Shown: positions 1 through 64,000 of the stretch, one piece after another
Layout: each line of letters begins with the position of its first letter
How positions within the stretch are numbered: the first letter of the stretch is position 1
Assembly (NCBI GenBank): GCA_964291265.2
Contig: OZ219747.1
Coordinates: forward strand, 1,376,001 to 1,440,000
Direction: 5' to 3'
Origin: Alphaproteobacteria bacterium
GTDB taxonomy: Bacteria; Pseudomonadota; Alphaproteobacteria; SP197
Length of the DNA: 64,000 nucleotides
Translations under genes and position numbers: made by a program
Notes under the pieces: model-generated
Databases searched by the model: none
Told to the model about the DNA's origin: nothing
What the model saw: only the letters and a program-made list of their open reading frames with translations

Positions 1-264
1 GAGGTGGTTGGTGAGAGACGGTGAAGGAGCGAGTAAGGATCATGACGCGGACAAGTTCCATGAGCGAAAGACCCGGACGTCATGGGCCGAGGAGACTGGT
101 TCACTGGCTCAACCTGACGGGAGAAAGGAAGGTCCACTCACTGGTGGGATCGCTTGATCTCACTGGTCCCTTCCCTGAACCTTCGAAGAGACCCCCCTGT
201 GAAAGCGGCTTACGGGAAAACCGTACGGGCCGTTTGAGCGGCGGACGGAGGCCAGCCCTGCGGG
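1..264 (+). mobile_element. 3' remnant of a second, internally deleted group II intron nested in copy 1
   Basis: Separate DV hairpin AAGCGGC-TTACGG-GAAA-ACCGTA-CG-GGCCGTTT at 203-235; RT N-terminal-like peptide GERKVHSLV joined to C-terminal-like LISLVPSL; host intron sequence (GTGAAGGCGGCGAACAAG) resumes at about 268. Confidence 0.7.
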
Positions 265-267
265 CCG

Positions 268-1713
268 GTGAAGGCGGCGAACAAGGGAGCGTCAGCTTCT
301 GCGGAGTCGCCGGAGGAAAGGGCCTCAACCAAGGGGAATCCGGGACGCCAAAGCACGCACCGAACGCAGTGTCGGGCAAGTGTGCCACAGGCGGCGGACC
401 GGATACGGGAAGCTGCAGAGAGGAACCCGAAGGAGCGTCTCACTGCACTCTTCCATCACATTACGCCGGATGCGCTCCGGGCGGCCTACTTCGGTTTGAA
501 GAAGGAAGCCTCGGCAGGTGTCGACGGCGTGACGTGGGCGGCGTATGGCGAGGGTCTGGACGAGCGCTTGCTTGATCTGCACTCGCGCCTGCATCGTGGG
601 GGAGCGTACCGGGCGCCGCCGGTTCGGCGGGTTGAGATACCCAAGCCGGACGGCGGGGCACGACCGCTCGGGATTGCCGCACTGGAGGACAAGATCGTTC
701 AGAAGGCGGTTGTGGATGTGATCCTGACACCGATTTATGAGGTGGAGTTCCTTGGCTTCAGCTACGGGTTCCGACCGGGCCGAGGGGCGCATGACGCTCT
801 CGACGCCCTGGCGTTCGAGATCGAGCGGCGCAAGGTCAACTGGATAGTCGACGCGGACATTCAGGGGTACTTCGACACAATCCCGAGGGATTGGTTGATC
901 AAGTTCCTGGAGCATCGCATTGGCGACAGGCGGGTGATCCGTCTGATCCGCAAGTGGCTGAACGCTGGCGTCATGACCGACGGATCATGGAGCGATACCG
1001 GTGCGGGCACGCCTCAGGGTGCCATTGTCAGCCCCTGCCTGGCGAACGTGTTTCTGCACTACGTGCTCGATCTGTGGTTTCACAAGGCATGGCGTCCGAA
1101 GGTTCCGAACGGTGAAGCGATCATTGTCCGCTACGCGGACGATATTGTGGTCGGGTTCCAGCACAAGCGGGATGCGGAGACATACCTTCGCGACGTTCGG
1201 GAGAGGCTGGACCGCTTTGGTCTCACCCTTTACCCGGACAAGACCCGTCTCGTCGAGTTTGGCCGGTTTGCCAAGGCGAACCGGCGATCTCGCGGGGCGG
1301 GCAGGCCGGAGACGTTCGACTTCCTGGGCTTCACGCACTTCTGCACGGAGACCCGGAGAGGACGCTTCAGGCTTGGTCGCAAGCCGGTCGCAAAACGGGT
1401 CGCAAGGACCCTGGCGCGCATCGAGGAGGTGCTTCGCAATCGACGGCATCACGACATATGGGAGGTCGGCATGTGGCTTGGGCGGGTCTGTCATGGCTGG
1501 TTCAACTACTTCGCCGTCCCGGGGTCGACCCGATGGCTGCGCACGTTCCGCCACAGGCTGCAACGCCTATGGCTGCGAGCGATCCGCCGCCGCTCCCAGC
1601 GCCACCGTTTTGACTGGAAGCGACTGGAGCGCATGACCGAGCTTCTTTGGCCGCGCGTCTCCATCCGCCACCCATGGCCGATCCAGCGGTTTACCGTCAA
1701 GCACCCGAGGTAG
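268..1713 (+). CDS. ltrA: Group II intron reverse transcriptase/maturase without endonuclease domain (true start may be GTG 382)
   Basis: SAGVDG, RPLGI, SYGFRPGR, DADIQGYFD, GTPQG, YADD, FDFLGFT and maturase X domain; uninterrupted ORF. Confidence 0.95.
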   Translation: MKAANKGASASAESPEERASTKGNPGRQSTHRTQCRASVPQAADRIREAAERNPKERLTALFHHITPDALRAAYFGLKKEASAGVDGVTWAAYGEGLDERLLDLHSRLHRGGAYRAPPVRRVEIPKPDGGARPLGIAALEDKIVQKAVVDVILTPIYEVEFLGFSYGFRPGRGAHDALDALAFEIERRKVNWIVDADIQGYFDTIPRDWLIKFLEHRIGDRRVIRLIRKWLNAGVMTDGSWSDTGAGTPQGAIVSPCLANVFLHYVLDLWFHKAWRPKVPNGEAIIVRYADDIVVGFQHKRDAETYLRDVRERLDRFGLTLYPDKTRLVEFGRFAKANRRSRGAGRPETFDFLGFTHFCTETRRGRFRLGRKPVAKRVARTLARIEEVLRNRRHHDIWEVGMWLGRVCHGWFNYFAVPGSTRWLRTFRHRLQRLWLRAIRRRSQRHRFDWKRLERMTELLWPRVSIRHPWPIQRFTVKHPR

Positions 1714-1785
1714 GAGCCGGATGGATTAACGTCCAAGTCCGGATCTGTGCGGGGGGTGCGCAGTAATGCGCATCCCTACCGCGAC

Positions 1786-2583
1786 GATGATCTCTGCGAC
1801 ATGATCGAGGAAGCTCTCGAAGCGCCGGGCGGTGCGCCTGCCCATGGCGGCGATGGTGGCGGTTGAGATCCTGACGGCGAAGAGGTCGCTCATGACCTCG
1901 GCGACGCGCTTCTCGGGAATGAACTGGGCGTGCAACAGGTAGGTCACCCAGGCGGTGATGCGCGGCCCGTACTGGACCGGGGCGCTCACGCCGTGCGGGA
2001 AGGCGGCTGTTGTCACGGCGCCGCAGGCGGCGCAGAGACAGCGATGGGCGCGATGTTCGGTGACCTCGAGGGGCTGCGGCTCGGGCATGTCGAAGACCTG
2101 CCGACAGACGGGTTCTGCGTGACGGTCATCATCCGACAGCGCCGCGCCGCAGCCCTTACAGGCAGACGGAGCATGATCGACGACGTGGTCCGGGTTCTCG
2201 GCCTGCTTCAGGGTGACTCCCTCGTGGCCGCGCTGACCGCCACTGGGCCTGTCGGACTTGCCGCGCTGGCTCCGGGTGCGCTTCTGTCGGTTTCCGCTCT
2301 TCTTCTTCGGACCGTCGCTGGCCGGTGGCTTGGAGCTGGTGGAGCTGTCGAGCGCGGCGCTGCGCTCGAGTGCATCAATCCGTTCGCGCAAGCCGGTGTT
2401 CTCCCGCTCCAGCGCCTCGATCTCCCCGACCAGCGTCTCACTCAGGCGCAACATCCCCTGGCCCCAATCCCGGAGGGCCTTGACGGCAGTCACGGCGAAG
2501 GGGTGTGGACTGAACAGGTCCTGAAGGCCCACGAAGGCCTCGTCCTGGGCGGCGATGTCCTCGCGCCAGCGCGAGACGGTCAC
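1786..2583 (-). pseudogene. tnpC: IS66 transposase TnpC, N-terminal part, interrupted by group II intron
   Basis: Leucine zipper, SSKPPASD, GGQRGHEG, CxxC zinc motifs, RQVFD, PVQYGP; GTG start overlaps the MTase stop (GTGA). Confidence 0.88.
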
Positions 2584-3248
2584 GAACCCTCCCCGGCCTC
2601 GACGGCCATGATCGCCGCCAGCACGGCCAGACGTTCCCCCGGCGGCATGGCCTCGTAGCGCCGCCCCCAGTTGGCCGCCTTGCGCTTGATGCACTGGCGG
2701 GCGGTGAAGTTCCGCCCCGCGTAGCGCGACCAGTGCACCCGGTCGGGAGCAAAGTTGAACCATACCACCTCGGTCCGCACCTGGGCCTGGGTCGTCACCT
2801 GTAGCGCCACCCGGCGCCAGCCCGCCAGAAGATCGTCATAGAGCGCAGACGGGTGGCCCGAGACCATCACCTGACAGGGCAGGCCCTTGAGCAGTTCAAG
2901 GAGCGCAACATGGTCCGCCTCCTCGTACTCGAAGCGGTAGCGCCGCGACGAACGCCGCGTCGCGTGCAGATAGGGCGGATCGCTGTAGACCAGCTCCGGA
3001 CCCAGAAACGGGAACGAAGCCAGGAAGGAGTGAGCACAGCCGTGCACCAACTCCACCGGATAAGCGCACTCAAAGGCCTCAAGCGCACGCTCATCACGGT
3101 CAATCCCGATCGAGCGCACAGACGCAGCCTTGCGCTTCATCAGCGCTCCGCCCCCCAGATGGCTCTCAATGTAGACAGAGTGCGGCGGCATCAGCGCAAT
3201 CAGCGCCTGGCACAAACCCGGCGTCGCCTTCGATCCGAAATACCCCAA
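2580..3248 (-). CDS. Compact Dam-like (D12 class) DNA adenine methyltransferase
   Basis: YFGSK, ESHLGGGA (motif I), GIDRD, LVYSDPPY (motif IV), MVSG, TEVVWFNF. Confidence 0.88.
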   Translation of the reverse strand: MGYFGSKATPGLCQALIALMPPHSVYIESHLGGGALMKRKAASVRSIGIDRDERALEAFECAYPVELVHGCAHSFLASFPFLGPELVYSDPPYLHATRRSSRRYRFEYEEADHVALLELLKGLPCQVMVSGHPSALYDDLLAGWRRVALQVTTQAQVRTEVVWFNFAPDRVHWSRYAGRNFTARQCIKRKAANWGRRYEAMPPGERLAVLAAIMAVEAGEGS

Positions 3249-3276
3249 CGGCCGCTCCCCTCATGACAAAGAGCAA

Positions 3277-3305
3277 CTCATAGACTCACCGGCCTAGTAA
3301 GTCAA
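3277..3305 (-). promoter_or_regulatory. sigma70-like promoter of element A MTase
   Basis: TTGACT-N17-TATGAG, about 30 bp upstream of the start; contains TAG-N10-CTA. Confidence 0.55.
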
Positions 3306-3980
3306 GACGCGCAGAATCAACAAACCGACGACACCAAAACCGCACCCAACGCAACCAACGTCAACACAGACTCAGACCTGACGAGGTACCTGGGTAGTTA
3401 CGAACATCCTGAAGCTCAGCGAAGAGGTACGGGAAACCAGCGCTGAGGCGCTCGCAAAGGTCTGGTCCTGGCGCGCTAGACGACGTCAGCTCACCGTCCT
3501 GCCGGTACCAGCGAGGAACGCCGCCCCGTCTTCTTCGAACAGCGCCGCCCGGCCAGGGTGGGGGCGTGGAGGAAGTGCTGCCGGACCATCAGTTCGTTCC
3601 GCTGCGCCCGTTCGGCATCCCCGCGCACCGGCACATCCCGCAGCTTATCACCGCCTGGCCGAGCCGGCGGGTCTGTACATGCCGCCGGAGAACGGAAGGC
3701 GCTGGCAATCCCTCGGACTTGCCCTGCGGATGCGAGCGGTGTCAGGGCCGCGACACGGCTTGATGCCCGCTCCCGTGCGCGTCATGCATGTCGAAATGCC
3801 GGCAGGCTTACCCCGCCAGGCGATTTCGGCTAGCATGGCTGCTCTCGGCCACGACCGACTTGCAGCCGTTGGGTCTGGCCCCCGAGGATACGCTTGATCG
3901 GGATGTGCGCTTCCATGGATGGGCGTGTGCACCCTGCGGCATGAGATGTTCAGCACGATTTGTGACCGAGGGGCAGGCCC

Positions 3981-4859
3981 ATGCCACTGAATTACCTTGA
4001 TCGATCCGCCGACCCCGAGGCCATCAAGGCGGCTCTCAGCCGCGACGGCGTGGTGGCCGTGGTGAACCTGGTCGACGAAGACCTGGCCGACAGGGTGGCC
4101 GCGGAACTGCGGCCCGAACTCGATGCCAGGGGTCTCGAGACGGCCAGCGCCTTCAATGGTGACCTGACCAACCGCTACGGCGGTGTGTTACGGACGGCAC
4201 CAAGCGCGGCCGCGCTGGTCGAGCATGACCTCGTGATCGACATCGCGAACCACGTCTTCCTGCCCCATGCCGCGACATACCGGATCAGCAGCCTGACGGC
4301 GATCGAGATCATGCCCGGAGAAACGCACCAGGCGCTCCATCGCGACGACACGGTCTATCCGATCGACATCGCCGGCATGGAAATGACCCTGGGCGTGATG
4401 TGGTCCCTCTGCGACTTCACCGAAGAGAACGGCGGCACGCGGGTGGTCCCCAACAGCCATCGCCTGCTGCGCTCATGGCACCTTCCGGATGTATCGAAGT
4501 GGGAGGCCACGGTCATGCCGAAGGGCTCGGCCGTCTTCTACCTGGGGTCGACCTGGCACGGTGGCGGCGCCAACCGAAGCAGCACGCCACGCCTCGGGCT
4601 GGTCAACAGCTACTGCCTGGGATGGCTGCGTCCGGAGGTCAACCAGTACCTGATCACGCCGCCCGAGGTGGCGGCGCAGTACAGCCCCCGCGTGCGCGCG
4701 CTGCTGGGTTACATGGTTCACGACTCGGGCGACGACCTGTGCGGCAGCTATCGCGGCGACTGCTCGGCCTGGGTCGACACGCCGCCTGATCCGGCGTGGA
4801 ACAACGCGCGTGGCACGGTGGGCACGATGGAGGACGCGAGGGCGCAGGGCGGAGGCTGA
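3981..4859 (+). CDS. Phytanoyl-CoA dioxygenase (PhyH) family Fe/2OG oxygenase
   Basis: QALHRDD (HxD), DFTEENGGTRVVP, WHGGGAN, GWLRPEVNQ. Confidence 0.9.
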   Translation: MPLNYLDRSADPEAIKAALSRDGVVAVVNLVDEDLADRVAAELRPELDARGLETASAFNGDLTNRYGGVLRTAPSAAALVEHDLVIDIANHVFLPHAATYRISSLTAIEIMPGETHQALHRDDTVYPIDIAGMEMTLGVMWSLCDFTEENGGTRVVPNSHRLLRSWHLPDVSKWEATVMPKGSAVFYLGSTWHGGGANRSSTPRLGLVNSYCLGWLRPEVNQYLITPPEVAAQYSPRVRALLGYMVHDSGDDLCGSYRGDCSAWVDTPPDPAWNNARGTVGTMEDARAQGGG

Positions 4860-4921
4860 CCTGGACGATCACGCCGACTATGATGACCCGTTGATGTCAA
4901 CAACCGAATGGGGAGGTTCTT

Positions 4922-6088
4922 GTGACATTGAATCCACTGATGGAAACGACCCGTTTCCACGACCTGCTGTGCGAAGGCAAGCTGACGAGGCGTGACGCCC
5001 ACCGTGTCATGGCATCCTTCGGTATCGGCTCGCTGACAGCGCACACCCTGGGAGGCAATGCGCTCGCTCAGGACATCGACGAGGACCACCCGATTTTCTT
5101 CACCTGGGGCGGCTATGACGAACCGGAGTTCATGGTCCACTACACCGCGAAGTACGGCCGCGAGCCGAATTACCACCTCTTCGCATCCGAAGACGAGGCC
5201 TTCGCCAAGATGTGGGGCGGCTTCGAACCGCACGTGACCTACCCGTGCGGTCCCTCGCTCAAGCTCTGGTACGACGCGGGCCTCCTAGCGCCGATCGAGA
5301 CCGACCGGCTTTCGAACTGGCCCGACGTCATGCAGGTCTTCAAGGATGTGCCCCACTCGGTGGTGGACGGCGTGCGGGTCTATGTGCCGGAGGACTGGGG
5401 TCAGACCTCGATGGTCATCCGCACCGACATCGCACCGGAATACGCTGATCCCGAGGACCAGACATGGCTGGCGCTGTGGGACGAGAAGTACTCCGGCCGC
5501 CTCTCGATCTCCAACCACTCCTACGAGGCCTTCGCCATCGCGGCCCTCGTCCTGGGTATCAGCCCCTGGAACATGAACGAGGCCGAACGCATCCAGTGCG
5601 AGGATCTCCTGCGCGGGCAGATGCCGCTCAACCGCGGCCTCGAGTCCTCATCCACGGAGCGTAGTCAGGCGGTGGCGGCGGGTGAACTCGTGATATCGAC
5701 GAACGACAACGGGATCGTTGCGCAACTCGCAGCGCACGCCGAAGACACCCCGATGGAGTTCACCTGGACCACGCCCAGGGAGGGTGCACTGACGTGGCAT
5801 TGCGGCCTGTGCATCCATCCCGCCGCGATCAGGGACGGTTTCTACGAGAAGGCGCACGAGATCATCGACTCCTTCATTTCGCCCGAAGCCGGGGCCTACG
5901 AGATCGGCAACTGGTACTACGGGCACTCTAACGTGAAATCCTACGAGGGGTTCGACGAGGAATTCCTCAACTCGATCGGTCAGACCAGGCACGTCGAGAA
6001 GTTCCTCGCCACCGCCCAGTTCCAGCAGACGATGAACGAGCCCGAAGTGCTTGCCAACCGCTGGGAAGAACTGAAGGCCGGGTTCTGA
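4922..6088 (+). CDS. Polyamine-type (PotD/PotF-like) ABC substrate-binding protein
   Basis: Tat-like LTRR leader, FTWGGY, VPEDWG, LWDEKYSGR, PREGALTW. Confidence 0.8.
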   Translation: MTLNPLMETTRFHDLLCEGKLTRRDAHRVMASFGIGSLTAHTLGGNALAQDIDEDHPIFFTWGGYDEPEFMVHYTAKYGREPNYHLFASEDEAFAKMWGGFEPHVTYPCGPSLKLWYDAGLLAPIETDRLSNWPDVMQVFKDVPHSVVDGVRVYVPEDWGQTSMVIRTDIAPEYADPEDQTWLALWDEKYSGRLSISNHSYEAFAIAALVLGISPWNMNEAERIQCEDLLRGQMPLNRGLESSSTERSQAVAAGELVISTNDNGIVAQLAAHAEDTPMEFTWTTPREGALTWHCGLCIHPAAIRDGFYEKAHEIIDSFISPEAGAYEIGNWYYGHSNVKSYEGFDEEFLNSIGQTRHVEKFLATAQFQQTMNEPEVLANRWEELKAGF

Positions 6089-6116
6089 GCCGCTCGTTCA
6101 TCTGACGATGGCCTCG

Positions 6117-6146
6117 GGCCCGGCATCGGCAATGCCGGGCCTGTTG
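6117..6146 (+). terminator. Probable intrinsic terminator
   Basis: Stem GGCCCGGCAT / ATGCCGGGCC after the stop; weak U tract. Confidence 0.5.
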
Positions 6147-6893
6147 CTCCCTCACACGGACAGGGACATGGCCGGCTCTTGTCGTTCGGCGTTGAGATGT
6201 CTCCGCGACCGGTTCAACTGACGTCGATCACGGCATCGTTGCCATGCCGTTCGAGAACGACGGGGAGGACGGGTCCCCATCATCGCGCCACCGGGGCGTG
6301 GCGAGGAGTGTTCGCTTGGCCTGATCGAACCCCCTTGGACGTGCCTTGTATCGGTGCAGCATGGACCACATGGGCACGGTCGAGTCGAGACTCGGATCCG
6401 CCATGGCATGGGATTTGACACATCTGAGTCGGAGTGCGCAGGGTGACCGGCCGACGTTCGGGCCGGGAACTGGTCACGCCTGTCCGACGCCGGGCGATTC
6501 CGCGACGCCTTGCCCTTGTTCGCTTAAGGACCTCGAGGCGTGTTGGTCCGACACCCGGGAGCATGTCCGCGTCCCCGGGAACTTCATGGCCGCTGAGCGA
6601 GCACGACCCGATGTCTTAGCGCTGCACGGACCGGCGAATCGAGGAGTGTGCCGGTCGCGGTGACCGGACATCGGCACTGACCGCGTTGTTGAAAGTTGTT
6701 GTTCGTCATCGCGCTTAGATGGTGATATCGCCGCCGTCGAGGAGTCTGTCGGCGAGAACGGTAAGCCGCCACTCGATCGTTCAAGCCCGGGCGGAGTCTT
6801 GCTGGATCTGTTTTCGCTATCGTGCGCCCTCCGCGGCAGCCATGGCACGAGCAGGGGTCGATTCCTGAGAGCCGACGTCCGGTAGGTGGGTGA

Positions 6894-6981
6894 TGGCGGA
6901 GGGGACGGGATTCGAACCCGTGAGGGCTTTCGCCCAACACGCTTTCCAGGCGTGCGCCTTAGACCGCTCGGCCACCCCTCC
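6894..6981 (-). tRNA. tRNA-Ser(GGA)
   Basis: GGAGGGGTGGCCGAGCGG...CACGC-CTGGAAA-GCGTG, long variable arm, GGTTCGAATCC, encoded CCA. Confidence 0.97.
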
Positions 6982-7034
6982 GTCTCGGCAGACAGCGGTG
7001 AACCTAGCGACTGCAGCGGATGCCGACAAGAGGT

Positions 7035-8837
7035 TCAGTCGGCGAGCTTGAGGGCGGCGAGAAAGGCGTCCTGGGGAATCTCGACATTGCCGAACTGGCG
7101 CATCCGCTTCTTTCCCCTCTTCTGGCGGTCAAGCAGCTTGCGCTTGCGGCTGACGTCGCCGCCATAGCACTTCGCCAGCACATCCTTGCGCAGGGCCGAG
7201 AGGGTCTCGCGGGCAATGATCCTGCCGCCGATGGCAGCCTGGATCGGCACCTTGAAGAGCTGCCGCGGGATGGCATCCTTGAGTTTTTCGCAGATCACGC
7301 GGCCACGGGCCTCGGCCCGGCTGCGTTCCGCGATGAGGCTCAGTCCGTCGACCTGCTCACCGTTGACGAGGATGTCGATGCGCACGAGGTCGCCCTCGAG
7401 ATAGCCGTCGAGATGGTAGTCGAAACTCGCATAGCCGCTCGACACGGACTTGAGGCGGTCATGGAAGTCGAAGACGACCTCGGCGAGAGGCAGGCGGTAG
7501 ATCACCATCGCCCGGCCTCCGACATAGGTCAGATCGACTTGTTCGCCGCGTCTGGAGGTGACGAGACGCAGCACCGCGCCAAGATAGGTGTCCGGGACCA
7601 TGATGGTGGCCCGGATCCACGGCTCCTCGATGGTCTCGATCAGTGTCGGATCGGGAAGATCCGCCGGGTTGTGGAGATCGAAGGCCTCCCCTGTCTTGCG
7701 CGTCACCCGGTAGACGACACTGGGGGCCGTGGCCAGGAGGTCCAGTCCGAACTCGCGCTCGAGCCTCTCCTGGATGATCTCGAGGTGCAGGACGCCGAGA
7801 AAGCCGCAGCGGAATCCGAACCCCAGGGCGGCCGAGTTTTCGGGCTCGAAGTGGAAGCTTGCGTCGTTGAGTCCCAGTTTGCCGAGACTCTCGCGCAGTT
7901 CGTTGTAGTCGCCGGAATCGCTGGTGAAGAGACCGCAGAAGACAACCGGCACGCTCGGTGCGAAACCCTCGAGCGCGGTGGCCGTGGGATGGCGGTCATC
8001 GGTGATCGTGTCACCGATCCGGCACTCGGCGATATCCTTGATGGCGGCGGTGATGAAGCCGATCTCCCCGGGACCGAGAGAGTCGACGAGGACGGCCTTG
8101 GGCGTCATGATTCCCACCCGGTCGACCTCGCGCACCGCGCCCGTCCCCAGCATCCTGATTTTCTGGCGTTTCTCGAGATGGCCGTCGAAGACGCGCACGA
8201 GGATGACGACACCGAGATAGGGGTCGTACCAGGAATCCACCAGGAGGGCCTTGAGAGGCCGATCCTCTCCGCCGCTCACCGGCGGCGGCAGGTGGGCGAT
8301 GATGGCCCGGATAACCTCCGGCACATTGGTTCCGGTCTTGGCGGAGACAGGAATGGCGTTCGAGGCGTCGATGCCGATCGAACTCTCCACGTCACGCCGG
8401 GTTCGTTCCGTGTCAGCGGCGATGAGATCGGTCTTGTTGATGACGGGGAGGATCTCGAGGTCCGCCTCGATTGCCAGGTAGGCATTGGCAACCGTCTGTG
8501 CCTCGACTCCCTGCGTGGCGTCGACGATGAGGACGGCGCCCTCACAGGCACGCATGCTGCGGCTGACCTCGTAGGTGAAGTCGACATGGCCAGGGGTATC
8601 GATGAGATTGATGAGCCAGGATTCTCCGTTGTCATCGTCCCAGGTGAGGCGGACCGTCTGAGCCTTGATGGTGATGCCGCGTTCCCTCTCGAGATCCATG
8701 GCGTCGAGGACCTGGCCACGCATTTCACGCTCGTCGAGGCCGCCACAGGCTTCGATCAGGCGATCGGCCAGTGTCGACTTTCCATGATCGATGTGGGCGA
8801 TGATCGCGACATTACGGATGTGGTCGAATGTCACCAT
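7035..8837 (-). CDS. lepA: Translation elongation factor 4
   Basis: [37 protein letters not shown]. Confidence 0.98.
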
Positions 8838-8840
8838 GGA

Positions 8841-29979: not shown

Positions 29980-31095
29980 ATGAACACTCTCCTTCTGACC
30001 AGCGAATTTCCCCCCCAAATTGGTGGCATCGCTGCTCACGTTTACGAGTTGGCACGTCATCTTGACCTTCTTCAGGATCAGGTCGCGGTTCTCGCACCGA
30101 GCCAGGGCAAGGAGGATGGTGCCGAGTACACATTGGGATTTCCCATATACCGGAAAGACTTCCGGTTCTCGGGCAAACCGTTCTTTGATCTGCAACTTGC
30201 CATCTGGTTACGCCGGTACGTGGCATCGGCAAGACCCGACATCATCCATGTTCATGGCATGAAACCCTTGACGGCAACAAGGTTCTTGCGAAACATGCCC
30301 GTGGTCTTCACCAATCATACCTCTGGTTTCCTGAAACGGCTTGCCGGCTCGGCAATGCGCAGGGCCCGCACCGCAAGGCAACTCAGTCATGTGGCCGCAG
30401 TCATCGCACCTAGTCGCGAACTCCTGGCCGCGACTCGTACGATGGGATACACGGGCCCTGCCCACTACGTCTCCAATGGCGTCGATACTGACAGGTTTTC
30501 CCTTCACGCCGATGCCCGCGAGCGGCTTCGACGGGCCTGGAAGGTGCGTCACGACGAAGCCGTCGTCCTGCTGGCCCGCCGCCTGGTGAAGAAGAATGGA
30601 GTATCGGATTTTGCCCGAGCCTGCAGAATGCTGTCCGGTTCACGTTTCAGGATCGTGATTGCCGGAGACGGTCCGGAGCGTGTCGTCCTGGACAAGATTT
30701 TTTCTGAACTAGACATTGCCGACCGGGTCCATTTCCTGGGCGCGGTACCCAACGCCGACATGCCGGAAGTATACAGCGGCGCCGATCTCGCGGTACTGCC
30801 GTCGATCATGGAGGCGACAAGCATCGCCGGCCTTGAGGCCATGGCCTGCGGACTGAGTCTCGTTGGCACAGATGTCGGTGGGATCCCGGACCTGATATCA
30901 GATGGAGTCACCGGCCTTCTGGTTCCTGCCAACTCCCCCGATGCGCTGGGCGCGGCAATCCGCAAACTGGTGGAGGCGCCGGAGCCAAGGCAGGCTTTCG
31001 GTGATGCGGCACGGCAGAAGGCCGTTGCGGAATTTTCCTGGCCTCGTATTGCCGAGCGAACACGCGAGATCATGGGAGAAGCGGTGTCACGATGA
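29980..31095 (+). CDS. Glycosyltransferase family 4
   Basis: FPPQIGGI, NGVD, IAGDGP, LPSIMEATSIAGLEAMACG. Confidence 0.93.
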   Translation: MNTLLLTSEFPPQIGGIAAHVYELARHLDLLQDQVAVLAPSQGKEDGAEYTLGFPIYRKDFRFSGKPFFDLQLAIWLRRYVASARPDIIHVHGMKPLTATRFLRNMPVVFTNHTSGFLKRLAGSAMRRARTARQLSHVAAVIAPSRELLAATRTMGYTGPAHYVSNGVDTDRFSLHADARERLRRAWKVRHDEAVVLLARRLVKKNGVSDFARACRMLSGSRFRIVIAGDGPERVVLDKIFSELDIADRVHFLGAVPNADMPEVYSGADLAVLPSIMEATSIAGLEAMACGLSLVGTDVGGIPDLISDGVTGLLVPANSPDALGAAIRKLVEAPEPRQAFGDAARQKAVAEFSWPRIAERTREIMGEAVSR

Positions 31096-32222
31096 AACCA
31101 GTGCTCGTGATCCTCGGCACCCGGCCCGAAGCAATCAAGCTTGCCCCTGTCATTGCCGAGCTGCGGTCACACCCGGTTCTCAACCCCGTGGTATGCCTGA
31201 CCGGTCAGCACGGCTCCGACATGGTCGATCCGATTCTGGACTTCTTCGACATCGAGCCGGACGAGCAACTCGACGTGATGCGACCCGACCAGTCACTGTC
31301 CATGTTGAGCGCAACGCTGCTGAAGCAACTTGAGAGGACTTTCGATCGCGTCAACCCTGAAGCAGTGCTGGTTCAGGGCGACACCACCAGCTGCCTCATG
31401 GGCGCCCTTTCAGGCTACTATCGAAAAGTGATGATCGGGCATGTAGAGGCCGGGCTGCGCAGCGGCAGTCTGGCCTCTCCGTTCCCCGAGGAAGCAAATC
31501 GCCAGATGGTGTCCCGCCTGGCGAATCTGCACTTCGCTCCAACCGAGCAGGCGGCCGAAGCACTGTATGCCGAAAACATAGGAAAAAGCCGGGTCACGGT
31601 GACAGGGAACACCGTCATCGACGCCTTGCTGCAGGTTGTAGCCCGAAATCGGCTGGACGGTGTGGATGTGCCGACAATGCTCTGGCCCGAACGCAGGGCC
31701 GACCGCCGGTACGTCTTGGTGACACTTCATCGACGCGAGGTCCTTGGTGAAACCATTCGTGACATGCTTGGCGCAATTGTCGATCTTGCCGCTCGACGCC
31801 CTGAAACAGACGTGGTGTTGATTGGGCACCCGAATCCCGGTGTGCAGAAGGCGATCATGGAAGTCTGTGCCGCGGCCAAACCGAACTTCAACGTGATTCC
31901 TCCTCAGCCATATCGTTGCTTCATTGACCTGATGGCGCACGCTCACCTTGTCTTGAGCGACTCTGGCGGTATTCAGGAAGAGGCGCCATCGCTTGATCGA
32001 CCTGTTCTCGTATTGCGCGATCGAACCGAGCGCAACGAGGGTGTTGAAGCCGGCTGCCTGGTCCGTGTCGGAACCAGACGCAGCGCGATTGTGGACGCTT
32101 GCGAGCATCTCCTTGACGATGAGAAGGACTATGCACGAATCGCTGCTGCGCCCAACCCCTACGGTGACGGCAAGGCCGCGGCGCGAATCTGCGAGGTGTT
32201 GGCAACTTGTCTGGGTACCTGA
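31092..32222 (+). CDS. wecB: UDP-N-acetylglucosamine 2-epimerase (non-hydrolysing)
   Basis: GTRPEAIK, VQGDT, HVEAGLRS, PFPEE, DSGGIQEEA, NPYGDG. Confidence 0.96.
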   Translation: MKPVLVILGTRPEAIKLAPVIAELRSHPVLNPVVCLTGQHGSDMVDPILDFFDIEPDEQLDVMRPDQSLSMLSATLLKQLERTFDRVNPEAVLVQGDTTSCLMGALSGYYRKVMIGHVEAGLRSGSLASPFPEEANRQMVSRLANLHFAPTEQAAEALYAENIGKSRVTVTGNTVIDALLQVVARNRLDGVDVPTMLWPERRADRRYVLVTLHRREVLGETIRDMLGAIVDLAARRPETDVVLIGHPNPGVQKAIMEVCAAAKPNFNVIPPQPYRCFIDLMAHAHLVLSDSGGIQEEAPSLDRPVLVLRDRTERNEGVEAGCLVRVGTRRSAIVDACEHLLDDEKDYARIAAAPNPYGDGKAAARICEVLATCLGT

Positions 32223-32811
32223 CGAAGAAGAGGCTGCGAACGACAGGGTTGGATGAAGCCCAAACCCCTTTCCCTTCGATCGCTGCGTGACGATCAGCCT
32301 GTTGGCGGCCTTCCGCGGACACCATGATCAGGCCGCGGACCCCTGCAGTGAGCGTCGTTCATCCTCTCGCGGATGTTCGTGAAGGAGCCGATGAACCCCT
32401 TGGCCCGGTGGTCGCCGAGGCAGGCACGAGATCAGGCCGCTGCGCCAGCGGGGATGTGACCCCGTTCCTGACCGGCTTACTTGGGCCCGAGCCTGCCGGC
32501 ATGGCGCAGGGTGCGAAAACGTTCCGTGCCGGGCTTAGATGGTCGCCCGACGGGGCCTGCTTCCACGACACTCACCCCCCCTCCTGGTTGTTCATGCCTG
32601 CGTCCATCCAGCCGGGTGGTCGCGTCATGACGGCAGATCTCTCTGCGAGGGGAGGACATGGCCTGGCACGGCGCGCCCGGGATCCGTGTTGTCGATCAGG
32701 CCGGAAGACAAGCGTTTGCGCGATTCGCTCGCCGTCGATCCTGCCGAACGGGGTCATGACCTGCCGCTTCGCCATGCCGCCCGATCGAGGATGACGGGAA
32801 TCCCGGGGCCG

Positions 32812-33960
32812 TCATGGATCGGCGGCCAGTTCCCGATAGACGTCGAGGGTGGCGTTGCACATGTTGCCGAGGGCAAAGTGCGATACCGCATGGGCCCTGG
32901 CGATCGCCGCATGCCTGATGCGCGCCTCGGCGTCGAGATCGAGCGCCGTGGTCAGCGCCCCGGCGAGGGCGCTGGCGTCACCGGAAGGCGTCAGCCAGCC
33001 GGTGACGCCGTGGCGAACGGTCTCGCTGGTGGCGCCGGCATCGGAAGCGACCACGGGAACACCCATGGCCTGGGCCTCGACGGCGACGCGCCCGAAACCC
33101 TCCGGAACCAGGGAGGGCTGCACGACGACATCGGCGAGGCGGTAGGCTGCCGGCATGTCGTGACAGCTGTCGATGAGCGTCACCCGTCCCTCGAGCCCGG
33201 CCTCGAGAATGCGGTTCTCGATTTCCCGGCGCAGCGCCGGACGGGCGTCGGCCACACCCACCATCAGGCACATGGCGTCGCGGCGCAGCTGCCTCAGGGC
33301 GTCGATCATGACACGGTGACCCTTGAGCCGTGTCAGGCGTCCCGGAAACATGATGATGGGAACGCCGTCCGGCAGGTTCCAGTAGTCCGCCAGGGTGGTG
33401 ATGCGGTTGATGCTCACGGCCACCGGGTCGAACCGCGCCATGTCGATACCGCGGAAGATGCAGCGCAGGCGGCTCTCCGGCACGCGATACTCCTCGCGCA
33501 CGTGGCGGGCCACGTACCCGGAGATGGCGATCACCCGGTCGCCTCGCGCCATCACGGAGTTGTAGAACCGCTTGGCCCTGGAGTTGATGGCGTAGGGGGC
33601 ATGGAAGGTGGTGACGAGCGGCGTTCCCGTGCACCGCGCCGCGGCCAGCGCCGACCAGGCGGGCGCCCTGGAGCGGACATGGATCACGTTGACCTGATGG
33701 ATGCGGATCAGGCGGACAAGGCGCAAGGTGTTGAGGGCGATGGTCAGGGGGTTCTTGGAGGCGACGGGCATGGCGACATGAAGGGCCCTGGTGTGCAGCA
33801 GGTCAGGCACGAGCTCGCCTCCCTGGGAGGTGACGAGGGACTGCATGCCGGCGTCATTGAGCGCCCGGGAGATATCGATGACGGTGCGCTCGGCGCCACC
33901 GATCTTGAGTCGCGGAATGACCTGGAGAACGACAAGGGAGTCGCCTTGACGCGCTGTCAT
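32812..33960 (-). CDS. Glycosyltransferase family 4
   Basis: GGAERT, HVRSRAPAW, GRLTRLKG, PEGFGRVAVEAQAMG. Confidence 0.93.
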   Translation of the reverse strand: MTARQGDSLVVLQVIPRLKIGGAERTVIDISRALNDAGMQSLVTSQGGELVPDLLHTRALHVAMPVASKNPLTIALNTLRLVRLIRIHQVNVIHVRSRAPAWSALAAARCTGTPLVTTFHAPYAINSRAKRFYNSVMARGDRVIAISGYVARHVREEYRVPESRLRCIFRGIDMARFDPVAVSINRITTLADYWNLPDGVPIIMFPGRLTRLKGHRVMIDALRQLRRDAMCLMVGVADARPALRREIENRILEAGLEGRVTLIDSCHDMPAAYRLADVVVQPSLVPEGFGRVAVEAQAMGVPVVASDAGATSETVRHGVTGWLTPSGDASALAGALTTALDLDAEARIRHAAIARAHAVSHFALGNMCNATLDVYRELAADP

Positions 33961-34007
33961 GATATGGGGATACCTGCCGCTTGCACCAAGCAACCATGAT
34001 ATAGGCC

Positions 34008-34778
34008 ATGGCGGACACGGATACGAGATGGCTCGAACGCGACGATGGGACAGTCCTCGCCTACACCCGCCGCGCCGGCGCCTGCCCGGGCGTGGTGTTT
34101 CTCGGCGGCTATTCCTCGGACATGACGGGGACGAAGGCGACGTGGCTCGATGAACGGTGTTGCCGCCGCGGACGTTCCTTCCTGCGCTTCGACTACAGTG
34201 GTCACGGCCAGTCGGCAGGCCGTTTCGAGGAGGGCACCATCGGCGCCTGGACCGCCGACGCCCTCGCCGTCCTCGATTGCCTCACCGAGGGGCCCCAGAT
34301 CCTGGTCGGCTCCAGCATGGGCGGCTGGATCATGCTGAACGTGGCCCTGGCGCGGCCCCGGCGCGTCGCCGCCCTTGTCGGCATCGCCGCCGCCCCCGAC
34401 TTCTCGCAGGACATCTTCTGGAGTCTCTCGGGCGAGGACCGCAGGCGCCTGCGGCGAGACGGCGTCATCACGGTCGAGGAAGGGGGCGGCAGCTACACGG
34501 TGAGCCATGGCTTCATCGAGGAGGCGCGCCGCCACCTTGTGATGCGCCGCTCCCTGGCCATCGACGTGCCGGTGCGGCTGCTCCATGGCATGAGGGATGG
34601 GTCGGTCGCGTGGTCGCTTGCCCTCGATCTCGCCGCCCGTCTGACGACGGATGACGTTCGCGTTCACCTGGTGAAGGACGGCGATCACCGGTTGTCGCGT
34701 GATGCGGATCTTGCGCTCCTCGGCCGCACGCTCGACGGGCTCGAGGACGCCGCCAGCGCTGCAAGCCCCTCGCGATAG
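34008..34778 (+). CDS. Alpha/beta hydrolase
   Basis: RFDYSGHG, GSSMGG, DGDHRLS. Confidence 0.92.
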   Translation: MADTDTRWLERDDGTVLAYTRRAGACPGVVFLGGYSSDMTGTKATWLDERCCRRGRSFLRFDYSGHGQSAGRFEEGTIGAWTADALAVLDCLTEGPQILVGSSMGGWIMLNVALARPRRVAALVGIAAAPDFSQDIFWSLSGEDRRRLRRDGVITVEEGGGSYTVSHGFIEEARRHLVMRRSLAIDVPVRLLHGMRDGSVAWSLALDLAARLTTDDVRVHLVKDGDHRLSRDADLALLGRTLDGLEDAASAASPSR

Positions 34779-35596
34779 GAGGGATAGCGGAGACGAACGC
34801 CGAGTTCCTCCCTGATCCTGCGGTTGGAGACGCGCTTGTTGTCGGCATAGAAGCTTGCCGCCATGGCCGAGAGACCGGCCTCCGCCAGGGCCACCGGCGG
34901 CGGCGCCGCGACACCGAGGAGACGGCAGGCATGTTCGGTGACGATGGCCGGTGACTCCGGTTCATCGTCACACACGTTGTAGATGGCGCCCGGCGAGGGC
35001 CTGGCGATCGAGGCCTTCAGCGTGGCCACGATGTCGTCGACATGGATGCGCGAGAACACCTGCCCCGGCTTGATGACGCGCCGCGCCCTTCCGGCACGCA
35101 CCTGTTCGAGAACACCGCGGCCGGGCCCGTAGATTCCCGCCAGGCGGAAGACATGCACCGGAAGGCCGTAGCGTTCATGCATGATGAGCCAGGCCTGTTC
35201 CGCAGCCAGACGCCTTGCGCCGCGTTCGCTGGCCGGTGCCGCCTCGTCCGATTCGTCCACCCAGTCTCCCCCGCGGTCTCCGTAGACGCCCGTCGTCGAG
35301 AGATAGGCGAGCCAGCGCAGATCCTCCAGACGGGCAAGGGCGCCGGCGTGGCGGACCAGCGCCACGGGCGCCTCGCCGCGGACCGGCGGTATGGAATCGA
35401 CGATATGGGTGGCCTGCGACAGGAGGGACGCGGCCGCGTCGCTGCCGAACACCACCGCCTCGATTCCCTCACGGGCGAGGTCAGCGATCCGCGACGCTTG
35501 GCGCACGGTCCCGCAGACGTGCCAGCCCTCGTCCCGGAGTGCGAGGGCGAGGCGGCGGGCCGTGTACCCGAGGCCGAGGCAGAACAGTCTCGTCAT
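34685..35596 (-). CDS. SDR-family NAD-dependent epimerase (YeeZ-like)
   Basis: LGLGY, YLSTTGVYGD, RLAGIYGPGR, SRIHVDD. Confidence 0.9.
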   Translation of the reverse strand: MTRLFCLGLGYTARRLALALRDEGWHVCGTVRQASRIADLAREGIEAVVFGSDAAASLLSQATHIVDSIPPVRGEAPVALVRHAGALARLEDLRWLAYLSTTGVYGDRGGDWVDESDEAAPASERGARRLAAEQAWLIMHERYGLPVHVFRLAGIYGPGRGVLEQVRAGRARRVIKPGQVFSRIHVDDIVATLKASIARPSPGAIYNVCDDEPESPAIVTEHACRLLGVAAPPPVALAEAGLSAMAASFYADNKRVSNRRIREELGVRLRYPSYREGLAALAASSSPSSVRPRSARSASRDNR

Positions 35597-36720
35597 CGCC
35601 CGCCTGAACCCTCCCTCCACTCTCGTCGGACCTGGGGATCGTCCTCCGAAGCGAGATGGCGCGCCCTGGCGGCAACGAAATGCGCCGTCGGCGTCAGGCG
35701 GGAAAGGGCCCACACCGCCATGGCCCTGACCAGCGCCGAAGGATCCGCCAGCCTGCCCTCGACCACGGGGACAGCCGCGTCATCGCCGCTGTTGCCCAGG
35801 GCGATCATGACGTTGCGCACGAAGCGGTCGCGGCCCGTGCGCTTGACGGCGCTGGCCGTGAAGAGGGCGCGGAAGGCAGCGTCGTCGAGCGTGGCAAGGC
35901 TGGACAGCCGCGGCCGCGTGAGCTCGGGCCGCGGCAGGAAGTCCGCATCCCTGGCAACCCTGGCGAACTTGTTCCACGGGCAGACCGCAAGGCAGTCGTC
36001 GCAGCCGAAGATGCGGTTGCCGATGGCGGCGCGGAACTCCCGGTCGATGTGGCCCTTGTGCTCGATGGTGAGATAGGAAATGCAGCGCCGCGCATCGAGG
36101 CGCCAGGGTTGGGGGAAGGCATGGGTCGGACAGATGTCGAGGCACTTCCGGCAGGACCCGCAGTGGTCTGCATCGGCTTCGTCCGCCTCGAGTTCCGCCG
36201 TCGTGACGATGAGACCGAGGAAGAACCATGAGCCCAGCTGCCGCGATACCAGGTTGGTGTGTTTTCCCTGCCAGCCGATGCCGGCGCGGCCGGCCAGAGG
36301 CTTTTCCATGACGGGAGCGGTGTCGACAAGGACCCTCGCCTCGCAGGGAGTCTCGCGGACCAGCCATGCCGCCAGGGCCTTGAGGTGCCTCGAGACCACC
36401 CGGTGATAGTCCCGTGCCCGCGCATAGCACGAAATGACACCGTGTCTGCGTGCCTTGAGGTCGTCCAGGGGGCTGGTCTGCGGACCATAGTCCCTGGCGA
36501 CGGCAACGACGCTGCTGGCCCCGGGCAGGAGGGCCTGCGGGTCGGCGCGTCGTCCCGGTTGTCCGGCCAGCCACGCCATGTCGCCGTGAAAGCCAGCCTC
36601 GACGAAGCGCGCGATATCCTCGCGCCAGCGTGGATCGCCCGCCGCACTGGTGATGCCACAGGCCGCGAACCCGAGATCCCGGGCCCGCCGTTTGAGTTGA
36701 CCGGAAAGCGTCACCACCAC
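35593..36720 (-). CDS. queG: Epoxyqueuosine reductase
   Basis: YARARDYH, VDTAPVME, CGSCRKCLDICP, CISYLTIE, GCDDCLAVCPWN. Confidence 0.96.
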   Translation of the reverse strand: MVVTLSGQLKRRARDLGFAACGITSAAGDPRWREDIARFVEAGFHGDMAWLAGQPGRRADPQALLPGASSVVAVARDYGPQTSPLDDLKARRHGVISCYARARDYHRVVSRHLKALAAWLVRETPCEARVLVDTAPVMEKPLAGRAGIGWQGKHTNLVSRQLGSWFFLGLIVTTAELEADEADADHCGSCRKCLDICPTHAFPQPWRLDARRCISYLTIEHKGHIDREFRAAIGNRIFGCDDCLAVCPWNKFARVARDADFLPRPELTRPRLSSLATLDDAAFRALFTASAVKRTGRDRFVRNVMIALGNSGDDAAVPVVEGRLADPSALVRAMAVWALSRLTPTAHFVAARARHLASEDDPQVRREWREGSGGR

Positions 36721-36828
36721 GCCGCCTCGTCGCACCCGGCCCGGCGGTCCAGGGGCGGCGAGCCGGGCGCCGTCCATGGAGAGCCGCGGCCAGACGCTGC
36801 ACGCACAGGCGTGGAATGGCCCGCCCGT

Positions 36829-37503
36829 TCAGAAGTCCGGGTCGGCATAGTGATCGGCGGGCGGCATGCCGGCAAGGCGGTCCTGGAGGATCGGCCGGAA
36901 CGACGGCCGCGACTTGATCCTCGCGTACCATTCGCGGGTGGCCCGCGAGGAGGACCAGGGAACGTCGCCGACATAGTCGATGCAGGATATCTGCGAGGCC
37001 GCGGCGATGTCGGCGAGACTCAGGCGCTCGCCGGCGAGCCAGAAGCGCGTCGCCAGCACTGCGTCCATGTAGTGCAGGTGAGAACGCATGCTGCGGCGCG
37101 CCGCGGCGAGCACCGCGGAGTCGGGTTTGCCGCGCTTCTGGCGCCACTTGTGGACTTTCTCCCCGATGATCACGCGCGTGACTTCCCGGTGCATCTTCCT
37201 GTCGAACCAGGCGACAAGCCGGCGGGTTTCCGCCCTCTGCGCGGGATCGCAACCAAGGAGGTCCGGTTCCTTGCGGGTGTCCTGGATGAACTCGACAATC
37301 GCCTGGCTGTCGGCAAGGACGGCCCCGTCCTCGTCGACGAGGACGGGGACTTCGCCGGCCGGGTTGAGGGCGAGGAACTCCTTGCGCCGCTGCGAGACAT
37401 CCTCCAGGGTCAAGGAGAAGCACACCCCCATTTCGCCGAGAAACATCCTGACCTTGCGGCAGAACGGTGACATCGGGTCGTGGAACAGCTCAGGCAAGAC
37501 CAT
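36829..37503 (-). CDS. Glutathione S-transferase family protein (FzlA-like)
   Basis: SPFCRKVR, LNPAGEVPVL, SLADIA, KSRPSFRP, HYADPDF. Confidence 0.88.
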   Translation of the reverse strand: MVLPELFHDPMSPFCRKVRMFLGEMGVCFSLTLEDVSQRRKEFLALNPAGEVPVLVDEDGAVLADSQAIVEFIQDTRKEPDLLGCDPAQRAETRRLVAWFDRKMHREVTRVIIGEKVHKWRQKRGKPDSAVLAAARRSMRSHLHYMDAVLATRFWLAGERLSLADIAAASQISCIDYVGDVPWSSSRATREWYARIKSRPSFRPILQDRLAGMPPADHYADPDF

Positions 37504-37573
37504 CCCCTCATGACGTGACCGGGGATCTTATGGACCGGCTTGCCGGGCCAAGACAACCGTTTCAGGGGCAGGT

Positions 37574-42087
<4,514 letters not shown>

Positions 42088-42091
<4 letters not shown>

Positions 42092-43479
42092 GGTCCGCTC
42101 AGCTCCTGGTGAATGGAATCGGCCGCCTGCCTCGCGTCGCGGATTGCCCACACCACCAGCGATGCGCCGCGTGCGATGTCGCCGGCGGCCCACACTCCAG
42201 GTACGCTGGTCCGGCCCGAGAGGCCGGTGGTCTTCACGGTGCCGTCGGCCTCGGTTTCAAGATCGTCGAGTGTGAACATCTCTGCGACCGGTTCGGGATC
42301 GAACCCCAGGGCCTTGAGCACCAGTGTCGCCTCGACACCGAAGCCCGTGTTCTCGACCGGCAGTGGCTGGCGGCGGCCGTCACTGTCCGCTTCGCCAAGG
42401 CGCATGCGCGACGCCTTCACCGTCGACACCCGGCCGTTGCCGGCAAAGGCCTGCGGAGCGGACAGGAACTCGAAGATGACCCCTTCCTCGATGGCGTAGC
42501 TCACTTCCCTCTGGCTGCCGGGCATGTTGTCCCGATCCCGGCGGTAGAGACAGGTGACGGCCCGGGCGCCCTGGCGCACGGCCGTGCGCACGCAGTCCAT
42601 TGCCGTGTCGCCGCCTCCAACGACAACGACGCGGTGTCCGGCGGCATCGGGGCCAGAGACCTCCAAGCCGAGGCCGCGGCGGTTGCTGGCGATGAGATAA
42701 TCGAGGGCGGGGACGACGCCTTCGAGTCCGACCCCGGGAGCCTGGATTTCGCGAGCCTTGTAGACACCGGTGGCAAGCAGCACCGCATCGTGGCTGGCGC
42801 GCAGGTCGGCGAAGGAGAGGTCGCGTCCGATGTCGGTCTCCTGATGGAAGATGACACCGCTTCCGAGGAGCAAGTCAATGCGGCGCGAGACCACGTGTTT
42901 CTCGAGCTTGAAGTCGGGGATGCCATACACCAGCAGGCCGCCGGCCCGGTCGTGCCGGTCATAGACCTCGACCCGGTATCCATGGCGCCGGAGCCTGTCG
43001 GCTGCCGCGAGTCCGGCCGGTCCGGCGCCGACGATGCCCACCGACTGGTCGCGTTCGCGCACCGGTGCGGGGCCATGCACCCAGCCATTGTCGAAGGCCG
43101 TCTCGGTGATGAAGCGTTCGATGGTGCCGATGGTGACCGACTCGAACCCCTTCTCGATCACGCAGTTTCCCTCGCACAGCCGGTCGTGAGGGCAGATGCG
43201 GCCACAGATCTCCGGGAACGTGTTGGTGGCCGAAGAGATCGCGTAGGCCTCCTCGAGCCGGCCCTCGGCGGCCAGCGCCAGCCAGTCGGGGATGTTGTTG
43301 TGGAGGGGGCAGTGAATCTGGCAGAACGGGACGCCGCACTGCGAACAGCGCGAGGCCTGGGTGACGGCGCTGTCGGAGACGAACTCGTCGTAGATTTCGC
43401 GAAAGTCGCGACGGCGCTCCCCGGCGAGACGCCTGTAGGGCCGCTGTTGCGGCACGTCGACAAAGTAAAGAAGGGTCAT
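42088..43479 (-). CDS. gltD: Glutamate synthase small subunit
   Basis: CSQCGVPFC, GRICP, GAGPAG, GGGDTAMD, SLVVWAI. Confidence 0.97.
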
Positions 43480-43771
43480 GACGCCTGAGGTGGGAAGATA
43501 GGTCAGCTACAATGCCATAACTTTGCACTGCAGTCACTCATTCTTTTGCGATCGGAACGCCGGGAGCGTACAACGGGATTGTTATAGTCAGCCTTGCTGA
43601 CCTTTATGTGGTGCTCGTCTTTCCCTATGCTGAACCATGCCGGGCAAGAACCCCATGATCCTGGTGCTGCGGCGGCCATGCCGTGCTTGATCCGATGTCA
43701 TCGCCCCGGGCGCGCCATGGAACGTCCATGACCGGCCCTGCCAACCGGCGGCCGCTTCAGGTGCGTGAGCC

Positions 43772-44548
43772 ATGACCTGGCTGCAGCTGGCCGTGCTGGC
43801 CCTTGTCCAGGGCGTCACCGAGTTCCTTCCGGTGAGTTCGTCAGGACATCTGGTGCTGACCTCGAATGTGCTCGACTGGCCGGACCAGGGGCTGAAGATC
43901 GACATCGCCGTCCACGGCGGCACCCTGCTGGCGGTCATCATCTACTTCCGCAAGGAGATTGTCCGCCTCCTCAGGGGCAGGGACGCTGCCGACCGCCGTC
44001 TCCTGGCTCTCATCATCCTGGCGACGGTGCCGGTGGGCGGAGCGGGTTTCGTCCTCCATGCCACGGGTACGGACGTGCTGCGTGATCCGGTGCTCATTGC
44101 CTGGACGACCCTTGGGTTCGGGCTTCTTCTCCTCGTGGCCGACAGGTTCGCTGGCGCGGCGCGTTCGCTCGCAGACCTCTCGTGGCGTGGCGCCCTGATG
44201 ATCGGCATCTTCCAGGTGGCCGCCCTTGTTCCCGGGACGAGCCGCGCCGGGATCACCATCACGGCGGCCCGTTTTCTGGGCTGTCGGCGGTCGGACTGCG
44301 CGACCTTCTCGATGCTGCTCTCCATTCCGGTGATCGGCGCCGCCGTGCTGCTGGCGGCCGGCGACATGGCCGCATCGGGCGACACGTCCCTGCGAGGCCC
44401 GTCGCTGGTGGCGGCCGCCCTCTCGTTCGGCGCCGCCCTCATCACCATCCGTCTCTTCATGGCGTGGCTGGCGCGAGCCTCCTTCACCCCCTTCGTCATC
44501 TACCGCGTGTGTCTCGCCGCCCTGCTTCTGGCCTGGCTCCACCTGTAG
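43772..44548 (+). CDS. uppP: Undecaprenyl-diphosphate phosphatase
   Basis: QGVTEFLPVSSSGH, PGTSRAG. Confidence 0.96.
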   Translation: MTWLQLAVLALVQGVTEFLPVSSSGHLVLTSNVLDWPDQGLKIDIAVHGGTLLAVIIYFRKEIVRLLRGRDAADRRLLALIILATVPVGGAGFVLHATGTDVLRDPVLIAWTTLGFGLLLLVADRFAGAARSLADLSWRGALMIGIFQVAALVPGTSRAGITITAARFLGCRRSDCATFSMLLSIPVIGAAVLLAAGDMAASGDTSLRGPSLVAAALSFGAALITIRLFMAWLARASFTPFVIYRVCLAALLLAWLHL

Positions 44549-44698
44549 TCCCGGAGAACCCGCTGCGGCTCGAGGCCGCGCAAAGACCTGGCATCACTCC
44601 GAATCGGCCGCCCCGGACACCTGGTTCGATGGCGTCCCTGTGACCGGATCCGATGCCCGGTCATGGCGGCGCCCGCAAGTGCCCCTACCGGTTCCCCC

Positions 44699-44746
44699 TC
44701 AGACATCCTGACATGCTTCCCCGGGAGATCGGGCGAGGATGCCTGA
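44699..44746. repeat. Short inverted-repeat element (TCAGACATCC family)
   Basis: TCAGACATCC...GGATGCCTGA. Confidence 0.5.
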
Positions 44747-44968
44747 AACGTCAAGAGCACCGCTGCCGTTGACAGACGAACGCAACCGGACCGGGACCGT
44801 CCATCCGGGAACACACTCCGCCGTCTGCGACATCGACGGCGCAACACTCCGGAACCGTCTTGCCTGACCCTGGACGATACCAGGATGACTGCGTTCAGGC
44901 CGATGGGCGACATCTTCGCATCACCGTCTGCCAGCCCCGCGTCGCGACAGCCGGGTTCGATCTGAAGC

Positions 44969-45916
44969 TCAAGGCCCTTGCTCCGGAGCGCTGCCGCCGC
45001 GGCGGTAGAGTGTGAGATAGGATGGCACCACCAGTTCGAGGGCGGTGGCCTCGATGCCGAGGTCCTTCAGGGTGGCGGCATCCGAAGCCACCACGTTGTC
45101 GTGTTCGAGAAGCAGAGCCTGATCGTGCGTCAACGGCGGCTGCGGCAGGAGCTGGAAGAGGCGTCCCGCGAGGCGCGCGGCGGCGAAGGGCAACGGCAGG
45201 AGCACGACATGCCTGCGGGTCTCGCGGCGTATGAATTCCATGAGATGGCGGAAGGTCGAGACCACGGGGCCGCCAAGTTCGAAGGTTCGTCCCCGGGCAT
45301 CGTCATCGCCGAGCGCGGCGACGATCGCTGCCGCGACATCGTTGACATAGACCGGTTGGAACCGTGTCGCACCGCCGCCGAAGAGAGGGATGACAGGGGA
45401 GCGGGCCGCCATGCGGCCGAACAGATTGAAGAAGCCGTCTTCCGGTCCGAAGACGATACTGGGACGCAGAATGACCGCATGGGGCAGGGCCGTCCTCACA
45501 GCGTTCTCTCCCGAGGCCTTCGAGCGGGCATAGGAGGATCGTGCCCGGTCCGAGGCGCCAATGGCCGAGACATGGACCATGGAGCGCACCCCTGCCGCCG
45601 CCGCCGCCCGGGCAACGTCGCCGGCGCTCTCGCCATGCAGCCTGGCAAAGGTGCGCTGACCTCTTTCGCGGAGTATGCCGACCAGGTTGACCACCGCGTC
45701 GCTTCCTTCGATGCGCTCTCTGACCTGGCGTGCATCGGTGACATCGGTGGCGACGGATACGATCTGCCCGACCTCTCCGGCTGTCTGCAGAAAGGCGGCC
45801 CTGCCTGGCCGGCGCACGGCAACGATGACCCGCCAGCCACGGGCGGCCAGTCGGCGGACGGCATAGCGCCCGATGAAACCGGAACCGCCGAAGACAACAA
45901 CCGTCCCAACAGCCAT
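44969..45916 (-). CDS. Complex I NDUFA9-family NAD-dependent epimerase
   Basis: VFGGSGFIG, VNLVGIL, YARSK, RPSIVFGPED, FQPVYV. Confidence 0.92.
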   Translation of the reverse strand: MAVGTVVVFGGSGFIGRYAVRRLAARGWRVIVAVRRPGRAAFLQTAGEVGQIVSVATDVTDARQVRERIEGSDAVVNLVGILRERGQRTFARLHGESAGDVARAAAAAGVRSMVHVSAIGASDRARSSYARSKASGENAVRTALPHAVILRPSIVFGPEDGFFNLFGRMAARSPVIPLFGGGATRFQPVYVNDVAAAIVAALGDDDARGRTFELGGPVVSTFRHLMEFIRRETRRHVVLLPLPFAAARLAGRLFQLLPQPPLTHDQALLLEHDNVVASDAATLKDLGIEATALELVVPSYLTLYRRGGSAPEQGP

Positions 45917-45993
45917 GAAGACCTCCAGCAAGACCGGTTGCGGATGATTGAACTTCGAGGGCAGGGCGTCAATTGCCAACAGGGTGTTGCCAC

Positions 45994-46023
45994 TTGACAG
46001 GTTTCCCCTGTGCCCACTAGGAG
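45994..46023 (+). promoter_or_regulatory. Probable tRNA promoter
   Basis: Perfect TTGACA 39 bp upstream of tRNA-Leu; -10 is weak. Confidence 0.45.
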
Positions 46024-46032
46024 AGGCGTCGT

Positions 46033-46119
46033 GCCCAGGTGGCGGAATTGGTAGACGCGCAGGTTTCAGGTACCTGTGGGGGAGACCCCGTGGAAGTTCG
46101 AGTCTTCTCCTGGGCACCA
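46033..46119 (+). tRNA. tRNA-Leu(CAG)
   Basis: GCCCAGGTGGCGGAATTGGTAGACGC, CAGGT-TTCAGGT-ACCTG, GTTCGAGTC, CCA. Confidence 0.97.
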
Positions 46120-46245
46120 GCGCCACCCGACCTTGTTCCGGCAGGCCGGTGCGGTTAGCCTTCGCGGTCCCTGTCGTCCTTCAATCCGGGGTCTCTCCGG
46201 GTTCGCAGGCGTGACGGCCCAACCTTCTTCCACCCCGGCTTGCGC

Positions 46246-46857
46246 ATGGCCAACCTTCTTTATCAGGGAGATCTTCCCTCCGGCCTTGAACTCGGGGCCA
46301 CGGTCGCTGTCGATTCCGAGACCATGGGCCTCAAGCCCTTCCGTGACCGTCTTTGCCTCGTCCAGCTTTCCGGTGGTGACGGCAATGCCCATCTCGTGCA
46401 GTTCTCCAGGGACGATCTCGCGGCGCCGCGGCTGCGCGCCCTCCTGACGGACCCGGACACCCTGAAGGTCTTTCACTTCGCCCGGTTCGATCTTGCGGCA
46501 ATCCGCCACCACATGGGTATCGTCGTGTCGCCCGTCTACTGCACCAAGATTGCGTCCCGCCTGGTGCGAACCTTTGCCGAGCGGCACGGCCTCAAGGACC
46601 TGTGCAAGGAACTCCTCGGAGTCGACATCTCCAAACAGATGCAGAGCAGCGACTGGGGGGCGGGAGAACTCTCGAACCGGCAGCTTGACTATGCTGCTGC
46701 GGATGTTCTCCACCTGCATCGGCTGAAGGCGGAGCTCGATCGCCGCCTGGAGCGCGAGGGACGCACGGAACTGGCCGAGGCCCTGTTCCGCTTTCTCCCG
46801 ACCCGCGCCGAGCTCGATCTTCTGGGCTGGAACGATCCGGATATCTTGGACCACTGA
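46246..46857 (+). CDS. rnd: Ribonuclease D-like 3'-5' exonuclease
   Basis: AVDSETMGL, RLCLVQ, FHFARFD, SSDWG, YAAADV. Confidence 0.93.
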   Translation: MANLLYQGDLPSGLELGATVAVDSETMGLKPFRDRLCLVQLSGGDGNAHLVQFSRDDLAAPRLRALLTDPDTLKVFHFARFDLAAIRHHMGIVVSPVYCTKIASRLVRTFAERHGLKDLCKELLGVDISKQMQSSDWGAGELSNRQLDYAAADVLHLHRLKAELDRRLEREGRTELAEALFRFLPTRAELDLLGWNDPDILDH

Positions 46858-46861
46858 TCCG

Positions 46862-47512
46862 ATGGCCCACCCGCCTGCAGACGGCCTCGCTCCCGAAGAC
46901 GTTCTGCCGCATCCCCGGCACCGCTCCCTGCTGCGCTACACGCGCATCGTCCGCCTGCTGCGCTGGCTGTTGCCGTTGTGTGCTCTGGCCCTGGCGGCCT
47001 TTCTGCTGCTGTGGCCGACCTTCAACATCATCGAGCTGCCCGATGTCATCCCGATCCGTGGACTTGAACAACCGACAGCCGAGCGCTCGACCATGACCAA
47101 CGTCAGGTTCCTTGGAACGGACAGCGACGGCCGGCCCTTCACCATCAACGCCGAAAGGGCCTGGCATGATTCGGACAGGGGCGAAACGGTGTTTCTCGAG
47201 GGCGTGAGCGGTTCCATTGCGATCGGCGAAGGGCAATGGACGTCCTTGCGGGCCGACAGCGGTTACTTTGGACAGGAGCCCCAGGTGCTCACCCTTGAAT
47301 CCTCCGTTCAGGTCACGTCAAGCGGTGGATATCGCCTGGAAAGCGAGCGCGTTCTCATCGACATGAAGAAGGGGACGGCGCGCAGTGATGCCATGATCAG
47401 GGGCACCGGTCCGTCGGGAGGTCTCGAGGCGGAGGGTTTCGAGGTCAACGACCATGGCGGGAAGTTCACGTTTTCCGGCAACGTGCAGGTTGTCCTCAAT
47501 CCAGAGGACTGA
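46862..47512 (+). CDS. lptC: LPS export protein LptC
   Basis: Single TM helix plus beta-jellyroll; upstream of lptA/lptB. Confidence 0.85.
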   Translation: MAHPPADGLAPEDVLPHPRHRSLLRYTRIVRLLRWLLPLCALALAAFLLLWPTFNIIELPDVIPIRGLEQPTAERSTMTNVRFLGTDSDGRPFTINAERAWHDSDRGETVFLEGVSGSIAIGEGQWTSLRADSGYFGQEPQVLTLESSVQVTSSGGYRLESERVLIDMKKGTARSDAMIRGTGPSGGLEAEGFEVNDHGGKFTFSGNVQVVLNPED

Positions 47513-47739
47513 CAGGTGCCGATGCGGCATTGGAGGATCGGCGTCAGGATCGCGGTCGAGTGCCTGTTGAAGCATCAACGATCATCCAGGCAGGATGCAC
47601 AGGATGGAGGCACATGCACGGATGGTGGTTTTGGCCAGTTTCCACTATACCTTGAGGCAGTGTTCTCCTTCGGGGTGTCCGTGAGCATGCATCACGCATC
47701 CTGGACCATACCCTCCGGTGTTCAACTCGAGAGCCTTCC

Positions 47740-48246
47740 ATGAACAAACTCGAGAGCTTCGTGGTCATCGGTGTTCTTGGTCTTCTTGCGGTGTGGCCGG
47801 CAGCCGCACAGATGTTCTCGATCAGCGACTACAACAGCGGCCAGCCGATCGAGGTGTCGGCTGACAGTGTCGATGTCGATTCGGAGTCGCGGGATGTCAC
47901 GTTGAACGGCGGTGTCCAGGTCATTCAGGGTGAGTTGACCGTACGCGCCGACAGCATGGTCGTGCATTATGGTGATGACGGAGACGGCAATCGGGTCGAG
48001 TCCATCCGGGCGACCGGCGACGTCGTGGTTCTCACCGCCGACGGGACAGCGCATGGCGATGCCGGTCTGTGGTCGGTAGCGGAGGGAGTCGTCGTCCTCG
48101 AGAGGAATGTACGACTGGTGAACGATGATGCCATTCTGACGGGCGCCAGGATGACGCTTGATTTGAAGAATGGCCAGGTCAACATCGTTGGCGGAGAGGA
48201 AAGGGTGAACATCCTGCTGAGTGCAGTCGAAGAAGGTGATCAGTGA
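47740..48246 (+). CDS. lptA: LPS transport periplasmic protein LptA
   Basis: Signal peptide, PIEVSAD, OstA-like repeats. Confidence 0.88.
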   Translation: MNKLESFVVIGVLGLLAVWPAAAQMFSISDYNSGQPIEVSADSVDVDSESRDVTLNGGVQVIQGELTVRADSMVVHYGDDGDGNRVESIRATGDVVVLTADGTAHGDAGLWSVAEGVVVLERNVRLVNDDAILTGARMTLDLKNGQVNIVGGEERVNILLSAVEEGDQ

Positions 48247-49007
48247 GCGTGTCCCATGAGAGCGGGCCTGTCCTGGTCAGCCACAACCGGGGTCTCGTCG
48301 CCTCCAACCTGACCAAGAGCTACCGCAAGCGTCCCATCGTCCGCAATGTCAGTCTGAACGTGCATGCCGGCGAGGCCGTGGGCCTCCTCGGGTTGAATGG
48401 TGCGGGCAAGACGACCTGCTTTTACCTCCTCACGGGCCTGGTGGCCGCGGATGCCGGCACGATCATGCTCGATGGCCACGACGTCACGGGATTGCCGATG
48501 TACCGGAGGGCGCGCCTCGGCATCGGCTACCTGCCGCAGGAAGCTTCGATTTTCCGTGGTCTGTCGGTCGAGGCCAACATCAGGGCCGCTCTTGAGGTGG
48601 TCGAGCGTGACTACGATGCCCGCGAGACCAGGCTTGACCTGCTTCTCGCCGAGTTCTCGATATCGCACCTGCGCCGCACCCCCGCCGTGGCTCTTTCGGG
48701 AGGAGAGAGGCGACGCGTCGAAATCGCCCGTGCCCTGGCCTCGCGTCCCTCCATCATGCTGCTCGACGAACCGCTTGCCGGGATTGACCCCATAGCACTC
48801 GGCGACATCCGCGAACTGGTGGCCCAGATCAAGGACAGCGGCATCGGCGTCCTCATCACCGATCACAACGTGCGCGAGACCTTCGGCATCGTCGACCGCG
48901 CCTACATCCTCCACGAGGGCACCATCATCATGGAGGGCCCGCCCGAGGACGTGGCCGCCCACAAGATCGTCCGCGAGGTCTATCTCGGAGACCAGTTCCG
49001 CCTCTAG
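48243..49007 (+). CDS. lptB: LPS export ABC ATPase
   Basis: NGAGKTT, YLPQEASIF, LSGGERRR, ITDHNVRE, VYLG. Confidence 0.96.
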   Translation: MSVSHESGPVLVSHNRGLVASNLTKSYRKRPIVRNVSLNVHAGEAVGLLGLNGAGKTTCFYLLTGLVAADAGTIMLDGHDVTGLPMYRRARLGIGYLPQEASIFRGLSVEANIRAALEVVERDYDARETRLDLLLAEFSISHLRRTPAVALSGGERRRVEIARALASRPSIMLLDEPLAGIDPIALGDIRELVAQIKDSGIGVLITDHNVRETFGIVDRAYILHEGTIIMEGPPEDVAAHKIVREVYLGDQFRL

Positions 49008-49286
49008 CTGAACCGGTCAGTCGCGCCTTCCGCCTGCCGGGAGACAGGGAGACGACCGCCACCGTCTTCAAGCGGGCTCGGTGCAGGTCATCGAGCCCGC
49101 GCCGAGCCGTGCCCGACAGCCGCTCCGGCGGCCCATTCGACCCGTTGTTGACGGGTGAACACGGCACCGTCACGTGTGCCCGGTGTCGGCCACATCCGAC
49201 TCGTCCAGATCCCCGGCGAATTCACTGTTGTCCGCCTTGCCGGGCCGCCCTGTCAGAAGTTTCAGACATCCTGACATTGGACGAGG

Positions 49287-49501
49287 GTAAGCGTTCGGCC
49301 GTGTCGTGATGGCTGATTTTGGTTGGTTTGGGGTTTGCTGACAATCGTCTGAAAAAAAGTTGGTAACGCGGACGCTGCGATACGCACAAGAAATCCGACA
49401 AGCCAAAAAAGGACATCTGACTGAGGCCTCTCCGCAAGGACCGGAAATGCATCCTCAACCGGTGAATATCACCAACAATCACCGCGTGACCGAACGCTTG
49501 C
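49287..49501 (+). mobile_element. 215-bp internal-deletion derivative of IS66 element C
   Basis: Left about 80 bp matches 22659 onward; right about 135 bp matches the DUF4338 3' end and right IR. Confidence 0.88.
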
Positions 49502-49527
49502 ACCTGCGGAATGCTGGTCTCTGTCGG

Positions 49528-49872
49528 TTACTTTGGAGAGAAATAACGCTGTCGGCATCGATTCGCGCACAACCACGACAAGGTTCTGGTGTACAATCCC
49601 GAGACCGACAGCAATCCGAATCCCTCAGGATCTTGGTGTAGAATGATCCTGGCCTGCGACGCCGGATGTCGGATCTCCCGATACGATAATGCCAACGTGA
49701 CCAGGTCCTTCAGACAACCCGAAAGCTGCCAACGACCGGTCGCATCCCGGAACGAAAACTCCTCGCAGACCCGACGGTCGTAACACCGTTCCTTCAACAG
49801 GATGACAGAAACGCGCGCGGGCAGGATGTGAAGAATGCTGGATCGTGCCGTCATGACAGCAGGCCGCATCAA
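49528..49872 (-). pseudogene. Fragment resembling the N-terminus of DUF4338-IS4 fusion transposases
   Basis: RRVCEEFSFRDATGRWQLSGCLKDL. Confidence 0.5.
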
Positions 49873-50084
49873 ATCCTACGCCGCGTCCAGCAGCCTCCAT
49901 TCATCGTGTCATGGCAGGTCCAGTTGCCGTCGTCCATGTTCCTCATGCCAACGAGGTCGGCGAGCACCGCGTCGACATCCTCCTCGCCGGCGCGGATTTC
50001 CAAACCGCGCGCGAGACAGGCCCGCGTCGTACGCGGCCGCCACGCCCGGTCCCAAGACGCCCCATTTTCCCTCCCGTCCCGCGG

Positions 50085-51243
50085 TTACAGGCTCTCGGTC
50101 AGTTCCCGCATGGCGGCGCCGAACACCGCGTCGCGCCACGGTTGGAAGCGTTGGCGGGCGGATTCGACGGACTCGTTGTGAAAAAAGAGGAACCCTTCCT
50201 CTGTCAAAGGAACCAGGCTTGAATTCTGCACGTCTTCTTCGTCGCTGTCCCGGAACTCCAGAAACGGCGCGCATATCAGAGTTCCGTTGAACTCCCGTCC
50301 GATACCGTGAACGGCGAAGACAAGTTTCGCGCGACGTCGCCAATACATGTTCAGAGATACCCAGTGCCTGAACTCACCGAGATTGGCACAATATTTCAAC
50401 TGTTCCCTGGCATTCCTGACAATCTGGTGCCGAAAGTAGTAACTTGTGGAGTCGTCCGCCTCCGTCACCGACACCTTGCTGTCCAAATGTATCCTCTGCA
50501 ATGCGCTCCTTATCGCTCCACCATGCTGTTCCAACCAGCAGCGCAACTCGCGGGAGACCTCTTCGGCGACTTCCACAACCGACTCGCGGTCCTTCTTTTC
50601 TGCATCCGCCGTCTTTTGTGCCGCTACCGCCAGCCCGGAGAGAATTTCCGCAACGCTGTTCCGTTCTCTGAGGACAAGTTCAGAGAGTGCAACAGCCTTG
50701 ACGAATTGACGGTTCTGCAGACGGACAACGAGATCGACAAGAGGCTTGAGTGAACCACCATCGGCTGCTTCCAAGGAATCGATGTAAGCTGATCTGTGAT
50801 CCCGCGTGACAACAAACGGAAACAATCCATCCTGCACCAAGACGAGTGATGCCAATGCTCGGGCAACCCGGCCATTTCCGTCCTGGAACGGGTGAATCTG
50901 TGTGAATCGGTGATGCAGCCAGGCGACTTGAATTTCCAGCGGAAGTTCCGACTTCCGGTGAACCTTGTGCATCGAGATCAATCTCTCCATTTCGCTGGAT
51001 ACCTGTTCCGGAGAGCAGTACTCATACTGTATGCCTTCACGAATCGGCGAATTCTTCTGCTTCTTCCAGTCTCCTCGAACGAGGGGCACTTCTACATGCC
51101 GTCCCAGAGAATCAGTTGCTTCGGTGAACTTCTGGCTGCGGAGCAGCGCCCCGTGCAGTTCCTTGACCCAGGACGTCGACAGCATCCGCGTCTGCTTTAC
51201 GAAATCGAATACGCCATCCAGGGCGTCCTTTTGGTCCCGAATC
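50085..51243 (-). pseudogene. Fic-family protein, C-terminal part
   Basis: HPFQDGNGRVAR motif; joins in frame with 53700-54039 when element B is removed. Confidence 0.92.
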
Positions 51244-51487
51244 GTAACTACTCACCCCCTACTGATGACGGATCGTTTTTCCTGACGGGTTCGGATCCGG
51301 CATTTTCTCTTGCCGCCTTCACTTGCTCGCTGCCGATGATCGGATGTGCGTGTTCCGACTGACAAGAAGCGGATCGATCTTCGGCTTCAGCTCCACGTTC
51401 CGGCCTTGTATGACCAGGTTTTGTCCCCGTGATGATGCAATCATCCACAGCGGTTGGCTGCCTTTCCAATCCTCTGGAGATATGCGC

Positions 51488-51516
51488 TTGACATTGTAGG
51501 AGGGGCACTCTACATG
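51488..51516 (+). promoter_or_regulatory. sigma70-like promoter of element B MTase
   Basis: TTGACA-N17-TACATG containing the dyad TGTAG-N10-CTACA. Confidence 0.6.
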
Positions 51517-51547
51517 CTGGCCATCGGGGCGGTTTGCGTCGGAGATA

Positions 51548-52225
51548 TTGATGGCGGCATGGTACGGATCGAAGGCGACGACGGGTCTGAGCCAGGCGAT
51601 CGTCGCGGCCATGCCGCCGCATGACGTGTACATCGAGGCGTTCCTTGGGGGCGGCGCGATCATGAAGCGCAAGCCTCCGGCGCTACGCAGCATCGGCATC
51701 GACCTCAACCGACGGGCGATCGACACCTTCCGCTGTGACTATCCGGTGGAGCTTCACCAAGGCTGCGCCCTGCGTTTTCTCGAGACCTTCGCCTTCCAGG
51801 GCCGCGAGCTGGTCTACTGCGACCCGCCTTACGTGCAGTCGACGCGCCGGTCGCAGCGCCGCTACCGCTTCGACTGCACGGACGATGACCATGTTGCGCT
51901 CCTCGACATCCTGACGTCGCTGCCCTGCCAGGTGATGATCTCCGGCTATCCCTCGCGGCTCTACGACACGCACCTCGCCGGCTGGCGCTCGGCCGAGGTC
52001 CAGGTCAACAACCAGGCCTGCGTTGTCACCGAGAAGCTGTGGTTCAACTTCGCACCGGGCCGGCCGCACTGGCATACGTGTGCGGGCAGGAACTCGATCG
52101 ACCGCCAGCGCATCAAGCGCCTCGCAGAGAGCTGGGCGCGGCGCTACCGGACGATGCCCGAAGGCGAGCGGCTCGCCGTGCTGGCGGCTGTCATGGCGGT
52201 GGAGGCGTCGTCATGGCGAGCGTGA
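51548..52225 (+). CDS. Compact Dam-like (D12 class) DNA adenine methyltransferase
   Basis: WYGSK, EAFLGGGA, GIDLN, LVYCDPPY, MISGY, TEKLWFNF; full-length homolog of 2580-3248. Confidence 0.9.
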   Translation: MMAAWYGSKATTGLSQAIVAAMPPHDVYIEAFLGGGAIMKRKPPALRSIGIDLNRRAIDTFRCDYPVELHQGCALRFLETFAFQGRELVYCDPPYVQSTRRSQRRYRFDCTDDDHVALLDILTSLPCQVMISGYPSRLYDTHLAGWRSAEVQVNNQACVVTEKLWFNFAPGRPHWHTCAGRNSIDRQRIKRLAESWARRYRTMPEGERLAVLAAVMAVEASSWRA

Positions 52226-53691
52226 ACGGCACGTCTGTGCGCCAGGAGGCCGACGTCTTCCAGAAGCAGTTCCAGGATCTCCGCAAGCAGGGCAAGGTCA
52301 ACCAGGAGTGCGAGGAGCTCTTCCGCGGCATGCTGATGCTGATAAAGCTGTTGCTGACCGTGCTCATGGAGAAGATCACACGCAAGACAAGCCGGAACTC
52401 CGGTCTGCCGCCATCGCAGACTGACAAGGACGAGAGCGCGAGGCGCACCGGGAGCCACGGCAAGGGCCCGAAACCGAACCAGCAGACGGGCGACAACCTG
52501 CGCACGACCACCGTCGAGGAGACGATCGTCGTCGATGCCTGCGACGCCTGCGGCGCCGACCTCCACGATGTCGACCCCGTCGACCGGGAGTGCCGCGTCC
52601 TCTACGACATCGTGTTCGAAGTCGTCGAGCGCCGCGTCGAAGCCGAGATCAAGGAATGCCCGAAGTGCCGGACCCGGACCAAGGGCCGGTTCCCAGACAA
52701 CATGCCGGGCCCCCTGCAGTATGGCGTCAGCATCCAGGCCCTCGTCATCAACCTGCTGATCGCCCAGATGCTGTCCCTGCGTCGTGCCGTCTCGCTCGTG
52801 CACGCGATCTCCGGCATCAAGCTCTCCGAGGCGACCTGCCTCGGCTATGTCCGGCGCTTTCACGATGCCCTCGCATCATGGGAGGAGGCCGCCGTGGCCC
52901 ATCTCCTGCAACAACCGGCCCTGCATGTCGACGAGACCGGCTTCCGGGTCGCCGGCAAGACCCAATGGCTCCATGTCGTCACCGACGGCACCCTGACGTG
53001 CAAGTTCCCGCACCCCAAGCGCGGCCGGGAGGCGATCGAAGAGATCGGCATCATCCCGCGCTACAAGGGCGTCCTGATCCACGACTGCTGGGCTGCCTAC
53101 ATGGGCTACGATCAATGCCGCCACCAACTGTGCGGCAGCCATCTCCTGCGCGAACTGACCTTCGTCGTCGAGTCCAACGGCTACCGCTGGGCGCGACTGA
53201 TGAAAAGCCTGCTGCGCGAGGTCTCCCGCAGGGTCAACAAGAGCGCATCCAAGACCTTGAACGAGGCCGACCGCCGGGCCGTGCGCAAGCGCTACCGCAC
53301 CATCCTCACCCAGGGCGCCAGGGAACTGCCCGACATCCCGCCACGGACGAAAGGAAAACGGGGACGCATCGCAAAGTCCGACGCGCACAACCTGCATGAA
53401 CGTCTCGTGAAACACGAGAAGTCCGTCCTGCGCTTCATGAAGGACCCCAATGTCAGTTTCACAAATAATACCGGAGAGCAGAAGATCAGGATGACAAAGG
53501 TCAAGATCAAGGTGTCCGGATGTTTCCGTACCATGCCCCACGCCAAAGCATGGTGCCGCGGCTCAAGCTACCTCACCACCATGGACGCACTCGGCTACAA
53601 CCCTCACGTCGCCATCCACATCGCCCTCGACGGAAAGGCCGTAGACATCCTCAACCAGCACTACGGACAACCAGACCCTAACAAGGGGTGA
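52213..53691 (+). CDS. tnpC: IS66 transposase TnpC, intact
   Basis: NSGLPPSQ, CxxC pairs, HVDETG, IHDCW, CGSHLLREL, FTNNTGE, KVSGCFR; GGAGG RBS inside the MTase 3' end. Confidence 0.94.
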   Translation: MASVNGTSVRQEADVFQKQFQDLRKQGKVNQECEELFRGMLMLIKLLLTVLMEKITRKTSRNSGLPPSQTDKDESARRTGSHGKGPKPNQQTGDNLRTTTVEETIVVDACDACGADLHDVDPVDRECRVLYDIVFEVVERRVEAEIKECPKCRTRTKGRFPDNMPGPLQYGVSIQALVINLLIAQMLSLRRAVSLVHAISGIKLSEATCLGYVRRFHDALASWEEAAVAHLLQQPALHVDETGFRVAGKTQWLHVVTDGTLTCKFPHPKRGREAIEEIGIIPRYKGVLIHDCWAAYMGYDQCRHQLCGSHLLRELTFVVESNGYRWARLMKSLLREVSRRVNKSASKTLNEADRRAVRKRYRTILTQGARELPDIPPRTKGKRGRIAKSDAHNLHERLVKHEKSVLRFMKDPNVSFTNNTGEQKIRMTKVKIKVSGCFRTMPHAKAWCRGSSYLTTMDALGYNPHVAIHIALDGKAVDILNQHYGQPDPNKG

Positions 53692-53699
53692 GTAGTTAC

Positions 53700-54039
53700 C
53701 CCGAATCAACTGCAAGACAAATTCACGCGGTCGATTCGTGGTTCCGTGGGCAAGAAGTTCGGCTCGGAAACCCTGTTCGATCAAGGTTTGCGTGACGCCG
53801 CGATCGATGTCGTAGAGACCTTCGATGATCCCAGTCTCGATCGCCCATTCGCGGCTCAGTTTCTCGGTGAAATCGGCAAGCATCGGCGTCCCCCGAAGCC
53901 GGTCTCGCTGTTCTTGCCAGACAGCCTTGATGCCGGACATTTCCGCGCTCGCCATGGCCTTGATGTCGTCTGCATTTTCCGAATCGATGTCCTGAATTCC
54001 CGTGGCGGGATTCCAGATGTGCTTGATTACCAACGTCAT
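53700..54039 (-). pseudogene. Fic-family protein, N-terminal part
   Basis: REWAIETGIIEGLY; reads LQLIR|DQKDALD across the excised IS. Confidence 0.88.
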
Positions 54040-54199
54040 GAATTCTCTCTTGCTGAATGTCCCGCCCTGTGTTGAAACTCGTCTGAGAGTGCCGCTTCGT
54101 GATGGTAGGTTACGCTGCGTCCTTGATCTGGTCAAGCTTGCAGCTCTGACGATGCGAAGTCAGAGCCTTTTTGAGCGGAGGCATTTGGCATCTACACAT

Positions 54200-54302
54200 C
54201 CCCCTACTGAGGACGAATCGTTTTTCCTGACGGGTTCGGATCCGGCATTTTCTCTTGCCGCCTTCACTTGCTCGCTTCCGATGACCGGATGTGCGTGTTC
54301 CG
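54200..54302 (+). repeat. Relic of the left-end region of element B
   Basis: Near-identical to 51255-51357; terminal IR missing; ends at intron copy 3. Confidence 0.85.
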
Positions 54303-55230
54303 GTGTGCCAACTGGCAGATGGTATGGGGTGAAAGTCCCCTGTAACGAAGGAGTAGCCAAACCACGTTTCTCCGCGAGCCGTGCGTCGGTTCCCGCGAGG
54401 GGGCAGGCGAAGCGTCGGTAGCGGTACGGATGGGCAGGGCTAATGAGCACCGAAAAGACGACAATTCGGGGTGCCGAGGATTTCAGATCGGTCGAAGGCA
54501 ACATCGCAGGCATCGCTATGGTGAGATGTCGGCGAGCTCCGCGGTGTCAGAAAACCCATGCACGTCCGTACGCCTTCTGTTGGGACCCTGGGAGGTCTTC
54601 AAACTGTCCCGCCTGTCGTGGCGGGACCGTGTAGGGAAAGGAGAAAGCCGAAGCCTATGATGCACGGTTTGAAGAAGTCGGATGGGGTCGTAGGGTGTGC
54701 TGGGCAGCGCCCAAATCAGGTGGGTTCAAGTCCCACTGGCGCTCGGGTAAGGGGCGCCATATCCAAAAGCGGGGGTCATTCCTCGCTGGCCGGGGTGAGC
54801 GACTTCCTGGGCTTCACGCACTTCTGCACGGAGACCCGGAGAGGACGCTTCAGGCTTGGTCGCAAGCCGGTCGCAAAACGGGTCACAAGGACCCTGGCGC
54901 GCATCGAGGAGGTGCTTCGCAATCGACGGCATCACGACATATGGGAGGTCGGCATGTGGCTTGGGCGAGTTGTCAATGGCTGGTCCAACTACTTCGCCGT
55001 CCCGGGGTCGACCCGATGGCTGCGCACGTTCCGCCAAAGGCTGCAACGCCTGTGGCTGCGAGCGATCCGCCGCCGCTCCCAGCGCCACCGTTTTGACTGG
55101 AAGCGATTGGAGCGAATGACCGAGCTTCTTTGGCCGCGCGCCTCCATCCGCCACCCATGGCCGGACCAGCGGTTTACCGTCAAGCACCCGAGGTAGGAGC
55201 CGGATGGATTAGCGTCCAAGTCCGGATCTG
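54303..55230 (+). mobile_element. Group II intron copy 3, deleted and 3'-truncated after DV
   Basis: GTGTG start, 5' domains match 22930 onward; RT C-terminus 54801-55196 nearly identical to 1318-1713; empty site TGTTCCG^ACTGAC at 51357/51358. Confidence 0.9.
54695..54800 (+). mobile_element. 5' fragment of a nested second group II intron
   Basis: New GTGTGC start directly after AAGTCGGATGGGGTCGTAGG, followed by GTGGG-TTCAAGT-CCCAC hairpin. Confidence 0.7.
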
Positions 55231-55238
55231 AGGGTCTG

Positions 55239-55516
55239 ATGGGCACGATCGCGCAAGCCTAGGTCGAACAGGGAAGAGCCGAGGGACTCGAGAGGGAGGA
55301 TCGAACGAGGCCGGAGCGAGGGCAGGGAAGAAGGTCGCGTGGAAGGCCAGGCCGGAATTGTTCTGCGTCTTCTGGAACTGCGCTTCGGTGATGTGCCGGG
55401 TGCGGTCCGCGAGCGGGTCCGCGGAGCGTCGGCCGCCGAACTGGAGGCCTGGGCGGAGGCGGTGCTGGCTGCCACAAGCCTTGATGATGTGCTGGCCGCC
55501 AGGCCCAGGCACTGAG
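55239..55516 (+). pseudogene. Rpn-family C-terminal (DUF4351-like) remnant
   Basis: EGREEGRVEG, LRLLELRFG, ELEAWAEAVL..SLDDVL; internal stop and frameshift. Confidence 0.7.
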
Positions 55517-55975
55517 CCCGTCGCGCCACGCGCACCCGCCGATCATGGTGCCCGGCGTGACGCCGACGCACCCTGCGGACGGACAGATCGCATGGGTTGC
55601 GCCCCCTGCCTCCCTGCCGAGTCCCTCCCCGGCACACAGGAACCGGCGTCACGGGAGCGGGGAGCGAAACGCACGGCTGCGCAGGTTCTGATGGCAGACA
55701 ACCGGAACCATGCTCCATCGTCATCCGGTTCAGGTCGTGTGACCTGCCAAAGTCGGGCGACAGGCCCGGATCGCATCCAGGTTGAGGACAACGGAACGCT
55801 GCGATGACTCGGCAGCCGACCCTGCCTGATTCCTCTCCGGGAATGATCCGCCATCGCCAGGTTCAGCAGGGGACGACGTGCAGCCCACATGGCATTTTCT
55901 GCATCAGCTGGATGCTGCGCACCAGCGAAGGCGACGTCACCGCCACCTGCCACGAGAGGCGGTGGTTGATCGAAG

Positions 55976-56073
55976 GGCAGCGTTCGCTCACCCAGGAATG
56001 CGGGCGAGACACGGGACATGTGCGTGGTTGCCGCCGTCATCCTCATCATCGTCACCCTCGACCGAACGCTTGC
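55976..56073 (-). mobile_element. IS66-type MITE
   Basis: CAGCGTTCGCTCA...GACCGAACGCTTGC; same family as 21485-21608. Confidence 0.7.
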
Positions 56074-56364
56074 AGAGGCGCCGCCGGAACGCCGCCGGGA
56101 TCGAGAGCGAGGCATCCGGGCCGGAAACGGCACGCGGACGGCCGCGAAGCCACGGAGTTCGCCCAGGACATGCCGATCAGGCCTTAAGCTCTTCAGCCTT
56201 GTCGAAAGATAAGCCGCGGCATGAGGAATTCCTGCGGGCGCCTGACAGTCCTCTTGCCGGATGACCGGACAATCCCTATATTCCGGGCGACGAAGCGCGG
56301 GCGGGTTGGTGTCCGCGACCGGGGATGCCGGCAACGGTCCCCGGTGACGATGAGCGGATCATCC

Positions 56365-56661
56365 ATGAAGATTTCCATCACAGGTCATCAGACAGACGTC
56401 AGTGAAGCGTTGCGCCGCCACGTGGAGGAGTCTCTCGGCAGTGCCATTGACAAGTACTTTGCCGATTCGAAGAGCGCTCACGTGACATTCTCGCGCGAGG
56501 CGCAGTCTCACAGGGTGCACATTTCCGTCCATGTCGGACACGACATCAGTGCCGAGGGGCAAGGCGATGCGCAGACGGCGTCTGCCGCGTTCGGCGAGGC
56601 TATGGAACATGTGGCAAAACAGCTTCGGCGCAACAAGCGGAAACTGCGCGAGCATCACTGA
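56365..56661 (+). CDS. hpf: Ribosome hibernation promoting factor (short form)
   Basis: MKISITGHQ, KQLRRNKRKL; upstream of ptsN. Confidence 0.93.
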   Translation: MKISITGHQTDVSEALRRHVEESLGSAIDKYFADSKSAHVTFSREAQSHRVHISVHVGHDISAEGQGDAQTASAAFGEAMEHVAKQLRRNKRKLREHH

Positions 56662-56699
56662 CATGGCCCGCGCCGTGCCGAGCCGGATCGAGTGACGGA

Positions 56700-57164
56700 A
56701 TGGAGATCTCCTCGCTCGTGACGCCCGATGGCGTGGTCCCGCGCCTGCGGTCGGCCAGCAAGAAGCAGGTGCTCCAGGAACTGGCGCGCCATGCCTCGCG
56801 CATTGCCAACACCGATGAGCGGGTCATCTTCGATGCCCTTCTCGAACGCGAGAGACTGGGATCGACGGGGGTGGGGCTTGGCATTGCCATTCCCCATGCC
56901 AAGCTGCCCGGATTGCCATGCCTCCATGGCGTTTTCGCGCGCACGACCTCGCCGATCGACTTCGATTCCGTGGATGAGCAGCCGGTCGACCTCGTGTTCC
57001 TGCTGCTGGCCCCGGAAGACGCCGGTGCGGACCACCTCAAGGCCCTCGCCCGGGTGTCGCGTCTGCTTCGCAACCACGACATCTGCCAGAAACTCCGGGG
57101 TGCTGACAGTCCGGAGGCCATCTATGCCCTCCTGACCGAAGAGGAGACGGACCATCCGGACTGA
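56700..57164 (+). CDS. ptsN: PTS IIA-Ntr
   Basis: SKKQVLQ, RERLGSTG, IAIPH, HLKALARVSR. Confidence 0.96.
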   Translation: MEISSLVTPDGVVPRLRSASKKQVLQELARHASRIANTDERVIFDALLERERLGSTGVGLGIAIPHAKLPGLPCLHGVFARTTSPIDFDSVDEQPVDLVFLLLAPEDAGADHLKALARVSRLLRNHDICQKLRGADSPEAIYALLTEEETDHPD

Positions 57165-57170
57165 ACTGTC

Positions 57171-57611
57171 TTGCTGATTCACGGCACCTCGGTCGAGATC
57201 GACGGCGCCGGTATCCTGTTGCGCGGCCCACCGGGAAGCGGCAAGAGCGACCTTGCCCTGCGCCTGATCAGCGAACGCGAGGCGCGGCTGGTAGCGGACG
57301 ATCAGGTCGTGGTCAGCCCGCGGGACGGCCGCCTGGTGGCCCGGCCGCCTGCAACCCTGGCGGGCATGATCGAGGTGCGGGGACTGGGCATCGCCCGGCT
57401 CGACCACCATCCGTTCTGGGCTCTCCACCTGGTCGTCGAACTCTGCCATACCGTGGCCAGGTTTCCTGCACCCCGGCAGACAGTGATTGCCGGGTGTCCG
57501 CTGCCGGTCTGCCGACTTCATGCACCCGAAGCCTCTGCCGTGGCCAAGGTGGTGCTGGCGGTGAAGGCGCTCCAGGGCGCGGTGTCCATCGACAACGGTC
57601 CTGGCTGCTGA
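57171..57611 (+). CDS. hprK: HPr kinase/phosphorylase, short alphaproteobacterial form
   Basis: IHGTSV, GPPGSGKSDLALRL, LVADD, IEVRGLGI. Confidence 0.92.
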   Translation: MLIHGTSVEIDGAGILLRGPPGSGKSDLALRLISEREARLVADDQVVVSPRDGRLVARPPATLAGMIEVRGLGIARLDHHPFWALHLVVELCHTVARFPAPRQTVIAGCPLPVCRLHAPEASAVAKVVLAVKALQGAVSIDNGPGC

Positions 57612-57617
57612 GTGCAG

Positions 57618-57732
57618 GTCAGCGTTCGGTCACGGTGCAGCGATGACAGAACTGAGCGAATGCGAGTCTTGTGGGCAATGCGTGGTTGCCGCTGTCATCC
57701 TCATCACTGTCACCCTGTGACCGAACGCTTGC
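57618..57732 (-). mobile_element. IS66-type MITE, 115 bp, with target duplication
   Basis: GTCAGCGTTCGGTCA / TGACCGAACGCTTGC flanked by GAGTGCAG at 57610-57617 and 57733-57740. Confidence 0.92.
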
Positions 57733-58229
57733 GAGTGCAGGGCCTCGAGAACACGGCGATGCCGTCGGTCGTCCCGGTCCCCGGATTCGACCCGCGAAAC
57801 GCAGGAATGCTGCCGGGTCGCCGGGACTTCCTGCAGGGGGTGTCGTTTCCATGCCTTTGCATTCCGTGTTCAGCCGGCCCCGCGGCGAAGTCTGTTCGGT
57901 CGGGGACCCGGCGCCTGACGGCCTGACGCCCGGGCCCTTCAGTTCGGGATCGTGCACGTCCAGGATGACCTTCCTTGGCCTGAGCGTCTCGACCCGGTAC
58001 CGGGTGCAGTGTAGTGTAACGTGGCCATGATCGGGCCTCAGCAGGTGTTGTGTGACGCTGGGGGAAGAAGGCCATCTCCTGTGCGACCGCAGTTCCAGAA
58101 ACGAGAGGAATCAGGCACATTGTATCAACTGATCAGCAACCGCGGGTGCAGCTTGTCGTGTCATGGGTGACATGCCCTGCGCAAGGAGGGAGCTGAAGAC
58201 GTGACACGCTGCAATCCGGCAGGTGCCGC

Positions 58230-58634
58230 ATGATCGGTGTGGTTCTCGTGACCCACGGCCGCCTGGCCGACGAGTTTGTCGCCGCCATCAGGCATATCGT
58301 GGGTGACCAGGAGAACATGACGGCGATCTCGATCGGACCCGACGACGACATGAAGCAGCGCCGTGCCGACATCGTCGAGGCGGTTGCCGGTGTCGACAGC
58401 GGTGCAGGCGTCATCATCCTCACGGACATGTTCGGCGGCACGCCGTCCAATCTCGCCATCTCGGTCATGAACCCCGGAAAGGTGGAGGTCATCGCCGGCG
58501 TCAACCTGCCGATGCTGGTCCGACTGGCATCGGTCCGCCAGAACGCCACTGTCGAAGAGGCCGTTGCCGCGGCCCAGGAAGCAGCGCGGCGCTACATCAA
58601 CGTGGCCAGCAACCTCCTCAAGACCGAAACGTGA
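58230..58634 (+). CDS. PTS mannose/fructose-type IIA component
   Basis: LVTHG, TDMFGGTPSN, GVNLPML. Confidence 0.94.
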   Translation: MIGVVLVTHGRLADEFVAAIRHIVGDQENMTAISIGPDDDMKQRRADIVEAVAGVDSGAGVIILTDMFGGTPSNLAISVMNPGKVEVIAGVNLPMLVRLASVRQNATVEEAVAAAQEAARRYINVASNLLKTET

Positions 58635-58918
58635 CAGCCGGCACCTCTACCGCGGCGATGCGCCGCTGTTTCACCATTGTCAACGAACGGGGCTTGCATG
58701 CCCGGGCGGCGGCGCGCTTTGTCGCGGCACTCGACGCCTTCCATGCCACCGTCGAGGTGGAAAAGGACGGCATGAGAGTGTCCGGCAGGTCCATCATGGG
58801 CCTCATGATGCTGGCCGCCGCCATGGGCACGACCATCGAGGTCGAGGCCCATGGCGACGATGCCGGCGCCGCCCTCGATGCCCTCGCGACACTCGTCGGG
58901 AACCGGTTTGATGAGTAG
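58631..58918 (+). CDS. HPr/NPr phosphocarrier
   Basis: NERGLHARAA, SIMGLMML. Confidence 0.94.
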   Translation: MTAGTSTAAMRRCFTIVNERGLHARAAARFVAALDAFHATVEVEKDGMRVSGRSIMGLMMLAAAMGTTIEVEAHGDDAGAALDALATLVGNRFDE

Positions 58919-60671
58919 CGGAGGCGGCCTTCGGCTGGCCGGGCTGGGAATTGCGCCGGGCATCGCCATCGGGCCGGTCTACGTCGCCGAGAGCGACGCC
59001 CTCGAAGTGCCGGTCCACGAGATCGCAACGGGTGAGGTGGCGGCGGAAATCGACCGGTTCCACGATGCCGTGGCCCGTGGACGCGAGCAACTCGCCATCC
59101 TCTCGCAGAAGGCGCTGACACTGCATGGGAGCGCTGCCGAGGAGCTTGAGTACCTGCTGGTCGCGCACAGCCGGATGCTGGAAGATTCTCGTCTGGTCCG
59201 GGGTGTCGAGGAGAGGATCCGCGACAGGCGCCTCAATGCGGAGGCCGCCGTTTCCGGGGAGGTCGGCGATATCGTCCGGGCCTTCGAGAACATGAATGAC
59301 AGCTATCTCGCCGAACGCAGCAGGGATGTGCGCGACGTCGGCAAGCGGTTGTTGCACAATCTTATGGCCACCCCGTACCGCGCCCTCACCGACCTTGCTC
59401 CGGGCACGGTCGTGGTGGCCGAGGAACTCACGCCCGCCGACACCGCGCTCCTCGACCCGCGCCGCGTGGCGGGGTTCGTGACGGCGTCGGGCGGCGCCCA
59501 GGACCACACCGGCATCCTGGCCCGGTCCCTCGGTCTGCCCGCCGTGGTCGCCACCGGAGAACGACTGCTCGCACATGTGGCGAGCGGCGACCGCGTGATC
59601 GTCGACGGCGGCACGGGCACCGTGGTGATCAATCCCGATGCCGAGGCCGAGCGGGCCTACGAGAAACGCCGCGGCGAACTCCGCCTGCAGGACCGCAAGC
59701 TCCGCCGCCTGCGCGATGTCCCCGCGGTCTCGCGCGATCAGGTCCGCATCAGCCTGCTGGCCAACGTGGAACTCGTCAGTGAAATTGATCCCGCCCTCGA
59801 CCACGGCGCCGAGGGCATTGGCCTCTTCCGCACCGAATACCTCTTTCTCAACCGCGACACCATTCCCGACGAGGACGAACAGTACGTTCACCTCGCCGAT
59901 GTCGTCGAGCGCATGGCCGGGCGCACCGTGACCATCCGGACCCTTGACGCCGGCAACGACAAGCTGCCCTATTCGCTCGGCGAACCGGTCGGCGCCGGCG
60001 CCAATCCCGCCATGGGACTGCGGGCCATTCGCCTGTCGCTCAAGGTTGGCAGTCTCCTGGAGAACCAGCTCGCTGCCATCCTGCGCGCCGGCGCCCATGG
60101 CAGGGTGCGCATCCTCCTGCCCATGATCTCGACGATCTCGGAAGTGCGCCAGGTCCGCAAGGCAAGGGACAGGGTGGCCGAACGGCTGACGAGGGCGGGC
60201 GTGGCCATTGCCGACCCGCTGCCTCCGGTCGGCATCATGATCGAGATCCCCGGCGCCGCGCTCGCGGCTGATTCCCTGGCCGGGGTCAGCGACTTCTTCT
60301 CGATCGGCACCAACGACCTCACCATGTACACGCTTGCCATCGACCGCGGCGACGACCAGGTGGCCCATCTCTACAATCCGCTTCACCCGGCAGTGCTGCG
60401 GCTCATCCAGTTCACCACCGCTGCCGCCGAGCGCGCCGGTATCGGCGTCAACGTCTGCGGCGAGATGGCGGGCGACGAGAGAATGACGGCGATTCTCGTC
60501 GGCCTCGGTATCCGCGAACTTTCCATGGCCTCATCGGGGGTGCCGCGGGTGAAGCAGCGCATCCGCAGCCTCGACATCAGCGAGGCAGCACGGCGGACCG
60601 GGGCGATCATGGAACAGAACGACGCCGGCATGGTGGCAAGCCTTCTCGACGACTTCAACACGCTCGCCTGA
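58911..60671 (+). CDS. PEP-protein phosphotransferase enzyme I, no GAF domain
   Basis: HTGILAR, GIGLFRTE, NPAMGLRAIR, SIGTNDL, CGEMAG. Confidence 0.95.
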   Translation: MSSGGGLRLAGLGIAPGIAIGPVYVAESDALEVPVHEIATGEVAAEIDRFHDAVARGREQLAILSQKALTLHGSAAEELEYLLVAHSRMLEDSRLVRGVEERIRDRRLNAEAAVSGEVGDIVRAFENMNDSYLAERSRDVRDVGKRLLHNLMATPYRALTDLAPGTVVVAEELTPADTALLDPRRVAGFVTASGGAQDHTGILARSLGLPAVVATGERLLAHVASGDRVIVDGGTGTVVINPDAEAERAYEKRRGELRLQDRKLRRLRDVPAVSRDQVRISLLANVELVSEIDPALDHGAEGIGLFRTEYLFLNRDTIPDEDEQYVHLADVVERMAGRTVTIRTLDAGNDKLPYSLGEPVGAGANPAMGLRAIRLSLKVGSLLENQLAAILRAGAHGRVRILLPMISTISEVRQVRKARDRVAERLTRAGVAIADPLPPVGIMIEIPGAALAADSLAGVSDFFSIGTNDLTMYTLAIDRGDDQVAHLYNPLHPAVLRLIQFTTAAAERAGIGVNVCGEMAGDERMTAILVGLGIRELSMASSGVPRVKQRIRSLDISEAARRTGAIMEQNDAGMVASLLDDFNTLA

Positions 60672-60705
60672 GGCGGTGGACGGCTCCGCAGGTCTCTGAT
60701 AAGCG

Positions 60706-62040
<1,335 letters not shown>

Positions 62041-62049
62041 TGGTGCGGC

Positions 62050-63066
62050 TCAGGAACCTGGCACGCCTCTCGTCGTCGAGTATTCGAAGCGAAGCGGCTT
62101 GTCAGGCCACACCAGGGAATGGATGTCATGGGCGGCCATGGCGGCTTCGCTGAAACCGGAGAGAATCAGTTTCAGCTTGCCTGGATAGGTGACGATGTCA
62201 CCGATGGCATGGATGCCTGGTGTCGACGTGGCGCATGTCGCCGGATCGACACTGATGAGGTTCCTCTCCAGGTTGAGGCCCCAGCTGGCGATGGGCCCCA
62301 GTTCCATGCGGAGACCGTAGAAGGCCAGCAGGAGATCGGCCTCGAGACTCCTCGTGCGGCCATCGAGGTCGGCTACGACGACTCTCTCGAGACGTCCCTC
62401 GCTGCCCTCGAGTCCGTGAAGCTGCCAGGGCACCACCCGTTCGACCTCGCCCGACTCGACGAGCGCCTCGAAGCGGCGCACGGTCTCGGGCGCGGCCCGG
62501 AACCGGTTGCGGCGGTGCACCACCTGGATGCGCGCGGCGATGCCGTTGAGGGCCAGCACCCAATCGAGGGCGGAATCGCCGCCACCGGCGATCACGATGT
62601 TCTTGCCCCGGTGATCTTCCTTGCGTGTCACGAGATAGGCGACGGACCCCTCCTCCTCGAAGGCCTCGATACCGGCAATCGGTGGCCGGTTGGGTCCGAA
62701 AGCGCCGCACCCTGCGGCAATGACGACAGCCTTGCAGGCGATGACCGTGCCGGTGGATGTGGTGACGGCAAAGGCGCCGGCCTCGCCGCCGAGACGGACA
62801 ACCTGCTGGTCGAGGTGGTAGACCGGCGCGAAGGTAGCGGCCTGGCGTTCGAGACGGTCGATCAGGTCCCGGGCCTCGACCACGGTGAGGGCCGGGATGT
62901 CGTAGATCGGCTTTTCCGGATAGAGTGCCGTGCACTGGCCACCAATGGCATCGAGGGCGTCGACCACGTGGCACTGCATGTCGAGCATCCCCGCCTCGAA
63001 CACCTGGAAGAGGCCCACGGGCCCGGCTCCGACAATGACGATGTCGGTCTCGTGCGATGTGTGCAT
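62050..63066 (-). CDS. Thioredoxin-reductase-like ferredoxin-NADP+ reductase
   Basis: GAGPVG, GGQCTALYPEKPIYD, GGGDSA, YPGKLKLI, YSTT. Confidence 0.92.
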   Translation of the reverse strand: MHTSHETDIVIVGAGPVGLFQVFEAGMLDMQCHVVDALDAIGGQCTALYPEKPIYDIPALTVVEARDLIDRLERQAATFAPVYHLDQQVVRLGGEAGAFAVTTSTGTVIACKAVVIAAGCGAFGPNRPPIAGIEAFEEEGSVAYLVTRKEDHRGKNIVIAGGGDSALDWVLALNGIAARIQVVHRRNRFRAAPETVRRFEALVESGEVERVVPWQLHGLEGSEGRLERVVVADLDGRTRSLEADLLLAFYGLRMELGPIASWGLNLERNLISVDPATCATSTPGIHAIGDIVTYPGKLKLILSGFSEAAMAAHDIHSLVWPDKPLRFEYSTTRGVPGS

Positions 63067-63143
63067 GGCCGGTATCCTGTCCACAGGTCTCACAAGGCTT
63101 ACCCGAAGGCGGTGGGAGGGAACAACCCGGTTGGGGATTCTCC

Positions 63144-64000
63144 ATGAGCGCCATGCGCGAGAACGAGATCAGGGAGTTCCTGCAGCACTGCGGCTGGGAC
63201 GATGCGCGGCGCCGGCCGATTCCAGGCGACGCCTCCTTCCGCCGCTACGAGCGCCTGGAAGGGCCGAAGGGCCGGGCAGTCCTCATGGATGCGTCGCCGG
63301 ATGTCGAGGATGTCAGGCCCTTCGTGCGCATCGCCCGGCACCTCATCGCTGTCGGCCTCTCCGCCCCGGCCATTCTGGCCGGGGATGTCGCGAGGGGCCT
63401 GCTTCTCCTCGAGGATCTTGGCGACGGTCTCTACAACCGCATTCTCGACGAGGGGGCCGACGAAGGACTTCTCTACCGTGCCGCCGTGGAGGCGCTGGCA
63501 CGGCTCCACGGGAAACCGGTCCCGGAAGACGTTCCCCCCTACAGCGACGACCTCTTTCTCTTCGAGGTCTCTCTCGTGACCGACTGGTTCATGCCGCTCG
63601 CCGGCCTCGAGATCAGCCGCGCCGGTCGCGCTGACTTCCTCGCCCTGTGGCGCGACCTCCTGCCGCTGGCACGCAGAGTACCCGCCTGTGTGGTCCTCAG
63701 GGACTACCACGCCGACAACCTCCTGTGGCTGCCGGCGCGCGACGGTGTGGCGCGGGTGGGTCAGCTCGACTTCCAGGATGCGGTTGCCGGCCCGGTGACC
63801 TATGACATCGTCTCGCTGCTCAAGGATGTCAGGAGGAGGGTCTCCCCGGAGACCGTGGAGATGTGCAGAGCCCACTACCTCACCCTGATGCCGCATATCG
63901 ATCCCGGGGTCTTCGCCACATCCGCGATGATCATGACGGCCCAGCGCAACCTGAAGATTGCCGGCATCTTCAGCCGCCTGCTGGGCCGTGACGGAAAGAC
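63144..64000 (+). CDS. AmgK-like phosphotransferase (APH family), partial
   Basis: GDASFRRY, LLEDLGD, RDYHADNL, LDFQDA; runs off the window. Confidence 0.88.
   Translation, partial: MSAMRENEIREFLQHCGWDDARRRPIPGDASFRRYERLEGPKGRAVLMDASPDVEDVRPFVRIARHLIAVGLSAPAILAGDVARGLLLLEDLGDGLYNRILDEGADEGLLYRAAVEALARLHGKPVPEDVPPYSDDLFLFEVSLVTDWFMPLAGLEISRAGRADFLALWRDLLPLARRVPACVVLRDYHADNLLWLPARDGVARVGQLDFQDAVAGPVTYDIVSLLKDVRRRVSPETVEMCRAHYLTLMPHIDPGVFATSAMIMTAQRNLKIAGIFSRLLGRDGK

Follow-up and report, generated by a model that had tools for sequence, protein, structure and literature searches.

At the left edge of a 64,000-nucleotide stretch of an alphaproteobacterial genome (contig OZ219747.1, positions 1,376,001 to 1,440,000; hereafter the window) lies an intron-broken IS66 element in which a gene for a Upf31-like, Dam-fold protein stands ahead of the transposase gene tnpC, itself preceded by a predicted promoter that overlaps an inverted repeat. 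Comparison with relatives supports the view that this promoter-palindrome and the Upf31-like gene form a portable cassette, found ahead of several transposase lineages. The cassette protein likely binds the palindrome, repressing a transcript that it probably has in common with the transposase.

An IS66 element with an additional gene ahead of tnpC

The element, named here element A, is a 2.44 kb IS66 with a single transposase, present in the source genome as eight copies with both ends. The window copy runs along the minus strand from its left end at 3401 through a 153 bp leader and a 222-codon ORF into tnpC, and a second element of this kind, element B, lies on the plus strand. Their features are as follows (window positions; the prefix C2 denotes contig positions):

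3389..3401, minus strand: left terminal inverted repeat of element A (GTAACTACCCAGG), at the boundary common to the eight copies
3276..3305, minus strand: predicted sigma70-type promoter and overlapping inverted repeat (predicted operator)
3255..3262, minus strand: likely ribosome-binding site GAGGGGAG, 6 nt before the TTG start, called from sequence
2580..3248, minus strand: intact Upf31-family Dam-fold gene, 222 aa, with a fold matching DpnM/Dam
1786..2583, minus strand: 5' half of tnpC, 266 codons, matching PF20042, PF13005 and PF03050 (DUF6444, zf-IS66 and the start of DDE_Tnp_IS66)
1..1785, plus strand: group II intron, the 3' part of a 2.76-kb intron (C2:1375030-1377785), assigned by RF02005, RF00029 and its junctions
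51244..53699, plus strand: element B, with an 8-bp target duplication
51488-51512, plus strand: predicted promoter/operator of element B
to 52225, plus strand: Upf31-like gene of element B
52213 (probable start) to 53691, plus strand: the different tnpC of element B

The sequence-only reading had described this gene order as that of element B, which was confirmed (ORF at 3248-2580, tnpC from 2583), as was a related terminus, GTAACTAC being common to A and B for 8 bases. The right end that this reading presupposed also exists: a right inverted repeat matching the left end at 12/13 bases lies at C2:1374205, 1.8 kb before the window, leaving 826 bp of element A outside it, and the remainder of tnpC occupies C2:1375029-1374286. 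The target duplication sought with it is absent from the window copy, and a genome-wide search for a partner flank carrying the missing duplication found none. Across the eight copies, duplications are perfect at 8 bp in three and at 9 bp in one, match at 7/8 in one and are lacking in three, the window copy among these. Element B is present in 15 copies, 14 of them with perfect 8-bp duplications and 10 with both ORFs full-length.

For full-length analyses of the transposase (TnpC-A), the intact copy at C2:1237444 served as source. Intact TnpC-A from the same genome scores 280 bits against NF033517 (cut-off 180), also matches PF03050 and features the motifs DETG, HDD and NNQAEQ. Single-ORF IS66 members such as ISDge4 make up the ISBst12 group, so far as the excerpted text of PMC12898284 describes it. 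Measured against that text, element A resembles the group in possessing an IS66 TnpC above the NCBIfam cut-off, GTAACT-type short terminal repeats and 8-bp target duplications, and in lacking tnpA and tnpB, for which it has no room (82 bp left over). It differs from the group as described there by the extra gene and predicted promoter/operator between left end and tnpC, a distance of only 65-68 bp in cassette-less relatives. The second, Upf31-like ORF departs from the single-ORF layout, and element A is thus best regarded as a variant of the ISBst12 group.

Heavily nested elements were observed at C2:4174396-4177076, C2:2243200-2248007 and from C2:2257314 onward. In one case an A copy sits within the leader of a B copy, in another a B copy lies apparently within the nested intron family, and in a third an IS21-like element of ~35 copies (labelled from reading its sequence) interrupts another A copy. 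At L019-L023 and L052, nearly identical elements of the A type (MTase 85-91% identical) were also seen; their records bear the titles Alphaproteobacteria, Dehalococcoidia, Binatia and Tectimicrobiota, a spread that suggests movement across phyla if the binning is right.

A recent intron and a gene dispensable in cis

As first read, the MTase-like ORF of the window copy is intact and tnpC is broken by an intron; this is a group II intron that ends at 1785. Its reverse transcriptase (RT) ORF (268-1713) features RVT_1 and GIIM domains, and it was inserted without duplication and antisense to tnpC, so that it should not be spliceable from the tnpC message and the window-copy transposase would be dead. 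The flanks of the insertion are 98-99% identical to other A copies, which indicates that the intron arrived recently; the intact MTase-like gene beside it therefore says little about selection.

The same genome holds 15 other copies of the outer intron with a full-length RT match and ~15 internally deleted versions. Its structure is twintron-like (window 1-1785, C2:1375030-1376264): an 845-bp ORF-less intron-like piece, which starts GTGTG, has a domain V-like end and stops at 264, just before the RT ORF, is nested inside the RT-encoding intron. A second right half of element A (C2:1564695-1565737) carries the same intron at exactly the same tnpC site and is then truncated, with a different right flank; we read this as repeated homing or recombination between copies. 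Additional pieces were observed at window positions 54197-54305, 22964-23188 and 54332-54556: a fragment of a B left end that runs straight into a truncated group II intron, and another two 5' intron domains.

One frameshift in the MTase-like gene is common to five of the eight A copies, three of which have an intact 513-aa tnpC. Together with the recent date of the intron, this leaves the earlier suggestion that the gene is retained for its own benefit unsupported. Two of the frameshifted copies are 100% identical and lie at different sites with different duplications. Because four of the five frameshifted copies have perfect target duplications, an intact MTase-like gene in cis is dispensable for moving a copy. 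We also considered whether repressor loss raises transposition (perfect duplications in 4/5 frameshifted against 0/3 intact copies) and did not count this comparison, as the sample is small and its members are non-independent. Contigs from three sequencing runs differ from element A by allele variation only. One contig of one run has a 1-base insertion at 2848, as in the frameshifted copies; this run may be the window's own source, and is thus not independent.

A Dam-fold protein related to plasmid Upf31

The cassette protein of element A is 44% identical over its full length to Upf31.0 of AP018709 (98/220 aligned residues). It falls below the cut-offs of both TIGR00571 (24.7 bits against 114.85) and PF02086 (14.2 against 22), whereas the element B protein exceeds the latter at 34.5. 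A structure model (pLDDT 81.6, pTM 0.74) has a class I SAM-binding fold with motif I followed by DPPY. Its best Dam-family matches, over residues about 6-168, are DpnM (Z 16.5, rmsd 2.7, 147 of 258 residues aligned), E. coli Dam (Z 16.3) and T4 Dam (Z 15.4), and the SAM motif (ESHLGGG, 3167-3147) and DPPY (2981-2970) follow in the same order as in Dam/D12 proteins. Foldseek ranked generic class I MTases first and Dam lower, and a sequence search of the PDB found nothing relevant. Only ~55 residues lead from motif I to DPPY, and these are modelled as core alpha/beta fold; the partial alignment to DpnM, with only residues 7-168 of the protein matched, is consistent with a missing target-recognition domain. 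The model thus apparently comprises a catalytic domain without the recognition domain of Dam, followed by two additional C-terminal helices, and its scores lie far below the Dam/D12 cut-offs. By HMM score and the apparent lack of a recognition domain, the protein stands outside the Dam family. A homodimer prediction with SAM scored 0.24 against a mark of 0.42, and is counted neither for nor against a dimer.

Homologues at E 0.001 or better number 2760, the top 120 being 71-93% identical. DPPY is kept in 120/120 near homologues, in all 75 of the sequence clusters described below and in 142/150 distant matches, many of which are fragments. The gene is evidently under purifying selection, with an MTase dN/dS of 0.13-0.21 across eight A-lineage pairs. 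In a 400-genome sample of the phylum only two other genomes have it, as distant non-IS copies, and 5/22 other genomes of the genus have matches.

The upf31.0 gene of IncP-1 plasmids is among the relatives outside IS. According to the excerpted text of a preprint on the IncP-1beta protein (bioRxiv 10.1101/2024.02.05.579024), Upf31 expressed from a vector in E. coli ER2796 gave no methylation by SMRT sequencing, nor was methylation by restriction digest or Dam activity detected, and on a 68-bp upf31 promoter reporter it reduced expression from 4.76 to 0.09 units. The same text proposes inverted CAGCATCG repeats as the operator, where its authors infer that Upf31 binds, and predicts a C-terminal dimerisation domain. 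Upf31 (pBP136, R751) and the element A protein are alike in having a globular Dam-like domain with C-terminal helices. They differ in that A's gene heads a transposase operon in a multi-copy IS and lacks the KorB context. We use 'MTase' as a fold-level label, the only tested relative found, Upf31, having shown no methylation in that excerpt.

A conserved palindrome over the predicted promoter

The promoter predicted in the A leader has a -35 TTGACT at 3305-3300, a 17-bp spacer and a -10 TATGAG at 3282-3277, and the inverted repeat TACTAG-N10-CTATGAGT lies over it. This leader had been thought unrelated to that of element B, and a BLASTN comparison of the two found nothing beyond 7-10-base words. 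Nonetheless, both hold TTGAC-N4-TAG-N10-CTA with identical spacing, and the claim does not stand.

The motif was written from A and B alone, before the leaders of relatives were examined. Relatives were drawn from the best 80 matches of two scans and from genome searches, and are not a random sample; 228 loci yielded 215 with an intact gene, which form 75 clusters at 90% identity, two of them left out here for short upstream sequence. All 11 motif positions are matched in 60/73 clusters and at least 9 in 70/73. Not one of 268 downstream control windows scores 10 or more, and a full 11/11 match is absent from 7300 shuffles. Genome-wide there are 28 matches, with ~0.6 expected from base composition, all in A-type (10) or B-type (18) leaders. 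Aligned leaders give a longer consensus, TTGACA(A)CATAG-N10-CTATGCTG, in which the spacer is free; in A itself the left half-site is degenerate (ACTAG, not [CT]ATAG). The right half-site coincides with the -10 box, and part of its conservation may therefore reflect promoter constraint.

The upf31.0 leader has the same promoter geometry, with an inverted repeat and 10-bp spacer (TTGACAGCATCG-N10-CGATGCTG) in which both arms are changed symmetrically: the half-site core is TCG/CGA, against TAG/CTA in the IS leaders. Half-sites covary more widely, with CATCG/CGATG in Upf31 and L082, and a left G goes with a right C in 8/9 against 11/52, counts in which kin are not independent. A Xanthomonas plasmid homologue has two such sites, and the motif is absent from the phage SEN5 homologue and the 5'-truncated L135.

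These features also bear on a different reading, that the protein is an active, very narrow MTase that methylates adenines of its own bipartite operator, or of the element ends, which would be compatible with repression. Replication or entry into a cell would then set the state of the promoter, as a private Dam-like switch of the IS. DPPY and a SAM motif E-x-H/F-L-G-x-G are kept throughout, the modelled fold is closest to alpha-class N6-adenine MTases, and the invariant operator core TAG/CTA has an adenine on each strand. An invariant DPPY exceeds what a pure repressor obviously needs, and counts against pure repression. Set against activity are the lack of a methylation signal for Upf31, the sole tested relative, in the excerpted preprint, and the confinement of the Dam-family alignment to residues 7-168; that SMRT test, as excerpted, was vector-based, and may have missed a rare 20-bp site, either because the site was not there or because motif calling would not pick it up. 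We hold such an activity to be unlikely.

Gene junction and divergence of elements A and B

In element A, the stop of the Upf31-like gene overlaps the tnpC start (GTGA, 2583-2580), an arrangement predicted to couple their translation. Undamaged A-lineage relatives keep the same -1 offset of the transposase start; in most metagenomic relatives the two ORFs lie few to 33 nt apart with no overlap, so that coupling is not general. Across 73 loci (L005-L077), the codon at A's start position is GTG in 47, ATG in 25 and TTG in one. Element B has an ATG directly after its TTG, and another ATG lies in frame 9 nt upstream of its GTGA, from where the product would begin with MASVN like those of relatives; element B probably starts both genes at ATG. 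The TTG start and GTGA overlap once attributed to both elements are thus supported for A and, as a shared trait, are probably partly coincidental. An N-terminal stretch of TnpC-A (~30-45 residues, window 2454-2583) was observed ahead of the region common with cassette-less relatives. It is in frame to the GTGA overlap and conserved in 9/10 A-lineage proteins shown, L053 being the exception.

The proposal that the MTase is conserved while the transposase differs agrees with identities between A and B of 63% for the MTases and 33% for the TnpCs, whose N-termini are indeed unrelated (no BLASTP match at E 100). Within the A lineage (eight pairs, all with A), dS is equal in both genes, tnpC dN/dS is 0.27-0.49, and tnpC dN is 1.5-2.5 times that of the MTase. 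Between A and B the tnpC/MTase dN ratio is 2.9, with dS of 0.91 and 0.83. We rejected the A/B dN/dS comparison as a test of modularity, since dS is near saturation in GC-rich DNA. Comparing the two MTases with the two TnpCs, as had been proposed, therefore does not demonstrate module movement: the MTase always evolves about half as fast, and the A/B pair alone is not evidence of modularity.

These rates would suit simple co-descent, in which an old IS66 ancestor had both genes, the MTase evolved more slowly and some descendants lost it. Equal dS with about half the dN within the A lineage, and an A/B contrast little above the within-lineage range, are what it would predict. Its difficulties lie in the wider comparisons that follow, and overall we judge it very improbable.

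The cassette ahead of different transposases

Some relatives of the transposase lack the cassette. Among 14 IS66 loci fetched by similarity to TnpC-A, none has the gene or the motif (one has only 34 bp upstream); three of these are 48-55% identical to TnpC-A, with which TnpC-B shares 33%, and have A-like left ends with tnpC starting 65-68 bp after the end. TnpC trees group A with cassette-less relatives (100/99) and imply 3-4 changes in carrier status. Holding the A and B carriers together in the TnpC tree was rejected (p-AU 7e-6, or 1e-46 with a third lineage; 22-row subset). The MTase tree (58 rows) unites A with L078 and L094 (clade support 100/98), both of which have a B-type TnpC: the L094 TnpC is 67% identical to that of B, while the L094 MTase shares 72% identity with that of A and 62% with that of B. 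The TnpC-defined B clade was likewise rejected in the MTase tree (p-AU 2e-8; 30-row subset). The groups in these AU tests were named after the trees were viewed, under LG+G4 without a mixture model, and long-branch warnings apply. These comparisons show a mismatch between cassette and transposase trees; within IS66, repeated gains and repeated losses are inseparable on the trees.

The cassette also reaches a second IS family. G437 has two copies (99.5% identical) of an element that is 2784 bp long and bounded by perfect 18-bp terminal repeats. Within it lie the motif, an MTase that shares 82% identity with that of A, and a transposase of the IS701 family (NF049999, 309 bits against a cut-off of 170). 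Two metagenome contigs, L161 and L207, have partial IS701-type transposases in the same position, below the cut-off. The earlier proposal of a module moving between IS66 lineages is thus supported by incongruent trees and cassette-less kin of TnpC-A, and extends to the IS701 family. Co-descent is contradicted by the IS701 carrier and the conflicting placement of L094 and L078, together with the AU rejections; in parts of the IS66 tree it may still apply.

Two side observations concern the carriers. Each IS701 cassette copy in G437 abuts, end to end, an 88%-identical related stretch with the same terminal repeat (L237:617-1598, L236:4256-5238). In G424 (L233-L235), a 3.63-kb multi-copy IS66 with a canonical-type TnpC has the cassette 40 bp inside its left end, and tnpA/tnpB-like ORFs (by eye) at the other end on the opposite strand.

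Across the 75 clusters, the downstream gene encodes an IS66 transposase in 62, an IS701 transposase in two and both in one; the other ten comprise five distant non-IS homologues, four loci too short to tell and one other. Relatives outside IS, at 43-54% identity, occur on plasmids (172 records with a match, 129 of them conjugative) and P2-like phages, and anti-restriction methylases are common on conjugative plasmids and phages. The protein might on this basis be cargo with a protective role: a methylase of low specificity, or one acting on single strands, would guard the element or its carrier DNA against restriction, and the palindrome would only limit the toxicity of the protein. A position directly upstream of a same-strand transposase in 65/75 clusters argues against this, as does the lack of methylation by Upf31 in the excerpted preprint, and we regard cargo of this kind as improbable. 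The distant homologues L082 and L083 (~45%) have a symmetric CATCATCG-N10-CGATGATG site and are followed, in place of a transposase, by an 8-oxoguanine glycosylase-like gene whose start overlaps their stop; operons outside IS may also begin with the cassette.

A candidate control mechanism

We favor repression through the palindrome, a mechanism that we infer from the anatomy of the element and one plasmid relative at 44% identity. One promoter just inside the left end would drive a single mRNA for the Upf31-like gene and tnpC. Bound at the two half-sites, which lie between -35 and -10, the Upf31-like protein would block RNA polymerase, as suggested for plasmid Upf31, and this negative feedback would keep TnpC low in an occupied cell, with a copy entering a naive cell briefly derepressed. 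A and B share the operator core, and may therefore cross-repress in trans, across lineages. The cassette itself would move by recombining into, or being captured in, the interval that separates the left end from the transposase gene.

Transporter IS (tIS) carry passenger genes, and element A resembles them in having a second, non-transposase gene inside IS ends. The cassette differs in its own conserved, predicted operator, its fixed position ahead of the transposase and its recurrence across transposase lineages, and for these reasons fits a control module better than cargo. A keyword search of the literature found no description of an IS66 or IS701 with such a gene; ISfinder and 'Route 66' (2010) lay outside its scope, and an earlier description is possible. 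To our knowledge, the control of the transposase in IS66 elements without tnpA/tnpB is not established.

A more far-reaching version, to which we give rather low credence, is that unrelated IS families trade a control cassette whose protein, derived from Dam, not only binds its own operator but also methylates it, forming a private epigenetic switch with trans-silencing between lineages. If true, the switch would open after replication or on arrival in a new cell, and different IS lineages of the same genome would silence each other.

Repression through the palindrome would make the cassette a concrete and cheaply testable control mechanism, comprising a 222-aa protein and a 30-bp site. For the wider family, these data cast doubt on the 'DNA adenine methylase' label of many of the 2760 proteins, and place the puzzling Upf31 of plasmids in a far larger family, whose simple two-gene arrangement makes it possible to ask whether the conserved catalytic site matters. 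Overall, they suggest that IS control modules are exchangeable independently of the transposase, even across IS families.

Follow-up and report, generated by a model that had tools for sequence, protein, structure and literature searches.

The IS66 elements in the stretch of DNA analysed here (the window, 64,000 nt) fall into three single-transposase families, and in each family a passenger gene lies within the inverted repeats. On balance, the passengers appear to be two unrelated helper modules: a likely repressor of the promoter from which both it and the transposase gene tnpC would be expressed (types A and D), and a predicted Mom-like acyltransferase (type B).

IS66 elements and passenger genes in the window

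Four IS66 loci were located in the window. These and the associated features are the following:

1786..3401, minus strand: IS66 type A, left part, with the left inverted repeat at 3401
1786..2583, minus strand: TnpC type A, 5′ part, with a GTGA overlap with the stop of the upstream gene
2580..3248, minus strand: Upf31-family methylase-fold protein of type A (222 aa), upstream of the type A tnpC
3280..3305, minus strand: predicted −35 box (TTGACT) and candidate operator variant CTAG-N10-CTAT, type A
22659..25543, plus strand: IS66 type B, with an 8-bp target duplication
27335..29974, plus strand: decayed IS66 type B, with left end missing, tnpC broken and DUF4338 intact
29072..29938, plus strand: DUF4338 (Pfam DruA) protein (288 aa), downstream of tnpC, with a GTGA overlap with the tnpC stop
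49287..49501, plus strand: miniature IS66 type B derivative, in which the left end abuts the final portion of DUF4338, followed by the right end
49652..49865, minus strand: what is left of the 5′ portion of a DUF4338-IS50 (IS4 family) fusion gene (about 73% nucleotide identity to five genome copies)
51244..53699, plus strand: intact IS66 type D (2456 bp), inserted in a fic gene
51488..51513, plus strand: predicted sigma-70 −35 box (TTGACA) and predicted operator GTAG-N10-CTAC, type D, the operator overlapping the −10 region
51548..52225, plus strand: Upf31-family methylase-fold protein of type D (225 aa), with GGG and DPPY motifs and a helical C-terminal domain
52213..53691, plus strand: TnpC type D transposase (492 aa; NF033517, 251.9 bits versus a cut-off of 180)

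The TnpC proteins of types A, B and D are 22–33% identical in pairwise comparisons, and no match to tnpB (PF05717) was found in the whole genome, which is rated 100% complete. This bears out an earlier reading of the window, made from the sequence only, which had described three distinct TnpC types unaccompanied by tnpB, two with a methyltransferase-like ORF upstream (A and D) and one with DUF4338 downstream (B). With the IS66 TnpC model NF033517, types D and B scored above the cut-off; type A is partial in the window and complete elsewhere in the genome. Genome-wide, 84 of the 86 PF03050 matches belong to these three families, so that the pairing with passengers represents three events rather than dozens.

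Single-ORF IS66 elements, which make up the ISBst12-type group, have inverted repeats starting with GTAA and produce an 8-bp target duplication. The repeats of the elements found here also start with GTAA. Duplications of 8 bp flank the type D copy of the window (51236–51243 and 53700–53707) and all 12 two-ended type D copies in the genome, together with 19 of 26 type B end pairs and one of four for type A. The start of the type D tnpC overlaps the upstream methylase-fold gene by 13 nt. The type A element is split by group II intron DNA, its remainder lying to the left of the window. In the type B copy at 22659–25543, tnpC bears a 660-bp group II intron remnant (∼22930–23590) and a frameshift, while DUF4338 is a broken remnant (∼25200–25490) with a stop, a frameshift and a deletion. 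The statement that every IS66 element in the window is paired with a predicted DNA-modifying enzyme is therefore correct for each family, but not for each copy at the four loci. The fragment at 49528–49872, previously likened to DUF4338-IS4 fusions, was correctly recognised, and corresponds to the DUF4338-IS50 remnant listed above.

The passenger of types A and D belongs to the Upf31 family

The methylase-fold proteins of types A and D are 63% identical and constitute one gene family. Their alignments with plasmid Upf31 (pBP136, R751) extend over the full length (220+ aa), C-terminal domain included, with 42% identity for type D (E 1e-61) and 44% for type A (E 8e-65); size and motifs are also shared. 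An equivalent of Upf31 W198 is kept in the IS-borne proteins, while Y180 and F185 are kept in the type A protein and changed in that of type D.

Motifs I, II and IV (DPPY) are present on a Rossmann fold for which E. coli Dam was the top match, although the score with the Dam model TIGR00571 (38.8) was below its cut-off (114.85); a PDB sequence search returned nothing meaningful. The arrangement of motif I before DPPY on this fold is that of Dam-type and relaxed-specificity phage methyltransferases (Hia5, Hin1523, Nma1821; PMC3299994). However, motif I (residues 29–36) and DPPY (92–95) are separated by ∼60 residues, which indicates that the target-recognition domain of Dam is absent, and there are additional C-terminal helices. 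Around 3000 homologues were found; DPP was invariant in 120 of 120 compared, and the SAM-binding glycines were present in 119–120 of them.

An IS66 tnpC lies immediately downstream of the methylase-fold gene at 77 of 80 loci and, in a second group of 80, at 66. In the tree, the IS-borne genes form one clade (100/99) related to plasmid Upf31, and grouping them by transposase lineage was rejected (AU test, p 0.002 and 0.038), which indicates that the gene has passed between three or more IS66 lineages. The convergent recruitment of cargo proposed earlier is not supported for the methylase-like genes, which form one clade of single origin and have been swapped between lineages; DUF4338 does occur on several unrelated IS families.

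The methylase-fold gene is intact in 12 of the 16 type D copies, so loss of the cargo is not the rule, and broken in six of the nine type A copies. The three type A copies with an unbroken tnpC share one frameshift in the methylase-fold gene, and the type D elements of another genome (G275) are devoid of it; both observations imply that the gene is not needed for transposition.

In the only published test of Upf31, from a study that surveyed plasmids only, the protein of IncP-1β plasmids had no Dam activity and, when induced in a methylase-free strain, gave no SMRT signal (PMC11997246). In the same study it lowered the activity of its own promoter from 4.76 to 0.09 units (∼50-fold), and mutants in the C-terminal domain lost repression. 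The label 'DNA-modifying enzyme' is a prediction for both passengers, and no methylation was seen with the closest tested relative of the methylase-like one.

A predicted promoter and candidate operator precede the methylase-fold gene

In the module, TTGACA is followed by a 4+10+4 palindrome that covers the −10 region, then by a gene for 222–225 aa and by tnpC, with a stop/start overlap. In the R751 plasmid, TTGACA-N2-ATCG-N10-CGAT begins 62 nt before the upf31 start, so that the TTGACA-N2-4bp-N10-4bp layout is common to both systems, although the IS operator reads RTAG/CTAY and that of the plasmid ATCG/CGAT. Among 99 distinct promoters, at least seven of the eight positions of RTAG-N10-CTAY were matched in 81, and the 4-bp inverted repeats were perfect in 63. 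Co-variation is seen at the outer pair (G-C in 13 of the 17 promoters with G, versus 13 of 82; the p value of 2e-6 treats relatives as independent). Four plasmid homologues, read by eye, have kept ATAG-N10-CTAT without the TTGAC anchor. The promoters are predictions with weak −10 boxes, and part of the conservation of the palindrome reflects promoter constraint, since its second arm shares positions with the −10 box. A role as operator is proposed for the type D palindrome from its conservation and from the Upf31 report. The genome contains 38 matches to the operator, 21 of which are IS promoters. A host regulon was considered and rejected, since the 17 remaining matches are within the range seen with most other spacers (1–18); a control spacer of 16 also gave 38 genome matches.

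These data suggest that the protein of types A and D likely represses the promoter shared by its own gene and tnpC, a function transferred from a plasmid protein with 42% identity. Probably as a dimer held through its C-terminal helices, the protein would bind the palindrome and shut off the operon. Being diffusible, the product of each copy would repress the others, which would provide copy-number feedback and restrict the burst of transposase to a naive host. Unlike Upf31, the IS protein is encoded first in an operon that also includes the transposase gene and lies within an IS, and the Upf31 partner KorB plays no part. A pure repressor would have no obvious need for the invariant DPP and SAM-binding glycines.

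Alternatively, the protein could be an active adenine methyltransferase of very narrow specificity, which would bind its own operator and methylate the adenines there, so that transposase expression would track methylation, being off when the site is fully methylated and on once it has been replicated or transferred. The control of IS10 and IS50 by Dam provides a precedent. The invariant DPP, the kept motif I and II residues, the fold match to Dam and the dN/dS of the gene (0.26–0.35) are compatible with such a switch, as is the adenine found on one strand of each operator arm, and a target confined to promoters could evade SMRT motif calling. Nonetheless, we regard this switch as rather unlikely: the protein has no target-recognition domain, Upf31 needs its C-terminal domain for repression, a bare 8-bp palindromic site is expected, by simple arithmetic, ∼70 times in E. 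coli, and yet the published account reports no SMRT signal for induced Upf31 (PMC11997246).

The type B passenger is predicted to resemble Mom

The 288-aa DUF4338 protein consists of a helical N-terminal domain and a predicted Mom-like GNAT domain (residues 98–239). All the top 50 matches of the structure search were GNAT-type; Mom, with Z 7.5, was tied with generic GNATs (Z 7.6–7.0), and the model was modest (pLDDT 67.7). Aligning nine diverse DUF4338 sequences against seven of Mom with hhalign gave 94.7% (E 6e-8, 124 columns), while a DUF4338 alignment of little depth, compared with the single Mu Mom sequence, gave 1%. The Pfam Mom model (PF25680) did not match the protein, and a PDB sequence search with the DUF4338 profile returned nothing meaningful. 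The GNAT fold is shared with Mu Mom (PF25680, PDB 8bv8; PMC13219725), and DUF4338 has been termed a GNAT elsewhere (PMC10853773). Mom residues H58/Y59, R111, S124 and Y159 align with conserved H128/Y129, R190, S204 and Y243 of DUF4338; in contrast, Mom D149 aligns with Q in the copy of the window (E or D in relatives), and DUF4338 has the extra helical domain and is often fused to a transposase. Mom performs a tRNA-dependent glycylation of adenine in DNA, whereas the activity of DUF4338 is a prediction: it would acylate a nucleic acid, with DNA adenine, the Mom target, as the likeliest substrate. An HTH-like insertion that Mom needs for activity corresponds to a part of the DUF4338 model with pLDDT <50.

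The protein also matches the Druantia DruA family in Pfam (PF14236/DUF4338, 131.6 bits), but coverage is incomplete and the score is under half of that reached by DruA-type hits of full length (273–287 bits). In a Druantia defence system, DruA is encoded outside IS in an operon with other dru genes. The setting here differs, since no further ORF separates the gene from the right inverted repeat and the other clusters are transposase fusions; all 10 DUF4338 clusters in the genome are IS-linked. The module is found there on ∼10 IS families, mostly as IS50, ISAs1 and IS4 transposase fusions, ∼48 of which are near full length, and it has ∼3000 homologues.

None of the 22 two-ended type B copies has an intact DUF4338, although target duplications flank 19 of them, which shows the gene to be dispensable in cis. 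In three other genomes, all five type B-lineage loci carry it at full length; DUF4338 is therefore a standard part of this lineage elsewhere, and has been deleted in the copies that spread in the genome. Its product could be supplied in trans by the ∼48 fusion genes, or might be needed only on entering a new host.

The two passengers were never found in one element and showed no trend with restriction-modification counts in five genomes

Mutual exclusion of the two passengers within elements, singled out for checking in the sequence-only reading, was confirmed, with 0 of 143 elements containing both. DUF4338 matches in 10 of 160 loci were inspected as possible double carriers, and all were discarded: DUF4338 was outside the element ends in five (L261, L010, L082, L035 and L032), part of a DUF4338-IS4 element inserted in tnpC in one (L006), and upstream or on the other strand in the remaining four. 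Neither gene was present in most other IS66 elements examined, nor in IS21 (34 copies) and IS1634 (20), the commonest IS families of the genome. A comparison of cargo with restriction-modification counts, also suggested earlier, showed no trend in five genomes, a tally rather than a statistical comparison; ResIII matches, among which helicases are mixed, did not enter it. The genome has six HsdS-domain and six N6_N4 methyltransferase matches; G210, of the same genus, has 5 and 12, respectively, and no match to IS66, DUF4338 or the methylase-like gene.

Discussion

The earlier proposal that both passengers are DNA-modifying enzymes shielding the element, or the DNA that carries it, in a community rich in restriction-modification systems is poorly supported, and we consider it improbable. 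Mu-like phages do carry, at one locus, either Mom or a relaxed-specificity Dam-like methyltransferase (PMC3299994), which recalls the mutual exclusion seen here, most key residues of Mom are retained in DUF4338, the cargo recurs across genomes, and the genome does contain restriction-modification systems. However, those phage enzymes have 281 aa and a region replacing the target-recognition domain, which the IS protein lacks; Upf31 did not methylate in the one published test (PMC11997246); the recently spread type B copies have lost DUF4338; the most abundant IS have neither gene; and G210 has restriction-modification matches but no match to IS66 or either module.

No less doubtful is a layer of diffusible control that elements in IS-bloated genomes would share and that would be made of DNA-modifying folds, in which the Upf31-type protein methylates and occludes a private operator, a pooled Mom-like acyltransferase marks DNA chemically, and elements shed their own copies and use the pool. 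Operator methylation and occlusion would then count copies and time transposition, and the Mom-like marks, from an enzyme pooled across ten IS families, would permit or protect transposition when a new host is entered.

That the passengers are neutral hitch-hikers, acquired by chance and decaying, could account for the cargo broken in 22 of 22 two-ended type B and six of nine type A copies, and absent from close relatives of D and A, but is very improbable, being largely refuted by the purifying selection on the cargo (dN/dS 0.19–0.35), the ∼3000 homologues of each gene, the fixed position, tnpC overlap and operator conserved across lineages, and the full-length DUF4338 in the type B lineage elsewhere.

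Taken together, the predicted repressor and the Mom-like enzyme look like two helper modules rather than one anti-restriction strategy. With TnpC, a passenger between the ends, GTAA repeats and an 8-bp duplication, the elements resemble the transporter IS (tIS) of the ISBst12-type IS66 group; tIS are restricted to IS1595 and IS66 (TnCentral). Unlike in known tIS, the passenger looks like a tnpC-coupled regulatory or helper module swapped between lineages, not a gene of benefit to the host. A search of literature listings and abstracts found neither module described in an IS, although Iyer/Aravind 2009 and 2013 and the Siguier reviews may mention them.

The regulation of IS66 elements is poorly described, and RTAG-N10-CTAY provides a candidate operator with a cognate protein that can be tested. 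It also suggests a binding site for Upf31, which the text of PMC11997246 does not map; neither 'palindrom' nor 'insertion sequence' occurs in that text. Both passengers are a pitfall for annotation: the genome would appear to have some 20 orphan 'Dam methylases' and 85 hits to 'Druantia', all of them IS parts, so that in IS-rich metagenome-assembled genomes methylases and defence systems are overcounted. Should DUF4338 prove to modify DNA, it would represent a very abundant class of Mom-like enzymes.

IS66 elements of the window and their passengers

The window corresponds to C2:1376001-1440000. Repeats of at least three copies make up about 20% of the genome (4.83 Mb, 65% GC, two contigs). 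At the thresholds used, IS66 TnpC, DUF4338 and the MTase-like protein had no match in two same-genus genomes (2.8 Mb), and the closest homologous loci were found in other IS-rich Alphaproteobacterial assemblies. Pfam placed an IS66 transposase at four loci of the window, the TnpC proteins forming three types (A, B and D) that are 22–33% identical; they lack tnpB, as the sequence-only reading had it, and a genome-wide search for this gene found none. The features are:

1783, IS66 type A, laid out as type D, split here by group II intron DNA
17140-19359 and 19469-21241, RTX calcium-binding repeat protein and TbpB-like protein; the genome has multiple copies of similar genes
22659-25543, IS66 type B, copy 1, DUF4338 broken; its insertion site is an older B right end
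22930-23590, ORF-less 660-bp group II intron remnant within type B tnpC
27335-29974, IS66 type B, copy 2, DUF4338 intact, tnpC broken
49.6-49.9 kb, fragment belonging to a DUF4338-IS50 fusion family (its 5′ end)
50085-51243 and 53700-54135, minus strand, Fic-domain gene into which type D has inserted; the right portion (53700-54135) is probably its 5′ end
51244-53699, IS66 type D, intact; inverted repeats present, flanked by an 8-bp duplication; promoter, 225-aa Dam-like ORF and tnpC, in that order
16680, 21485-21608, 25625, 49287-49501, 56073 and 57618-57732, numerous miniature derivatives of IS66-B and short remnants of its ends

The sequence-only reading had likened the 49.6-49.9 kb fragment to DUF4338-IS4 fusions; its fusion partner, IS50, is of the IS4 family.

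Passengers at family and copy level

Clustering of the 86 genome-wide PF03050 matches gave 44 of type B, 27 of type D, 13 of type A and two singletons. That every IS66 pairs tnpC with a predicted DNA-modifying enzyme was borne out for families, all three having a passenger, but not for copies. Among 16 type D copies examined, the MTase-like gene was intact in 12, split by insertions in three and truncated in one. In type A it was intact in three of nine copies, and tnpC was broken in each of those; the three copies with an unbroken tnpC had one frameshift of the MTase-like gene in common. None of the 22 two-ended B copies (the genome holds 35 left and 49 right B ends) had an uninterrupted DUF4338: 14 carried one deletion, six another, one a full-length but split gene, and one had no DUF4338 match among those listed. 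Since the 14 and the six share two different deletions, and target duplications flank 19 of the 22, two independent deletion lineages spread once the gene had been lost. Its element requires neither passenger in cis. At C2:14808, a type A promoter-operator remnant had no MTase-like gene listed nearby.

Group II introns in IS66 elements

A group II intron family with 16 near-full RT copies (e.g. C2:1144139-1146060, window 268-1783 and 54304-55230) had 14 of its 37 3′ ends in the genome at the type B tnpC site and 12 of 37 ends at one fixed site, antisense in type B; with the type A insertion at 1783, this makes IS66 elements its main targets. The 660-bp remnant is present in seven 2883-bp type B copies (such as L164), and six of these have 8-bp duplications that differ from one another. 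Near the intron 3′ end, an in-frame ATG could give a 543-aa transposase; alternatively, the remnant may splice.

The MTase-like gene and its candidate operator

Type A and type D have MTase-like proteins that share 63% identity and, over their entire length, are 42–44% identical to Upf31 of pBP136. In PMC11997246, Upf31 showed neither Dam activity nor an SMRT signal; under its repression a 68-bp R751 promoter fragment fell from 4.76 to 0.09 units, an effect abolished by C-terminal mutations. The AlphaFold model of the MTase-like protein (pLDDT 83) best matched E. coli Dam and ended in two long C-terminal helices; only about 60 residues lie between motif I and DPPY, so the target-recognition domain is absent. 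Conservation is what speaks most strongly against the protein being purely non-catalytic: DPP is invariant in 120/120 homologues, and dN/dS is 0.26–0.35.

From 175 MTase-like gene loci, 99 distinct TTGAC-anchored promoter strings were obtained (anchor absent at 8 loci). A predicted operator, RTAG-N10-CTAY, lies two bases past the -35 box and was matched at at least 7 of 8 positions in 81 of them; 63/99 had perfect inverted repeats, and the ten spacer bases showed no conservation. The outer pair co-varies (13/17 vs 13/82; Fisher p 2e-6, which treats relatives as independent), the G-C outer pair occurring in at least three places on a quick tree. In IncP-1beta upf31 promoters the second-innermost pair is changed jointly (ATCG-N10-CGAT); in R751 this palindrome starts 62 nt upstream of the upf31 start codon and should therefore fall inside the tested 68 bp. 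ATAG-N10-CTAT is retained in four plasmid homologues that lack the TTGAC anchor. A distant Upf31 homologue on a Synechocystis plasmid (L004) has TTGACA and ATCG-N10-CGAT, near a 7-cyano-7-deazaguanine synthase gene.

The MTase-like gene was directly followed by IS66 tnpC, frequently overlapping it, at 77/80 genome loci and 66/80 metagenome loci (of the remaining metagenome loci, seven were too short and seven other). A tree was built from 27 proteins selected out of 116. In it, six plasmid proteins stood apart from the IS-borne genes, which formed a single clade (100/99); a grouping by transposase lineage was rejected (AU p 0.002 and 0.038, the groups having been defined once the first tree had been seen). 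Convergent recruitment of DNA-modification cargo, as earlier proposed, is contradicted for the MTase-like genes, which are a single module swapped among IS66 lineages. In place of tnpC, Upf31-like genes preceded an IS4-like transposase at locus L215 (1039-2382), an IS701-like ORF (by eye) at L202 and L231, and a glycosylase-like ORF (by eye) at L243 (3173-4027); these loci may represent nested insertions or further carriers of the module.

The DUF4338 protein

The DUF4338 model (pLDDT 67.7) has a confident helical N-terminal domain and a GNAT domain, an assignment already made in PMC10853773. Mom ranked second in a structure search (Z 7.5, rmsd 3.3, 109 aligned), tied with generic GNATs. A profile of nine DUF4338 domains from this genome matched an alignment of seven Mom-family proteins (94.7%, E 6e-8), aligning Mom H58/Y59, R111, S124 and Y159, which PMC13219725 marks as important; Mom D149 stands opposite Q. 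Its dN/dS is 0.19–0.24. The protein is likely an enzyme acting on nucleic acid. Mom coverage in the relevant part of PMC7824862 concerns phages only.

Passengers against the background of other elements and genomes

About 22 multicopy IS families were compared through one representative each (Pfam and NCBIfam; element ends defined for part of the families). DUF4338 occurred in ten (six IS50-type, one of them a remnant recognised by eye; two ISAs1; one IS4; IS66-B), the MTase-like gene in two, and neither in about ten, including IS21 (34 copies), IS1634 (20) and ISKra4 (13). Only 7 of the 85 PF14236 matches in the genome fell in the IS66-B cluster. Two multicopy elements, L122 and L132 (about 8 and 7 copies), had tested ORFs without a Pfam or NCBIfam match, the L132 product being a transposase-like protein of 561 aa.

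Across 401 sampled genomes of the class, IS66 TnpC was present in 54, DUF4338/DruA in 17 and the MTase-like gene in five. The 30 best-scoring TnpC loci of other genomes, taken irrespective of tnpB, had neither gene in flanks of up to 1.5 kb. Among 20 hand-picked lower-scoring loci, five B-lineage loci had a full-length DUF4338, one A-lineage locus an MTase-like gene and one a partial DUF4338 upstream; 13, several on short contigs, had neither. The pairing is lineage-specific and no general IS66 rule. In genome G275, two D-type loci (L328 and L329; 87% TnpC identity; two looked at among five listed matches) have lost the Upf31-like gene and operator, which are replaced by the promoter of a DUF4338-IS4 gene together with its first 80 codons.

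It is improbable that both passengers serve as anti-restriction modification enzymes. Mom and a relaxed Dam-like MTase are interchanged at one locus of Mu-like phages (PMC3299994), and the mutual exclusivity raised by the sequence-only reading was found, with 0/143 elements carrying both genes, an exclusivity that may simply reflect different lineages. Against such a role stand the Upf31 result, the loss of cargo from copies that spread, abundant IS families free of such cargo and, among five genomes counted, one of the same genus that is equally rich in RM domains and has none of these elements.

Transporter IS are known within the IS66 family (TnCentral preprint), and ISBst12 is a subgroup name in a table of PMC8024623; the literature searched, key reviews being outside its scope, yielded no published account of either module inside an IS. 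The family-level pairing is real and involves two distinct helper modules, which are most likely a candidate autorepressor-operator system and a dispensable, predicted Mom-like enzyme.

Follow-up and report, generated by a model that had tools for sequence, protein, structure and literature searches.

An Upf31-family, Dam-fold gene as a predicted self-repressor inside an IS66 insertion sequence

Transposase transcription is held down in several ways, by host Dam at the promoters of IS10, IS50 and IS903, by InsA in IS1 and by OrfA in IS2 and IS3, and some methyltransferases, such as M.SsoII and M.EcoRII, repress themselves. Where elements of the IS66 family carry passenger genes, these sit downstream of tnpC. 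The ISBst12 group of this family has a single ORF, tnpC only, according to the section of the source available to us (PMC12898284), and a TnCentral preprint, in its accessible part, uses the name ‘transporter IS’ (tIS) for elements of the IS66 and IS1595 families, IS66 being known for its passenger genes.

The closest described protein is Upf31 (upf31.0) of the IncP-1beta plasmids pBP136 and R751 (Elg et al. 2025, PMC11997246). In the portion of that paper available to us, Upf31 repressed the promoter that drives it, activity falling from 4.76 to 0.09 XylE units, and this repression required the C-terminal domain and three aromatic residues, Y180, F185 and W198, whose loss killed it. According to the authors, the Upf31 operator is probably an inverted repeat that lies within this promoter. 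No methylation was found by restriction digest or by SMRT sequencing, the latter performed with Upf31 induced from an expression vector in a methylase-free strain without pBP136. The same portion of the paper, whose search was made in a plasmid database, reports homologues on plasmids only, and insertion sequences are nowhere mentioned in it.

Element B, its copies and element A

The window, a 64,000-nucleotide stretch of alphaproteobacterial DNA, contains a real, multi-copy IS66 insertion sequence of 2,456 bp (element B, 51244–53699), in which a promoter is followed by an Upf31-like gene and an overlapping tnpC. Its 15-bp terminal inverted repeats, of the GTAA type, lie at 51244–51258 (forward strand) and 53685–53699 (reverse strand) and are complementary at 15/15 positions. 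The flanking 8-bp target duplications, CCCGAATC at 51236–51243 and its right counterpart at 53700–53707, are seen both in the sequence and in a survey of the copies. A sequence-only reading had proposed a complete element with these ends, a methyltransferase gene and an intact tnpC, and this is confirmed. The insertion splits a Fic-domain gene, whose 3' part (50085–51243, reverse strand; PF02661, E 1e-18) lies to the left of the element and whose 5' part lies to the right of 53700.

TnpC (492 aa, 52213–53691, forward strand) is intact and scores 144.9 bits against PF03050 (cut-off 23.1) and 251.9 bits against NF033517 (cut-off 180); its catalytic residues, by motif assignment, are presumably D240, D291 and E422. 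The TnpC type, the GTAA-starting ends and the 8-bp duplication place element B in the IS66 family. The tnpA and tnpB genes of classical IS66 are absent, the two genes filling the element, and B-type loci gave no match to TnpB. Nor do the ends leave room, beside these two ORFs, for a third gene encoding a cognate restriction endonuclease; the earlier reading had likewise noted no restriction partner. A sister layout does have tnpA and tnpB, placed at its right end and encoded on the opposite strand.

The upstream gene, on the forward strand, can be read as 225 aa from a TTG at 51548 or as 224 aa from an ATG at 51551 (51551–52225), the ATG being the start used by homologues. Its ORF overlaps tnpC by 13 nt, and its last codons (V-E-A) contain a Shine-Dalgarno-like GGAGG for tnpC (52201–52205, forward strand). 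Near the left end, a weak terminator-like hairpin (51286–51299, forward strand; one found, 0.4 expected) could serve as an insulator against read-through.

The host genome holds 21 left and 20 right ends of the B family, with matching 8-bp duplications at 15 pairs; both ORFs are intact in 10 of the 16 two-ended copies, and three copies are 100% identical. Thus, element B is not a chance arrangement. A left-end remnant of the family (54192–54302, forward strand) breaks off at element position 114, where a group II intron follows.

Element A, on the reverse strand, had been credited with the same layout, and what is present bears this out: a left inverted repeat (3388–3401), a -35 box with a predicted TAG-N10-CTA operator found in the dyad survey (3279–3305), a 222-aa Upf31-family gene (2580–3248) joined to tnpC by a GTGA overlap, and the 5' part of a tnpC of a second IS66 lineage (1786–2583). 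Its methyltransferase-like protein is 63% identical to that of element B and its TnpC only 30%. However, element A is incomplete in the window, since its tnpC is broken at 1785/1786 by a group II intron and its right end lies outside; its flanks contain no target duplication.

The Upf31-family protein and its predicted operator

The element B protein is homologous to pBP136 Upf31 over its full length, C-terminal domain included (42% identity over 220 aa, E 9e-62). It has motif I (residues 29–36) ahead of DPPY (91–94) in a Rossmann-type fold (PF02086, E 2e-8), and in Foldseek this fold matches Dam-type enzymes (E 2e-7, TM 0.53–0.55), E. coli Dam best, although its TIGR00571 score of 38.8 is far under the cut-off of 114.85. 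Motif I and DPPY are only about 62 residues apart, compared with about 153 in DpnM, and the target-recognition domain between motifs I and IV is missing. The C-terminal tail (encoded by 52091–52225, forward strand) is basic, with 9 K/R against 5 D/E, has two predicted helices and matches the Upf31 domain needed for repression. The short spacing and the basic helical tail had been noticed before and both hold; the kinship with Upf31, the operator, and the relatives on plasmids and phages are absent from the earlier reading. Homologues are numerous (3,568 in one search), with relatives on conjugative plasmids (130/189 records) and phages.

The positions of the Upf31 aromatics Y180, F185 and W198 are occupied in element B by C177, S182 and W195, so that only the tryptophan is kept, whilst the element A protein retains all three. 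Among 98 aligned proteins, the phenylalanine is found in 66 and the tryptophan in 87. Because two of the three residues differ, repression by the element B protein itself may be weak.

Upstream of the gene lie a predicted -35 box, TTGACA (51488–51493), and, 17 nt after it, a predicted -10 box, TACATG (51511–51516), both on the forward strand; of 108 distinct IS-clade rows, 103 have an upstream TTGAC. A simple promoter scan did not list this promoter, and its -10 box is without the final T. That base is T in 63/67 metagenome promoters against 2/21 in a mostly alphaproteobacterial set, and loss of the last T is reported for Alphaproteobacteria in the part of the source available (PMC7703639), so the pattern fits a working promoter.

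Between and over these boxes lies a dyad, TGTAG-N10-CTACA (51495–51514, forward strand), the only TAG-N10-CTA site in the element. A dyad with a ten-base gap between the -35 and -10 boxes of its own promoter marks the Upf31 family, and element B has one with a different half-site; we predict this palindrome to be the operator. In 97 distinct IS-clade promoters, the left half-site T10 A11 G12 is retained in 88, 89 and 87 and the right half-site C23 T24 A25 in 84, 89 and 87, with hardly any constraint on the ten bases that separate them. The -10 box starts with bases of the right half, and the promoter therefore accounts for part of that half's conservation, but the left half is outside both boxes. 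The pair 9/26 covaries (47 A-T, 16 G-C), with 66/97 paired against a shuffle mean of 42.6, a comparison that overstates the effect because related sequences are not independent. In 29 plasmid and phage promoters, positions 11 and 24 are both changed, to C in 28 and G in 26, and the T10/A25 pair is retained in both operator types. Proteins with G-S-K have TAG (91, with no TCG and 25 without either), whilst those with G-G-K have TCG (18, with two YCG, no TAG and 14 without a site); this tracking extends across two clades only and so counts as a single event. The host genome has 48 TAG-N10-CTA sites; 28 of them follow TTGAC, 25 of these 28 lying within 200 nt of a match to the Upf31-like gene. 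The exact dyad occurs in 0/4 IS701-like promoters.

A probable portable self-repressor and the alternatives

The promoter–operator–gene cassette lies before a transposase gene in 149 of 160 related loci, its partners being several IS66 lineages and IS701-like, IS4 and ISKra4 transposases, so the linkage of homologues to the transposase holds up. The module is not specific to IS66, and no description of it in insertion sequences was found in the literature searched. At classical-TnpC junctions a 4-nt stop-start overlap is seen in 15 of 16; at B-type junctions, with crude start calling, such an overlap is seen in 10/62 and a Shine-Dalgarno-like word in 11/62, so the coupling by overlap is not a general feature. 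Within insertion sequences, purifying selection acts on the gene (crude dN/dS 0.17–0.41, 10 pairs). The earlier argument for selection rather than chance capture, made from two partner lineages, is strengthened by these ratios, by the 149/160 loci and by partners from more than two lineages.

The Upf31-family protein of element B is probably a self-repressor that throttles the downstream transposase gene. A single sigma-70 promoter (51488–51516) would transcribe the Upf31-like gene and tnpC together, with tnpC translated from the ribosome site in the last codons of the upstream gene. The protein would pair through its C-terminal helices, bind both halves of TAG-N10-CTA and block RNA polymerase. 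Since the operator is common to every copy, repressor made by all copies would damp all of them, and transposase would be high on cell entry and fall with copy number. Being self-contained, the cassette could thus have moved from one transposase to other, unrelated ones. The model does not require methyl transfer, which may nevertheless occur, and the retention of DPPY in 253 of 270 homologues, which appears to exceed the plain need of a pure DNA-binding role, counts against this explanation.

The earlier reading had taken the gene for a self-methylating module that controls transposition or shields the element from restriction. Control of transposition remains the best reading; methylation as the means, and shielding, are not supported in view of the full-length relative Upf31 (42% identical), described in the available part of its report as an autorepressor that gave no methylation, of a conserved operator-like palindrome in the promoter, and of copies with dead or deleted genes that have transposed. 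In family A, a single nonsense change, at codon 134 of the Upf31-like gene, is common to four of seven copies. A separate duplication of 8 or 9 bp flanks each of the four, two of them show no difference over 1,600 nt, and three carry 513-aa TnpC ORFs, the only ones of that length. A sibling in another genome, G577 (TnpC 86–88% identical), lacks most of the gene in 30/30 examined copies and has 8-bp duplications in 19 of 20 copies with both ends found. The right half of its operator is changed in all 17 copies with a promoter found, and the first A of the -10 box is lost, so another promoter must serve them. Because these nonsense and gene-less copies still transposed, the gene is not needed in cis for spread; trans action is conceivable from intact Upf31-like genes at other loci of each genome. 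G577 has 59 TnpC matches (E<=1e-100) but two full-length matches to the Upf31-like gene, compared with 23 TnpC matches in the host (E<=1e-60) and 13 in G309, both gene-keeping, a copy-number contrast that rests on one genome.

It is possible, but unlikely, that the protein is instead a methylation switch, binding the long dyad and methylating an adenine within it, perhaps the conserved -10 box A together with its mirror base, such that methylation would keep the promoter off and allow only brief expression following replication or entry into a new cell. Among 98 aligned proteins with identities as low as 35%, D91, P92 and P93 are invariant and Y94 is present in 94; motif I and the SAM-binding acid are also retained, the fold's best match is E. 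coli Dam, and both operator types preserve the T10/A25 pair. The published SMRT test, as far as the available text describes it, lacked pBP136, which carries 13 exact CATCG-N10-CGATG repeats; by calculation about four sites of this type are expected in 4.6 Mb, too few for SMRT motif finding. However, a 6-bp version of the site, with about 1,100 occurrences expected, would have been noticed, Upf31 methylation was negative by two methods, C, H or M replaces the catalytic Y in 11/270 homologues, A25 doubles as a promoter base, and there is no target-recognition domain.

A broader scenario would have mobile-element methyltransferases lose their recognition domain and become dimeric repressor-methylases that read a 16–20-bp split palindrome and mark their own -10 adenine. 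At least four IS families would have taken up the cassette as a plug-in, self-encoded epigenetic timer and copy-number sensor for transposase, lineages that drop it being runaway ‘cheaters’. We consider this speculative and unlikely. If the repressor-methylase reading were true, the long-unexplained IncP-1beta repeats would be methylation targets invisible to the published SMRT test.

Less probable still is that the transposases simply gained a strong promoter and ribosome site, the gene regulating only itself in a general cargo slot and being kept by linkage. A DruA-like gene does occupy the same overlapping slot in 2 of 19 distant TnpC loci, the others having no Upf31-like gene; gene loss does not stop spread, and IS66 is known for passengers. 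This is difficult to reconcile with purifying selection within insertion sequences, with an operator that is retained and covarying, or with retention of the gene (one partial) at 13/13 full-length TnpC loci at 67–74% identity in three genomes; moreover, if the transcript is shared, self-repression would repress tnpC too. The least credible proposal, that an active adenine methyltransferase of low specificity protects the element or its carrier from restriction, can draw on intact catalytic motifs, loose specificity as a possible meaning of the missing recognition domain, a PADLOC Type II methyltransferase match (E 2e-26) and the plasmid and phage relatives, but broad methylation would have given a signal when Upf31 was induced in the methylase-free strain, tight self-repression suits a regulator, and an insertion sequence moving within one genome meets no restriction.

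If the self-repressor reading is correct, it would represent a new route to self-limitation for insertion sequences, a detachable promoter–operator–repressor cassette of methyltransferase fold that is traded between unrelated transposases, and thousands of ‘DNA adenine methylase’ annotations would need correction. The matched natural specificities (TAG with G-S-K, TCG with G-G-K) may teach how a Dam fold reads DNA without a recognition domain, and with the natural gene-loss lineages one could test directly what a transposon pays and gains by restraining itself.

Comparison with known systems

Element B shares with the Upf31 systems of pBP136 and R751 a protein of 224 aa with the same motif order and C-terminal domain, and a promoter design of TTGACA, a dyad with a ten-base gap, and a -10 box. 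The dyad is TCG-N10-CGA in Upf31 and TAG-N10-CTA in element B, and the operators form clusters on pBP136 (the 13 exact repeats) whereas each element B has one. The element B gene is also part of an insertion sequence, where it is coupled to a transposase gene, and the element has no KorB partner.

The TnpC of NF033517 level, the GTAA-type ends, the 8-bp duplication and the absence of tnpA and tnpB recall the ISBst12 group, to whose lineage element B may belong. The ends resemble those of ISDge4, and TnpC is 32–36% identical to those of single-ORF elements with similar ends, including ISGka4 and ISGst1 (32–33%). However, element B has two ORFs rather than one, and is 2.46 kb long compared with about 1.4–1.7 kb for cargo-free relatives. 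An extra gene between the ends recalls the tIS, as these are described in the accessible text, but here it lies upstream, on the predicted promoter of the transposase, and looks regulatory; the cassette is also found before IS4, IS701-like and ISKra4 transposases, outside the two tIS families.

With the Dam-type enzymes (D12, alpha class: E. coli Dam, T4 Dam and DpnM) the protein shares its fold and the order of motif I before DPPY, but it lacks about 90 target-recognition residues and has gained a two-helix tail, and any methyltransferase activity is putative. Negative control of transposase transcription by Dam, InsA or OrfA, and repression by M.SsoII and M.EcoRII of their own promoters, each resemble one side of the predicted system. 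In contrast to these, the regulator of element B would be encoded by the element itself, be of methyltransferase fold, be separate from the transposase and be portable between families.

Element B and its relatives in the host genome

Element B is an IS66 insertion sequence of 2,456 bp (51244-53699), with perfect 15-bp inverted repeats and the 8-bp duplication CCCGAATC on its left and right. It splits a minus-strand Fic-domain gene, whose pieces lie at 50085-51243 and to the right of 53700. The first of its two genes (51551-52225) encodes a protein of 224 aa that matches PF02086 and contains motif I and DPPY, and the second (52213-53691) encodes an intact IS66 TnpC of 492 aa, starting 13 nt inside the first gene and 7 nt past a GGAGG that lies in the closing codons of that gene. 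In the 4.83-Mb host genome, 21 left ends and 20 right ends belong to this family, and they pair with matching 8-bp duplications in 15 cases; both ORFs are intact in 10 of the 16 two-ended copies, the remaining 6 hold other insertions, and three copies are identical. The sequence-only reading of a complete element, carrying a compact DPPY protein and an overlapping intact tnpC, is thus upheld by repeat search and genome copies. Element B also sits inverted within the tnpC of another B copy (host contig C1, 104609-109528).

Element A, a second IS66 lineage (left end 3401, minus strand), has the same layout, with a homologous first gene (63% identical) and a clearly different TnpC (30%), as had been claimed; within the window, though, its tnpC is interrupted by a group II intron, and the right end of the element falls beyond the window. 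This intron (1-1785) is antisense in tnpC and its reverse transcriptase (268-1713) looks intact. Group II introns have also entered B-family left ends three times at the same spot (position 113-114; window 54192-54302, C2:1454883 and C1:226419), and the host genome has 16 near-full-length copies (>80% identity) of the intron reverse transcriptase. The group II intron at 54303-55230 has a large internal deletion that leaves only the maturase end of its ORF.

Transposase partners of the Upf31-like gene

Partners were surveyed at the best 80 of at least 552 confirmed genome loci (from only 24 genomes, 76 of the loci alphaproteobacterial) and the best 80 of at least 553 metagenome loci. A same-strand transposase follows the gene in 149 of these 160 best loci, so the suggested check of linkage came out positive; of the other 11, six have too little DNA and five no transposase. 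The partners are B-type TnpC (80, some partial), classical TnpC (57), other IS66 (4), IS701-like (5), IS4 (2) and ISKra4 (1) transposases, IS4 and ISKra4 scoring above the NCBIfam cut-offs and IS701-like just below. The pairing with two transposase lineages noted earlier therefore extends to several IS66 types and to non-IS66 partners. IS66-type ends surround the gene in 97 of the 160 loci, 48 of them with an 8-bp duplication; among non-IS66 partners, clear enclosing ends (25/25) were found only at an IS4 locus, L106. In 50 of the 53 genome loci with classical TnpC among the best 80, tnpB lies downstream on the opposite strand. This inverted layout was confirmed at three loci (L002:3888-7083; L004:3894-7524; L029:3816-7112), where the gene and tnpC share one strand and tnpA-tnpB is inverted at the right end. 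No IS66 transposase match lay beside the gene at 52 viral loci.

The Upf31-like family is a large one, with 3,568 hits and with 1,187 representatives at E<=1e-30. Relatives outside insertion sequences are less than 60% identical and occur on phages and on plasmids, where 130 of 189 records are conjugative and one relative is annotated Upf31.0. A quick tree groups the insertion-sequence proteins, 80 of its 116 rows, in one clade (SH-aLRT 99) amid these relatives; a single clade is rejected for B-type and for non-IS66 partners, not for classical ones.

All 13 full-length TnpC loci at 67-74% identity, from three same-genus genomes, have the gene, which is patchy in the genus (5 of 22 genomes, possibly overlapping with the genome-scan loci). 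It was found at none of 19 more distant TnpC loci, which are 31-59% identical and in several cases fragmentary; in two of them a DruA-like (PF14236) gene fills the overlapping slot before tnpC of a 2.4-kb IS66 element (L221:133-1011; L223:73-951). A DruA-transposase fusion ORF is inserted near another locus, L001. At L028:3992-4660 and L031:4001-4666, in two genomes, the Upf31-like gene is intact and has both promoter and operator but no transposase, and it adjoins the same transporter gene; this is possibly a fixed, domesticated copy.

A conserved dyad in the promoter

TTGAC lies upstream of the gene in 103 of 108 distinct insertion-sequence-clade rows and served as the alignment anchor. Across 97 distinct promoters, 84-89 retain each of TAG (positions 10-12) and CTA (23-25), while the ten bases separating them are nearly free. 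The base pair just outside co-varies, being paired in 66 of the 97, which as kin are not independent, against a shuffle mean of 42.6. Element B has a perfect TGTAG-N10-CTACA (51495-51514), the sole such site in the element, and 28 of 48 TAG-N10-CTA sites in the host genome come after TTGAC, 25 of them beside a gene match. Twenty-nine promoters of plasmids and phages carry TCG-N10-CGA in place of this dyad, with matching changes in its two halves. The TCG form is the IncP-1beta repeat, of which pBP136 holds 13 exact CATCG-N10-CGATG copies and which has been named as the likely operator of Upf31 (available text of PMC11997246). Dyad type follows the protein's N-terminal motif without crossover, as a contrast between two clades: G-S-K proteins have 91 TAG and 25 none, G-G-K proteins 18 TCG, 2 YCG and 14 none.

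Two points count against reading the dyad as an operator: its right half shares bases with the -10 box, and the exact dyad is in none of four IS701-like promoters. The -10 box ends in T in 63 of 67 metagenome promoters but in just 2 of 21 from the genome set; the low share in the genome set agrees with the lack of -7T described for alphaproteobacterial promoters (PMC7703639).

The nearest outgroup of the insertion-sequence clade is a phage-borne TAG-type relative (L163:3730-4920; also L162, L164 and L168), flanked by several operator-like dyads and by longer inverted repeat arrays resembling the IncP-1beta plasmid repeat clusters.

Probable self-repression and its alternatives

In the predicted structure of the B protein (98-row model, pLDDT 87.7), two C-terminal helices follow a methyltransferase core. 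Among known structures it comes closest to E. coli Dam (E 2e-7, TM about 0.55), of whose target-recognition domain some 90 residues are absent, as expected from the earlier remark that the protein has almost no room for one. By sequence it belongs to the Upf31 family (42% identity to Upf31 over 220 residues, tail included). According to the available text of PMC11997246, pBP136 Upf31 represses its own promoter about 50-fold, repression requires the C-terminal domain and is abolished by each of Y180A, F185A and W198A, and methylation was not seen by digest or SMRT. All three aromatic residues are present in the element A protein; the B protein retains only W198, the other two being replaced by C and S. 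The B protein most likely works like Upf31.

The gene is dispensable in cis for jumping, as two sets of copies indicate. A genome of another family, G577, has a sibling element (TnpC 86-88% identical) with 59 TnpC matches at E<=1e-100; full-length gene matches number only 2 of 29, and most of the gene is missing at all 30 loci examined. Every one of the 20 copies with both ends found has a stop at codon 5; 8-bp duplications flank 19 of them, 16 encode a TnpC of 492 aa, and median identity is 98.3% (n=13). Gene loss is accompanied by operator loss, CTA being CTC in all 17 copies with a promoter found. In this single case it is also accompanied by more copies: 59 matches, against 23 in the host (looser cut-off) and 13 in genome G309. 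At L256:1090-1420 in G577, foreign DNA replaces the gene body in this expanded sibling and contains a promoter-like TTGACC...CATGCT that lacks the dyad and may have taken over as promoter. Family A was examined in seven copies, a further one with an internal deletion being excluded; in four of the seven the same change truncates the gene to 133 codons. Each of the four is flanked by a duplication of its own (8 or 9 bp), a pair of them is identical across 1,600 nt, and three contain the family's only 513-aa TnpC ORFs. In the three copies whose gene is intact, tnpC is altered or interrupted and a duplication is lacking. The nonsense copies retain the operator, so repression in trans may still occur.

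The Upf31-like protein probably represses its own two-gene unit. Both genes of element B would lie on one transcript, a protein dimer would bind the dyad, feedback may be common to all copies, and entry into a new cell could release a burst of transposase. An unlikely but live alternative is a switch in which the protein methylates at the operator, since the catalytic motif is very well conserved (of 270 database homologues, 253 have an intact DPPY, 11 have C, H or M in place of Y, and 6, mostly fragments or frameshifted products, are without the motif) and the SMRT test, in the available text of PMC11997246, included none of the plasmid's repeats; about four long operator sites are calculated for E. 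coli. Less likely again, and improbable, is a cassette that merely supplies a promoter. Shielding from restriction, proposed by the sequence-only reading, was not borne out and is the most doubtful, Upf31 methylation not having been seen in that text.

Literature searches, which covered sources other than subscription reviews, ISfinder and REBASE, found no paper on an Upf31-like cassette in insertion sequences. Element B lacks the three-gene set of classical IS66, and its two genes do not fit the single-ORF definition of the ISBst12 group as worded in the available part of PMC12898284. It does fit the idea of a transporter IS, said in the accessible part of the TnCentral preprint to be confined to IS1595 and IS66, yet the gene it carries appears to be a regulator and also occurs with transposases of other families.
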